Shown here: positions 1 to 64,000 of the stretch, in pieces
How positions within the stretch are numbered: the first letter of the stretch is position 1
How the letters are laid out: each line of letters begins with the position of its first letter
DNA from: Anthoceros angustus
Taxonomy: Eukaryota > Plantae > Anthocerotophyta
NCBI GenBank assembly: GCA_010909165.1
Contig: MU008158.1
Location: forward strand, 62,001-126,000
Reading direction: 5' to 3'
DNA: 64,000 nt
Translations under genes and position numbers: made by a program
Notes under the pieces: generated by a model
What the model saw: the letters and a program-made list of their open reading frames with translations, nothing else
What the model was told of the DNA's origin: nothing
Database searches by the model: none

Positions 1-3000
1 TTCTTACTTGACCAGGATATTGGTGCTCCTCCTAAGAGTAATACATACCCGACTGATTTTCGGTGTCGGGTCATAAAGATAGTCGGCATCGATATGCCGT
101 TAGAGTTAATGTGTTGATAGCTGGTGTATGCTTGAACATCGATCCTGTACATAGTGCCTTTAAGGTATCCGAATATACGCTCAGACATCCGGTGCTCACG
201 CCCGTGGTTCTCCAAGAATTGTGAACCGACTTCAAAAGATATATCCGGTCTCGTAAAATTGCATAAATATATTAGAGTGCCAACAGATGTCGGTATGGAA
301 CTGACATTTCTAGCTTTTCTTCATTGTTTTGGGACTCATATCCGAGGTAAGCCTAACACCACTTGCAAAAGGTGTGGGTGCAGCTTTGCATCCTCAAGTC
401 CAAATTTAGCTAAACTCTCCTTAATATACTTGGTTTGAACTATACTTAGAGTCTTATTACCTCTATTTCGTATAATATTAACACCAAGTGCATATGTCAT
501 TTCTCCTAGATCGGACATCTCAAATAGAGTCCTAAGCCATGCTTTAGTTTACTAGAGTGAGGGAGTTTGTTGCCATAAAAACATCATCAACATAAAGTAG
601 AAGATAAAATATATCATTGCGGATATTAGGATGTACATACAAGCATCACCACGCTTTGCTTAAATCCTCTCCCAATAAGTTGTACATGTATGGTTAGTTC
701 CAATTCTTGCTTAAGGCCATACAAACCTTTGATGAGTCGGCATACCCAATCTTCTTTGCCTTTGACTTCAGAACCCTCGGGTTGTCTCATGTATATTTCC
801 TCTGGGCCCCATACAAATATCTTTGTCTTAACATCCATCATGTGGAGTTCAAGATCATGTTGGGCACATAAGGCAAATATCATTCAAGTGTGGCAATTTG
901 GCTTGGGGCATAAGTGGCCCAAGGTATGTAATCTAGACCAGAATTGTGTAAAACCTCGCTACTAGGACGTGCCTTATACCTTTCTATAGAACCATCTCCT
1001 TTTCTTTTAATTTTGAATACCCATTTGCTGGTTACTATCTTCCTACCCCTAGGTGGTTTGACCAATTCCCATGTAGAGTTATTAACTAGGGAATTATATT
1101 CGAATCTACTACCTTCCATAAGTCTTTTCGGAGAAGAGAAAGCTTGTTTTAAGGTAAGAGGTTCTTCCGGGTCTATAGTTGCCTTGTAGACAGCTTGAGA
1201 ATAAAGTGATATAGGGGTATAGGATCATCAAAACAGCTAGGTATCCTAAAGGAGGTTCCTTCCAACCAGGGACCGAGATAGTAGGTCGGGATCTAAGGTT
1301 GTACCTTTGTGTGCATCATCCACAGGCGGGATCAACGGATCTGCTGGCTCCACAATGTCATCCTCCGAGGGTCATCAAACTCATCATCATGAGTGTCAAC
1401 CGGCGCCTGCTGGGATGTCAACATCGCGGTTGAGTTGTACGTTGTGGAATAGATGCTAACTCCTCCTCCTCCCGCATAATAGGTTCAACTAAAGGAACAC
1501 GAAGCGGAATGGGAAATGGAGTGAAATAATCAATCATCAAAATAAGAAGGGTCAATGGTCTCATCAAGAGGAGGACCAAGCCTATCAGCTCCACATGTGG
1601 GGAAAAGAGGTAAGACTCATGAAAAGTAACACTCGGCGTATAAAAGTTGCCTTGTAGAAGGGTTGAACAATTTGTACCCTTTGATACCTTGTAGCCAATG
1701 AAAGTGTACTTATGCTTTGGGATCCAACTTACGCAATGCTTTGGGAATAAAAACATATGCGGGATCCAAAAATTGGTAAGGTGGTCAATAGAAGGCTTCT
1801 TGCCAATGAATGCTTCATATGGAGTCATACCTTGAAGCTGATGTAGGCAATCGATTCATGAGATAGGTTCTAGGAGGGCCTCCGCCCAATAAGCCTTAGA
1901 TAACTTAGCTTGTACCAATAAGCAACTGTGATCTCTTGAGGCGTAGATTCTTGTTCGGCCACGCCATTTTGTTGAGGAGTGTAGACAATGTAAGTTGTTG
2001 AGCTATACCTTCACTCGACAAAATCCTCAAATTCGAGATGTAAACTCTCCACCATTGTCGGAACGTAAGGTCTTGAGTTTGTTATCTGTAAGTCTCTCAG
2101 CCCATTTCATGTAGTCCTTGAAGAAGTGAAAGGCATCACTCTTGTTTTTCAGGATGTAGGAAAAGACAAAACGAGAGAAATCATCTGTGAAGGTCAAAAA
2201 ATATCTACTACCACTAAAGGAGGGTGTAGACAAGGGTCCACAAATGTCTGTGTGCACTATCTCTAAAGGTGACTTGGCCCTTTGTGGAGATTTATTTTTG
2301 AAAGGCTCTTGATGTCGTTTAGTGAGGACACAAGATTCGCACCAAGGTAGGTGTTCAACCTTTGCAAGGCAAGGGGTTCTATATAAAGCTCCCTTAGACA
2401 TTTGGATTAATTTTTGACTATTAGGATGACCAAGGCGACAATGCCAAAGCATGGTTTGGGTAGGTGTCATGGGTTTGGAATGGCAACATTAGCGTAATGG
2501 GTGGCTCCCACTTGTCGACAATCTATAGAGACCATCATCTAAAGTGCTGCGATTGTATAGTTTCTATCACTTATGAAAGAGAGAAGACAACTATTCGCAT
2601 AAAGGATCACCGCAGAGTGTGTTCTTGACAAAGACTTGCGATACTAGATTCTTGCACATTGAAGGAACATGGAGGACGTGATGAAGATGAAGAACGACCG
2701 AATCACACTTGAATACAATCGAACCGACACCGCAATGGGTAGGTTGTGATCATCTCGTGAGGAGACGATGTCCTGTGGTGAGTAAGACTCAAAAGAGTTT
2801 CATTGTAACAAATATGTGAAGTAGCTCCACCGTCTAAGTACCATGAGGTATTGGAGGGCTTGGAAGAAGCCAAGCAGGAGTGAACGCTGGAGTTGAGGAA
2901 GATTGTTTCGCCGCAATGTTAGCTGTGGGGCCTCCTTGCGAGGTTCCCATTCTTCTTCTTACGACAATCCTTTTCCATGTGATTTGGATTACGCACCAAT

Positions 3001-3760
3001 TACATATAATCCCGATCTTCTTGTTACCTCTTGCGGTGTTGAAGAAGATGCCTCTCCATCATGGAAAGTATGCGGATATGGGGGTCGTTGGAAAGTAGAA
3101 CCTCGGCCTCGCCCTCTTCCTCTACCCCTTTGTGAATACATCACCGCTTGTTGGCTCGGAGTGATGATGACGTCTTGCCTCCTCCGTAGCAATGCTCCAA
3201 TAAGTTCGAAACACGATGTCCGCTCTTCATTTGGATCTTCATCCGCAGCTTTTCCGACATTAATCGCATTTTGAGTTGTAATGAAAGCCCTATAAGAAGG
3301 TGGCAATGAAGATAAGAGAATGACGTAAGCCTCCATCTCCGAGATAGGTACGCCATTGAAGATTCCAAATGGGATCGTGCCAATCGAAATGCATTAACAT
3401 GATGTTCGATGGTGTCGGACTCCTTCATTGAGAGGTTGCGGAAGTTACGTGAAGTGCAACAATACTCATTACATCTCGAGATGAATATAATTGAGCAAGG
3501 TGAGTCCACATATCCTTGGAGGTCTTTGCAGCGACATGTCTCACCATATGTTGAGAAAGTCCACCGACCAATAAATCTTGTGCCTTCGTCCTGGCGCCCC
3601 GGAAGGTTGAAGTTCACGTTCAAATCGGGCGTGTGGCCTTGGAATTGATCCATCGACGATGCCCCAAAGGTCTCTTTGCCGCAAAGCTCCTCGCATTCTC
3701 AATGACCGATGTCATAATCCCTTCCATTGAATCTATCTTTCTCTTTGAATCACACCATAA
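1..3760 (-). pseudogene. Frameshifted Copia-1 gag-pol
   Basis: ORF fragments 2989..3336, 2027..2470, 1418..1828, 880..1119, 626..883 and 336..518 carry successive Copia domains in different frames. Confidence 0.9.
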
Positions 3761-4613
3761 TGATAATGCAATGAAGTGTTAGCATTATCATTACCCAATG
3801 GGAATTAGGAGCAGTTTGTTCTTCATTATTGATCACTCCAGCCATTGTAGGTGATTTAGAGGACTAGGCCTCGACCCTCTCATCTTCTTTATTGCATGCG
3901 AAACTCTTCTCTTGCATCATAGTCGATTCGGATGATGATAGCATGCTCTCAAATCTCGCGCATTATCAACCTTAGAGAGAATAGACAATTTTGTCCTTAA
4001 TTCAGATAATTCTCCTTAAGATCAAAGGATTGGATTCTAAGAGTTGCTAATTGACTATCAATTTCTTGAAATCTAAGAGTTTCTATGCTATTTTGTCTTG
4101 CAGACTAGAAGATAAAGGAGTACTAATACCAGATTCAAATTTGGGATATGTTGGAGAGCTAATTCTAATGCCTTGACGTGAATTGGACTAAAACTTCTAG
4201 CAAATCACGCCTAGCTAGCTTGATAAACTTCCCTTGATCCGGTTTAGAAATTAAAATAGATGCAATGAAGTTTGCTATACAAGAGGAGGTTTCTACTATC
4301 TCTCCTCTATAGCTTGTTGTCTTCTATTGCTTCTATGTGTTGGGCTCCTAATTTGTTCTTGTTGTCTTGCAGACTACTTCTCTTCTTAACTCTATGCCTT
4401 CTCCTTCTAAGGGAACACAAATCCATGGAGGAAGAACAAAGAATTAGTGCATAAAAGCATTGTTAGAAGAGAAATGTTAGCATAAAAAGAATGCATGCAA
4501 AGACAGCAATTCTAGGATAAACACAATCCATCTAGGCAAATGCTAGATTAGAAAGTGTCTCCTAGATAAGCTACTTAGATGCATGAGGATGCAAGCAAAC
4601 AAAGAGCAAGTGT

Positions 4614-4624
4614 GCTCGATACCA
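4614..4624 (-). promoter_or_regulatory. Primer-binding site (tRNA-iMet type) of Copia-1
   Basis: Minus strand reads TGGTATCGAGC, the canonical TGGTATCAGAGC with one base missing. Confidence 0.85.
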
Positions 4625-4863
4625 TGATGAGAATCATACACAAGCTCTAGCAATATGTGTTGCATTACATTCATAATAGAAAGTACATGCCTTATATAGA
4701 AGGCTAAAAGTGGTTATAACCACCTAGTGGTTGTAACAAATAACCACTTAAGTAACCAACTGAAGAAAACTACTTAAACTACTTAATGCCCTATCCAAAT
4801 AAATAAATCATTAAGTTCTAGGTGCCTTAGTGAAGAGTGCCCTAATAGTGACCTATTTCATCA
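4625..4863 (-). repeat. 5' LTR of Copia-1 (239 bp, TGATGA...TCATCA termini)
   Basis: 6-bp terminal inverted repeat, directly abutting the PBS. Confidence 0.85.
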
Positions 4864-6597
4864 GTTTTCTTATTGCGCTGGGACTATTGTGTAGGAGGAA
4901 GGAGCCCGACTCTGTCTGGAGGTGCACTGCAGGCGGATGGCGCTGCACCGGAAGATCCGCCCATCCGTGTCGATTGTCTACATCAGGATCTCGAGCTTGG
5001 TGCAGGTAATGGTACCGAACACTTGCGTCACTGGCAATGGACTAGACAAATTAACTTTTCGTCACATTGAATGGTCATGTTTACTGAGTACAAGGCCAAC
5101 GGTGGGTGGCGGTGGCAATGGTCTTGTTGGTCACGAGGTACCACCAAGCGGGATGTCGCAGGAGGTTTGTAGGGAAGAAGAGGCAGACTTAACTCTCGTG
5201 GACAGTGTGCCGAATACACAGCCACCTGTAGACACCCCAACCCGGAGGCTTACCCGGAGAGCTCTGCGGGAGGGTGAGGGAGGAGGGGTACTGATGGCGG
5301 GGTGGGACGAGCCCGAGCTTGGAGCGCGCCGGATCTTGGCTGCACCACGGAAGAAAAGGAAAGATGGAGGAGTCCGAGGGTGTGGCCGAGGTTCGAAAAG
5401 GAGCAAAGCCAAGACCAGAGGGAGCAGTGATTCGGATGGCTGATGTACGCCATGGTCCATGCATGTGTGTGTGAAGTGTTCCACTATCGCGGGGTGCTCC
5501 CCATCGGTGCGCCACCTGGTCCATTGGGCAAGTGGTGGCAATGTCTGGATGGTGAGGGCAATTTAGAGTATGCTGTATCAGGGAACTCGGATGGTATAGG
5601 ACAACCTTCCATGATGAGACTTTCCGGATAATGGACCGGTTAATTGTACAATCCTAATCGCGCACTACTGCTTTGCATGGTCGGTAAAATGTATTGACTG
5701 AATATTATATAAAAATTTTTGGTCCTAATTTAGGTTTCTGCTGAAGCAAGCTCAAGAGGGCAAAACCCTTAATTCAAACCAGACAACCTGGCACCTGACA
5801 AGATGGAATCGCATGTTGAATACGGCAGTCATGCTCACGGTGCATGTACTATATAGAACCGAGGTGGCAACCCCTGACCGCCATGCGATGCCAGCAGGAA
5901 AGGACGCCATGTTTGGTCCATGCTGGATACGCCATGTGGCGCACACGGCCGGACAATAATCCGCAAGCTCCGCATCGCCAGGTCAAGGCCGCGACGCTGG
6001 CGTATGTGTCCGAATCATGACGAGCATACTTCCGTTCGTCCAGTGGACGGAAAGAAGTGAGAGAGTAGTCACACGGGATTGACGAGGGCGAACCAGTTGC
6101 GAAGGGTCCCTCACCATCCCGGTTGGAGGGCTGTCATTTACTTTGCGAGCACGGTTTTAAAATGACTAGGAATTACACGGAAATCCGCGGCGCGAGTTTG
6201 TCAATCTCTTCGACTACTCTTTGCCTTAGCAGTTGAGTACGACCTTGAACTGCAGCAGATGGATGTCTGCACTGCTTTTCTCCATGGCACTCTGGAAGAA
6301 AAACTGTAAATGGAGCAGCCCGAAGGCTATGCTGATCATGCACATCCGGAGTATGTGTGCCTACTAATAAAATGCCTTTATGGCTTGAAGCAAAGTGCAG
6401 AGCGTTGGCACAAGCGCTGTGACAAGGCACTGAAAGGACTTGGCTTTTGCCAGTGTGCAGCAGACTCAAATGTTTATGTGCTACAAAGAGGGGCAACTTA
6501 CGTGATTCTTGCTCTCTACGTAGACGACGTCATTCTCGCTGCTAATGATACTGCCCTGCTGGCACAAGTGAAAGACATGTTACGATAGATTTTCGAA

Positions 6598-7599
6598 ATG
6601 ACCGACAGTGGGGATTTGCTATTTTGCCTTGGCATACAAGTGTTGAGGGTCCGTTCAGAGGAACTATTGATAATCCATCAACACAAGTACATAACAAAAA
6701 TTCTGCACAAGTTTAACATGGGCCAGGCACATCCAGCTACCACACCAGGTGCTGTGGGCACTAAGCTAACAAGGTATGAATATGCTACGACTGAGGCTGA
6801 TCAACAAGACATGCAGGATATTCCATATTGTCATGCTGTTGGAAGCCTAATCTTTGTGAGTAACTGGACAAGACCTGATATCCAGCACTCCGTAAGCACT
6901 GTTTCACAATTCTTAGAAAACCCTGGCCGTGCCCACTGGACGGCAGTGAAAAGAATATTTCGATACCTGAAAGGGACTCATCATATAGGCCTTTGCTATA
7001 GGAGCAATGGTACGAGACACTTATCTCTTCAAGGGTTCACCGACGCAGACTGGGCTTCAGATAGCGACTCCCGAAAAAGCCTCTCCACGTATGCTTTCCT
7101 TCTGTCCCAAGCAGCTGTCAAGTGGAGCTGCAAGAAGCAGACCAGTATAGCCCTCTCCAGCACTGAGGCCGAATATAAGTCTCTTACAGATGCTACGAAA
7201 GAAGTGGAATGGGCGCGTGCATTCTTGAAGGATATCGGAGAGACACAGGATGGTCCCACTAACCTCTTTTGTGACAACCAGTCTGCGATCGCCTTGGTAT
7301 CTAACCCCCGCTTCCATGCACGTACAAAACACATCGAGATCCATCATCACTATGTTAGGGATGCAGCTGAGAGGGGAATTGTCAAGATCCTCTATGTGCC
7401 AACAGATGATAACACAACCGACATCCTAACAAAGGCCTTGCCCAAAGACAAGATCAAAAACATATGGAAGGCCTTGGCCTGTTTAATTACAGCCAGTACT
7501 TCAAAGCAAAGTGAGGGGGACTTATGGGTGAGGACCAAGTCCTCGGATGTTGTTGTTAAACGCTCTTCGCCTTTTGCCGACACCGTAGTTAGGAGATGA
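6598..7599 (+). CDS. Copia-2 reverse transcriptase C-terminal part and RNase H (fragment of pol)
   Basis: 333-aa ORF with TRPDI, AVKRIFRYLKGT, DADWA, SSTEAEY, DNQSAI and RTKHI motifs. Upstream part in 6310..6588 is separated by a stop/frameshift. Confidence 0.9.
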   Translation: MTDSGDLLFCLGIQVLRVRSEELLIIHQHKYITKILHKFNMGQAHPATTPGAVGTKLTRYEYATTEADQQDMQDIPYCHAVGSLIFVSNWTRPDIQHSVSTVSQFLENPGRAHWTAVKRIFRYLKGTHHIGLCYRSNGTRHLSLQGFTDADWASDSDSRKSLSTYAFLLSQAAVKWSCKKQTSIALSSTEAEYKSLTDATKEVEWARAFLKDIGETQDGPTNLFCDNQSAIALVSNPRFHARTKHIEIHHHYVRDAAERGIVKILYVPTDDNTTDILTKALPKDKIKNIWKALACLITASTSKQSEGDLWVRTKSSDVVVKRSSPFADTVVRR

Positions 7600-8005
7600 G
7601 GGGAGCACAAAGAGATATGTTAGACGCAGAAGAACATCCAAATTCCGGCAGCAGGAGGATGAAGCTCCACGTTTTCTAACTGACCTGGATGCTGGAATAT
7701 CACCGCTCCCTCTCCTGCCTTTCTTTGAGCAACTGAAGCAGCTTCTCTGCTTCGTGAAGTGGCTTGAGCAAGCTGGCGTTATCTCCCACGTCTGCTGGCA
7801 GAACGCACCTCTCCTCCACTCTCACGGGCCTGCTCCAGCACAATTTAACATCAAGTGAAATCTTCCACCCACCAAGCGTCACACTCGAGCCTAGGACATG
7901 GAGTTCATCCCACTTGTCAGCCCTCGGAGGAACAGGGCGCGGCAGCTGTTTCTTCTGCCTCCCTCTCCTTTCTTGTTCTGCTCACGCACGGGTCTTGCAG
8001 CCTTC

Positions 8006-10577
8006 CTTCTTCCTGCTTCACGCCTGGGAGCCATGGTGATCAAGCGGGCGAGAATTTGCACGCATCAGGTGATGAAGCGCAAAACTGGGCGATATTCGTA
8101 GCCATCCACATTTTCGGACGCACAGGGGCACACTTGATTGTAGTTGTTGGGCGTAATTGCCTACACCCCTCAGCCTGCCCCTGCCCACTCCTTGTGACTG
8201 TCCTTTGGATGCCTCCCTAAGCTCGTACGCTTAAGGGAGGGTGTTAGAGTTATAACAGTATAAGCTTAACTACGCTTAGGGCTAGATTATATAAGTTAGA
8301 GTAATATATCCAAAGGTTGCATAGTGAAGGGTTGTTTAGTATAAAAGACCAACACTTATCCAATATTTGTATTCTCTGTTTATTCTGAATTAGATCGTGC
8401 TTTGCTTTCCTCGCGCACTCTGACCATGGTTCAAACCGAACAACATGCCACATGCCTGTACAGGCATGTGGCTCATACATGCCTACACGCATGTACAAGC
8501 ATACTCGATGTTTTCCTTCTCATGTGTGTCGTTGGATTAAAGAAGATTCATACAATTATGAAGTGCTCCAATTTCGGTTGAGGTGGGTGCGGCACTTCAT
8601 GGATCCATTGATTGGCAACGGAGAGAAACTAGAGACACAAGCAATTGTGGAGGCAGCCATTCAAGAGATGTTGGTGGGATTTGGAGCATGGCTCATGTGT
8701 GTGACCAAATGTTCAACACCATGTTGCGCAATTGGAAGAACAATCTTGCAAGATCATAAGACAATTTCTTGAGGGTAATCATCCACCTAAGTATAAGCCT
8801 CGTGATATCTCGGTGACGGTGGGATCGCATTGTGGAGAATGAAAAGCCAAGGCCGGATGGAGATGTGCACAAAAGCATAGCAATGTTGAGGAAGTTGAAC
8901 TCGGATGCCCAGTATGCCCACTTTGGTAATGGTGGGTTTGTGAAGTTTACAAATCGGTTTTACCAACTCTTTGGTAGGCGTCCTCTGAGCAAGAGATGAG
9001 GTTGTGGCAAGAAGGCGGAAATTGGATAATAAAACTTGAAACATATTGAATGGTGAATCTTCCTCATCCGAGCGTTTGGCTCCAACCAGAATAGGTGCCA
9101 AACAATTGTGGCGGGACCTCAAGGATGCTGGTTACAAAGATGATGATTTGGATGGTAAGATTTTGATTTGATGTCTTTGCAAGTTTTGATTGTCCTATTT
9201 TAACTCTTTTTGGATTTGCCATAGGAGCCGTAATATCGCATTGAGCGCAAGCAAGTGGATGATAATGACTGGTTTTGGACAATTTGGTGCCTTCTTCCCG
9301 CTTCACGGGAGCCATCGCAGATCGAGAATTTGCACGCAAGCATAAACGATCGGATGAAGGCGATAAGTCGCAGCGATATTCGTAGCCATCCAATTTCGGA
9401 CGCACGGGGCACACTTGATTGTAGTTGTGCACTGCTCACACCCGCCCGCCCGCCCACCCCTTGCGGATCGCCTTGATGCCTCCTAAGCTCGCACGCTTAA
9501 GGGAGGTGTTAGAGTTATAATAAAAGATAAGCTTAACTACGCTTAGGGCTAGATTATATAAGTTAGAGTAATATATCCAAAGGTTGCATAGTGAAGGGTT
9601 GTTTAGTATAAAAGACCAACACTTATCCAATATTTGTATTCTCTGCTTTATTCGAATTAGATCGCGGCTTTGCTTTCCTCGCCAAGACGACCATGGTTCA
9701 AACCGACATGCCACATGCCCGACAGCATGTGGCTCATACATGCCTACACGCATGTACAAGCATACTCGATGTTTTCCTTCTCATGTGCCAGTTAGATTAA
9801 AGAAGATTCATACAATTATGAAGTGCTCCAATTTCGATTGAGGTGGGTAATGCGGCACTTCATGGATCCATTGATTGGCAACTTGGGGAGAGAAACTAGA
9901 GACACAAGCAATTGTGGAGGCAGCCATTCAAGAGATGTTGGTGGATTTGGAGCATGGCTCATGTGTGTGACCAAATGTTCAACACCATGTTGCGAATTGA
10001 AGAACAATCTTGCAAGATGCGCAAGACAATTTCTTGAGGGTAATCATCCACCTAAGTATAAGCCTCGTGATATCTCGGCTGACCAATGGGATCGCATTGT
10101 GGAGAATGAAAAAGCCAAGGCCAGGATGGAGATGTCTGCACAAAAACGCATAGCAATGTTGAGGAAGTTGAACTCGGATGCCCAGCCGTATGCCCACTTT
10201 GGTAATGGTGGGTTTGTGAAGTTTACAAATCGATTTTACCAACTCTTTGGTAGACGTCCTACGGAGCAAGAGACAGAGGCTGTGGCAAGAAGGCCGGAAA
10301 TTGGATAATAAAACTTGAAACATATTGACGGCCGCCAATCTTCCTCATCCGAGCGCTTTGGCTCCAACCCCGAGAATAGGTGCCAAACAATTGTGGCAGG
10401 ACCTCAAGGATGCTGGTTACAAAGATGATGATTTGGATGGTAAGATTTTGATTTGATGTCTTTGCAAGTTTTGATTGTCCTATTTTAACTCGCTTTTTGA
10501 TTTGCCATAGGAGCCGAATATCGCATTGAGCGCAAGCAAGTGGACGATGACGGCTGGTTTTTGGACAATTTGGTGCC
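8006..10577. repeat. Tandem duplication of a ~1.28 kb unit (8006-9290 / 9291-10577)
   Basis: Near-identical copies differing mostly by small indels. The unit spans the Copia-2 3' end and the flanking CACTA sequence. Confidence 0.9.
8242..8445 (+). repeat. 3' LTR of Copia-2 (~204 bp, TGTT...AACA); second copy at ~9507-9708 inside a tandem duplication
   Basis: Follows the PPT; TGTT/AACA termini. Confidence 0.8.
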
Positions 10578-11029
10578 TAGATTGAAGCCCGGGTTAAGTG
10601 AGGATCTTTCTCCTCCGTAGTTCTTATAGAAGATCTTTCAAGTCTGCTTGTTGTAACACCGCTTGGTAACATATTCGATTCTTGCAGACCTGTGGCCTCC
10701 GCCTCGGTGGGAAGCCTTAACCTCCCAAGTGTGGTCAAGACCGTGGAACGAAGCCCGATGAAGTACTTGTTGAAGTTGAACCACTCCATCTCATGGAAGA
10801 GGTGGAAGAATTTGAAGAGGTTGAGGTATCCTCTAAATGTGGAAAAGTTTTTCAATCTCATGGCCTCTCATCGAACCGGACGACAGAACTTGAAGCTCAA
10901 CGCTTCTGTGAAGCTAGGTCCGACTACGCCAAAGAGCTCAAGTCATCAAGGGTGAAGAGCATGAAGAGGAAGGGAAATGAGGCTTCAATCAAGTCCAATT
11001 TGAAGAGATCAAGGAGCGAGGAATTCTAG
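9823..11029 (+). pseudogene. CACTA ORF2/TnpA (Ptta-En/Spm-like) fragment of the outer CACTA
   Basis: PRDISADQWDRIVE...RIAMLRK...YAHFGNGGFVKFTNRFYQLFGRRPT resembles the P..I...W..IV / H..G..G pattern of Transposase_24-type proteins. By eye only. Confidence 0.5.
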
Positions 11030-11089
11030 TTTGGTGCTTTTAGTTGCTCCTTAGAAACTCTTAGAAATTGATAATCGACATCGCTTTTT

Positions 11090-11218
11090 GTGGGAATGTC
11101 CCTTTGTGTGTGTCTGGGGAATGGCCCCAATGTTTGTGAGTGTGTGTGTCCGGGGAATGGCCCCATGTTTGTTTAATAGTCTGTGTGTCTGGGGAATGGC
11201 TTCTATGTTTGTGTGTGA

Positions 11219-11262
<44 letters not shown>

Positions 11263-11690
11263 CACGAGCGTGTGAGAGCCTATGAGCGTGAGAGCTTGTG
11301 AGCCTGTGAGCCTGTGAGCCTTGAAAATTGAGCCTTGAGCCTGTGAGCCAGAGCGAGAGCGAGAGCCAGAGCGTGAGAGCGAGAGCTTGTGAGAGCCTGA
11401 GCTGTGAGCGAGGCGGCTTGTGAGCTGTGAGGCGAGGCGGCTTGTGAGCTGTGTGAGAGAGAGCTGTGAGCTGTGAGCGAGAGCGAGAGCTTGTGCTTGT
11501 GAGCTTGTGAGCTTGTGAGCTGTGAGCGGGCGAGCTTGTGAGCTTGTGAGCCTGTGAGCTGTGGCGGGAGCCTATGAGCGTGAGCCACGGCGCTGATTAT
11601 GTGAGCCGTGTGGGTTTGTGCGAGTTTGTGTGGGCCGTTGTGAGTTTGTGTGAGTTGAATGTGTGGATTTGTGTGAGGATGTGTGTTCAT
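11090..11690. repeat. Microsatellite (GT)n (11221-11258) followed by degenerate TGTGAGC/GAGC(C/T)TGT minisatellite
   Basis: Directly visible; the 11280..11732 ORF is a translation of this repeat. Confidence 0.95.
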
Positions 11691-12865
11691 TTTGGGGTTT
11701 AGAATCGCTTGCATTTGGTAGTAGCATTCCATTTCTCGTGTGTCCCACTAATGCACAACAAGGTGCAGCATACAAAATTTACAACAAAGGACGTTGTAAA
11801 ACACTTGTTGTAAATATGCCCCATTTAAAGAAGCTGAAAATAGATATTTGTGTTATTAATAATATGTATTTTTATTTGTGTCTTTACATACTTAAAAGGC
11901 GTCAAACTTAAATGTTGTAATTCCTTTTGCAATTGGGATGTTGTAGATGGTTTTGTAAAACTGGTCGACTACTAGAAAAGGGCACCCTATGTTACAGTCG
12001 ATGTTGCAATTTTTTGTTACACTTCCACATTGCAACATGTTTTGGAGGGTTGGTATTAAGTTTGTTAGTTCGTCCCGCTTGGTGCAGCCATCTTAACACG
12101 AACTGCACTCTCTTCCCACCTCCCCTTCCGGGTACACCCTCTCACAAGCATTGTTAATAATTTCCCACACTTGTTACAATTTTATGTACCACTTCCAACT
12201 TGCAACATGGTTTGATGGCTTGGTGTTAAGTTGGTCCATTCTTTCTCTTCCTTCTCCCACCATCCTAACACAATGCTTGGTCTCTCACTTCATGTACCAC
12301 TTCAAAATTGCAAAACTCTATGGTGGCTTGGTGTTCATGGTGTCCTTTTCTTATCCACCTTCTCACCCCATCTTAACACAATACTTGGTCTCTCTCCTCT
12401 CACCTCACCCTCCTATTTATTGCCCCTTATCACACCCTTTTATACTCTTTCACTTCTCCTCCTCCTTCATGACCGTGAGAAGGACCTCCCCTATCATGCC
12501 ATTTTATACTCTTCCACTATTCCTCTTTCAACTTGCTTGTTACAATGACCTCTCTCTCTGGGGCTGTCCTTCCTTCCTTTTACCTCCTTTGCATATACTC
12601 AGTATACATATATATGTTTGTAGGCTTCAAGACATAAGTATGTATAAGTATGTGTACATATATATGTACACATCCATCTGTTATACTTATATTATATTAG
12701 TGTACTTATATGCCTCTTTGTATACGTATATACGTACGTATATAGGCGTCAAGACTTGTTTATATAGTAATATATATGTGCTAACCCTTATGTCACTCTC
12801 ATACCTTACATATCTAAGTGTTTGATTTTATTGACAATTTAAATCAAATTTTTTGGACACTTCAA

Positions 12866-15300
12866 TCAATATACGTGTATATGGCGCACCACCAACATGT
12901 GCCTCGAATGAAGCGACGCGACGTCACTTGGTGACTCTTCGACCAACACCAATGGTTTGTGGTTCCTCCACATCTTCCTACACCTATCCATGACCTCTAT
13001 AACCACTTTCACAGGACCCATGTCAATGCCGGCTACAAAGGTGGGCACCAATTCCCTCTTGTTTGTTGCTAATTGACCATCACCGGTCCACCCATGCACG
13101 GCGACTCCATCGTCCGCAGAAAACATCTCGACCATTTACATTCCCCTCCACAAACGGCCCCCTACCCATAGATCGTACCAACCATTCCTATGTCACTTGC
13201 GCCTACACCCCTTCGCCACCGTCCGACTGACTCCTCTTGCGCTTCAACACCGTTGTCTTTGCTTGACCCTCTTCGCCAAGACCTCCTCGTTCTCCCCGGT
13301 GTGGTCCACCTTCCGTGGGCTGGCACCCACTAGCCTCAATGGCTAGCCCTTCACTCCCGGCCCCATAGGCTGCCAAATCACCACTTCCACAATTACACGG
13401 CAAACGAATAGCATTCAATCTCTCGATCCGGGTTGCCACCCTACTCACGCTTTTGACACGGATCGTGTGATACGCCTTGTCGGTGGCACTGCCATCACAC
13501 CTCCAGGATCCCCACCATCCACGTTGCCTCCGGCATCACTTGACGGTGACGCTCCCCTGTTTGGCACCTTCCCTCCATCTTCCTTCTCTCCACTGGGTTC
13601 TGTGCCTTCCTTCACGACCTGGCCTTCACCTTCCACCAGTTTTCCCTTCCCCTTCTTCCCTGCAGTCATGCACACGCATCACTTACAGCTCACGTCCTAC
13701 ATAGCGAAACCTACATATCACAACCAAGCATTCCATTAACCGTCAACGACTATTTTACCACTCCAGTACTCCGGCATGCTGTCCAATCCATGCCTTGCTG
13801 CCCACTTCAACTCATCCAGGGTTGCGCTCCCTCCCCAGCGTTGGACATACCGTTTCTCGAACTCCTTTGCTCCTACTGGACCAAAGGGATTCGTCCCATG
13901 CTCGTGCTTGGCAAGTCTTGCCGACGTTGCGGCAGCTTGCTGTGGTGTTGGCCACACACCACCATGCTTCTACAACGTCACCACGGCTTGCTCCACAGCC
14001 TTTCTCCATGCCTTCGTGCTCACATTAGGCGGATGCAGCCATTTTGCATCCTTCCCCTTCTCCCTCCAGAATTGTGCTTCGCACCTTCTTGCCCACATTG
14101 TGGTTCCTTGTCCGCGATGCACCGCAAACCCGCCACAATATCCTCGCGCTCTATACTTGGAAACTCATACTCTACCTTCCTCACCAGTCTTTCTCGCAAA
14201 CTCTCGTGGCTCGACCATGGCATCATCAGCTCCATTTTTGCGCACACTAGCTCCAACACACGTTGGTGGAAGGCCTTCCTCACCCGTCCTTCCTCATCGG
14301 ACGACTCTTCATCCGCCTCCTCATTCTCTACCCACCCTCCATCGCATAACCGGCTCACAGCCATGTACACTCCACCACGCCCATGTAGCCTGCACAACAC
14401 GGCTATGACATCGTCTAATGGCTTACCAGCCAGGTGCTCCGTCAATTCTCCAATTTCATGTGGTGGCAATGTAGTCGGCATGTCTTCCTCAACCTCAGCA
14501 TCCGCCATCTCCACATCTTCCTCCTCGCTCCTCTCCCCATCCTCGCCACGGTGTCCTCCTCCTCACCGCCCTCCTCACCATCATAGGCATGCTCCTTGGC
14601 CCTCCTCCGCAACTGCCCACCAGCAGACTCCACTCCACCGCAGGAGTTTCCTCCCCTCCAAAGGCTCCCTCCTGCCACGTTTTTGGGGGTTGTCCATCGC
14701 CACCGAGCAGAAGGTCCACAAAACCTATGCCATCTCTCTCGGCAGCCACACGGTCAGCCTCTTGTGCAGCACCACCATGCTCCTCAAGTTGGACACAGCC
14801 CTCTTGCTCCAGAATCACGCCAATTTCCTCGTTCCCTCCGGATGTCGCGCCTGAGATCCCTCCTCAGCGGCTTTGGAATCTCTCCTGCAGGAAATGTGGC
14901 GTTAGCTCCCACCTGGAGACACCACCCACTTCCGGCCGCTCGAGCATCGCCTCCCTCGCAGACTCCACTCAGATGGTGTTCCTCGCACCTCCTCCTCTCT
15001 CGCCGCTTCCGCCACGCCATGAGCATCCACCCTCTCTTGTGGAATCGGCTTCTCCACGACGCGCCCACCTCACTTGCCGCGCTTCCACCATCCCCCGTGC
15101 TTCCATCCGTGGGCCGCACTCGCGCCAAGTCCCTTGTGGACCATTCTCCCCTCCACCACCATGCTCCTTGGCCCTCCTCACCGCCTCCTCACCGCCCTCC
15201 TTCCACGCGCAGGGCACCACATCCACGGCCGGATTGTGTTTGTTCCGTGCTTCCACCACCCAAATCCTCAAAGTCAACGTCCCAAACCATGGTCCCCGAG
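12866..15300 (-). pseudogene. Frameshifted CACTA ORF2-like gene in the left arm of the inner CACTA
   Basis: Minus-strand fragments 14020..14514, 13736..13957 (TNPFGPVGAKEFEKRYVQRWG, similar to YAHFGNGGFVKFTNRFYQLFG in the outer CACTA), 13445..13675 and 12866..13135. Confidence 0.45.
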
Positions 15301-18000
15301 GCCAAGACATGGTCTGCGAATGAGGAACATTTGTCCTCAAATGACCATACATAATGGGAATGTATTGTCCTTGGACCACCGAATGAACAATGCCTGTCCG
15401 CGATCACAAAATGATCTTCCATAATGGGAAACATTTGTCCTTGGCTCAAATGGTCATCCTCCAAAAATTGACTGAGCAAGACATGGTCGAGAGGAACATT
15501 GTCCTTGGGTCACGAAATGACCATACATAGGGAATGTTTTGTCCTTGGACCACAAATGGTAATGAACAATGGCAATAATTGTCCGTCGATCACAAAATGA
15601 TCTTCCATAATAAACATTTGTCCCAAATGGTCATCGAATGGCCAAAATTGACCGAGGCCAAGACATGGTCAGGCGAATGAGGAAGTCCTCACAAAATGAC
15701 CATACATAACGGAATGGTCCTTGGATTAAAATGGTAATGAACAATGGCAAAGTGATCACAAAATGATCTTCCATAATGGGCATTTGTCGGCAAATGGTCA
15801 TCGAATGGCCAAAATTGACCGAGGCCAAGACATGGCCATGACGAATGAGGAACATTTGTCCGGGTCACAAAATGACCATACATAACGGAATGTCCTTGGA
15901 CCACGAAATGCATGATCAATGGGAAACTTCAGCGGATATGGTAATCCATAATGGGCTAAATTTGTCCTTGGCTTACGCATCAAACGGGATGCCTATATAT
16001 GCCAATCATGCATGGATGCCATATGTACGCATGGTGTGGTGGACAACGCCAAGTTGGGTGTTTTAGGCATGTAATGCCACATGTGCAATATAGGTGGTGG
16101 CGCAAACTCGGAGTTTGCCCGTGGCTCGGCATGTGCACATGAGCGGTGGCATGCCTAGGACTCTTGCCCTCGCCTTTCTCCTCTTGCCCCTCTTCCCCAA
16201 GGTGGTTACCTCACCTCCCTTGTCGGCCATCGTCACTTCGCAGTTCTTGTTCACTTTATCGCGGTTATCGGTTGTGCATGCGCAGGTGACACGGTTGGCC
16301 TTCAATTTTTGGCCATTCTGGATGGCCATTTCGAAAGCCAAGGACAAATGTTTCCCATTATCATTTTGTGATCGACGGACAATTATTTACCATTGTTCAT
16401 TACCGTTTCGTGGTCCAAGGACAATACATTCCCATTATGTATGGTCATTTCGTGACCCAAGGACAAATGTTCCTCATTCGTCATGACCATGTCTTGGCCT
16501 CAAGTCAATTTTTGGCCATTCTGGATGACCATTTGGAGAGCCAAGGACAAAATTTGCCCTTTGTAGATTACCATTTCGTGACACAAGGACAAATGATTCC
16601 CTGTGTACACGAGCATTCCTTCCTCCAATAAGACAATTTTGCATTTAATCATCCCTGGCCAAGGACAAGTGTTCGCAATGCCATTTCGTCAGGTAATGCC
16701 CACGATGTGGCATGCCATTTCAAGGCAATACCGACTTAGAACCCGCCATGCTCCACGGACCATGCATGTGTTAATTTGCTATTTTTATGCTTTGCCCGTT
16801 CGCATACCACATTGCCTGGATCCAGCGATGCGACGATGTCGCGACCACATTCCGAGTAACCGTGGTGATGGTATGACGGTGGCCATGGCCATTTCAAAGC
16901 CAAGGACAAATGTTTCCATTATCATTTTGTGATCGACGGACAATTATTTACCATTGTTCATTACTTATGTGGTCCAAGGACAATACATTCCCATCATGCA
17001 TGGTCATTTCGTGACCCAAGGACAAATGTTCCTCATTCACATGACCATGTCTTGCCTCAAGTCAATTTTGGCCATTCGGATGACCATTTGGAGAGCCAAG
17101 GACAAAATTTGCCCTTTGTAGATTACCATTTGTGACACAAGGACAAATGATTCCGTGTACCATTCCTCCAATAAGACAATTTTGCATTTAATCATCCCCT
17201 TTGGACCCAAGGACAAGTGTTCGCAATGCCATTTCGTCAGGTAATGCCCACGGATGTGGCATGCCATTTCAAGGCAATACCGACTTAGAACCCATGCTCC
17301 ACGGACCATGCATGTGTTAATTTGCTATTTTTATGCTTTGCCCGTTCGCATACCACATTGCCTGGATCCAGCGATGCGACGATGTCGCGACCACATTCCG
17401 AGTAACCGTGGTGGCGGTATGGCGGTGGCCATGGCCATTTCAAAGCCAAGGACAAATGTTTCCATTATCATTTTGTGATCGACGGACAATTATTTACCAT
17501 TGTTCATTACTTATGTGGTCCAAGGACAATACATTCCCATCATGCATGGTCATTTCGTGACCCAAGGACAAATGTTCCTCATTCACATGACCATGTCTTG
17601 CCTCATGTCAATTTTGGCCATTCGGATGACCATTTGGAGAGCCAAGGACATTTGCCCTTTGTAGATTACCATTTCGTGACACAAGGACAAATGATTCCCT
17701 GTGTAGACGAGCATTCCTTCCTCCAATAAGACAATTTTGCATTTAATCATCCCCTATTGACCCAAGGACAAGTGTGTAATGCCATTTCGTCTGGTAATGC
17801 CCAGATGTGGCATGCCATTTCAAGGGCAATACCGACTTAGAACCCGCCATGCTCCACGGACCATGCATGTGTTAATTTGCTATTTTTATGCTTTGCCCCT
17901 GCTTCTGATACCACATTGCCTACCGATCCAGCCCGCGATGCGACGATGTCCGCGACCACATTCCAGGTAACCCCGTGGTGATGGTATGACGGTGGCCATG
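15290..18000. repeat. Compound repeat: ~180-bp tandem units (15290-15975) facing inverted copies embedded in three ~550-bp tandem units (16325-18000); core motif CCAAGGACAAATG
   Basis: GAGGCCAAGACATGGTC..GAATGAGGAACATTTGTCC on the left is reverse-complementary to GGACAAATGTTCCTCATTC..GACCATGTCTTGGCCTC on the right. Units start at ~16325, 16887 and 17433. Confidence 0.9.
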
Positions 18001-19990
18001 GTGTGTGGGGAGTGGTGGTGCCGGCATGGGGGCGGCGCGGGGCGGTGGGGGAGGGAGGAAAGAGGAGAGAGGAGGGAGACTTCGTGGCGTGCCATGTCAC
18101 CTAGGCTTGCCATGGCGCCTTCACCGCGCGCTACTTCTTGTATGTGCAGAAACCCTTCCGTGTCAACGTATGCCATTCCTCCATGCATGCCATGTATGGT
18201 CCCATATTTTGTAGGCCATGACAATGTCATGGCCTTCGTACAACCTGCCATGAACCAAGGACAATGGCTCCCTTTCTCTCGCATAAACTTGTCTTCTCCA
18301 CCGTTGTCCAAGAAAGGTGTGTTGAAGCCATTAGAATATTTGAAAAGCGTGGCATGGTAGAAAACATGCCATGTCCGGTCGTGCATTGACGACGCGCCTG
18401 CTCTCTGCTTCGCATCCGCTTCTTCTACACCATTGTGCAAGGACGAGGTGGCACGTGAGAGCCATTCAAGCAAACTAAATGCCCCCATTCATTATGCCAT
18501 GAATGAAGGACCGTCCGTATGTGAATTTGCCATATACATGCCAATTCCCGTTCTCCCATATAATGATGTGCATCGCTCGAGACTCCTGCCAGTCCACCAA
18601 TCAAACGCGCCACATGGCGTAACGTGTCATGTATTCACACCTTCCGGCAGACGCCAGGTGACGGCCGACGCCACTCGCCGCACGCCGCAAAGGATATCCG
18701 GACCTTGGGAGACATGACATGTACTGCAGGCGCTTGTTTGCCCCCGGCGCGCCACCTGCACCCTCCATGAATTTACCGCCAACCGTCACTGTTCGACGAC
18801 GGCTGCCATGAGAGCCTGCCATGTCTGCTTTCTCACATGTAAGGAATGGCTGAAATTCAAGATCCTCTCATCCGCAACCCGATGTGGCTTGGGGAACAAG
18901 AGGCTGCCTAAGGTCGTGGTGTTCCGCTTTAAATGTCACCACCTTGCCCCTCGCTTCACGCTACTACCTTTGTTTTGGTCATCTTCGCATCTGAGGGCGA
19001 GCCTGTCTTCCCGGAAACACGCCCGCCGCTCTACCTTGTGCCATCTATGACGGACATGTGCAAGTATGCCGCAACGAAGCTTCCGCCGGCCACCGTGGTA
19101 TCCATCGGTAGCTCGCAAAGACGAGGCGTGTGTGCATGTCTCCATCTTCAGCCGCCTAACCGGAAATACCGTGATGGCCATCAAGGATCATATGGGAATG
19201 TTGGGGCGCGGTGTCCCGCCCTTCACGGCGTGAGTCGCTCTTGCTATCCCCTCACGCGCCTTGCCGTCGGTGGCGAGGTGGTTCCTTCTCAGCGAGGTGG
19301 TCCTTCTACCGTGCGGCATGGTGTTCGTGACGACACGGTATGGATTGGGGCTCCGAGGCGCCGCATGTGAACACTTTTTGTTTGGCCCTTTTCTCCAACC
19401 TGCAAGTCCATGCCTGCAGTGTGAAGTGTTTGTGGAATCCGCATTTGTCGAACCCGCAACATTCCGCTCCCTCACCCGTGTCTGTTTGTGGATCATTGCA
19501 GAAGTGTTTGCACATCGTTGTTGCCTGGTGCTGAAACCGACGATGGCCATCAAGGACGAGGGCTGCAGTTCCCTGTCAATGACGATGGCCATCAAGGATG
19601 ATGGACGGGAGGTTGCTCTCCTCTTGTCGGCCATCAAGGACCTGGTATGGAGTGCCGCCTTGGCTCTTGCTGCTCGGATCACGGCAGCCGTCGGTGACTA
19701 GGGACGGTTTATACCTCACAATGTGGGGTATATGATTACCGTAATTAAACTGGGATGGGAAAGTCCTTCTTCTTTGATCACTACGTGTACTTCTCATGTC
19801 ACCCAATAAAACTCGATGACCTGTCCCGCTGGCGGAATGGATGGGTATGGTTTGGTGCTCATCATACCGCTGACCGTATGACAAGTCACCGTTTGCGCAC
19901 GTCCCTTCCGAGTCACGCGTAATAAACAAAGTATGGTGATTGGTGCTATAGCCTATTGTCTCCTCCCTCCTTGATGCACAAGGCATTCTC
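17990..19990 (-). pseudogene. Degenerate accessory gene of the inner CACTA with a candidate PHD-type zinc finger
   Basis: 19306..19515 reads CKHFC-x12-CCGFDKCGFHKHF...KVFTC, and an adjacent frame gives HC. Further coding-like frames at 18936..19184 and 17886..18488. Confidence 0.35.
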
Positions 19991-22743
19991 TAGATTCCGG
20001 TGCATTGCATACCGCGATGGAGAGAATTGGCAAGGATTGCGGTGGCGCTCGCAAGCCTCGGAAGTTGAAGGCGAAAGGGAGATTGAGAGAGAAGGGTAAG
20101 GCAGATGTACACGCCACCCTCCCCGCAGGGACCGAACCGGCCCCGGGTGATGCGAAGGGAAAGAGGAAAGTGGAGGAGCAATCGCCTGTGGCGGCGACGG
20201 CATCCGGAGCGCTCGACGGAGTGCCAGCAGTCCAAGCCGCATTTCCTCCATGGGAAGAAGAGGCGAACCGCATTCCGGAGCTACAATTTCTCTGAGGCCA
20301 TCAGTACTACTTGGCCGTTCACGGCGTACCGTTCGGGTCGTCGTAGTATGGGGTCCGTTCCCAAGAGAATAGTTTTTCCCCGTCGCTTGCGAATGCTCTC
20401 TCGCTGTTTTACTTCCACGATCGTGAACCCCACACTTTCACTACTACGCCCGCATTACTTTCGGACAACCACTCTTCCAAAGACTTCACGACTACTCTAA
20501 CGGGGTCCGCCCGTTGCCAACAATGTATTTGAACGTTTATCAGGACTCGTCCTTGTCCTGTCCCTTCGTACCCCTCAGTTGTCACCTTCTTCTCGCCTCT
20601 TACCTATATCTAACTCCCACATCCGGGAGTACCTGTGCGGTTGCGTGTAGAGGGGGTCCAGCCTCCCGTGGTTGCGTCCATCACCACACCCGCCACGCGC
20701 CTTCACCATCGGGCCGGGTTAATTAGCAGTACTCCGGTCCGCTGGGAGTCGGAATTTCACTCTGAACGAACAAGAATCCCGAGCTCTCTTCACCTGCACC
20801 CACCACCACACGTTAGAGGTTCGCCACCAGAACCCAGATCAACCTCCTCGGAGTAGTCCGCCCGCTAGGTGGCTCGGGTCTCGCGTGCTAGTAATGCTCA
20901 AAGGTCAAAACATAGGATGCGGCATCAACTCCCAAAGAAAGATCACTTTACTGGATGGCAGCCCTCCCCCTTATACTCCTCCGGAGGAGGTGCCCTTGTT
21001 ACACCCTAAATCCGGTTTACCGCCAGCTCACAACACATGCGCAAGTGGCCGCGGTTCCCGGTGTGACCCCACCTACAACCCTACCTACGCCTCCGACGAT
21101 GCGGCTGAAGTTGATTGTGATCAACTTCGGCCGTTGTTGGACCAATCCCCAGCCCTGGCGCTTGGGGTGCACCCAATCGGATGATTCTCGTCCCCCTTAA
21201 TCCCGCGGGGCCCCCTCTCCGGCGCCTGGGTTTGTCAGGTTGCGCCACTGGGGGTGGACTGACAACCGCGGTGACCACCAAGTCATCATCCCCGCTGTCC
21301 TCTGGCGCTCTGGACGACGCTTGGTGTGGAACGCAAAAGTTTGGGCAACCAGTCCAAAAGAGCCAGAAGGCAAACAAGTTCTTTGGCTAAAAATGATTGA
21401 AGAGGAGCATGTCAAGAAATTTTCTGAGAACCTTGAAGCTGAAGTTGTAGGATATTGTTAGGAAGTTGAAGAAGATATCCCAGGACAAAGAACGGGTCAA
21501 AACGACCTCAGCGGCGTAATGGCAACCAAAGGGCGGTAGGTCGACTATCATCGAGGTCGCCACACTACGCCGGGAGAGCGTAAAGGTGGTGCGACTACCG
21601 CGTAGGGGGCGGGATCTCGCCGGGAAAAGCAATGAATATAGGGGATATCCACTATATATGCTCATCAATAGGGAATAAATATATAGGTTAATTAGGGTAG
21701 CGGCTAGAATAGAAAAATAGGCGCTTTAGATAGGATTAGGATTTTGTAAATGATGAACCAAATCTAGGGTTGTGCACCTCCGTGTGGCATCCAAAGAAGG
21801 CAAAGTGTAGTTTGGGCGCCAACTTCCTCTTCGAATGAGGCCCCTCACTACGAAAAGACCGAGACCTGGAGCCGGAGCGTAAGGGAAGCGCGAGAAAGAG
21901 CAGCGGTAGTGCATTACCGCGGTAGGTGGCGGGATCTCGGCCAGGAAAAGCAATGAATATAGGGGGATATCCACTATATATGCTCATCAATAGGGGAATA
22001 AATATATAGGTTAATTAGGGGTAGCGGCTAGAATAGAAAAGATAGGCAGTTTAGATAGGATTAGGATTTTGTAAATGATGAACCAAATCTAGGGTTGTGC
22101 AGCCTCCAGGTGGCAGTCATCCAAAGAAGGCAAAGTGCAGTTTGGGGCAGCGCCAACTTCCTCTTCGAGCTGAGGCGTCCTCACTTCACGAAAGACTGAG
22201 ACTGGAGCTGGAGCGTAAGGGAAGCGCGAGAAAGAGAAGAAAAGGAAGCTGCCATTGCCGTCGTCGCTGCGACTTGTGAGCAAGAGGAGGGCGGCGCGCG
22301 AACGAGAGGAAACCCTAGGCGAAGGAGAGAGGAGGCAGACTCGAGCGCTCCAGAACACCAACGGGTGTTTCGGACCCGGTGAAACTGTGAAGGAGCGCGA
22401 GTGCTGGAATTTGTCAAGGGCGGGAGCCACGAAGTCGAGGAGCCTAGCGCGGTGTGAGATTGAAGAGATTGAAGACGCGAGGTGGAGCAAATTGTGAACG
22501 GAGAAAAGAGGAAACGCGCTCACCTGCCGGCGGCGCCTTGCCCTGGGAGGAGAAATCGCGAGGGGGAAATTAGCAGCAGCTAGAAGGCTCAAGCCAGGGC
22601 TAACGTGTACTTGTGCCTCAGGTTGGGTATTGCTGCTAGTGACAAGGAAGGGGAGTGTTTGGGAGTAAAGCTTTGGAGCCCACAGCGCCTGGAATTGGAG
22701 AGTAATTCTCTTCGTTAGAAGCGTTGGAAGTGAGAAAGGTGCC

Positions 22744-24024
22744 ATGCCACGCGCTGGGAAGAGCAAGGGGAAGGAGCCACTTGCCAAAGGTTCCTCCTCG
22801 AGAGGAGGAAAGGGCCAAAAGCCAACAGCAGGCGCTACGCCGCCAGGAGGAGGCGAGCTTATAATGCCCCAATTCACTTGTTTTGCAGGGCAGCTTAACC
22901 CCCGCGATTTGGTTGATTTTCGGCAATGGGCAGAGGAGGATAACATCCAATTGGGATGGGTGTATGGCCGCCAATGGGCCTACACCAATTTAGAGTTGAT
23001 TGAGGAGTGCTTCATCAATCTCCATCAATCAGAGGCAGCCCTTGCCGCGTTACCGGAAAGGAATGCTCGAACGGATCCTCGCTGCTGGACCGTAAGGAGC
23101 ATTCGACAGGTGTATGGGAGACCGGAGGAGGAAAGCTCAGGAATTGCTCTCCTCGAAAGGTCGAATGGAGGAAAGAGGACGGCCCTCTCCGAAATTCCGC
23201 AAGAGCTCCTCGACATGATGGACGGAGGAGTGAAGGCCCATGCCAAGAATGGCTGGAAAACAGAGAGCATCAAGGAGCTGAAGTGGAGGCTCTTTGCGAA
23301 GATTGTGCTGGGGTTGGTGAATTACCAAAGGACTTCTTATTTCAGCACCAACTTCCTCCAGTTTTTGTGGAAGATTTCCATGGAGCCAAAGGATTGGGGA
23401 ACAATTATGTATGAAGCATACATCCACCGGGAGAAGCTCCTCGTATTCGTGGATGAAGAAGGGCCCAGGCCTTGCTACCTTAGCACCTATTTGGTGCATT
23501 TGTGGGAAACGGAGGGACTCCTCACAAGCAAGGAGTTGGAAGATGCTTGGCATCCTTCGGAGATAATCCATCTCCAGCCAAGCTTGGAAAGGCCCTTGCC
23601 TTTTGCATTGAGGAAGACAGTGGGAGGTCAGACCTCCACAAGCATGCTAGGAGCAAGGGCGGAGGATGTAGAGGCAACAAGGTTGCCGGAGTGGGAATCT
23701 TTTCCCCCACAAGAGCAAGGAGGAGGAGAGGAACAGGAACCGGCCGAGGAAGGCCGAATGGTAGTCTATGAGAGGAGGACTACCACAGGAGGGGTGACAG
23801 CCCCAAGGGTGGGGGGAGTCCCCACCATCTCGCCTAGCAGAGGCACCCTGCAGCCTCACTCCCTAGGGGAGGCACCACCCTGTGAGGGTGCATCACTGGG
23901 GAGTCACCACCACCAGGGTAGGCGCACAGGGGGGGAGCCTCACCGCGGTAGGCAAGCACCCCACGGTAGGGAAAGCAGCCACGGTGTAGGGAAGGGAAAG
24001 AGCGTGGCCATGGGCGGCGCCTAG
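22744..24024 (+). CDS. E3 protein, N-terminal conserved domain (resembles extra-ORF proteins of plant Ty3/gypsy elements); coiled-coil continuation at 29719-30419 and after 44714
   Basis: 426-aa ORF with WAYTNLELIEEC, WTVRSIRQVYG, KNGW, KDWG and CYLSTYLVHLW motifs shared with the ORFs of E1, E2 and E4. Family assignment is by eye. Confidence 0.65.
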   Translation: MPRAGKSKGKEPLAKGSSSRGGKGQKPTAGATPPGGGELIMPQFTCFAGQLNPRDLVDFRQWAEEDNIQLGWVYGRQWAYTNLELIEECFINLHQSEAALAALPERNARTDPRCWTVRSIRQVYGRPEEESSGIALLERSNGGKRTALSEIPQELLDMMDGGVKAHAKNGWKTESIKELKWRLFAKIVLGLVNYQRTSYFSTNFLQFLWKISMEPKDWGTIMYEAYIHREKLLVFVDEEGPRPCYLSTYLVHLWETEGLLTSKELEDAWHPSEIIHLQPSLERPLPFALRKTVGGQTSTSMLGARAEDVEATRLPEWESFPPQEQGGGEEQEPAEEGRMVVYERRTTTGGVTAPRVGGVPTISPSRGTLQPHSLGEAPPCEGASLGSHHHQGRRTGGEPHRGRQAPHGRESSHGVGKGKSVAMGGA

Positions 24025-24354
24025 GCCACCACTACCCGCGCTTGGAGGAAGGGCGGATGGGGCGACCGTGAGGGGACCTCAAGCGTGATGGCCGCGAATG
24101 CAAGGGAGCTGAGATTTCAAAGACCAACAAAGGCAATTTGGGCCCTTAGGAGACTTGCTGAGTGCTTGTGAAGCACTCAGCCATGTGGATTTGAAGGGGG
24201 CTAGGGAGCTAGCAGCCTCCTTGTGGGCATGTCAGGAGGAAGTCAAAGCCCAAGAAATGACGGAGAGAGAGCAGGACTAAATGGCAATTGGAGGCCATGG
24301 AGTCCGATGAGAAGGCAACAAGCCGAGAAGGCATGGAAAAACTCCAGCGATCAG

Positions 24355-27300
24355 AACGATCTGGACTCAAACCCCTATTGGGATGTGCCTTGAAGTGTTT
24401 TTTGTTTTTTTTGGTCAAGTGTGGTGAAAATAAGTCGTTGATGAGGCAAGGGTATTTATAAAAGAAACGCCCTTGGCCTATGGTTTTCTTTCCTTGTTTT
24501 TATTTCTTAGGTTAGATAATAAGGGGTCCGGAACTCGATGTTCCTTGGCCCATGGACTTGGGATGTCCACTAAAAGGTCTATATATGTGAGGTAGGGGTT
24601 GGTATAATTAGGGAGTGATAGGTCTATAGGCTTGGAGTCAACCGATTGAGCTGAATGAGTGTGGGGTTGTGGATTGGGGTGTGGAGCGAGCGGTCGCAGA
24701 GGTCGAACAGGGGTAGGGGAACCCGGGGAACTTAACCCTGTGGAGTAAATCTAAGTCCGCTCGGCGGAGCGGCTACTGGAGCGCGAAGTTGAGGAGTTGC
24801 ATCCGGGAGACACCGCGATCTGCAGGAGGGCGCCAGGCGCACCCACGAGGGGAAGGAGCTCCGAACCCCATCCGCGACATCGCGAGTCGCGATGCTAGAG
24901 GAGGAAGGCGCCACGGCGCTTGGCCGAGGAGGTAGGAACTCGAGACCGACTCTGAAATTCGCGAATCACCGACGTGAGGCAAGACCGGGAGACTACTGTG
25001 GAGGGATGGCGCCAAGGTAATGAGATTGTGCTTGCCCAATGGCCAAACATGGATCATTGGAAAGTTCGAAATGGGAATTGGTGAAGGAGTCAAGCTTTCA
25101 TGGAAGAACGGTGGAATTACATGAACTTGGGACGGGTGAGTGTGCGCCACCAAGAAGGACAAACAAGGGGGGAATTAGAGCGAAGCCGCAGGATTGGGAC
25201 TGGAATTGGTTAGAGGGTGTATGGGCGCAGAAGGAGGAGGCGGTTTGGTGATGGAGCTGCCCCGAAAAGGAGAAGCAAGAGCAGTACCGCCCCCGGTTAA
25301 GGCGGGCGAGAGGTAGGAACTCGAGACCGACTCGCTGTAAGTAACCGCACACCGAGGCGCAAGACCGGGAGACTACTGTGGAGGGATGGCGCCCAAGGTC
25401 GCAGCTGAGATTGTGCTTGCTCCATGGCCAAACATGGATCATTGGAAAGTTCGAGCTGGGGAATTGGTGAAGGAGCTGAAGCTTGGCTTCATGGAAGAAC
25501 GGTGGAATTACATGAACTTGGGACTGGTGCAGGAGTGTGCGCGCCACCTGAAGGACAAACAGCCGGGCGGGGGAATTAGAGCGAAGCCGCAGGATTGGGA
25601 CCTGGAATTGGTTAGGAGGGTGTATGGGCGCAGTAAGGAGGAGGCAGGCGGTTTGGTGATGGAGCCGTCCCGGAAAAGGAGCACAGCAGCAGCAGCAGCC
25701 GCCCTGGTTAAGGCGGGCGTAATTCGGGAACCCAACGTCGACGGGATTTGGCAATTAGCTTGATGGGTCCGCCGATGGTCTATGTTTCGCAGACAAGAAG
25801 TGATTATTTGTCCGACCACTTGCCGCTCTCCATGAAGTGGTCAAGGGGCGAAAATCGACAGACTCTCGGTTGTGTGAAGAGAGGTTGAACTGATTTCTCC
25901 TACCCTCGGCCCTCTCTAATTTCACCATTTGGTCCATCTTTATGTGCATGCTAACCGCCCGCCAGAGGTGGAATTGTGGCCTCCTCCACATGTGGAAGCC
26001 GCTTAGGAGGTGAAATGGAAGGCGGAGGAGCCCAAGGAGGAAATCGAGGAAAACCTGATAGGGAGTCCGTATGACAGCCTGAGGAAGAGAAGGAAATTTC
26101 TACCAAAGAAAAGAGGAAGACCGGGTGGAAGACGGCCTCAAATAAAAAGGTGAAGGCGACGCTGGCACCAGTGTGTCAAAAACGGCCAAGGCCATGAAAA
26201 TGAAGGCCAAACGCAGATTGAGGTGGCGTAAGAGGAGGCGCGATCCGAGGAGGACAATTTTGCCGACTGGATGCAGATGATGAATCAACCCGAGGGTTTA
26301 GGGCCGACTCGTGGCGGACCCTCCTCAAAGATGGGAAGAGATTTTCAAGGGACTCCACCGGCAATGAGGTGGATGCAACCGAATTGGTGAGGGTGCGCAC
26401 CTTGCCGGGAGGAAAGTTCTCGATGAGGGATGGCGTCGGCGGGGCCGCCACAAGTGGATTTGCAGGAGCCGACCACATCGATGATCCGCCCGGATTTGTT
26501 GGATCAAGCTTTTAGCCTCACCGCCTGGGCAAGGGGCGACGGAGGCGCAGACCGGGAGACTCTTGTGGAGGGATGGCGCCCAAGGTCGCACTGAGATTGT
26601 GCTTGCCCAATGGCCAAACATGGATCATTGGAAAGTTCGATTGGGAATTGGTGAAGGAGTCAAGCTTGGCTTCATGGAAGAACGGTGGAATTACATGAAC
26701 TTGGGACGGTAGGAGTGTGCGCCACCAAGGACAAACAACAAGGGGAATTAGAGCGAAGCCGCAGGATTGGGACCGGAATTGGTTAGAGGGTGTATGGGCA
26801 GAAGGAGGAGGAGGCGGTTTGGTGATGGAGTAGTCGAAAAGGAGCACAAAAGAAGAAGCAGCCGCCTGGTTAAGGCGCCGAACCCAAATCTACGTCGACG
26901 CGGGATTTGGCAATGAGCTTGATGGGTCCAGATGGTTTCTCCTATGTTTCGCAGACAAGAAGCAGATTATTTGTCGACCACTTGCTTGCCTCCATGAAGT
27001 GGTCAAGGGGCGAAAATCGATTGGGACGAATTCTCTCGACAAGTTGTGTGAAGAGAGGTTGAACTGATTTCTCCTACCCTCGGCCCTCTCTAATTTCACC
27101 ATTTTTGGTCCATCTTTATGTGCATGCTAACCGCCCGGAGGTGGAATTGTGGCCTCCTCACATGTGGAAGCCTTAGGGAGGTGAAATGGAAGGCGGAGGA
27201 GCCCAAGGAGGAAATCGAGGAAAAATCGGATAGGCGGGAGTCGGTGGCGGCAGGCGGATTCGGAGGAAGGAAATTTCTACCAAAGAAAAGAGGAAGACCG

Positions 27301-29713
27301 GGGTGAAGGCGGGCCTCGTGAAAAGGTGAAGGCGGATGCGCGTCACGGGTCAGCAGGCGCGCTGAAAATGAAGGCCAAGCGGAGGTGGCGTAAGAGGAGG
27401 CGCGATCCGAGGAGGACAATTTTCTTGACACGGATGCAGATGATGAATCAACCCCGAGGGTTTAGGGCGACCTGGACCCTCCTCAAAGATGGGAAGAGAT
27501 TTTCAAGGGGACTCCACTGGCAACAGAGGTGGATGCAACCGAATTGGTGAGGGTGCGCACCTTGCTGGGAAGGAAAGTTCTCGACAGAGGGATGGCGTCT
27601 GGCGCGGGGCCGCCACAACAGGTGGATTTGCAGGAGCTGACCACATCGATGATCCGGGCCCAAGCGGATTTGTTGGATCAAGCGGCTTTAGCTCTCACCT
27701 GGCTCAGTGTGCAAGGGCGACGGGAGGAAGTGGTGAAGGCCAGGTTTGACGAAGAGGAGGCCAAGCGCAAGCAACTGGAGGAAGACAAGCCCCCTAGAGG
27801 AAATAAGGGCCAAGATTCAAGAAGATTTGTGCAGGCCTGTGAGAAGTTGCAAGCCATGACGAGCCACAGGAAGCGCCATGGCTCAAATTAAGGATGCCCA
27901 CGAGACGAACCAGAGATGCGTGGGGAGTTGTTGCGAGCCCAGAGCGTGGAGGCGCCCGGAAGGCCCATAAGTCGCGAGGATAAACGGAGCGGATGAGGCA
28001 CGTGGTCGAGCCGTAAAGGACAAAGGGAAGGGAAGCGAGGTAGCAGACCACGTGGTAGTGGAAGGAACTAACGAAGGAAGCAAAGAACCGAGGTAGCCAA
28101 ACACCTACCGTGGTTGTCGAACAGCGACGGTCAGGAGTCCACATCAGAGGAAGCCGCCACCGACATTGGCGCGCCAACTCGGCATGAGCGGAGCAACAGG
28201 ACGCGACGCGGCACCCCGCAAGGACATGGACCAGGCAACTAGGTGTAGCCTACGGGAGGAGGGGGTAAGCACCTCAGCTACAGCAGGAGGTCCCATTATG
28301 TTGCGGCACATGGATGAGGAAACTTATGTTCCTGGTCTATATGTGAATGGGGAACGCGTGCTTAACTTCACTGTCCATGTGCGTGTGGAAATAGGAGGGA
28401 CTGTGGCCTACCCATCGCAAGTGAGGACTCAAGTGCATACTTCTACCATTGCGCCCGAGTGTGGGGTTGGCCCCTATTATGCGGAGGCGACTTTGGAGGA
28501 GTTAAGGAGGAGGAGGTCCAGCTTGGGTGGACGAGGAACCGTAATAATCCTCAAGGGCGGCAAGCGGAAGACGCGAAGCTCAGGTGGTACACCTCAAATT
28601 AGGACGCCCAAAGCAGATGAGTGAGGTGGAAGTATTGTGAAAACCTCGCTGACAGCGGCAGAGAGCTCGTGGCGGCGCATGGAGGACGGCGGCCAAGTCG
28701 AGGGAGGGCGCAGCGTGAGTGGATAGGTGATAGCATCCTAAGGATAGATTTGGTTAGGATGTCGCTAGACCTAGGAACGCCCGACCAGGGCGCCCCTTCG
28801 ATAGCCATCTTAGGACCTAAAATCCGGGCATGGCGCCCACCGGTATAAGAGGGGCGGATTATGCCTCACAGATAATTTCGTTGAGATCCCCACGCCCGTG
28901 GCTGGTTGGAGACGTCCAATTAACGGAGGCGTAGACGCCCTAGGAATGGTCGAGAGCTTGCTGCTACCGGAGGAGGAAGGCGATGGGCGCCTTGGCCGAA
29001 AGGGAAGGAACCAAGGGATTGGCGCGGGTCCGAGCTTGCTCGTAACGCCGGACGCTGGCTCTTCTCCCTTCGCTTTCCTCGCCGTTGTGTTCTGAATTGA
29101 GGGTCTGTGTGGAGTGAGTGGATGCCTCAAGGGCTAATAGAGAGAGGGAGTGAGAGAGAGGGAGGAGAGGTTAGCATCAGATGCTGCGAGGTGCTGAATC
29201 GTGAGTGGGAAGGAAGAGAAAAATGCATGGAGAGGTCATGGTCGAAATTGTTGTGTAAGGATCGCGAATTGAGCCGGTGCGGTCTGAAGGAAGTGCGCAC
29301 GGGGAACGTTGTTTCCTGGAGGAAATAAGGTGGTGTGGCGCCCTGGTGTGTGTGTGCATGTGTGTGGATTGAAGGTAGAGGCCTAGGAATCCCCACGAAT
29401 CGGGCATAGTGTCCGGGGTAGAATATCACCGGACTACGGTGGAGACAACCTGCATCCGCGCCAATCCCGCTAGGGTTTGGTGGGACCCACTCGTCGCCCA
29501 CTACCGGTAGTGGTGCGACTACCGGTGGTAGAACGGGAGACAGGTTGGGGAGTTAGATCCGTGGTAGTTGGACAAGACGGAGGTAGTAGTAGTTGAGTAG
29601 ATAGGAGTGATAGCAAAGACCGACTTAGCTAGGCAAAGGTCGGTAGTGATAGAAGATAGCGTCTCTTGGCACAAAACATTCCCTTGGGAGCGAATCCCAG
29701 GACTACAACGACA
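24355..29713 (+). mobile_element. Element E4: pol-less single-ORF unit, LTR-like 3' region ~28700-29713
   Basis: Ends CTTGGGAGCGAATCCCAGGACTACAACGACA, homologous to the E2 and E1 ends. Starts AACGATCTGGACTC..CCCC..poly-T like E1/E2. Junction repeat ATCAG (24350-24354) / ATGAG (29714-29718), one mismatch. GTATAAGAGGGG at 28843-28854. Left boundary is less certain. Confidence 0.6.
25386..28624 (+). pseudogene. E4 protein (paralogue of the E3 ORF), frameshifted and internally duplicated (24925-25310, 25310-26530, 26540-27710)
   Basis: WNYMNLGLVQECARHL...RAKPQDWDLELVRRVYGRSKEEAGGLVM aligns with E3 WAYTNLELIEECFINL...RTDPRCWTVRSIRQVYGRPEEESSGIAL. KIDW (~27015) and LVHLY (~27105) follow. Confidence 0.7.
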
Positions 29714-31687
29714 ATGAGGGTGAATGTGGACCTCACCGTGTCTCAGGACACGAGATTCCACCCCACAGCGACCTTGTGGATCAACGGCGCGCGGAGAAAG
29801 TCCTGGAAGGGAAGTTATCGCAGACCGAGGAGAGAGCCATTCGGGCAACAACCCAACGGGATTCGTGGAGGCAAAAGGCAGAAGAGCATTTTGCCCACCT
29901 CGAGCAGGAGAGGAAGAGCAAGGCTGAGGCTCTAGGAAGAGAGAAGCAAGCGACTCAGCAAGTGAACGCACAAGAGCAGGTGATGGCTACCCAAGCCATC
30001 AAAATCCGGGATATGACGGAAGAATTGACACGGGTGATACCGAGGAGAAGCGCTCGGAGCTGGAGGCTCAAGACCTACGACTACAAGAGTTGGAGCGCGA
30101 AAAGGATGCTTGGCAGGAGGAGAAGGAAAGGCTTGCCAAGCAAATGGCCGAGTTGGAACAAAAGAGGTTCCAAGAGGAGGAGCACCACAAGAAGGTGGTG
30201 CACAGGATGCTGGTAGTGAGGAAGCGAAGGTTTTGGGCAGATTATGCCCTTCAGGCGAAATTGGCCAGCCAGCTGAAGGAAGCAAGGGAGGAGAATGTAA
30301 CCCTCCATGTGAAGGTGGGAGAATTGACAACCGCGAGAGACGCCTACAAGGGTAGGTGTGAGGATGGAGAGTGGCCCACGGAGATTGATGATCTCCAAAT
30401 GCAATATCATAGTGTGGACTACGGACTTCCCTTGGGGGTTAAGAAATAAGTAGGGTTTTGTTTTTTTCGTAGGAGCGGAGGATAAAATAAGGCGGGAAAG
30501 GAGGAATAAGCATGGATAGCACTCCCATCTGCACTGGTATACTCCGGACTCGGAGTGGGCAACGCATTCCCGACCTACTATGGCGGTGCACCGGACTACG
30601 CCTGGTGGATAAGTCACCCACTCGAGTCCAAGCGTGATAAGTACGCCAGTGAAAGTAACTTAGAAGTTGAGCCGTGAGGATGACTAGGCGGCGCCACGTG
30701 GACGGCCCCGAGTGGAGGTCGGGGCGTACCGCCAGACCGAGTTTGCTGGGGCCGCAGGCAGTATTCACGCCCGCGGACGCGGGCGGCGGCGCCGTAGTAC
30801 GCGGCGTGGCCGTAGTAAGGAGGCGGGTCGGCCATGCACTCGCGCTACGGACAAGGAAGGCGCCTTCCAGCCAGTAGTTACTCCCAAAGGCGGCGTCAAG
30901 GGGAAGGTCATTACCGCGGCAGCCTCGAGACAATTCTCGCAGCTCTTGCGCCCGCAACTGCCTCTCGCTATCTCTTTGAGCGCCAAGCACCTTCGAGCGT
31001 GGTTCATCCTGGGTTGGAGCATAACGCGAGGAGGGCGCATCGCGCAACCCGGCCAGCCACTGAACAAGGGAGCAAGGCGATGGCACCCAAAAGCTGGCGA
31101 GTTTGGGAGCCATGGAACCTCGTGAGAGCAACATTGTGACCCGCGCTATCCGGACTTTGGGCCCCGGCCGGGAGGAAGCGGAGAATTAGGAGGAGTGGCA
31201 CTCGGATGTGTTCCGACGGTCCGGACGCTCGATGCCACTCCGTCCGGAGTTCGCCGGAAGATGCTGGCGGCGGTCAACAAGGAGGTTCGTCCAAGAACCT
31301 CGGAGGACCCGAGGCGATGACCTTGAGGTCCCGAGGCGCCTACAACCGCCCAAAGGAGGAAGAAGGGGTGTGGTGCCGAGCCCCTCAAGGCGAAGGGGAA
31401 GATAGGCCGCAGCATGGCGAGGCTCGAACGCAGAGGACCACCAACGGCCGGTTGATATCCGACCCGCCGAAATGGTAAGGGCGGTAGCCCGGATCATTGT
31501 CCATTGCCTCGCCACCAAGGTGGATCACCTTGGTGATAACTGTTGGTATTCTCGCATGCGCTAGCCGGGGAAGAGGGTGGATCGAAGGATTATTCGCCTC
31601 TCAGAGGCCCAGAAGCTCGGGAGCGAAGCCCTCGCCATTGGGCTGTCCCACATACCGATCCATGTATGGGGACATTTCGAGCTCAAG

Positions 31688-31915
31688 TAAAGGAATACAT
31701 GTGCTAGTTATTGATTAGGGTTTGGGTTATTTAGTCAAGTTAAGCTCTTAGCATTATATATGTCTTTTCATTAGGGTTACGCTGCTTTGGATAAGACACG
31801 TTGATTCATAAGTCTCTTTAGTTGTCTTTTCATATAACACATAAGTTTTATGTATGTTCTTACACAATGTAATTATTATATGTTTAATTGATCAGATTCC
31901 GCCTAAATTACGTTA
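31688..31915 (+). repeat. 5' LTR of Copia-3
   Basis: Direct repeat of 41178-41405, followed immediately by the PBS. Confidence 0.93.
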
Positions 31916-32999
31916 TGGTATCGAGCATTAGATGCGATCGCATTCTAGTGAATGCACATTGTAAAATGCATTGAAAAAGATGCATTTGCATATAGTTTCG
32001 TTGTTTTGATTTAGAAAATGCTTTCTTGATCAAGAAAATAGAACATAAAGAAAGTGCTTTGTGTTGCTTTATTTCTATAGATGCTCTTATAATTTCTAGG
32101 ATTAGAGTAATCCTAGCGCATCTCCTCCGATTTGCTACCTAGCAAAATCGATGAAGTACCTAGGACAACCACCGATCCTGCAGTAGATTATTAGAGGCAT
32201 ATCTATAAAATCAAAAATGTTGAAACAGACTTTCTAGCAACACAAAAATTTGGCCCTATGAATGGCCAATCGAGTGGATTGCCCTCGCTTCGCCGAGCGG
32301 ATTCTCGCCACTGCTGGGAGGTCAAGGTCGGTGATGGCACCTTTGAACTTCGTGGCGAGCAACCATCGACACGCTGCGCATCGGCACGAATACAAAACGG
32401 GCCTGTTGACGCAGTGGAAATAAGAGATTCCTTCACCAACTTGATTGGATCCCTCTTCCCGCATCAGCCAAGGTGCCCTACCACAAAGAAATTACAATCG
32501 AGAGGTTTTCTAACAACACATGCTTCCCATACATCTAGTGTTGATCACTAATAAAAGGATTGAGGACATAGACAACACGCCGTCGATAGACGCTTCGATA
32601 GCATCTCGAGGCTAATTGCGGATCGTGATGCATGATCTGAGAAAAGATAGAACATGTGGATTTCAAATTACTAACCTTGTTGAAGCCTACCTGCTTGCTA
32701 ATCGCAAATAGGGGTAGTAAGCACGCTAAGAAAACAAGTAGAACCACACATTCTGGGGCCCAAACTGCGCCCCTCTGCAACATATACGCTACAATAGGTG
32801 GCAAATTAGAGACCAAAATTGGAAACATTGCACAGAGGAATGGATGCACTCAGAAGACAGGTTGCCCAACTTTGTTGCTAACATCCTCGACTTTGTTCGC
32901 ATGAGGTATGTCCAGGTCCTAGAAAACAAACCAACAAAGGTCAATCATCTTAGTATCTTAGTGTTCTAGGAGTAGCTAACCTAGAACACAAAGAGGAAG

Positions 33000-35900
33000 A
33001 TGGTGATCCCTCATCCGACCATGGTGGGGAAGGGTTTAAGGAAAAGGATAGGTTTGGGTCGTGATTACGATATTTGGGTAATCCGATGAGAGGAGCTTTG
33101 CGAATAGAAAACTCGAAGCTTGCTAACGGGATGATGAATTCGGCTACCACCTCTACACCCTCACCTTCTGAAAAGAAAAAACAGGACGAATGAGAAGCTA
33201 AGGATGAAGTCGCATGTTCCTTATCCGGAGTGGTCTGACCTCAGACATGTTGAGGCAGACATCCGGATGTAAGACTTCAGCAACTGGACGAAGACTGGGA
33301 TCAGCAAAGAACACAACTAGTCGGATGACATTTTGCAATTGAAAAATTGTAGGATGAAGGATGGAGATTCTCAGAGAAACACCTTACTTTTTCGTAACAC
33401 TTGTTCCGGATCGAGAGTGCTTCTAGTGATGCCGTAAGGATGATATGCTGACTTTGTACTTTCTACTATCCTTTCCCGATTCCTGGTCACACTTTGTGAC
33501 GTCGTATAATGCCTCTCGACAGGACTTCAAAGCTATGGCTTCAAATGTTACACTTCCAGAAACCACCTTCGCAGAGTTAGTGGGAGCATTGCTTCAAGAA
33601 GAAGCTACTAGAGGTCCTGATAGACGCTCTGGAAAACAGCAAGCCCTTTACACATCCAACAGAGGACGTGGAGGAGGAAAACCCTACAACAGAGGTGGGG
33701 GCAGTACATCTAGGGGTGGTGGCTCACAAGGACAAGGAGCCAACCATAAGAAACCCAAAAGGACAGAAATCAGTGTAAGTTACCCGTCATTGGGAACGTG
33801 AGTGTAGAAAGAAGCAAGCTGTGCCTCATGAGGAGGGTTCATCTAGTCGAAACTCACTTGGTTGTGAAGAAACAACCTACCCCTTCAGCCCTCACAGTAG
33901 GTACAAGAGTGTTTGCAAGTTCATACTTGTTTCCATCATGCCTCACAAAATTAGAGGTTAGGCCTGCAGGCGGTATCTAGACACGGTGCTCTCCCATATT
34001 TGCTTTGACAGAGGCTCTTTTCATTCATACCTCGATCAAGGATCGGTATGTTTACAGGCGATGATGTGATCCTTAGTGTCTCCTGGTCGTGGCACAATAG
34101 ATTTATCAGCTCCATCAGGTGTTGTATTAACCCTACATGACGTCTATCACATGCCGACATGACTAAATTTGATTTTTCAATGAAAGTTGAATGTCGACAA
34201 CAAGCTACATGCTATTCACAAGACGAATGTCAAGTGCTGGGCGCATTTGATCATAGGAAGATCCTTGCCTATGGTTGATGATCATGACTTGTTTCGTCTT
34301 CACATAAACAGTGGTGTTCCAGTTTCTCATTTGACGAGAGACATCACTACTGCATCTGCACAACAAGTGAGCAAGTCTAAGTTGTGGCACGCAAGACTAG
34401 GTCACCCTCACACAGCAAAACTTCAAAGGTTGGTGACTTTACCAAGACGGACCAATTGGCACCTTGCCGCTCCACTTTGTGAGTCTTGTGTTCTTTCCAA
34501 GAGACATCAGTCGCTTTTAAGAACAAGGCACCTCACAGGGCTTGGAGGTTTTAGAACTTGTCCATACAGATTTGTGTGGACCACTCTAGTCGATAGGTGG
34601 TGGAGATACTTCGACTTTTAGATGACAAAACCAGTTTGTCACCACCTACATTCAAACAGAAGAATGCTTTGGTCACTTTAGGATTACCTCAAGTATATCT
34701 TTGAAGGTGGACAGAGCACTTAAAACCTTGAGATCAGACAATGGGGGAGAGTTTACCTCGAATGAATTTCAGGCTTTCTGTGTAGCTGAAGGAATTGGTC
34801 ACCAGCTAACAGTGGTATACACTCCCCAACAGAATGGAGTCGCTGAGCGTCTTAATCTAACTCTGCAGGAGATGACATCTTCCTTGCTACATCATGCTCA
34901 GTTTCCCTTGCCATATTGGGCAGAAGCCATTATGACTTCAACCTATCTCAAGAACAGGTTGCCCACAACTTCAGTTGTTGGCCTAACCCCCTATGAGGCC
35001 TTCACAGGTCGCAAGCCACCAGTTCTACACTTGCAAACTTTTGGTTGCGTGGCTTATGCCTTCATACCTAAGGAGAAGAGGAAAAAGCTATCAGATAAGG
35101 CTAGAAAACTTCTCATGATAGGATACACAGAAGGAATTAAAGCCTATAAGTTGTATGATGTCCCTAAGAACAAGATTGTGTATGCCAGAAGTGTTACCTT
35201 TGATGAAAGTCGCACTTGGGCATCAGTGGGAGCTGTTGAGGATCCTGTCCTCAATGAAGATGAAGACACAACAGAGGTGGGGGCAGTACATCTAGGGGTG
35301 GTGGCTCACAAGGACAAGGAGCCAACCATAAGAAACCCAAAAGGACAGGAAACTGCAACTGGTGTAAGTTACCTGGTCACTGGGAACGTGAGTGTAGAAA
35401 GAAGCAAGCCGGTGTGCCTCGCAAGGAGGGTTCATCTAGTGCTGAAACTCACCTGGTTGTGAAGAAACAACCTACCCCTTCAGCCCTCACAGTAGGTACA
35501 AGAGTGTTTGCAAGTTCATACTTGTTTCCATCATGCCTCCAAAGAAATTAGAGGTTAGGCCTGCAGATCGGTATCTAGACACGGGTGCGCAGCCCATATT
35601 TGCTTTGACAGAGGCTCTTTTCATACATACTCGATCAAGGATATTACCGGGCGATGATGATCCTTAGTGTCTCGGTCGTGGCACAATAGATTTATCGGCC
35701 CATCGTTGTATTAACCCTACATGACGCTCTATCACGTGCCGACATGACTGAAATTTGATTTCAATGAAAGTTGAATGTCGACAACAACTGGCCACATGCT
35801 ATTCACAAGAATGTAATGTCGTGCTGACGGATCATAGGAAGATCCTTGCCTATGGTTCAACAGATCATGACTTGTTTCGCCTTCACATATAATAGTGGTG

Positions 35901-38900
35901 TTCCGCTTTCATTTGACGAGACATCATATCTCGCACAACAAGTGAGCAAGTCTAAGTTGTGGCATAAGACTAGGTCACCCTCACACAAAGAAAACTTCAA
36001 AGGTCATGGAGTGACTTTACCAAGACAATTGGCACACTGGCTCCACTTCCACTTTGTGAGTCTTGTGTTCTTTCCACGAGACATCAGGCTGCTTTTAAGA
36101 ACAAGGCACCTCACAGGGCTTCAGAGGTTTTAGAACTTGTCCATACAGATTTGTGTGGACCACTCTCTCAGGAGTCGATAGGTGGTGGGAGATACTTCGA
36201 CTTTTATAGATGACAAAACCAGTTTGTCACCACCTACATTCAAACAGAAGCGAATGCTTTGGTCACTTTAGGATTACCTCAAGTATACCAAAAGGAGGGC
36301 TGAAAGCGTTAAAACCTTGAGATCGTATAATGGGGAGAGTTTACCTCAATGAATTTCAGCTGTAGTCAAGGCATTGGTCACCAAATAACAAAGTATACAC
36401 CCCAATGTAATGGAGTCGCCGAGCTGCCTTAATCTAACTCGCAGGATGACATCTTCCTTACATCATGCCCGCCTTCCTGCCATATTGGGTGAAGCCATGA
36501 CTTCAACCTATCTCAAGAACAAAGTTGCCCACAACTCGCTTGTTGGCCTAACTCCCCATGAGGCGTTCTCACGCAAGCCCCGCCTACACTTGCAAACTTT
36601 TGGTTGCGGCTTATGCCTTCATACCTAAGGAGAAGAGAAAAGCTATCGATAAGGCTAGAAAACTTCTCATGATAGGATACGGGAATTAAAGCCTATAAGT
36701 TGTATGATGTCCCTAAGAACAAGATTGTGTATGCCAAGTGTTACCTTTGATGAAAGTCGCACTTGGGCATCGGGAGTGTTGAGGATCCCGTCCTCAATGA
36801 AGATGAAGACACAACAGATTTGTTGATTCACAATTTGATCCAATCACGGAACTCACTGCTGTGAAGAAACAACCTACCCCTTCAGCCCCGGTAGGGTACA
36901 AGAGTGTTTGCAAGTTCATACTTGTTTCCATCATGTCGGCCAAGAAATTAGAGGTTAGGCCTGTCGCAGACTGGTATCTAGACACGGGTGCTACAGCCCA
37001 TATTTGCTTTGACAGAGGCTCTTTTCATACATACCGCTCAGTCAAGGATCAGTATGTTTACCTGGGCGATGACAGATCCTTAGTGTCTCCTGGTCGTGGC
37101 ACAATAGACTTATCAGTTCCATCAGGTGTTGTATTAACCCTACATGACGTCTATCACGTGCCAGACATGACTAGAAATTTGATTTCAGTCAGAAAGTTGA
37201 ATGCTGACAACAACTGTCACATGCTATTCACAAGAACAGAATGTCAAGTGCTGGACGCATTTGATCATAGGAAGATCCTTGCCTATGGTTCAGCAGATCA
37301 TGACTTGTTTCGTCTTCACATAAACAGTGGTGTTCCAGTTTCTCATTTGACGAGAGACATCACTACTGCATCTGCACAACAAGTGAGCAAGTCTAAGTTG
37401 TGGCACGCAAGACTAGGTCACCCTCACACAGCAAAACTTCAAAGGTTGGCTGTTAGTGACCTTTACCAAGACGGACCAATTGGCACACTGGCTCCACTTC
37501 CACTTTGTGAGTCTTGTGTTCTTTCCACGAGACATCAGGCTGCTTTTAAGAACAAGGCACCTCACAGGGCTTCAGAGGTTTTAGAACTTGTCCATACAGA
37601 TTTGTGTGACCACAGAGTCGTAGGTGGTGGGAGATACTTCCTCGACTTTTATAGATGACAAAACCAGTTTGTCACCACCTACATTCTGAAATGAAAGACG
37701 AATGCTTTGGTCACTTTAGGATTACCTCAAGTATACCGAAGGTGGAGAAAGCGTTTTAAAACCTTGAGATCGCATAATGGGGAGAGTTTACCTCGAATGA
37801 ATTTCAGCTCGTAGCTGAATTGGTCACACCATCAGTGGTATACACTCTCAATGTAATGGAGTCGCCGAGCTGCCTTAATTTAACTCACAGAGATGACATC
37901 TTCCTTGCTACATCATGCTCCCTTTATATTATGGCCATTATGACTTCAACCTATCTCAAGAACAAAGTTGCCCACAACTCGCTTGTTGGCCTAACTCTAT
38001 GAGGCTCTTTCACAGTCGCAAGCCCCGCCTACACTTGCAAACTTTTGTCATGTGGCTTATGCCTTCATACCTAAGGAGAAGAGAAAAGCTATCGATAAGG
38101 CTAGAAAACTTCTCATGATAGGATGTATGAATTAAAGCCTATAAGTTGTATGATGTCCCTAAGAACAAGATTGTGTATGCCGAAGTGTTACCTTTGATGA
38201 AAGTCGCACTTGGGCATCGTGAGTCGTTGAGGATCCCGTCTCAATGAAGATGAAGACAACAGGATTTGTTGATTCACAATTTGATCCAAATCTTCCTCAC
38301 TGCTCAACACGAGGACGATGTTCTCGCAGTGGGGATGACAAAGCGATTTTGAGTTCGTTGACATAGATGAGCAGTGTAGTTGAACAAGAACACGTGACTG
38401 CTGGAAGATCAAAATCAGCAAGTTTTATGAACAACATCCTCCTCGAATGCTTGACGCAGAATCGAATTGATGATACTCTATTGCCAACCAACCTGCATAA
38501 GATCCCCAAACAAGAACCACCAGACGATATCCATCTCTCAAAGGCAACCTCAGATTACTACCGCGGCACCGTATTTTTAGAGTTACTTCCTCACAAGTGG
38601 AGGTCAATGTCGCAAACGCCCCTCGGATTCTAGGAACCACAATCCTACCAAGAGGCGTTGAGTAGACGACCACAAAGAGTGGGAGAAAGCAATACAATCG
38701 AGTATGACTCCTTAATTGAGAACGGCACATGGGAGCTTGCAGAATTACCACCAGGCAGAAAATTGGTTTCTTGTAAGTGGGTTTTCAAACTCAAAGTAAA
38801 GGCAGATGGTACCTTCAATAGGTACAAGGCTCGCTTGGTAGCAAGGGGTTTCTCACAAGTCCCTGGACTGGACTATCTTGAAACTTTCGCTCCTGTCGTC

Positions 38901-40100
38901 AAGCTTGCCACCCTTAGAACAATCCTTGCCATATCCACACACTATGATTATGAGTTGCAGATGTATGATGTTAAAACAGCTTTCCTACATGGAAAATTGA
39001 ATACAGAGATATACATGCGCCTCCGTGATATGAGGTGAAAGGAAAAGAAAATCATGCGCCAGTCGATTGCTCAGTATGGCTCAAGCAATCACCATGAAAT
39101 GGAACGCTTAGACACTCGAATTGCCGGAATTAGGTTTCACAAAGAGCAAGTGACGTTTTATATCTACATAAAGGAGATGTAATCGTTACCTTGCAGTACG
39201 TGGATGACATCGATTCAAAGAACAAGCTTTTATAACAAGCATCACATATGCTGGCCACTAAATTCAAGATGTCTAGCTCTCGGCCCTTTACGTAGCTGCC
39301 TGGATTCATATTCAAAGGAACAGGACTGTGTGATGACATTGACTCAACCATTTACCTTATGGACAATGACAACAGCTTGGGCCTCAAGGATGCAAAACCT
39401 ACTTCTACCCCTCTTCCCACAGGACTTAAGCTTAGTCGAGTATGTCTCCTTCTACACAGAGAGAAGGATCAAATGTCAAAGATCCCCTGCATGTGAGTAG
39501 TGTAAGCTAATATATGCATCGAACACAACGAATGAGGTGGCCTATACACCGAAAGTGCCCTATCACGGCCTAGAAAATCCGGTCCGAACACTGGCTAGCT
39601 TGAAACGCATGCTAGGTACTTGAAGGAACACCAACTTTAGGTATTTCCTATGGACATTGACAGACTGACATAGAAGCTTACACCACTCGACTATGCCGAG
39701 ATGTGGACACAAGGAAATCATCCGCTATGTGCTTTGTTTTTGTGAGGACCTATATGTTGGTCGAGCAAGAAAGCACCGACGGGGTACTCTCAAGCATAAG
39801 GTAATATAGGGTGTTAACCGCAACTAAGGAAGTGTGTGGTGCATTACTCTTTTTCTCGAACTTGGGATTCCATCGCCCTACATGCACGACTATCTACACC
39901 GATAATGTGGCTCGATGGCTTTAGCCAAGAATCCTGCATTTCATTCTGATCAAAACATGTAGAAGTAGTATCACTACATCGTGGAACCGTGGAGCTGGAA
40001 CCATAGCACTAGTATGTACCAACACAAAGCAACCCGCGACATTCTCACAAAGGCACCGAGCGTAGATGCTCATCGAAACATGTCCAACGCTTAGGGATGG
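33000..40100 (+). pseudogene. Copia-3 gag-pol, frameshifted; protease-integrase segment present in three tandem copies (~33690-35270, 35271-36860, 36861-38300)
   Basis: ORFs 33445..33801 (gag), 36861..37658 (protease, GAG-pre), 34701..35462 (integrase, SH3-like) and 38658..39038 (RT). Confidence 0.9.
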
Positions 40101-41177
40101 GAGAGAGCTCTCTTATCCAAAGCAGCAGCAATAATCCAAAGTAATGCTCTAAGGCCTAGAAACCCGAGTAAAAGCCGCAATGGTCGAGGAGTATCCAAAG
40201 TCAATAGACTGCAACGAAGAGACTGGACTCCTCCTCAGAGGAGTCATGGCCAAAACTATGAATGTAAGAAAACTCATCATCCGATCTTGGAGAATTGCGA
40301 CACGTTCTTCAGAGATTCGCTCTTCTGCTCAAGATTAGCCTCTTCCTCCAAATCAAGTTTGACCTCGCAAGGAGGAAGTGGGAGCGAGAGAGTTAGCACC
40401 ACAAACAAAAAAGGAAGAACTGCAATGAAAGGTCTGTGGATGCTTACCGATATGCTACTACATGACCAGGGGTTGTAGATGCGCACGCTCACACGCTTCA
40501 TGGTTATCTCTGCAACCTACCCACCTTTGTACCAAACAGTGAGCGGATACTACTGCCACATCGATGATTCTAGTCTCGGCGCCTGTGAGTTTTGGATAAT
40601 TCGTAGGTGGGTCAGACCATGGGTCCGCCTCACGGAAGGCACTTGAGGGCGGATCGTTTACAAGAGCTTGGGTCTTGGCCGAGAGGAGCGTAAGGGCCAC
40701 CCATTTCGACTTGAGGGCGCAGACGGCAAGCTCAAGAAACTCCTTTGTTGTTCCCTTCGCCCACCGACGCCTTTCTTGATACTCGTGTCTTTATGTCTTG
40801 GGAGCGTACCACGCTGTTTGTAGTTGTCCTAGCCACCGCAAATCTTCCAAGGGCGCTCAAGTCGGGCAGGCGCTTTTAGGAGCTCATGTCGGAATCCGAG
40901 GAGGCCATGGCAGAGAGAAGCTCAAGATGAAAATCCTACGCTCCAGCAAGCTGAGAAGTAACTGGCAAATGAATTGTGCCAAGGTTATATACGCGCACCT
41001 CATCATCGTCGGCTTCACACCGCAGGAAAGCATCTTTACCAGACCTGGCAGAAAGGAGAGGACGTGAACTACCATCGCAGATGATGGCTATGGAGTTTGA
41101 GAGAAGACCTAATCGAACCTTCACCACGCAGCTTGTGGTAGAGCCAAGATTATGAGATCATTACTAACAAGTGGGAG

Positions 41178-41405
41178 TAAAGGAATACATGTGCTAGTTA
41201 TTGATTAGGGTTTGGGTTATTTAGTCAAGTTAAGCTCTTAGCATTATATATGTCTTTTCATTAGGGTTACGTCGTTTGGATAAGACATGTTGATTCATAA
41301 GTCTCTTTAGTTGTCTTTTCATATAACACATAAGTTTTATGTATGTTCTTGACACAATGTAATTATTATATGTTTAATTGATCTGTATCTGCCTAAATTA
41401 CGTTA
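41178..41405 (+). repeat. 3' LTR of Copia-3
   Basis: Direct repeat of 31688-31915, preceded by a purine tract. Confidence 0.93.
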
Positions 41406-44400
41406 TGAAGGAGGGAGAGCTTGAGCGGGCGCTCCGGAAAGGACTGGAGGCCCTGCCGGAAGTGGAGCGTGAAAGGGCGCCCGAGGTGGGGGGCCGACCC
41501 TCGAAGGCCAAACGGACCCGGGAGGAGACGATCGAGGGAATTCCTGATACGTCTGAACGGACCCCTCACCACCCAGGAAGTATGGGAGGAAATCCTGCCT
41601 CCTCCCCGGTGCCCCAGAGCCAAGGCAGCAGGAGGCTAACTCCAATAGCCCGCCCACCACCACAACCATGGAGCCCGACCCGAGGGAACCAAGAGACGCA
41701 AGATTGCCTACCAACGCAAAGCCCGACGGTGCCAAGATTCTTACCTGCCACCTGAGTGGCAAGAAGCTGAGGAAGCGGGAGGCAGAAGGGACGCCGCCCA
41801 GTGAGCAGGAGGTCACCGGCAGCAGCCAGACCTCGAGCCGGCCCTGCCTCCGATGTGAAGAGGCAAAAGGGCTTGCTCCCGACCCCTCACCTCCGAGCCC
41901 TGTGAGAAAAGGGCGGAGAAGGAGCTCGCGCCAAAAGGGCCAAGGAGGGTGAAGCCCGAGTCAAAGACTGTGACCTAAGGGTCCCGATTAGGTCCGGAGA
42001 ACCCACTTTCCTGATCAAGTATGGAGGTCTCTCATGATCAAGGAAATGCCGGCTCCCACTACGGACTTTGTGGGAGCTCACTGCGGGCCGTGGAAGAAAC
42101 ACGGCGGGAGTCCGCTTGCCATGGATTTGAGGTTTTGGGGTCTCATGGGATGGCCGAGAAGACCTGTGGAGAAGCCACCCGAGGCGATGGTACCTCCGTG
42201 AGAGGCTGGAGGGGCCCAGGAGGAGGAAGGCCAAGCTCTCGGCCGAATTGAGGAAGGGAAACGCCGGAGGCGAGAGGGAAGTCCGTCCATCTGCAAGGAC
42301 TGACTAAATTCCTTCACCGGAGGAGCAGCTGGTGCTAAGGAGGCCTGCTGGCCGAGGACCTCAGCAGGAGAGGGGTAGCGCACAGAGGCGGAAGAGGCCC
42401 GGGCGAAGCGAGGCTCGGGACCGCGGAGGCTGACCAGACCAGAGCCAAGCTCGAGAAGCCTGTGAAGGTGGCCAAGGAGGCGGAAGACGGCGACCGCGAT
42501 CACTATCGGCGTGATCGAACCGTGGAGGGAGGCTACTGCAGCCACGGCCAATCAAGGCCGAGCAGCAAGAAGAGAGCAAGCACGACGAGCCGCGTGCAAA
42601 CATGAGGCCAAGACCGGAAATCGGGACCCTGTGGCGCACTGCAGGAGGTAGAAGGGAGGCGGCAGGAGTCGGAGGATGAAGGACACCTTGGAGTTACAAC
42701 CCAAGACGCTGGCCGAGCAAGCAAGGGGTTCTCAACGAGAGAATCCAAGACTTCGAGTGAGATAGAGCGCCCAGCCTCAAGATGGAGCAGGAGGCGGCGG
42801 AGCGCGACCAGCCAGCCTGTGAAGCTCGCGACAAGGAGATGGAGGATCTCCTGACTCACCTGAGGTGGAGCAGCCGGGCAGGAGATGGAAGACCGCAAGG
42901 AGACCTTGAGTCAGCCTTCAAACTACCATTGAGAGGAATGGTAGTCTAGACATGAACGCGAACGGAAATAGAGCGCCACCGCTGGACGAGGCGACGGGCG
43001 ATGGAACAGGAGCAGGACGCCGAGATGGAGAAGGGCTGGCGAAGCTGCAGAGCTGCGACCGTCTGGAGAGGGCGAGTTAATGTCCTTTAATGGACGGAGA
43101 AGAGAGCACCGGAAGCGCATAAGAAGCCGCTGGTCCAGGAGGAAGGAACGCGTTATGGCCGGTAAGCCGGCAGCCGGAGCGAAGCGACGGAGTTGGAGCA
43201 GTGGAGCAATGCGCATGGAGGTGACCGAGGCAGCACCAAGGTGAAGCAGCCGGCCCCACCTATCAAACCCGGTGGGAGGTGGTCCAACAAGCCGGGCAAA
43301 GACGCCTCCCCGAGCACCTATGGCGAAGGGAGTATCGGTGCCCGCACACGTGGAAGAGGCAACCAACAAGTGGATTCGACTTTGCCTATTACCACCGAGC
43401 CCTCAAGAGGCCTCTCCCAACAAAATAGACGGACCGGAAGGCCTGAGGGGAAGAAGGGCATGGGGACAGCACAGGGACTCTAGTGGCCCTGTTTGGAGAC
43501 GACGGCAGCGGGGGAGAAGAGCCTCAAGAGGAGCGAGACGCAACGGACCCCAGGGTAAGTTCACCGCAACCCGCTCAGGAGAAGGGAGGTGACGGCCCTG
43601 AAAGGGGCGCAGAAGGAGGGAGCCAACCCGACCCAAGACAAGGGTCGGGGGGTAGGGATGAGGACCTAGCAAGACGAGGTCCATGAAGGGGTCCGAGCTT
43701 GGGGACCGGACTTAATAAGTTCTGACCCCGAGGTCCGAACCCCAGAGACGAGGCCGACCCACCGACCTGACTCAGAAATAAGACGGACTCGGAGTTCGAC
43801 CGAGTCGAGACCGACCTCGAGGTCCGACCGCAAGAAGGAGGAGCCCCTTCGACTTACGCTTAGGGGAGCAGAGGCGGCCCCACCGAGGGGACCCACGGGA
43901 GGCCAGTGGAGGATGACGGTGGTAACGGCGGCCGCCGACCGCCAGAGCCCAACCCGACTGTGATTCCGGAGAGGAGGGGTCCCGCCACGGATCATCCGAT
44001 TGGGTGCCGAATCGCCGTGACGGGAGATTGGACCACCAATCCCAAGGCAACCCGGACCTTCCCACCACCACCGACGAAGGAGATAGGGGAGGAAATAGGA
44101 TGGTAGGCGGCCGATTAGGTATACCGAGCTGCCATCACCGTAATAGGTGTAATAAAGACGCCGACCGGGCGTAGTATAAGAGGGCCGGGCCGCCTCAATA
44201 AATCATCTTTCTTGGTGTTGATGCCGCTCTGCACTTGTGTGTCTTCGCTAACGTGAGTCACCGAAAGGTGCACGATACCCGGAGATTGATCGTGGTCCCG
44301 TGACGGACCTAACGTGTTGTGGTGTGTGTGTGAAGGGTGACTGGGATCCGCTCGCCCGCAGCCGCGCCGCCGAACGGACCGAACGTGTGAGCCGGAGGGA

Positions 44401-46678
44401 CGGAGCAGAGCCTTGGACGAGAGGCCCAACGACGGGAGGAGGTCCGGACTGTAGCCCGCTGGCCTTCCCTAAGACCATAAGTGTAGTGAGTGGAGAGAGA
44501 GGAACGGACTAGATGTGAGTGACGAACGTGAACGATACGGACGCCGGGTCCTTAAACGCTTGGCCACCGGCCTGCAAGGCGTGAACGCTAGTAGTTAGAC
44601 GCGAACGATGAATGTGCGTTGAGACCGAACGACGCAGTAAGACGAGAATCGCTCAACGCCGCAAACGGAGCTCGCTATTCCTTGGGAACGGACTCTTCCT
44701 ACAACGACACGGATTGTCGCGCCGGGTTGTCTGAAAGTCGCGCCACACATAGCTTGGGCGCCATCTTCATAATCGGATATTGAAGGCCAACAACGGCTTG
44801 CGATCGCCAAGAGGGAGGACATTGGGTCCTCATGATGATGAAAGGAGCTGCAGCAGTGCACTGAGGCCTCCGATTTTGATGAGGCCATAAGCCATGGACT
44901 CAAGGGTCCAAGAATCGGAGGAGCGAGAGAGGGTCAGCGCAAAGGTGGAAGATGGCAGAGAGCAAGGAGGGGGACAGCCCACCTGTGGGGGTCACCCACT
45001 GGTGACCACACCACGGTAGTCCGCCATCACCGGTAGACAACCACCACGCCGTAGTCCGCCACTACCACGGTAGGTGCAAGCGCGGGCTGGGAGCCGCCGC
45101 GAGGCCGGCCGAGGGAAGGAGCCGGGGCCCAGTATACCCCCGCAGGAGGAAGAGGAGGTGGAGACAACCCCACCGAGGAGACTAAGGACGGGTCCGCAGG
45201 TCGAGAGGGGAGGGTAGGAAATTCCACCCCTGATAAGGGAGGAGCCAGGCCGGGGAAGAGTCGGATGCAAAAGGGCCCAAGAAGTTAGACATCCCATCAT
45301 TGGGGAGAAAGACTGTGAGAAATGCTCCAAGCAAGGTATGGACAAATCAAACAGAGGAAGGAGCAAGGAGATCCACCCAAGAGACATCACCGATGAGAAG
45401 AAGAGAAGAAGGAGAAGGATCGACTACCATGGTAGGTCCACCCCTAGTCCGCTGCATCACCGCGGTAGGCCGAACGGGCGCCACCAGCGGAGGCGGAGAA
45501 AGGGCGCCGAGCGCGGAGCGATTGCCGGGAGACAGAATCGCCGCCGCGGAGATGGAGGAAGGGGCAAGATTGTACTTGCCCCACACATTGGGAAGATGAC
45601 AAGGACTGGGAAGGGGCAAGAGCAAAAGGAGGGCGAGGGAGCCAATCCAAGAACGCGTCACCACCCAAATAGGTGAAGACTAGATATGGTCAATGACCAT
45701 AAATGAGCTTTGGAGAATGTGAAGGATAGGTGGTGTACGACATCCTTAAGGATGATTAGGTGAAGTTACTAGAATAGAATTTACCAAGGATCGACAAATA
45801 GACTTAGGTGCCAGCCTTAAATGTTGTAGGAAATAATAGAATATTGGAAAAGGTGACCCAGAGGGTCACCTAAGGGAGGTTGTATGGAAGGCCTCCTATA
45901 AGAGGAGGAGGATTTCACAAAGTATCATGTCTTGCGCTTCCATACTCCGAGTCCTTTGCCCTTGTAAAGGAATTTCGCGGCCGTGAGCCAACATTCGTAG
46001 AGAGGAAGTCTGGTGGCCTGAGTGTTGGTGGAGGACTTGCTCGCAAGTGCCTAAACGAGTTGCTCCCCTTGTGAATGGTTGCTGTGAAATTGCTTTGCTT
46101 TGGGTGTGTGGCAATGCCTAGGGAACTTTCGGCTTGAGGGTAGACTACAGGGAAAGACTCCCTGGAGGTTCTCGCTGTTTGGTGTCAAACTCATAGCAAC
46201 CGGCCCAAGGAAGAACTTGCTGGTGGAGGCCGACCCTGTGCAACAGGGCGAGGGCTAGTCAAGCCAAGAAGCCCGAACTGAGGTTAGAATAGGAGGAAGA
46301 GGATGAGGAGATGAGTAGAGGAATAGAGTGTAGGCGTTAGTGGAAGGCCGGCAGCCTAAGGGACGAATCCCAACTGCAAGTAAAAGAGTGCTCCCCGAGT
46401 GGAGAAGAGTGGTCTTAGAAGTAGGGACAAATTGCGTGTGGATCGTGGGGTCCTCGGGCGCCGTGATAGGCTCCTCGCTAAGGCGAGCCCGTAATTGTTG
46501 TGTCGCTGTAGGTCGAGGATTGGTAGTTTTTCGAGCAAGCGGGCAGCCTGTAAGAGGGTGAGTAGAGGGCGCTTGCTCGCAAGGTCGAGAAGTGTGTCTG
46601 CAGTAGGATCGACATCACGTAACCTCGAACTTTCACACAAGTCTCATGGGACGAAACCCAACGACGGGCGACAGTGGA

Positions 46679-49600
46679 TAAGTGTGGCCGCTAGAGGGGA
46701 GGATCTCAAGCCCCGGATTTTCCTACACACTTGGTCCCCTGCTCGCCCACCGGCCTCCTCCCGGTCCGCCGAGCTTGGCCGCCTGCACTATCCTCCACAA
46801 CTGTGGGCTGGAGGTATCCGTCGTGGCTTCCTCCGGACCTCGGACCAATAGGTCCATCCCTGGCTCCGGACCTCGGACCAACAGTCCGCCCCTTGCCCGG
46901 CTGGAAATAGGTCCGCCTTCCTCCCGGCTGGACCAATAGGTCCGCCCCTTGCTCCGAGCTCGGACCAATAGGTCCGCCTCTCCGGCTCTAATAGGTCCGT
47001 CCCTTGCTCCGGAGATCGGACCAATAGGTCCACTCTCTCCTCCGGAGCTCGGACCAATAGGTCCGCCGCCTCTTCCACTACCCGGGCTCTTAAGTCCGGG
47101 ACCTCCAAGGACCCTATCCCTTCCGCCTGGTACCTGCCCGGACACCGCCATTACTCCTCCCCGAGGTCCGGTGTAGAGAGCCTACCTTCTCGCCCTACTC
47201 CGCTGCTGCCTCCTCCCTTCCTTGGTGCCTCCGCCGCCTCCTCTCCAACAAGGCATGGGACCGCCACGCGCCCGACCTCCTCTTCCCGGCTCTCACTCTC
47301 CAGCCGTCCGCCTCCATCACTGGGTGAACCACACCGCCTCGAGCCCAGATGGTAATATGCGGAGTCGGAGTCCACTTGCTGGATGGCTTCCTCCACATGA
47401 GTCCGCAGCATTCCCGCCCAAAGGTTTTCCCAAGAATCGCGGTCGGGTTGCCCATCGCCCATCTCCACTCCGAAGTTCTTCCACCGAGATCCGGCGCATC
47501 CCGGGAGGCTGAAGGAGACCCCGCACAACTCGGAGCCGACGTCATTGGACACCCTCTCCTCTCTTGTTCTTCCGCTGGAGGCCAACCGCCTGGGCCGAGC
47601 TGCCCGGGTCTCCACCTTCAGAATTAGGTGAGCAACTTGTGCCTCGCTCGCCAATGCCGCTGCTTAGTTACCTTTTGGTTGAGAACGGCCATCTCCTCCT
47701 CCAGCCGCCCCGGGAGCGTCACAAGGCGCTGGACCTCGGCTAGCTCTCTGTCGAGCTCAACGATGTTCGCCTCCTCGCTGCCGACGGTCCTCCGCCTCGT
47801 GCATGCCTCGAGACGTTTCTAGCTCAAGGCCTCGACCGCCTGTGGTCCTCAAGTAGACCGTAGCGCCGGTTCTTTCCAGAGCCGGAGCCCGTGATCTCCT
47901 CCCGCCTTCTTCCTCTTGGCGCTACCGGCCCATCCTTTGGAGGTGCTCTTGGAGGCCTTCCCACTCCCTCACCTTCCCTCGCATCTCGCCTCCGGCGCCA
48001 CGCGAGCTTGCTCCGCACCGCTTCCTTTAGGGCGCCTGTAGCTACCTCACCGCCTTCTCCACCGATTCCGTCCCGCTTGTAATGGTCCCGATCGGTTTTG
48101 CAGTGATTTCGGCCTCCTGGCCACCTTCACTGCCTCCGCCTCGCCTTGCTCCTCCTGTGCCTCACCGCCTCGCCTCGTCCGCTTCTCGGCTGGCTCTTCG
48201 CTTGCCGCCTCGAGCCGCTCGCTGCTCGTGATAATTGCGTAACCTTGCTTGCCTTGCCGAAGTGACCTCGCCGCCGCCCGCCATCCGCCGCCTTCCTCAA
48301 TCCGGCGAGGGACTCCGCCTCCTCCGGCCGCCATGCCTCCGCTGGCCCCTCGAGCTCCACCATCCTCCGCCGAGTGGCCTCCACCTCCGAAGCCTTCTCT
48401 GGAGATTCCCCATAGCATGCCGGGCCCATGACGGGTAGCCACTACTGCCGTCTCCTCCACGGCGCCTCACGATACGCCCAGTATCCGTCGGGCCTTCTTG
48501 GGCATCTCCCGATCCGCTAAGCCAGATTGGAGTAGCTCCGGATTAGGGGCTCGGACCCAATCAGACTCCCAAGTCCCGTCTGGTCCTGAGTAGGTCCTTC
48601 CACCTCCTTGGCCTCTTCGCGGCCCTTCTTTCTCCGCCTCCTCCTCTCGGGTCCGCGGTGGTGAGGGGGTCTCGAGCCGGCCTCTTCTCTCCGTAGGGAG
48701 AGGACCGCCCGGGTGCGTCAGCTGACCTCCGGGCGCCTTGGCCGCCTTCCCGCACGGCCCACTAGCCCATCGCCTCGCACCGCGGCGGTAACCCGGCGTA
48801 GGCACCGCCACCGGAGCGTTGGAGTTCCGGGCGCCTGCTTATTCCCCGGTCGCCTTGTCCGCCGAGGCTCGGCGAGTGGGACCTCCACAGTTTGAAAGCT
48901 CTCCCGAGCCGGCACTACCCAACCCGGCCGGTGTGAGGTGGTGCTGGGTGTGGCAAATGGAGGAGGGAAGCGGAATTGTTTCCCGATTGGGGGAAGGGTC
49001 CGTCTGTGCGGATAGAGTCCGTGATGCCTTCCCGCCCTCCTCCTCTGCGTCTGCAGGCTTTTTGCCGGGCCGACTTCTCGTGGCCGCCTCCCATGCTCCG
49101 CCTGTGAAGGGTGACCCGCCCCCACCGGAGAGCTCGCCTCCTTCTCCTTCCTTAGGAGGTCAAGGTGTCTCCGCATACATGCACGATGAATGGAGATAGG
49201 CCCGAGGGCGGAGGCCGTTCACTACGCACTTCACCCCTCGCTGACAAGGGCTGGCGTAGATGATCCGCCTGCCCGCCTTGCCCTCATGAGAGCATGCGAA
49301 AACACTAGAAGATTATCACCCAAGTGATCAACCTTCGTGAGCATGTTCCATGGACAATTATCTTGGCCATCGCTTCTCACCCGCCGGTCCAGAGGTCCGA
49401 CATCACCAAATTTATTTGAAGACCTCGAGACCGGTTCACTGGGGCAGCCTGGCCGCTTCCTTTAGGGCGCCTGTAGCTACTCCACCGCTTCTCCACCGAT
49501 TCTTGTCCCGCTCGGTAATGGTCCCGATCGGTTTTGCAGTGATTTCGGCCTCCTTGGCCACCTTCACTGCCTCCACCTCGCCTTGCTCCTCCAGTGCCTA

Positions 49601-51300
49601 CCGCCTGCCTCGTCCGCTTCCGCTGGCTCTTCGCCGCCTCCCGAGCTGTGCCAGCCTGCTGTCAGACAATTGCGTAACCCTTGTCGTCTTGCCGAAGTGA
49701 CCTCGCCGCCGCCCGCCATCCGCCGCTTCTTCCTCAATCCGGCGAGGGACTCCGCCTTCCTCCGGCGTCGCCATGCCTCCGCTGGCCTCGAGCTCCACCA
49801 TCCTCCGCCGAAAGTGGCTCCACCTCCGAAGTTTTCCGCTGCCCCACAGAGACCCCATAGCATGCCGTCCATGACGGCAGCCACTACTCGCCGTGTCTCC
49901 TCCACGGCGCCCGCCGGCGATACGCCCAGGTATCCGGCTGGGCCTTCGGGCATCTCCCGATCCGCTAAGGACCGCCAGATTGCACTCCGGAGTAGCTCCG
50001 GATTAGGGGCTCCGGACCCAATCAGGACTCCCAAGTCCTGTCCGTCCGGAGTAGGTCCTTCCACCTCCTTGGCCCTCTTCGCGGCCAATTCTTTCTCCGC
50101 CTCCTCCTTCGGTCCGCTGGTGGTGAGGGGGTCCCCGAGCCGGGCTCTTCCTCTCCGTAGGAGAGGACCGGCCCGGGTGCGTTGCTGACCTCTCGGCGCC
50201 TTGGCCGCCTCTCCGCACGCCCACTCAGCCCACTGCCTCGCCACGGCGGGCAGTAACGGCGAGGCACCGCCACGGAGCGTTGGAGTTCCGGGCGCCTGCT
50301 TATTCCCCGGTCGCCTTGTCCGCCGAGGCTCGGCGAGTGGGACCTCCACAGTTTAACGCCTCCGGGTCCCCAGCCCAACCCGGCCTGGTAGCCCGTGAGG
50401 TTGCTGGGTGGTAAGGAGGAGGAAGCGGAATTGTTTCCTTTCGGGGGAAGGGTCCGTCTGTGCGGATAGAGTCCGGATGCCTTCCCGCCCTCCTCCTCTG
50501 CCCAGGCTTTTTGCCGGGCCGACTCGTGTCCAAGTGGCCGCCTCCCTGCTCCGCCTGTGAAGGGTGACCCGCCCCCACCGGAGAGCTCGCTCCTCTTCTC
50601 CTTCCTTTAGGAGGTCAAGGTGTCTCCAGACATGCACGATGAATGGAGATAGGCCCGAGGGCGGAGGCCGTTCACTACGCACTTCAAGCGCCTCGAAGGC
50701 AAGTGGCGTAGATGATCCGCCTGCCCGCCTTGCCCTCATGAGAGCATGCGAAAACACTAGAAGATTATCACCCAAGTGATCAACCTTCGTGAGCATGTTC
50801 CAGTGGACAATTATCTTGGCCACTGCTCTCACCCGCCGGTCCAGGAGGTCCGACATCACCATTTATTTGAAGACCTCGAGACCGGGTCTCATCGGCTCCG
50901 CTTCCACCTTGCCCCGCACCTTGAGGGGTTCTCGCACGCCCCATTTTCGCCACGGGCGGCAGACCGCCTGAAGGACTCCATACCATCGCCGGTCCTCCTC
51001 GTTCTTAGAGCAGACATTTTGCTCAAGCAAGCATCTTCCTCGCATACTCCCATACATGTACGCCATAGGTCCGTGTGGCTGAAAACGCCGAGGTGCCACT
51101 CCCTCAGATCGACGGCCCTCCAGCCATGGACCAAAGTCCGTGTACCGCAGGACGATGTTGCGCCCACCCAGGCTACGGTTCCCATTGCTCCATCGCCTTG
51201 GGACCCATGGAGGCACGCCGCTCACTGCTGAGGAGGGTCGGATTGGTTGTTCGCCCAGGCGCCCCGAGCTCGCGAGCGACGCGGCCGGGTCAATGGTAGA
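46679..51300 (-). pseudogene. E1 protein (paralogue of the E2/E3/E4 ORF), frameshifted; ~1.4 kb internal duplication (48015-49435 / 49450-50885); C-terminus continues at 21325-21080
   Basis: ORFs 50889..51185, 50353..50862 (LSPFIVHVWRHLDLL), 49564..50349 and 47151..47654 (HVEEAIQQVDS). Confidence 0.7.
46842..47066 (-). repeat. ~8 tandem ~30-bp units with palindromic core GGACC-AATA-GGTCC, encoding GPIGP repeats in the E1 protein
   Basis: Directly visible; ORF 46723..47151 reads GGPIGPSSGGESGPIGPISGARDGPI. Confidence 0.85.
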
Positions 51301-52949
51301 CCGCCCGCGCCGAGTTCAAGAGGAGACGCCAGAGCGTGGATGACGGAAAGCGCGAGACCGAGAACTGCCGAGTAGTCTCTGAAGATAGTCCGCGTGCCGG
51401 GTGTGTGGAGCGATTCGCTGCGCTGGAAGACGCCCGCCACCAATACACCCAGCCGCCCCATCGTAGTATCGCACTCACGCCCGCCGCCTTCTGGCGCCGC
51501 CCTTGGGTCGGGTTACCGCCAATAAGGCCGACACTCCGCGCCCCGCCGGTCCGTCATCCACTCAAGACGCCCCCGTGTCCCACTTGCCAACTACGCCTCA
51601 CGCTCACCCCATGGTTATTCCACCGTCGGACTTACCTTAGTCCGCTCCCAAATTACTCCGGCGTTAAGTCCGAGGTACCTGACGTTGTCCGACTCCCCTT
51701 CCTCCGTTCCCCTCTGATCCGCTCCTTTCTGGTCCGTTCGGCCTTATTTGCCCTTCCTTCGCCTTATTCTTCACACGCAAACACTAAAAAAACAAAAAAA
51801 ACTCCTACTTCCTTCCTAAGGGGGGGAGTCTACCGTTCTTCCCTTGTCCACAGCCACGATCCAAGGAGGATGTTCTGCAGAAATTGAGTCGCCTGTTTCT
51901 GGATAGAACAAACTGCCGATGTGGGGGCTTCACCTCCGAAGCGCGGCCACTGTGGCTCAAGCTACACACTTCACATGAATGGAATTGGGATGCGTTGACG
52001 AGACAAAGATGGAACGACTGCGGCATGGGTTCAAGTGCCCTTTCACGTGAATGGCGACGCAACATGGGAGCTGTAGACTTTGAGACAATGAGCTCAACAC
52101 TATTCCTGTCAGACGGCGGAAATGAAGGAGGTTGTTTACACCAAGGGGAAGGCGCCTCCCGAACGCTTTGTTCTCGCTTGCAAGCTTAGGACGATCAAGG
52201 CCGTTGTCGAACTTTATGGATTGTGTGTAATCAACTTTAAATCAAAACACGCATCCCCAAATGCAATGATCGACGCTGTGTCAACCATCTCGACCGCTGG
52301 TGCCGACCACTGCTAGCCAAGACATCCTCCCTTTCCATTGCAGTGTCACCCCTACACTACGCCCAATCTCCGCCGGAAGAGTCGCTACCACGCTGACATA
52401 ACCCGGCAGTTTCCACCGCCGCTTAGCGCATGCATCGCCAACATTGCGCGGTATGGCGTGCTCGCCAACCGTGCTCGTCGCCTACCGAGTTGGGATTGGA
52501 AGAGGTGGCTCCTCGGTCGCAAAATTCGCTGTTTCATGTCCGAGGCGAGGTTCTTGTCAGATGTCGCCGTGATGCGCATCGCTCGGCGAGCCGCTTCTCG
52601 ATCGTTTGGCCGACTTACCCCGAGGGTCATCACGACGGCGGATCTCCATAAGCGTGACGCTTGCCTGGCCCATGGTTTCGCAAGCACGCCCAGTCCTACG
52701 TGTCGTGTTTATGGGTCATGAAGTCATGATTGCACACCGTGGGACGGGCTCGGATAACGGATGTACCACCTTTGCGGCTGTGGTTGCCGTGCCTACCGAT
52801 CACGACGGGAGGATGCCACGAAATGCGATGCGGTGTACATGTATTGTCCTCGCCGCCGCTGTGTCGCGAGCTCGCAGCTCGTATTCAAGACATTTCAAGA
52901 ATTCACTCACCGCGCCACCGCCTGTGCCCGTGGTGGAGTTCTCGCATCA

Positions 52950-55900
52950 ATGGCCAGCAAATGCACTCCAATTCTAGCTTTAAGGTGGTTTTTTGCGGTC
53001 GGCGACACGAGCGCATAGAAGAGCGCGTCTTGACGCCTCCGCACCGACGGATTCGGATACGGCTCGGGGTCCGAGGGAACGAGCGGCCATCCTACCGACC
53101 ACACTAGTAGTTCCGACGACGAAAGTATGGATGAGGGTTCGGAGGTGATGATATGCCCGGCGTGCACCGTGGACGAGTTGGCCACGGATGTTGCAAAGGC
53201 GCGCGTGATGGAGTCCAGACCGCTTGTCGAGTTGGGCGAAACGCTTATACCACATTGAAGAGGAAGTCCAATCGAAAGAAAGCGCTAAGCGAAATAATCG
53301 TTGTTGCGCCGTGGCAAACGATGTATGACATCGTGACGCCGTGTGTGCACTTTTAAAGCTCTTAAGTGTGGATATTTTGCGCCCGAACAAGTCAAGGACA
53401 TGTACGAGGCAAAGTCAAGGTTGCACATGTTTGGGCCAAGATACGTGAAAATCCATGCTTGTGAAAAGATTGTATTCTATTCGGGTGAGTACGCTGGCAG
53501 CGCCCATTGCCCCTGGTGGCACGCCGCGTACAAGGAAGGGTTTGATGAGCGAGCTGTTCCTCGAAGGTCCTCCGCATTTCCTCAAGACGCGATTGAAACG
53601 CATGTCTGAATGCCGGAAATAGCATGATGATGACTTGGTACGTCGGGAGGCAAAGCGAGAATGGGGACATGTCCATGATGGCGACACCCCAACATGGAGA
53701 GTATTTGATGCGCTTGAAGGGTTCGGGATGAACCTCGCAACTTGAGGTTGGCATTATGCATGACGGCTTCAACCCCTTTGGTCACAGTGTCAACACGTCC
53801 ATATGGCCGTTATGCTATTCGCTCACAACATGCCTCCTCGGCTTGCACAAAGGACGCCCATGTCATCATGCCTCTCATTGTACCAGACCGCATGGTAAAA
53901 ATTTTGATGTTTATATGGCGCCCGGTAGAAGAACTGGAAGAGTTGTGGAGAGGGGTGGACATGGAAGACTTTTCAATACCGTGAACGATCCTAGGAGGCA
54001 TTTTAGGTGCGTTCAACGTCATTGCCGACTACCTGTGGTTGCACCGATCGGATTGCAAGTGAAAGGGACCCGGCGTGTGGATTGCCGGCCGGACTGGATT
54101 CCCGCTATTCTCATCAATTAAAAAGCAGTTTATGTTGGCAGAGGTGGTTGCCCGGCGATAGCGGACGGTGGGAAGACGATGGACGGCGGAACTCCCCCAC
54201 CCGTGCCACCAACGCTTGATGATGTGGTGATGATATGGTACGCAGAGAAGGTGCGCCACCGCCGAGATCCGCATGAGGAAATTTTGGAACGCGGATGTCT
54301 TCTGCTTAGGGTGCTCCCATATTGGCGTCACCTTCTTGTGATGGCGCCAAAGGATGTCATGCACGTGGAAAAGAACAATGCAGAGGCCATATGGCACACT
54401 TTGACGGGAGAGCGAGACGACCTAGCATCAAGGATGGACATGGAAGCCAATGGAGGGAAAAGGTGGTTGTGGCGGTAGGAGAGGATCGCCATTGCCCGAG
54501 GCGCCTTACGCTTTAAAAGACGACCTCCAAGTCATAGAGAGAATTAAACGCATAAAGCTGCCCAGCTATGGGTCTAACATAGGAGCGAAATTAGAGGGGG
54601 CAAAGTGGCAGCTTGAAGTGCCATGATCGCACATCATGCTGGAAATCATCTTCCCATCGTCCTTCGGGGTGCATAGACCCGAGGTGTACAAGGCGGTTGT
54701 GAAAATTGGGTCGATCAGACAGATGGATTTGCCACGGACAATACCGCCATGAAATTCAAGCACAACGAGAAGAGGTCGGGGTGATGTGCTCGGAAAAGCA
54801 ATTCCTCCAAAGGTCTTTGATATATCAACCCACCTCATAATACATTTAGTGGACGAGGTGGTGCATTGGGCCAGTGCACACTGTGGATGTATGTGGAGAG
54901 ATACTTAGGATCCGGACAAGGCGCCACCAAACCAGAGTCCAAGATAGCCGTGGGGTATATGAGAGAGGAGAGTATGCATTTCGGCATGTCATTCCTCCTA
55001 CTATGGTCACGTCGGTGGATCATGGAGTCCCGAGGACCGTGTGGGAGAAAAGCTGGTGTCGGCCCCGCATACACAATGGATGCCGCTGAGGTGCGCCAGC
55101 CCATACTTATGTCTTTATCACGAAGGTGATGCAGCCGCTTTTGGACATGTACGAAGAGGTGAGGATGTACGGTGCACATGAGGAACGACGGGTTTCAAGA
55201 GGTGGGTGTAAGAAGGGCGGTGAGCGCTTGGGAGGGGGCATCCTGCTATGACCCAAGTGAGGGCTATAATGGATGGCCTGCTTAGCACCGGCACATAGTC
55301 ACATGTGGAACAAAGGCAGCCACCTCGAGGGAGGCGCATAAACGGCGGAGCACAAAAGATAGTGCAGGTGCGAAAGTTTATCATGGGTGGGACAGGCTGG
55401 GAGCTCAAGAGGAGCGCGTCTTCACGGCCACATAGAGCAAATATCTGGATGCGCTTCTGAGGAGTATAATCCATGAAGGTTGATGGTACGAGTGTCGGCC
55501 AGAGGGACAAGGCCATCGCAAGTCGTACACCGGGTTTGACCTTGTGAATACGAGAAGGTTTCCGTGTATGGTGCACTCCATCGATGGTCCATTTGTGTGG
55601 CCATCGCAGTAACTCGGCATGATGCATCCGGAGATGGATGGAAAAGCAGGGTGGGCCTTGGCCGTGCCTACTCCGGCGAGGGATGGAGAGGAGGAACCCA
55701 TGCGGCACATAGATTGTGGCATGTCGTTTGAGTAGGAACTGATGGGCAAAACCAAGATGCCAAGTGGGCATTAAAGTATTTCCAAACAAACAAGCACGAT
55801 CCAATGGCGGAATGTGCCAATACCCAAGTGACGTGTGGGAATGGTCGAGGAAGTCGATGATTATGTAAAATGGAGTAATGGGGGCATTGAGAGCGCTGCG

Positions 55901-55950
55901 CCATTTGGGCAATATCATACATCACGAGTAACGCAACGTAACCAATGGGA
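52950..55950 (+). pseudogene. CACTA/En-Spm transposase (TnpD; Transposase_21 plus DUF4218/DUF4216-type regions), frameshifted
   Basis: YVKIHACE..FYSGEYAGSAHCP, LRLALC-DGFNPFG..SIWP, LPYWRHLLV..DVMHVEKNNAEAIWHTL and HLI-HLVDEV..WMY-VERYLG are hallmark CACTA transposase motifs. Confidence 0.9.
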
Positions 55951-55999
55951 CATGAAAATTGCTCCACAGCCGAGGTTGTGGTCGAAAATGTTGTGATTA

Positions 56000-58900
56000 T
56001 GGGCAAGTAGCAGTGCAGGCGCTGGTCCCGCCGATAGCGAATGACCACCGGCCTTTGCAAAACAAGCTTTTCAAAATGGCTCTTGAATGCAGGGACTCAT
56101 GGCCTGGCGCCACCCGAGAGGAAGCCATTGCCTTCAAGATGGAACGAAGGCGGTGGACAACGTCTGGTGGAGAGTATGGCCACCGAGGCTTGCCGGGCGT
56201 CGAAAGGCGCCGCGAACACCACGGGCGCGCGACGCGGCCGACGACGATGGACCGACCGGGTGGGGAGGATGGGGGCAACCGGCCTCGGTATCTCGCCATC
56301 CCCGCACCCACCGCTCTTCATTCGACATCGCGACCAAGAAGCGGCCTCCTCATCAAGACCCGAAGGTAAGAGGCGAGGCGAGATGGTGAACAGGAGTTGA
56401 TTTTGACGACGCCGAGATCGAACCTCCCAGGACGGAGTTGGAGCATTGCGAAGAATTGAACGACATAGAGGAGGAGCTATTTACGCCGGATGAGGTTGGT
56501 TGTCGCGAGTCGATTTAACGGCAAGTGATGCGGCAAAGTGTGCACCAAGTGCACACTTTGCCGCAAGTGACGCCGCAAAGTGTGCACACGCTCAAGTTTG
56601 CGCCGGATGAGTGGGCATGGTGGACAAACGGTAACACAGAGCACCGGCATGCCGGCGGTGTTTAAGCATGGGGACAAGGGAGGCAACCTTTCGAGGGCGG
56701 GCGGTGGCGGTGCAAGAAGGGAAAGTGGAATTGGAAGGGCCTACAAGCGAGGCAGGACCGACAATCGACGCATGTGCACTTGATCTCGAATGGCGCAATC
56801 ACGCAAGGGGTGGTGTTCTAACTCGGTGATGATGTGGTCCGATGTGAGTGCGGTGGACAACGATGCCGTTAAAGCCTTGATAAACAAGCATGGGGTGAAA
56901 TGGTCAAGGAGGCCAAAACCACATGAAGCGGGGAGGGACTCATGTTGTTCGGGCCGAGCGAAGCAAGGCACGCAGAATCTGGTACCGTGAGGACGAAGGT
57001 TGTGAATGAACTCGCACCGCAAGATGGCGGGACGCCCAAAGAAGAGAAAGCAGTTAGTGAAACTGTGGTTCAAGCATTCCTGCACTGGTGGTCAAGTCCA
57101 AGATAAGCCGACACTTCTCGCAGATGACGCGGACACGCACTGTGTGGAAGGCGCAAGGCTAGAGGAAATGGTAGAGGGGAGGACATGGGAAGAAACCGAG
57201 CATGGTGGACGAAGAGTGGGAAGATGCACTTGCATGGGCTCGGATGGAGTTGAAGAGGAACGGAAGTTTGAGCCATCAAGTACGAAATCGCAGCAAAAGA
57301 GAGGCTAGCCAAAACGGGGGATGGGTCCAAACCCATGGGGAAAGGGAGGGCGTCTTGGTGGTGAGGTTTGAGAATCAAGATGGCGGTTTCCAACGGAAGA
57401 AGAGGCAGTATGGGAGGTTGAAGAGGACGATTTCCATGCACTGTGGGCGGTCCGCGATAGTGGGGTTCTGCGAGTTCCTACAGCTGGTAAGGCAGGAGTG
57501 TATGACAAGACACCGTAGATTCGCCATTGCAAGGAGAACAAGGAAATGACCATTTTGCTTAATGACATTGAATTGGAGATGGATCCCGATATGGTGGCCT
57601 TCCGAGGCGACGGAAGGAAGGGGTGGAGGCAGCAGCACGTGGTGGCGATGTGACGTGAGAGGCTAGGAAGGAATGCAGATGGCACCAAGGGGCTTGGGGG
57701 AGGAGGAGAGGAGGCGGGCACAACGTATTGGAAGGGGGAAAGGCGAAACAAGAGTGAAGTGGAGACGGGCCACCGAGGGCGCAAGGTGAGGGGAGGCAGC
57801 AGGGGGGGAAACGATCGACAGGGATTTAAATTGTGGTGCCCGCGACACCACGATCGCCTGTGTTTGGTGGAAGCATGCCCGGAATGGTGTGAATGGAGGC
57901 AGGACGCCACGACGACGCAAGCACTTGATCTCGAATGGCGCAATCAATTTCGCAAGGGGTGGTGTTCTAACTCGCGGTGATGATGCCAGTGGCGGCGCCG
58001 CGGTGAGTGCGGTGGACAACGATGCCGTTAAAGCCTTGATAAACAAGCATGGGGTGAAATGGTCAAGGAGGCCATGCAAAACCACATGAAGCGGGGAGGG
58101 ACTCATGTTGTTATGGCCGAGCGAAGCAAGGCACGCAGAATCTGGTACCGTGAGGACGAAGGTTGTGAATGAACTCGGCACTGCAAGATGGCGGGACGTT
58201 AAAGAAGAGAAAGCACGGTTAGTGAAATCCGTGTCTGAAGCATTCCCAGACCTGGTGGTCAAGTCCAGCATAAGCCGACACTTCTCGCAGATGACGCGAC
58301 ACGCAATTCTCGATGTGGGGAAGACTTAGAGGAAATGGTAGAGGGGGGGGGAGGACATGGGAAGAAACCGAGCATGGTCGATGACGAAGAGTGGGAAGAT
58401 GCACTTGCATGGGCTCGGATGGAGTTGAAGAGGAACGGAAGTTTGAGCCATCAAGTACGAAATCGCAGAAAAGAGAGGCTAGCCAAAACGGGATGGGTCC
58501 AAACCCATGGGGAAAGGGAGGGCGTGGCGGGTGGTGAGGTTTGAGAATCAAGATGGCGGTTTCCAACGGAAGAAGAGGCAGTATGGGAGGTTGAAGAGGA
58601 CGATTTCCATGCAGCCTGTGGGCGGTCCGCGATAGTGGGGTTCTGCGAGTTCCTACTGGTAAGGCAGGTGGAGTGTATGACAAGACACCGTAGATTCGCC
58701 ATTGCAAGGAGAACAAGGAAATGACCATTTTGCTTAATGACATTGAATTGGAGATGGATCCCGATATGGTGGCCTTCCGAGGCGACGGAAGGAAGGGGTG
58801 GAGGCGCAGTGGTGCACGTGGTGGCGTGGACGTGGAGAGGCTAGGAAGGAATGCAGATGGCACGGAAGGGGCTTGGGAGGAGGAGGAGAGGAGGCGGGCA

Positions 58901-59900
58901 CAACGTATTGGAAGGGGGAAAGGCGACATGAAACAAGAGCGTGAAGTGGAGACGGGCCACGCGGCCATGAGGGCGCAAGGTGAGGGGAGGCAGCAGAGGG
59001 GAAACGAGACAAGAGGGATTTAAATTGTGGTGCCCGCGACACCACGATCGCCTGTGTTTGGTGGAAGCATGCCCGGAATGGTGTGAATGGAGGCGGAGGG
59101 TCAGGTCACGTGGGCAGCAACAATGGAGAAGAGGTGGAGGAGTGCCCGAGACCAAGGTGACGCCATGTTTGCGGAGGGTGGAGGCCGTTGGGATCGAGAT
59201 GGATTAGCGCCGTTGAATGGCGGGAACAATGAGTGTGGAGGCGGAGTCGGGTGGTGGACCACGGAGGGGCAAATCCGTCACTGTGAGGAAACACACTTGT
59301 GTGCACGGATGACAAAAACGCAGGGGAGTAGGAGGAGGGTGGCGGGACGGAAAAGGGATCACACCCAAAGCATCCATGCCGGCGAGGCGCCACTAGCATG
59401 AGGCGATGTCGAGGGGAGAGAGAATGAAGGAGGTTCAAGAGGGCATCATGTGTGCCTTTGATATGGGCAAAGGCCGTGCATGAGAGGCAAGGGGACAGAC
59501 GGGGGACGCTACATGTGGACGCATCCAAGAGGCAGTCAAGAGGACGATGTGCCTAATTTCGTGTGACACATATCTTGCCTCCGGCCGAGAGCATGGACCT
59601 ACATAGTGGAGCCCAGTTGAGGCAACGCCACCGCGATAAAGGGTGGAGGCGAAAGAGGAAAAGAGGAGGAGGAGTAGAGGCGGCCGGTGGGCGAGTGACA
59701 GGGCAGGGCTGCGACAACCGGAAGAAGGAAGAGGAAAATCACCAAGGTGGGCGTAAGATACGAGGAGGGACCGGAGGGAAGGTAAGGCAAATGGTCACTA
59801 TGGTGATTGGTACACCCATTAACGCGGTAACTCATGATGGCCATGTTGTTGTATGTGCAACGTGAGGAAGGCGGGGAGGAAGCGGTAGAAGTGGCAAAGC
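56000..59900 (+). pseudogene. CACTA ORF2/TnpA-like gene downstream of the transposase; ~1.15 kb tandem duplication (56775-57920 / 57920-59090)
   Basis: Purine-rich coding-like frames (EEWEDALAW...MHCGRSAIVGF) in the position expected for CACTA ORF2. Confidence 0.5.
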
Positions 59901-61184
59901 TTGCCTCAACGCAAGTGGAGGGAAGAAGAAAATTGGGAATCGAACGGAGGGCGGAAGTTTCGAGGTGCATACGATGACGAGTAGGAAGTGCCTTACATGG
60001 AGGCGTAAAAGCATAAGCCAGCATACCAAAACTCCTCCGCAAAGACAATCTTGTAGGGGCATAACCTCAGTGATGCGTCACAATAAGGTGATAGGTGGGG
60101 ACAATATATATGGAAGCCATTATTGGTGACGTGGAAGGACAAACACCGCATGCTATAAAGTAGGGGTAGAAAGAGCCGCTATTTACACGATAGTAAATAC
60201 ATAGTACCGCATCATGAATATGTATGTACGCACGATGGAATACGATAGTATACAAACTTATTTTATATGAAATTGAATACGCCTTATAGCACTTAGAATA
60301 ATATATTACATTTATCGCCGAGACTACATGTGTATAGTATAAGGATGTATTGATGTATTTTATATATGGTCGTATTGAAGGGCGAGGTAACTACCAAGTA
60401 AAACGTGGTATTGCAAAGGGCAAAAGTAAAAGGAATAGTGGATGGGGAGGAGGTTCTAAGCCTCCAAAAGTGTTACAAGACCTCTCTTGTAACACTTTAG
60501 ATGTTGCAATCATGTTGCAATTTTGAGAGAGGGCAAAACCAATTTCTCTTCATCTTAACATAATTGCAACACCATTGCAACATGATTGCAACACCGTGGT
60601 ATGGTTTCCAAGCCAAAGTGTAACAAGGGGCCCAAAAGTGTTACATGACCCCAAAATGGCAACATGAGTGTTACATCCAGGGGTCCAAATCTTAACATAA
60701 AGTGTAACATAGGGTGCCCTTTTCTAGTAGGGGTCGTTGTAAAGTGCGTGGTACCCACACCGAGACGTCTCAAACTTAGATGTTGTAATTCCTTTTGCAA
60801 TTGGGATATTGTAAATGGTTTTGTAAAAGGCATTGTAAATAGGTGACATGGCAAGGGTTGCTGACTAGGCGCCACATGGCAATGGGCACCACGTCATCAC
60901 GTGGTGATGTGGCGATGAGGGCCATGTCATCAAATCATGCCACATCATCACCTAATGATGTACATGGCAATGAAGGGCCATATGGCAACAACATGCCATG
61001 TCATCACTTGGTGATGTGGCAGTGATGTGGCACCATATCACCACTTTAATCACATGGTGCTGGAACTGGCCATGTCAGCAATTTTACAACGTCATGAAGC
61101 TCTCGGTTTACAACGGCATTGTTATGCTTTATGCGTTATAACGCTGCCATAAACCGTTGTAAGAACCTTCGTTTTCTTGTAGTG

Positions 61185-63930
61185 CATGCTCTTGGACTTT
61201 GTTTTAAGCAGTAAATAGTATTTAGCAGCTTGCAAACTTTCCTATCCCATTTTTTGTTGATGAAGCCTTCTGGTTGGTGCACGAATAAAACTTCTTCTAA
61301 CACCCCGTGCAGGAAAGCTGTACATATGTCCATCTATTGGACTTCTAGATCATACTCTGCTGACATACTACATCTGAATGAAGGTGGCTTCTGGCAGAAT
61401 GAGTATCGCCATCAATCACTAGGATTTGACTAAACCCCCTCACAACCAAGCGTGATTTATATCTAGTCACAGTTCCATCCGACTTGAGCTTGGTTTTGAA
61501 GACCCACTTACAGCTAATAGGTTTTCTGCCAGGTGGAAGATCAACAAGTTCCCAAGTGTTTTTCTTCATAAGAGAGTTCTACTCATCATCAATCGAAATA
61601 CGTCAATGGTGTCCATCTGGTCCGTGGATTGCTTCCTCATAGGACTGCGGATCTGGCCTCATATCATGTGCATGTAGGCTAGAAACATTGGCACCATGCT
61701 TTCTGAAATCCACATACTGATAAGGAGGCTCTGCCCACTGCTCACAAGATCTGCGCTCACGAGCAGGATACCGTGGAACAGGGTCTTCACGAGGTGGAGA
61801 GGGAGGCCTGTCACCGTCAGTAGATCCTTCCAGATCATCATCAACAGCTGAAAAATGATCAACACCGTCCGTTGATGCATTCTCATTAAGGTCAGCATCA
61901 GCTGTTTCTTCCCCTTCCTCATGTTGAGAAGTAGCTGAAGATTCTAGGTGTGCTTCGGACTCACCATCAGAAAATGGGTAATCAGCAAAAACTGCGGGAG
62001 AAGAATCAACATGTGGAGGACTAGGTGTGTCATCTTCTGAATTTTCAGTTCGAGCTGACTCATGTGAAGGAGAAAAATGCAGACTTGAATCTTCTACAAT
62101 GTTAGAAGAATATAGTTCACAAAAGGTGACACTACGAGCAAGTGTGAGTTTCCTGGTCTTAGGGTCATACAACTTGTAGGCTTTACTTTCCTCAGAATAG
62201 CCTACAAAAAAATAGGGCCTGGACCTATCATCTAACTTCCGACGTTTGGACACAAGAATGAACACAAAAGCAAGGGAGCTAAAGACACGAAGATGCAGCC
62301 AACTGGGTTTGTAAAGAGGCTGTGGGAACTCTGTTTAAGATATAAGTAGCCGTCACAATCGCCTCTGCCTAATATCCCTTTGGAAGTCCTGACTAGGAGA
62401 TCTAGAGCATGCTACATGTCATCCCCATCAAAGTCTGATTTTTTCTCTCAGCCACTCCATTTTGCTGAGGAGTGTATGGAACTGTGAGTTGCCTGTGAAT
62501 TCCATTTTTCTGACAAAGATCATCATACTTCTGCCCAAGAAATTCCCCACCATTATCAGTTCGTAGACATTTAACTAACTTGCCAGTTTGTTGTTGAACT
62601 AGGGGAATCCAAGCGGCTATCTTATCAAATGCCTCACTCTTCAACTTCAAAGGAAATGTCCAAGTGAATTGAGAGTAGTCATCTGTAAGAGTTAGATAAT
62701 ACCAAGCGCCACCCAAGGAAAAGACTTGCAGATTGCCAGCAATATCAGCATGGACAAGCTCAAGTACCTCAGTGGCCCTAGTAGCATCCTTGTTCTTGAA
62801 GGTAATTCCTTCTGCTTGGATAAGATACATGATTTGCAAGCAGAAAGGTCCTTGAATTGAGCTGGAAGTTTCTCCTTGTAACAGTCCATAGAAGACATCA
62901 AGCTCAATTTCGCCTTGTTGATATGACCAAGGCGAGCATGCCAAAGTTCAGCAACTGTTTTTGCCGATGTAGCAACAGCAGCTTGCTGAACTTGGGACAG
63001 CACTTGTAGCTGATAACGTTCATTAACCAGTACACCTCTTGCTGTGCACAGATCAAGGTTGGAAATTTTATACAAGCAGTAGCTGTTCAATTCAAATCTG
63101 AATCCAATCAAAGCTGATTGTGTAAGAGCTCTTATAGAGAGCAAATTCTTCGACATTCGAGGAACAAAGAGAGCATCCAGCAATTGCAACTGTGAACCAT
63201 CAGCAAGAGGTATGTCAATTGAACCACTACCCTTCACATCAACTCCACGAGAATCTCCCATATAGACCAACTGCTTCTCCTTCTTACTGTGGAAGGTTGA
63301 GAACATGAGTCGATTGTTACAGACATGGGCTGTAGCCCCAGAGTCTATGAACCAAAAGTGGAGAGACTTCACGAAAAGAAGTAAGGCAGACCGTGAAAAC
63401 AGAAGAACTACTCTTAGATGCGGACTGCGAGGAAGATCCCTTGGAAGCTACATGAGCTACAGGTTTGGAATCCTTCCGTGGCTCACCAGCCTTCTTCTTG
63501 CGACAATCTCGTTCCCAGTGACCTGGAATATATTTGACACCAATTGCAAGTACCTTCACGTTTGGCAGTAGCGGGAGCAGGTGTTGGGTACTTTTTCTTC
63601 TTCCCCTTGTCTCTCCCCTGCCCAAACATTTTTCCCTTAAATGCAACAAGGACCTTATCCGTGCGCACCCTTGCGGTGCCACCAGATCGTGTCCTACTCT
63701 GTTCCTCTTGATGTAGAGCGGCAATGAGCTCATTGAGGGTAAGAGTGGGTGCAGTTCCAGCTTTCACTACGGACACAGAAGAACGCAACAAAGAATTTTG
63801 ACTTGAGACGAATTGCTGATAGGAGGGAGGAAGGCTGGATAGGAGCTGAGCCACAACATCAATATCCTCAAGCTTGCTTCCAAGCATGGAGAGCTGCGCC
63901 TTGAGGTATCTGAATTTGTTGATGTGCGCT
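61185..63930 (-). mobile_element. Ty1/Copia element Copia-4 (gag to N-terminal RT), cut by the outer CACTA
   Basis: QLLSSLPPSY, zinc knuckle (CNWC..GHWERDC), WFIDSGATAHVC, LWHARLGH, LRTDNGGEF, PQQNGVAER, NTWELVDLPPGRKPISCKWVFK, and LKQSPRA, where the CACTA TIR begins. Confidence 0.93.
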
Positions 63931-64000
63931 TGTCATGGCACACAGTGGTAGGAAGAGGTAGATAAGAATCTGAGTGTGATGGTGTGTGTGTGCTATGTGT

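Follow-up and report, generated by a model that had tools for sequence, protein, structure and literature searches.

Nested solo-LTR-like units of Anthoceros angustus: probable giant Ty3/gypsy LTRs with an accessory reading frame in U3

Introduction

Several retroviruses carry an accessory gene in or overlapping the U3 region of the LTR (MMTV sag, HIV nef and the foamy virus bel region), and either splicing or an internal promoter allows the 3' LTR copy to be expressed. Ginger-type DNA transposons are recognised by long terminal inverted repeats together with an integrase-type transposase. Solo LTRs are recognised by TG...CA termini within a target site duplication of 4-6 bp, and Athila-clade elements by the phylogeny of their RT, RNase H and integrase, the lack of an aRH domain and a primer-binding site complementary to tRNA-Asp.

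In plants, the closest described elements belong to the Athila clade (PF03078 ATHILA, PF20167 Transposase_32), in which PF20167 marks a 3' extra ORF (PMC11728184). The primer-binding site (PBS) of the Athila lineage follows the LTR after a few bp (PMC1142308), a non-Met PBS fits the non-chromoviruses, whose LTRs reach about 5 kb (PMC6317226), and the subgenomic RNA of Athila ORF2 is spliced (PMC7197481). The Athila domain and VANC have both been modelled as coiled-coil pentamers (PMC13547354). Long LTRs are given for Ogre (>5 kb), BAGY-1 (4.2 kb), Retrosat2 (>3.2 kb) and Diaspora (2.5 kb), and for Retrosat2 429 solo LTRs were counted against 162 complete elements (PMC3485330).

Here we analysed a stretch of 64,000 nucleotides from Anthoceros angustus (the window), in which four nested units, E1 to E4, had been noticed. 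They resemble the Athila clade in having a sense extra ORF upstream of a 3' promoter region, TG...CA ends, a 5-bp target site duplication (TSD), Atlas look-alikes in its two protein families and, in the E4 family, a PBS-like motif starting TGGCGC after a 3-nt spacer. However, the extra ORF of that clade is internal in the consulted parts of PMC6317226, PMC7264820 and PMC11728184, whereas in E2 and E3 the ORF sits downstream of the TG end and ahead of the TATA box, inside one TSD; moreover, the unit ORFs have no HMM match and no pol sequence is linked to the units. With the long-LTR elements they share an LTR of 3-5 kb and, with Retrosat2, the frequency of solos, but the extra ORF of Ogre and Retrosat2 (ORF0) lies between LTR and gag, and the consulted parts of those sources describe no protein gene within an LTR. 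The Retand/Tat antisense ORFs (TRP28, PF04195) are likewise accessory, with a small domain, a coiled coil and a proposed nuclear action; they are antisense and internal, unlike the E1-E4 ORFs, which have the same orientation as the TATA box and form part of the repeat, and no PF04195 match was found in these. The likeness to the retroviral genes is that of an accessory gene in or overlapping U3; the retroviral ORFs, which are much shorter, come from viruses of vertebrates, and no homology between them and the ORFs of E1-E4 is known.

Results

The four-unit nest of the earlier note was borne out. E1, on the minus strand, encloses E3, which encloses E4 and E2, and E2 encloses a copia element; all four units are housed within a CACTA-like host element (11969..60730, plus strand) with 44-bp terminal inverted repeats and weak Transposase_21 and DUF4218 matches. 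The copia element (31688..41405, plus) is full, with two LTRs of ~230 bp, a tRNA-Met-type PBS and pol domains, and is not a family member. The matches of its protein are plant polyproteins at only 24-31% identity. Each unit is a likely solo LTR: E1 at 20293..51852 (minus, ~4.7 kb net), E3 at 21325..46729 (plus, TGTGG...TACACA, ~5.3 kb net), E4 at 24351..29767 (plus, ~3.8 kb net) and E2 at 30413..44747 (plus, TGTGG...GCCACA, 4612 bp net). The measured net sizes, about 3.8-5.3 kb, agree with the ~4-5.5 kb claimed before. The corrected units extend 38-56 bp beyond the CGACA motif on the 3' side and begin a few bases earlier on the 5' side, so that CGACA or CGACC, formerly taken as the terminus, lies 38 (E2), 56 (E3), 54 (E4) and 43 (E1) nt inside the 3' end. 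It forms part of a conserved subterminal U5 motif, TGGGA...CGACA (44679..44709 in E2, plus), which has counterparts in E1, E3 and E4 and includes a DNA match between E1 and E4.

The termini are TG...CA at both ends in E2 and E3, whereas E1 has TG at its 5' end and E4 has CA at its 3' end. The non-TG 5' ends proposed previously were not found in E1, E2 and E3, which all begin TGTGG; that of E4 is noisy. The 5-bp TSD is perfect in two of the four units (CATAG in E2, CTTGG in E3) and agrees at four of five bases in E4, where the 3' end CCCCACA is exact and the 5' side reads GCGA then TCAGAAC against a right flank of GCGAC. In E1, the 5' end is clear (TGTGG at 51852), and the 3' end is best placed at 20293 (CCTCA), where the spacing to the subterminal motif fits the other three units and which a 106-codon host frame reaches; 20187 and about 20302 are alternatives (CCTCA or CCACA, uncertain). 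Two of the four units fail a strict end test because E1 has no recognisable TSD and the 5' end of E4 lacks TG. A TSD with a terminal inverted match of at least 4 arose by chance in 34/5000 random pairs (522/5000 without the inverted-match condition); at the unit ends these inverted matches are merely 4-5 bp long.

The junction repeats listed earlier do exist in the sequence but behave as internal chance repeats, since perfect 5-mers occurred in 4527/5000 random 60x60 boxes; perfect 8-mers, such as the one listed for E1, occurred in 228/5000. Restoration of the host frame was not seen at the claimed ends of E1 (open codons before/after the join 13/116, 82/16 and 61/22) or E3 (4/14, 14/83 and 36/44), and the test does not discriminate for E4, with 50/165 at the claimed and 47/149 at the corrected ends. 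Reading-frame restoration was not diagnostic here.

Other copies supported the corrected ends. Three contigs of run X1 pass from CATAG (30412) directly into sequence resembling 44753 onward, an empty site of E2, with flanks agreeing in 22/30 columns when compared by eye. Among 24 aligned contigs of the E4 family, two reach the terminus in register with 29767, the copies both ending at CCACA. Past it, one reads CCACA-TTT-TGGCGC, a non-Met PBS-like motif, and the other runs into unrelated flank; their depth figures are 180.8 and 10.4, and summed contig depths are not taken as copy numbers. The TGGCGC excludes tRNA-iMet as primer and, being 6 nt long, names no particular tRNA. This PBS-like junction comes from one contig of one family (E4) in a single run that is possibly the source sample. 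An internal 'CCGACA-TTGGCGCGCC' at about 28160 was judged a chance match because TGGCGC occurs 14 times on the plus and 21 times on the minus strand in 20000-52000. A reverse reading of the units (starting TGTCG, with the ORF antisense and the PPT at the opposite end) was dropped after the corrected ends and the PBS-side contig had settled which way the units run. No 5' end preceded by a PPT was seen among the 6 of 332 contig loose ends listed. Metagenome scans gave 80 pattern matches, none confirmed; a scan for the E4 end motif itself gave 0 exact matches, and no related loci were found.

These data leave hardly any room for the earlier model of asymmetric units that finish with CGACA, lack TG at the 5' end and are moved in trans. 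Its listed repeats are in the sequence, including the perfect 8-mer at E1, but such repeats are expected by chance, the family contigs match 40 nt beyond the claimed E4 end, and the E2 empty site contradicts the claimed E2 ends; the TG...CA termini and perfect TSDs of E2 and E3 and the PBS-like motif of the E4 family also speak against it. Truncated 3' halves lacking TSDs, the other scenario raised in the earlier note, do not describe E2 and E3.

The absences reported before were confirmed. No second terminal repeat is present: the best internal match of the first and last 150 nt of each unit scores 26-36 and shuffles reach 38-44, while the copia LTR, as positive control, scores 282. Neither the unit ORFs of at least 100 aa nor 201 fragments of 50-99 aa matched gag, RT, RNase H, integrase or transposase, Pfam negatives whose power is limited by frameshifts, as a frameshifted CACTA transposase scored merely E 0.007-0.016. 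Within the units there was no rve (integrase) match, and no inverted repeat of at least 40 nt was found at their ends. Within the window we saw neither a two-LTR element with giant LTRs around gag-pol nor an autonomous partner.

That all four units stand single in one nest, with no such partner in the window, would also be expected of a non-autonomous family moving as single units with integrase-type TG...CA ends and no two-LTR stage, through one-LTR circles or a Ginger-like DNA route. We regard this as quite improbable: a PBS-like motif follows an E4-family end, the terminal inverted matches are so short, and the units encode no integrase or transposase, so that they differ from Ginger-type transposons in both defining features. 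In addition, long-LTR families such as Retrosat2 can have more than two solos per full element (PMC3485330).

A further explanation, which we consider improbable, supposes short LTRs of about 1-1.5 kb, with the units being what deletion or recombination has left of ordinary Athila/Tat elements: an internal 3' extra ORF and the 3' LTR. Athila-type extra ORFs do usually lie between pol and the 3' LTR, E1 and E4 have no clean TSD, and the PBS contig, which shows the last 50 bp of E4 as a putative LTR end, probes just these and is silent on whether the ORF is in a paired repeat. In E2 and E3, however, TGTGG directly follows a perfect TSD, and the E2 empty site joins exactly there. A short-LTR remnant with both integrase ends would be expected to repeat its 5' end internally, which no unit does, and the homologous 5' leaders of E1, E2 and E4 likewise argue against remnants.

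Homology among the units was confirmed: E1, E3 and E4 are joined by a protein domain and E2 to E1 by DNA, while direct E3-E2 similarity is not significant. The E3 ORF is intact over its first 426 codons from the ATG at 22744 (22744..24021, plus), with a basic N-terminus, a ~240-aa globular domain and no transmembrane stretch; the domain has a Transposase_32/ATHILA-like lead. It likely continues, with frameshifts, to about 45400, and its middle part (29768..30412, plus), rich in E/K/R/Q, is a likely coiled coil, with a weak TPR_MLP1_2 match (E 0.0017) on 29928-30446. The first half of the E3 domain has a homologous piece in E4 (25341..25760, plus; 33% over 69 aa, E 1e-10) and the second half one in E1 (50575..50862, minus; 28% over 87 aa, E 5e-5). 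This homology is confined to the sense strand, with z 19.7 for E4 and 6.9 for E1 against -1.0 to 0.8 antisense. The E2 region at 31050..31687 (plus), which is frameshifted, matches E1 in DNA (62% over 605 nt, E 7.6e-25). A direct E2 match (z 2.7) and a second E4 copy (z 4.3) are within noise, because a non-domain control reached z 4.1. One long ORF per unit, as previously described, is directly visible only in E3; in the others, the longest sense frames span 175 aa (E4), 145 aa (E2) and 262 aa (E1). Codon periodicity of mismatches was not significant for E1-E2 or E3-E4, in a test without power, as its positive control, the copia integrase, failed too (134/500 shuffles).

The TATAAG boxes claimed for all units were found at 28843, 44174 and 45896 (plus) and 20976 (minus). 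The TATA-like box of E4 (28843..28851), a predicted U3/R promoter, lies 924 nt from the 3' end, those of E2 (44174..44182) and E3 (45896..45904) 573 and 833 nt, and that of E1 (20968..20976, minus) about 683 nt; upstream of the latter, E1 contains a 33-bp tandem array of ~8 copies (46827..47065, minus). The 5' leaders are homologous among E1, E2 and E4. In E2, a T-tract followed by AG (30456..30472, plus), 40 nt ahead of the ATG at 30512, is a candidate splice acceptor; similar T-tracts occur in E4 (24398-24419) and E1 (51801-51784, minus) and none in E3. TATA-like tracts are present in the E3 and E4 leaders.

The family lead for the E3 domain comes from one Atlas look-up, in which Transposase_32 and ATHILA were the top matches (0.92 each, recognition 2533), with 167 shared features (guide 170) and six of the ten best matches agreeing, on a scale where shuffled proteins reach 0.9 in 4-10%. 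For this domain, Pfam hmmscan gave no family at E up to 10, phmmer returned 0 in 1.84 billion representative proteins, word-index searches found no homolog among 1759 and 1798 candidates, and PDB gave a single chance match (E 0.41). A look-up of the 96-aa E1 fragment was uninformative (0.84 on unrelated proteins). Fold searches with two AlphaFold models of low confidence (pLDDT 35.6 and 45.6) gave no match (E >0.8, best Z 4.7) and have no bearing on whether the fold is VANC-like (VANC21).

Discussion

We conclude that E1-E4 are probably solo LTRs with an accessory ORF in U3, and that they represent three or four Ty3/gypsy families, related to one another, of the non-chromovirus (Athila/Tat) type. 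The earlier reading of each whole unit as a giant solo LTR with a U3 gene is thereby supported, without the non-TG 5' end attached to it. The LTRs would be ~4-5.3 kb long because they hold this protein gene, and for the product of its frame, frameshifted in these copies, a resemblance to the Athila accessory protein is predicted.

Under the solo-LTR reading, integrase would have inserted each unit in full length. Recombination between the two LTRs, an event that long LTRs would make more likely, may then have reduced it to a solo LTR. The gene may have entered U3 when the site of plus-strand priming, the PPT, moved to the upstream side of an Athila-type 3' extra ORF. The gene copy of the 3' LTR would, in a full element, be present in the genomic RNA. 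It could be expressed by a spliced subgenomic RNA, for which the T-tract and AG just inside the LTR of E1, E2 and E4 would serve, or from an upstream promoter, for which the TATA-like tracts of the E3 and E4 leaders are candidates. The protein is predicted to be soluble, with a globular domain and a coiled coil, and may act in the nucleus on chromatin or RNA of the element itself; as its role, we tentatively put forward counter-silencing as the leading candidate.

Plant extra ORFs have been described as internal, and solo LTRs are regarded as remnants without coding content. No report of an ORF inside a plant LTR was found in our literature search, which covered openly accessible papers in their main text. 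As similarity among the three or four families is just ~60% for DNA and 28-33% for protein, the layout appears old and not a one-off capture. With their many natural copies, such loci would help to address the function of Athila-type accessory proteins, which has long been an open question (PMC7264820). As a practical warning, length-capped LTR finders are likely to overlook such solos, or annotation to list them as host genes.

A gene located in U3 would survive the recombination by which the element itself is lost. A bolder proposal, which we consider rather unlikely as a whole, is that in a lineage of plant Ty3/gypsy elements the accessory gene of ~1,000 codons moved into U3, so that each solo LTR is a self-contained cassette of promoter, ORF and 3' end signals; the solos would be more numerous than full elements and would continue to provide a counter-silencing protein in trans, possibly one binding the LTR tandem repeats. 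If this were true, solo-LTR formation would spread the gene instead of disarming the element.

Results

The four homologous units proposed in the earlier note proved real and nested. The window consists of plant-like repeat DNA in a noisy assembly, where a CACTA-like host contains E1 (minus strand), E1 contains E3, E3 contains both E4 and E2 (all plus strand), and E2 contains a full copia element. The host (11969-60730, ~17 kb once E1 is subtracted) is bounded by inverted repeats of 44 bp (11969-12012 and 60687-60730), and both its Transposase_21 and DUF4218 matches were weak. Frameshifts heavily disrupt the host transposase, a field of 42-bp repeats in both directions occupies ~15340-17900, and a TG/GAG-rich low-complexity tandem field (11100-11700) sits immediately outside the left end. 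In the copia element within E2 (31688-41405), both LTR copies have the non-canonical termini TA...TA (TAAAGG...CGTTA), and the element carries a PBS of the tRNA-Met type and a near-perfect target site duplication (TSD; TCAAG/TGAAG). Further copia elements occur at 136-3700, 6589-7600 and 61400-64000. One copia protein tested matched its closest relatives in the database at only 24-31% identity, which means that sampling of the host lineage is poor.

Tandem duplications of 0.3-1.6 kb with 84-90% identity were found in six unrelated stretches (8005-10578, 21571-22239, 25351-27723, 33671-38304, 48018-50888 and 56749-59094). Between duplication copies, indel events were at least as many as substitutions (76 vs 44 in E4, 87 vs 44 in E1 and 47 vs 18 in the CACTA-like host), whereas a genuine copia LTR pair gave 2 indel events vs 7 substitutions. 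Furthermore, contigs of the sequencing run X1 skipped the E4 duplication, connecting 26378 directly with 27562 and 26435 with 27607. Because of this indel excess and the skipped copy, the six duplications, together with most frameshifts, are likely to be assembly stutter, which likely inflates element sizes in this genome.

For the unit ends, X1 contigs were placed on 19500-39000 and their loose ends examined. At 30412, three contigs depart from the window after CATAG and go on with sequence resembling that from 44753 on (agreement at 22 of 30 columns in an alignment made by eye). This join is the empty site of E2, which therefore spans 30413-44747, reads TGTGG...CCACA and is flanked by a perfect CATAG duplication. 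A scan near all claimed ends for TG...CA with 5-bp flanks recovered the same solution, and placed E3 at 21325-46729 (TGTGG...TACACA, TSD CTTGG). In the E2-E4 search box, a perfect TSD with a terminal inverted match of at least 4 arose in 34 of 5000 random position pairs, against 522 of 5000 when the inverted match was not demanded. These boundaries replace the CGACA 3' ends and non-TG 5' ends drawn previously. The junction repeats cited with them are what chance provides: a perfect 5-mer arises in 4527 of 5000 random 60x60 boxes, and an 8-mer in 228 of 5000. The alternative in the earlier note in which units with asymmetric ends are mobilised in trans is accordingly highly improbable.

E1, on the minus strand, opens with TGTGG at 51852. 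The best position for its 3' end is 20293: a host frame of 106 codons runs out at this point, and the motif spacing fits (43 nt from subterminal motif to end, vs 38, 54 and 56 nt in the other units), but no recognisable TSD was found there. E4 ends in CCCCACA at 29767 followed by GCGAC, and on its left side GCGA precedes TCAGAAC, which is probably a damaged TG end. Since E1 has no recognisable TSD and the E4 5' end is noisy, canonical ends together with a perfect TSD are seen in two of the four units.

In addition, 24 contigs were placed on 29690-29800, around the E4 3' end. Their cover reaches 29753, 40 nt beyond the end first assigned, and the loose tails of two contigs extend to a CCACA that lines up exactly with the unit end at 29767. 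Past this E4-family end, one (depth figure 180.8) reads TTT-TGGCGC and stops, and the other (depth figure 10.4) enters unrelated flank. The TGGCGC in this single contig, from a single run possibly of the source sample, corresponds to the first bases of a primer site for a non-Met tRNA (PBS-like), and it bears only on the last 50 bp of E4. Published accounts of non-chromovirus elements give tRNA-Ala, Arg, Asp, Lys or Trp as primers, never Met (PMC6317226), and a PBS starting 5 bp behind the LTR in Diaspora and Calypso (PMC1142308).

No internal copy of the first or last 150 nt of any unit was found (scores 26-36 vs shuffle maxima of 38-44, with 282 for a copia control). We scanned 190 of 206 ORFs of at least 100 aa, including all those within the units (the other 16 are all located before position 18000), together with 201 shorter pieces of the units (50-99 aa). 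These gave no match to gag, protease, RT, RNase H, integrase or transposase, with power reduced by frameshifts; the copia elements gave clear matches in the same scan. Movement of each unit as a single piece is a decidedly unlikely reading, and it is also unlikely that the units are remnants of elements with short LTRs.

After removal of inserts and stutter, E4, E2, E1 and E3 measure ~3.8, ~4.6, ~4.7 and ~5.3 kb, and an ORF occupies most of each. The units run from a TG end through a leader and the sense ORF to a TATAAG box (570-920 nt before the unit end), and then through a conserved TGGGA...CGAC motif to a CA end, which suggests a U3(ORF)-R-U5 layout.

The E3 ORF has 426 open codons from the ATG at 22744, encoding a basic N-terminus, a ~240-aa globular domain and a low-complexity linker; no transmembrane stretch was seen (maximum 19-residue hydropathy 0.8). 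A later E/K/R/Q-rich part occupies 29768-30412, and the ORF likely extends, with shifts of frame, to ~45400, an estimated ~950 codons. The domain is common to the sense strands of E4 (E 1e-10; z 19.7) and E1 (E 5e-5; z 6.9). E2 is linked to E1 at the DNA level (62% over 605 nt, 63% over 528 nt); its direct match to E3 (z 2.7) is within noise (non-domain control z 4.1). Sequence searches with the domain were all blank, and fold models and searches were uninformative. The only family lead comes from Atlas, a protein look-alike resource, whose Transposase_32 and ATHILA clusters may be related (0.92, with 167 features in common and agreement among 6 of the top 10 matches). PF20167 is reported on an Athila 3' extra ORF (PMC11728184), and 16% of Athila elements are reported to carry PF03078 (PMC6317226).

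Discussion

In the present study, E1-E4 are likely to be giant ORF-carrying solo LTRs. This reading is built on the canonical ends and TSDs of two units, the empty site of E2, a junction resembling a PBS in one family and the sense ORF that the units share internally. No element with two such LTRs was seen, and the protein assignment is weak. It is established, as part of one source recounts, that LTR-LTR recombination leaves a TSD-bounded TG...CA unit without internal repeat (PMC7251063).

Taken singly, solo LTRs, LTRs of 5 kb and extra ORFs are known features. Genes inside retroviral U3, such as sag and nef, are precedents. Our literature searches, confined to the main text of open papers, found no report of an ORF inside a plant LTR. 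In the parts accessible, extra ORFs are assigned to the 5' or the 3' side of an element (PMC6317226), placed in the internal region (PMC7264820), or described between LTR and gag in some cases and between pol and LTR in others (PMC3485330, PMC11963269); the corresponding parts of PMC13468544 and PMC12885004 hold nothing on ORFs in LTRs.

Full-length elements would have inserted into one another and then been reduced to solos. U3 may have grown as the plus-strand priming site shifted upstream past a 3' extra ORF. The ORF could be read from the 3' LTR via splicing onto the T-tract and AG near the 5' end (E1, E2 and E4), or alternatively from TATA-like leader tracts (E3 ~21650-21690, E4 ~24450-24590). 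A parallel is Athila ORF2, read from spliced RNA (PMC7197481). A 33-bp tandem array in E1 (46827-47065), immediately upstream of the promoter region, is, speculatively, a candidate site at which the protein of the element itself could bind. That protein would be a nuclear accessory factor, and part of one report has the Athila domain and VANC both modelled as coiled-coil pentamers (PMC13547354). We tentatively suggest that its putative role may be counter-silencing.
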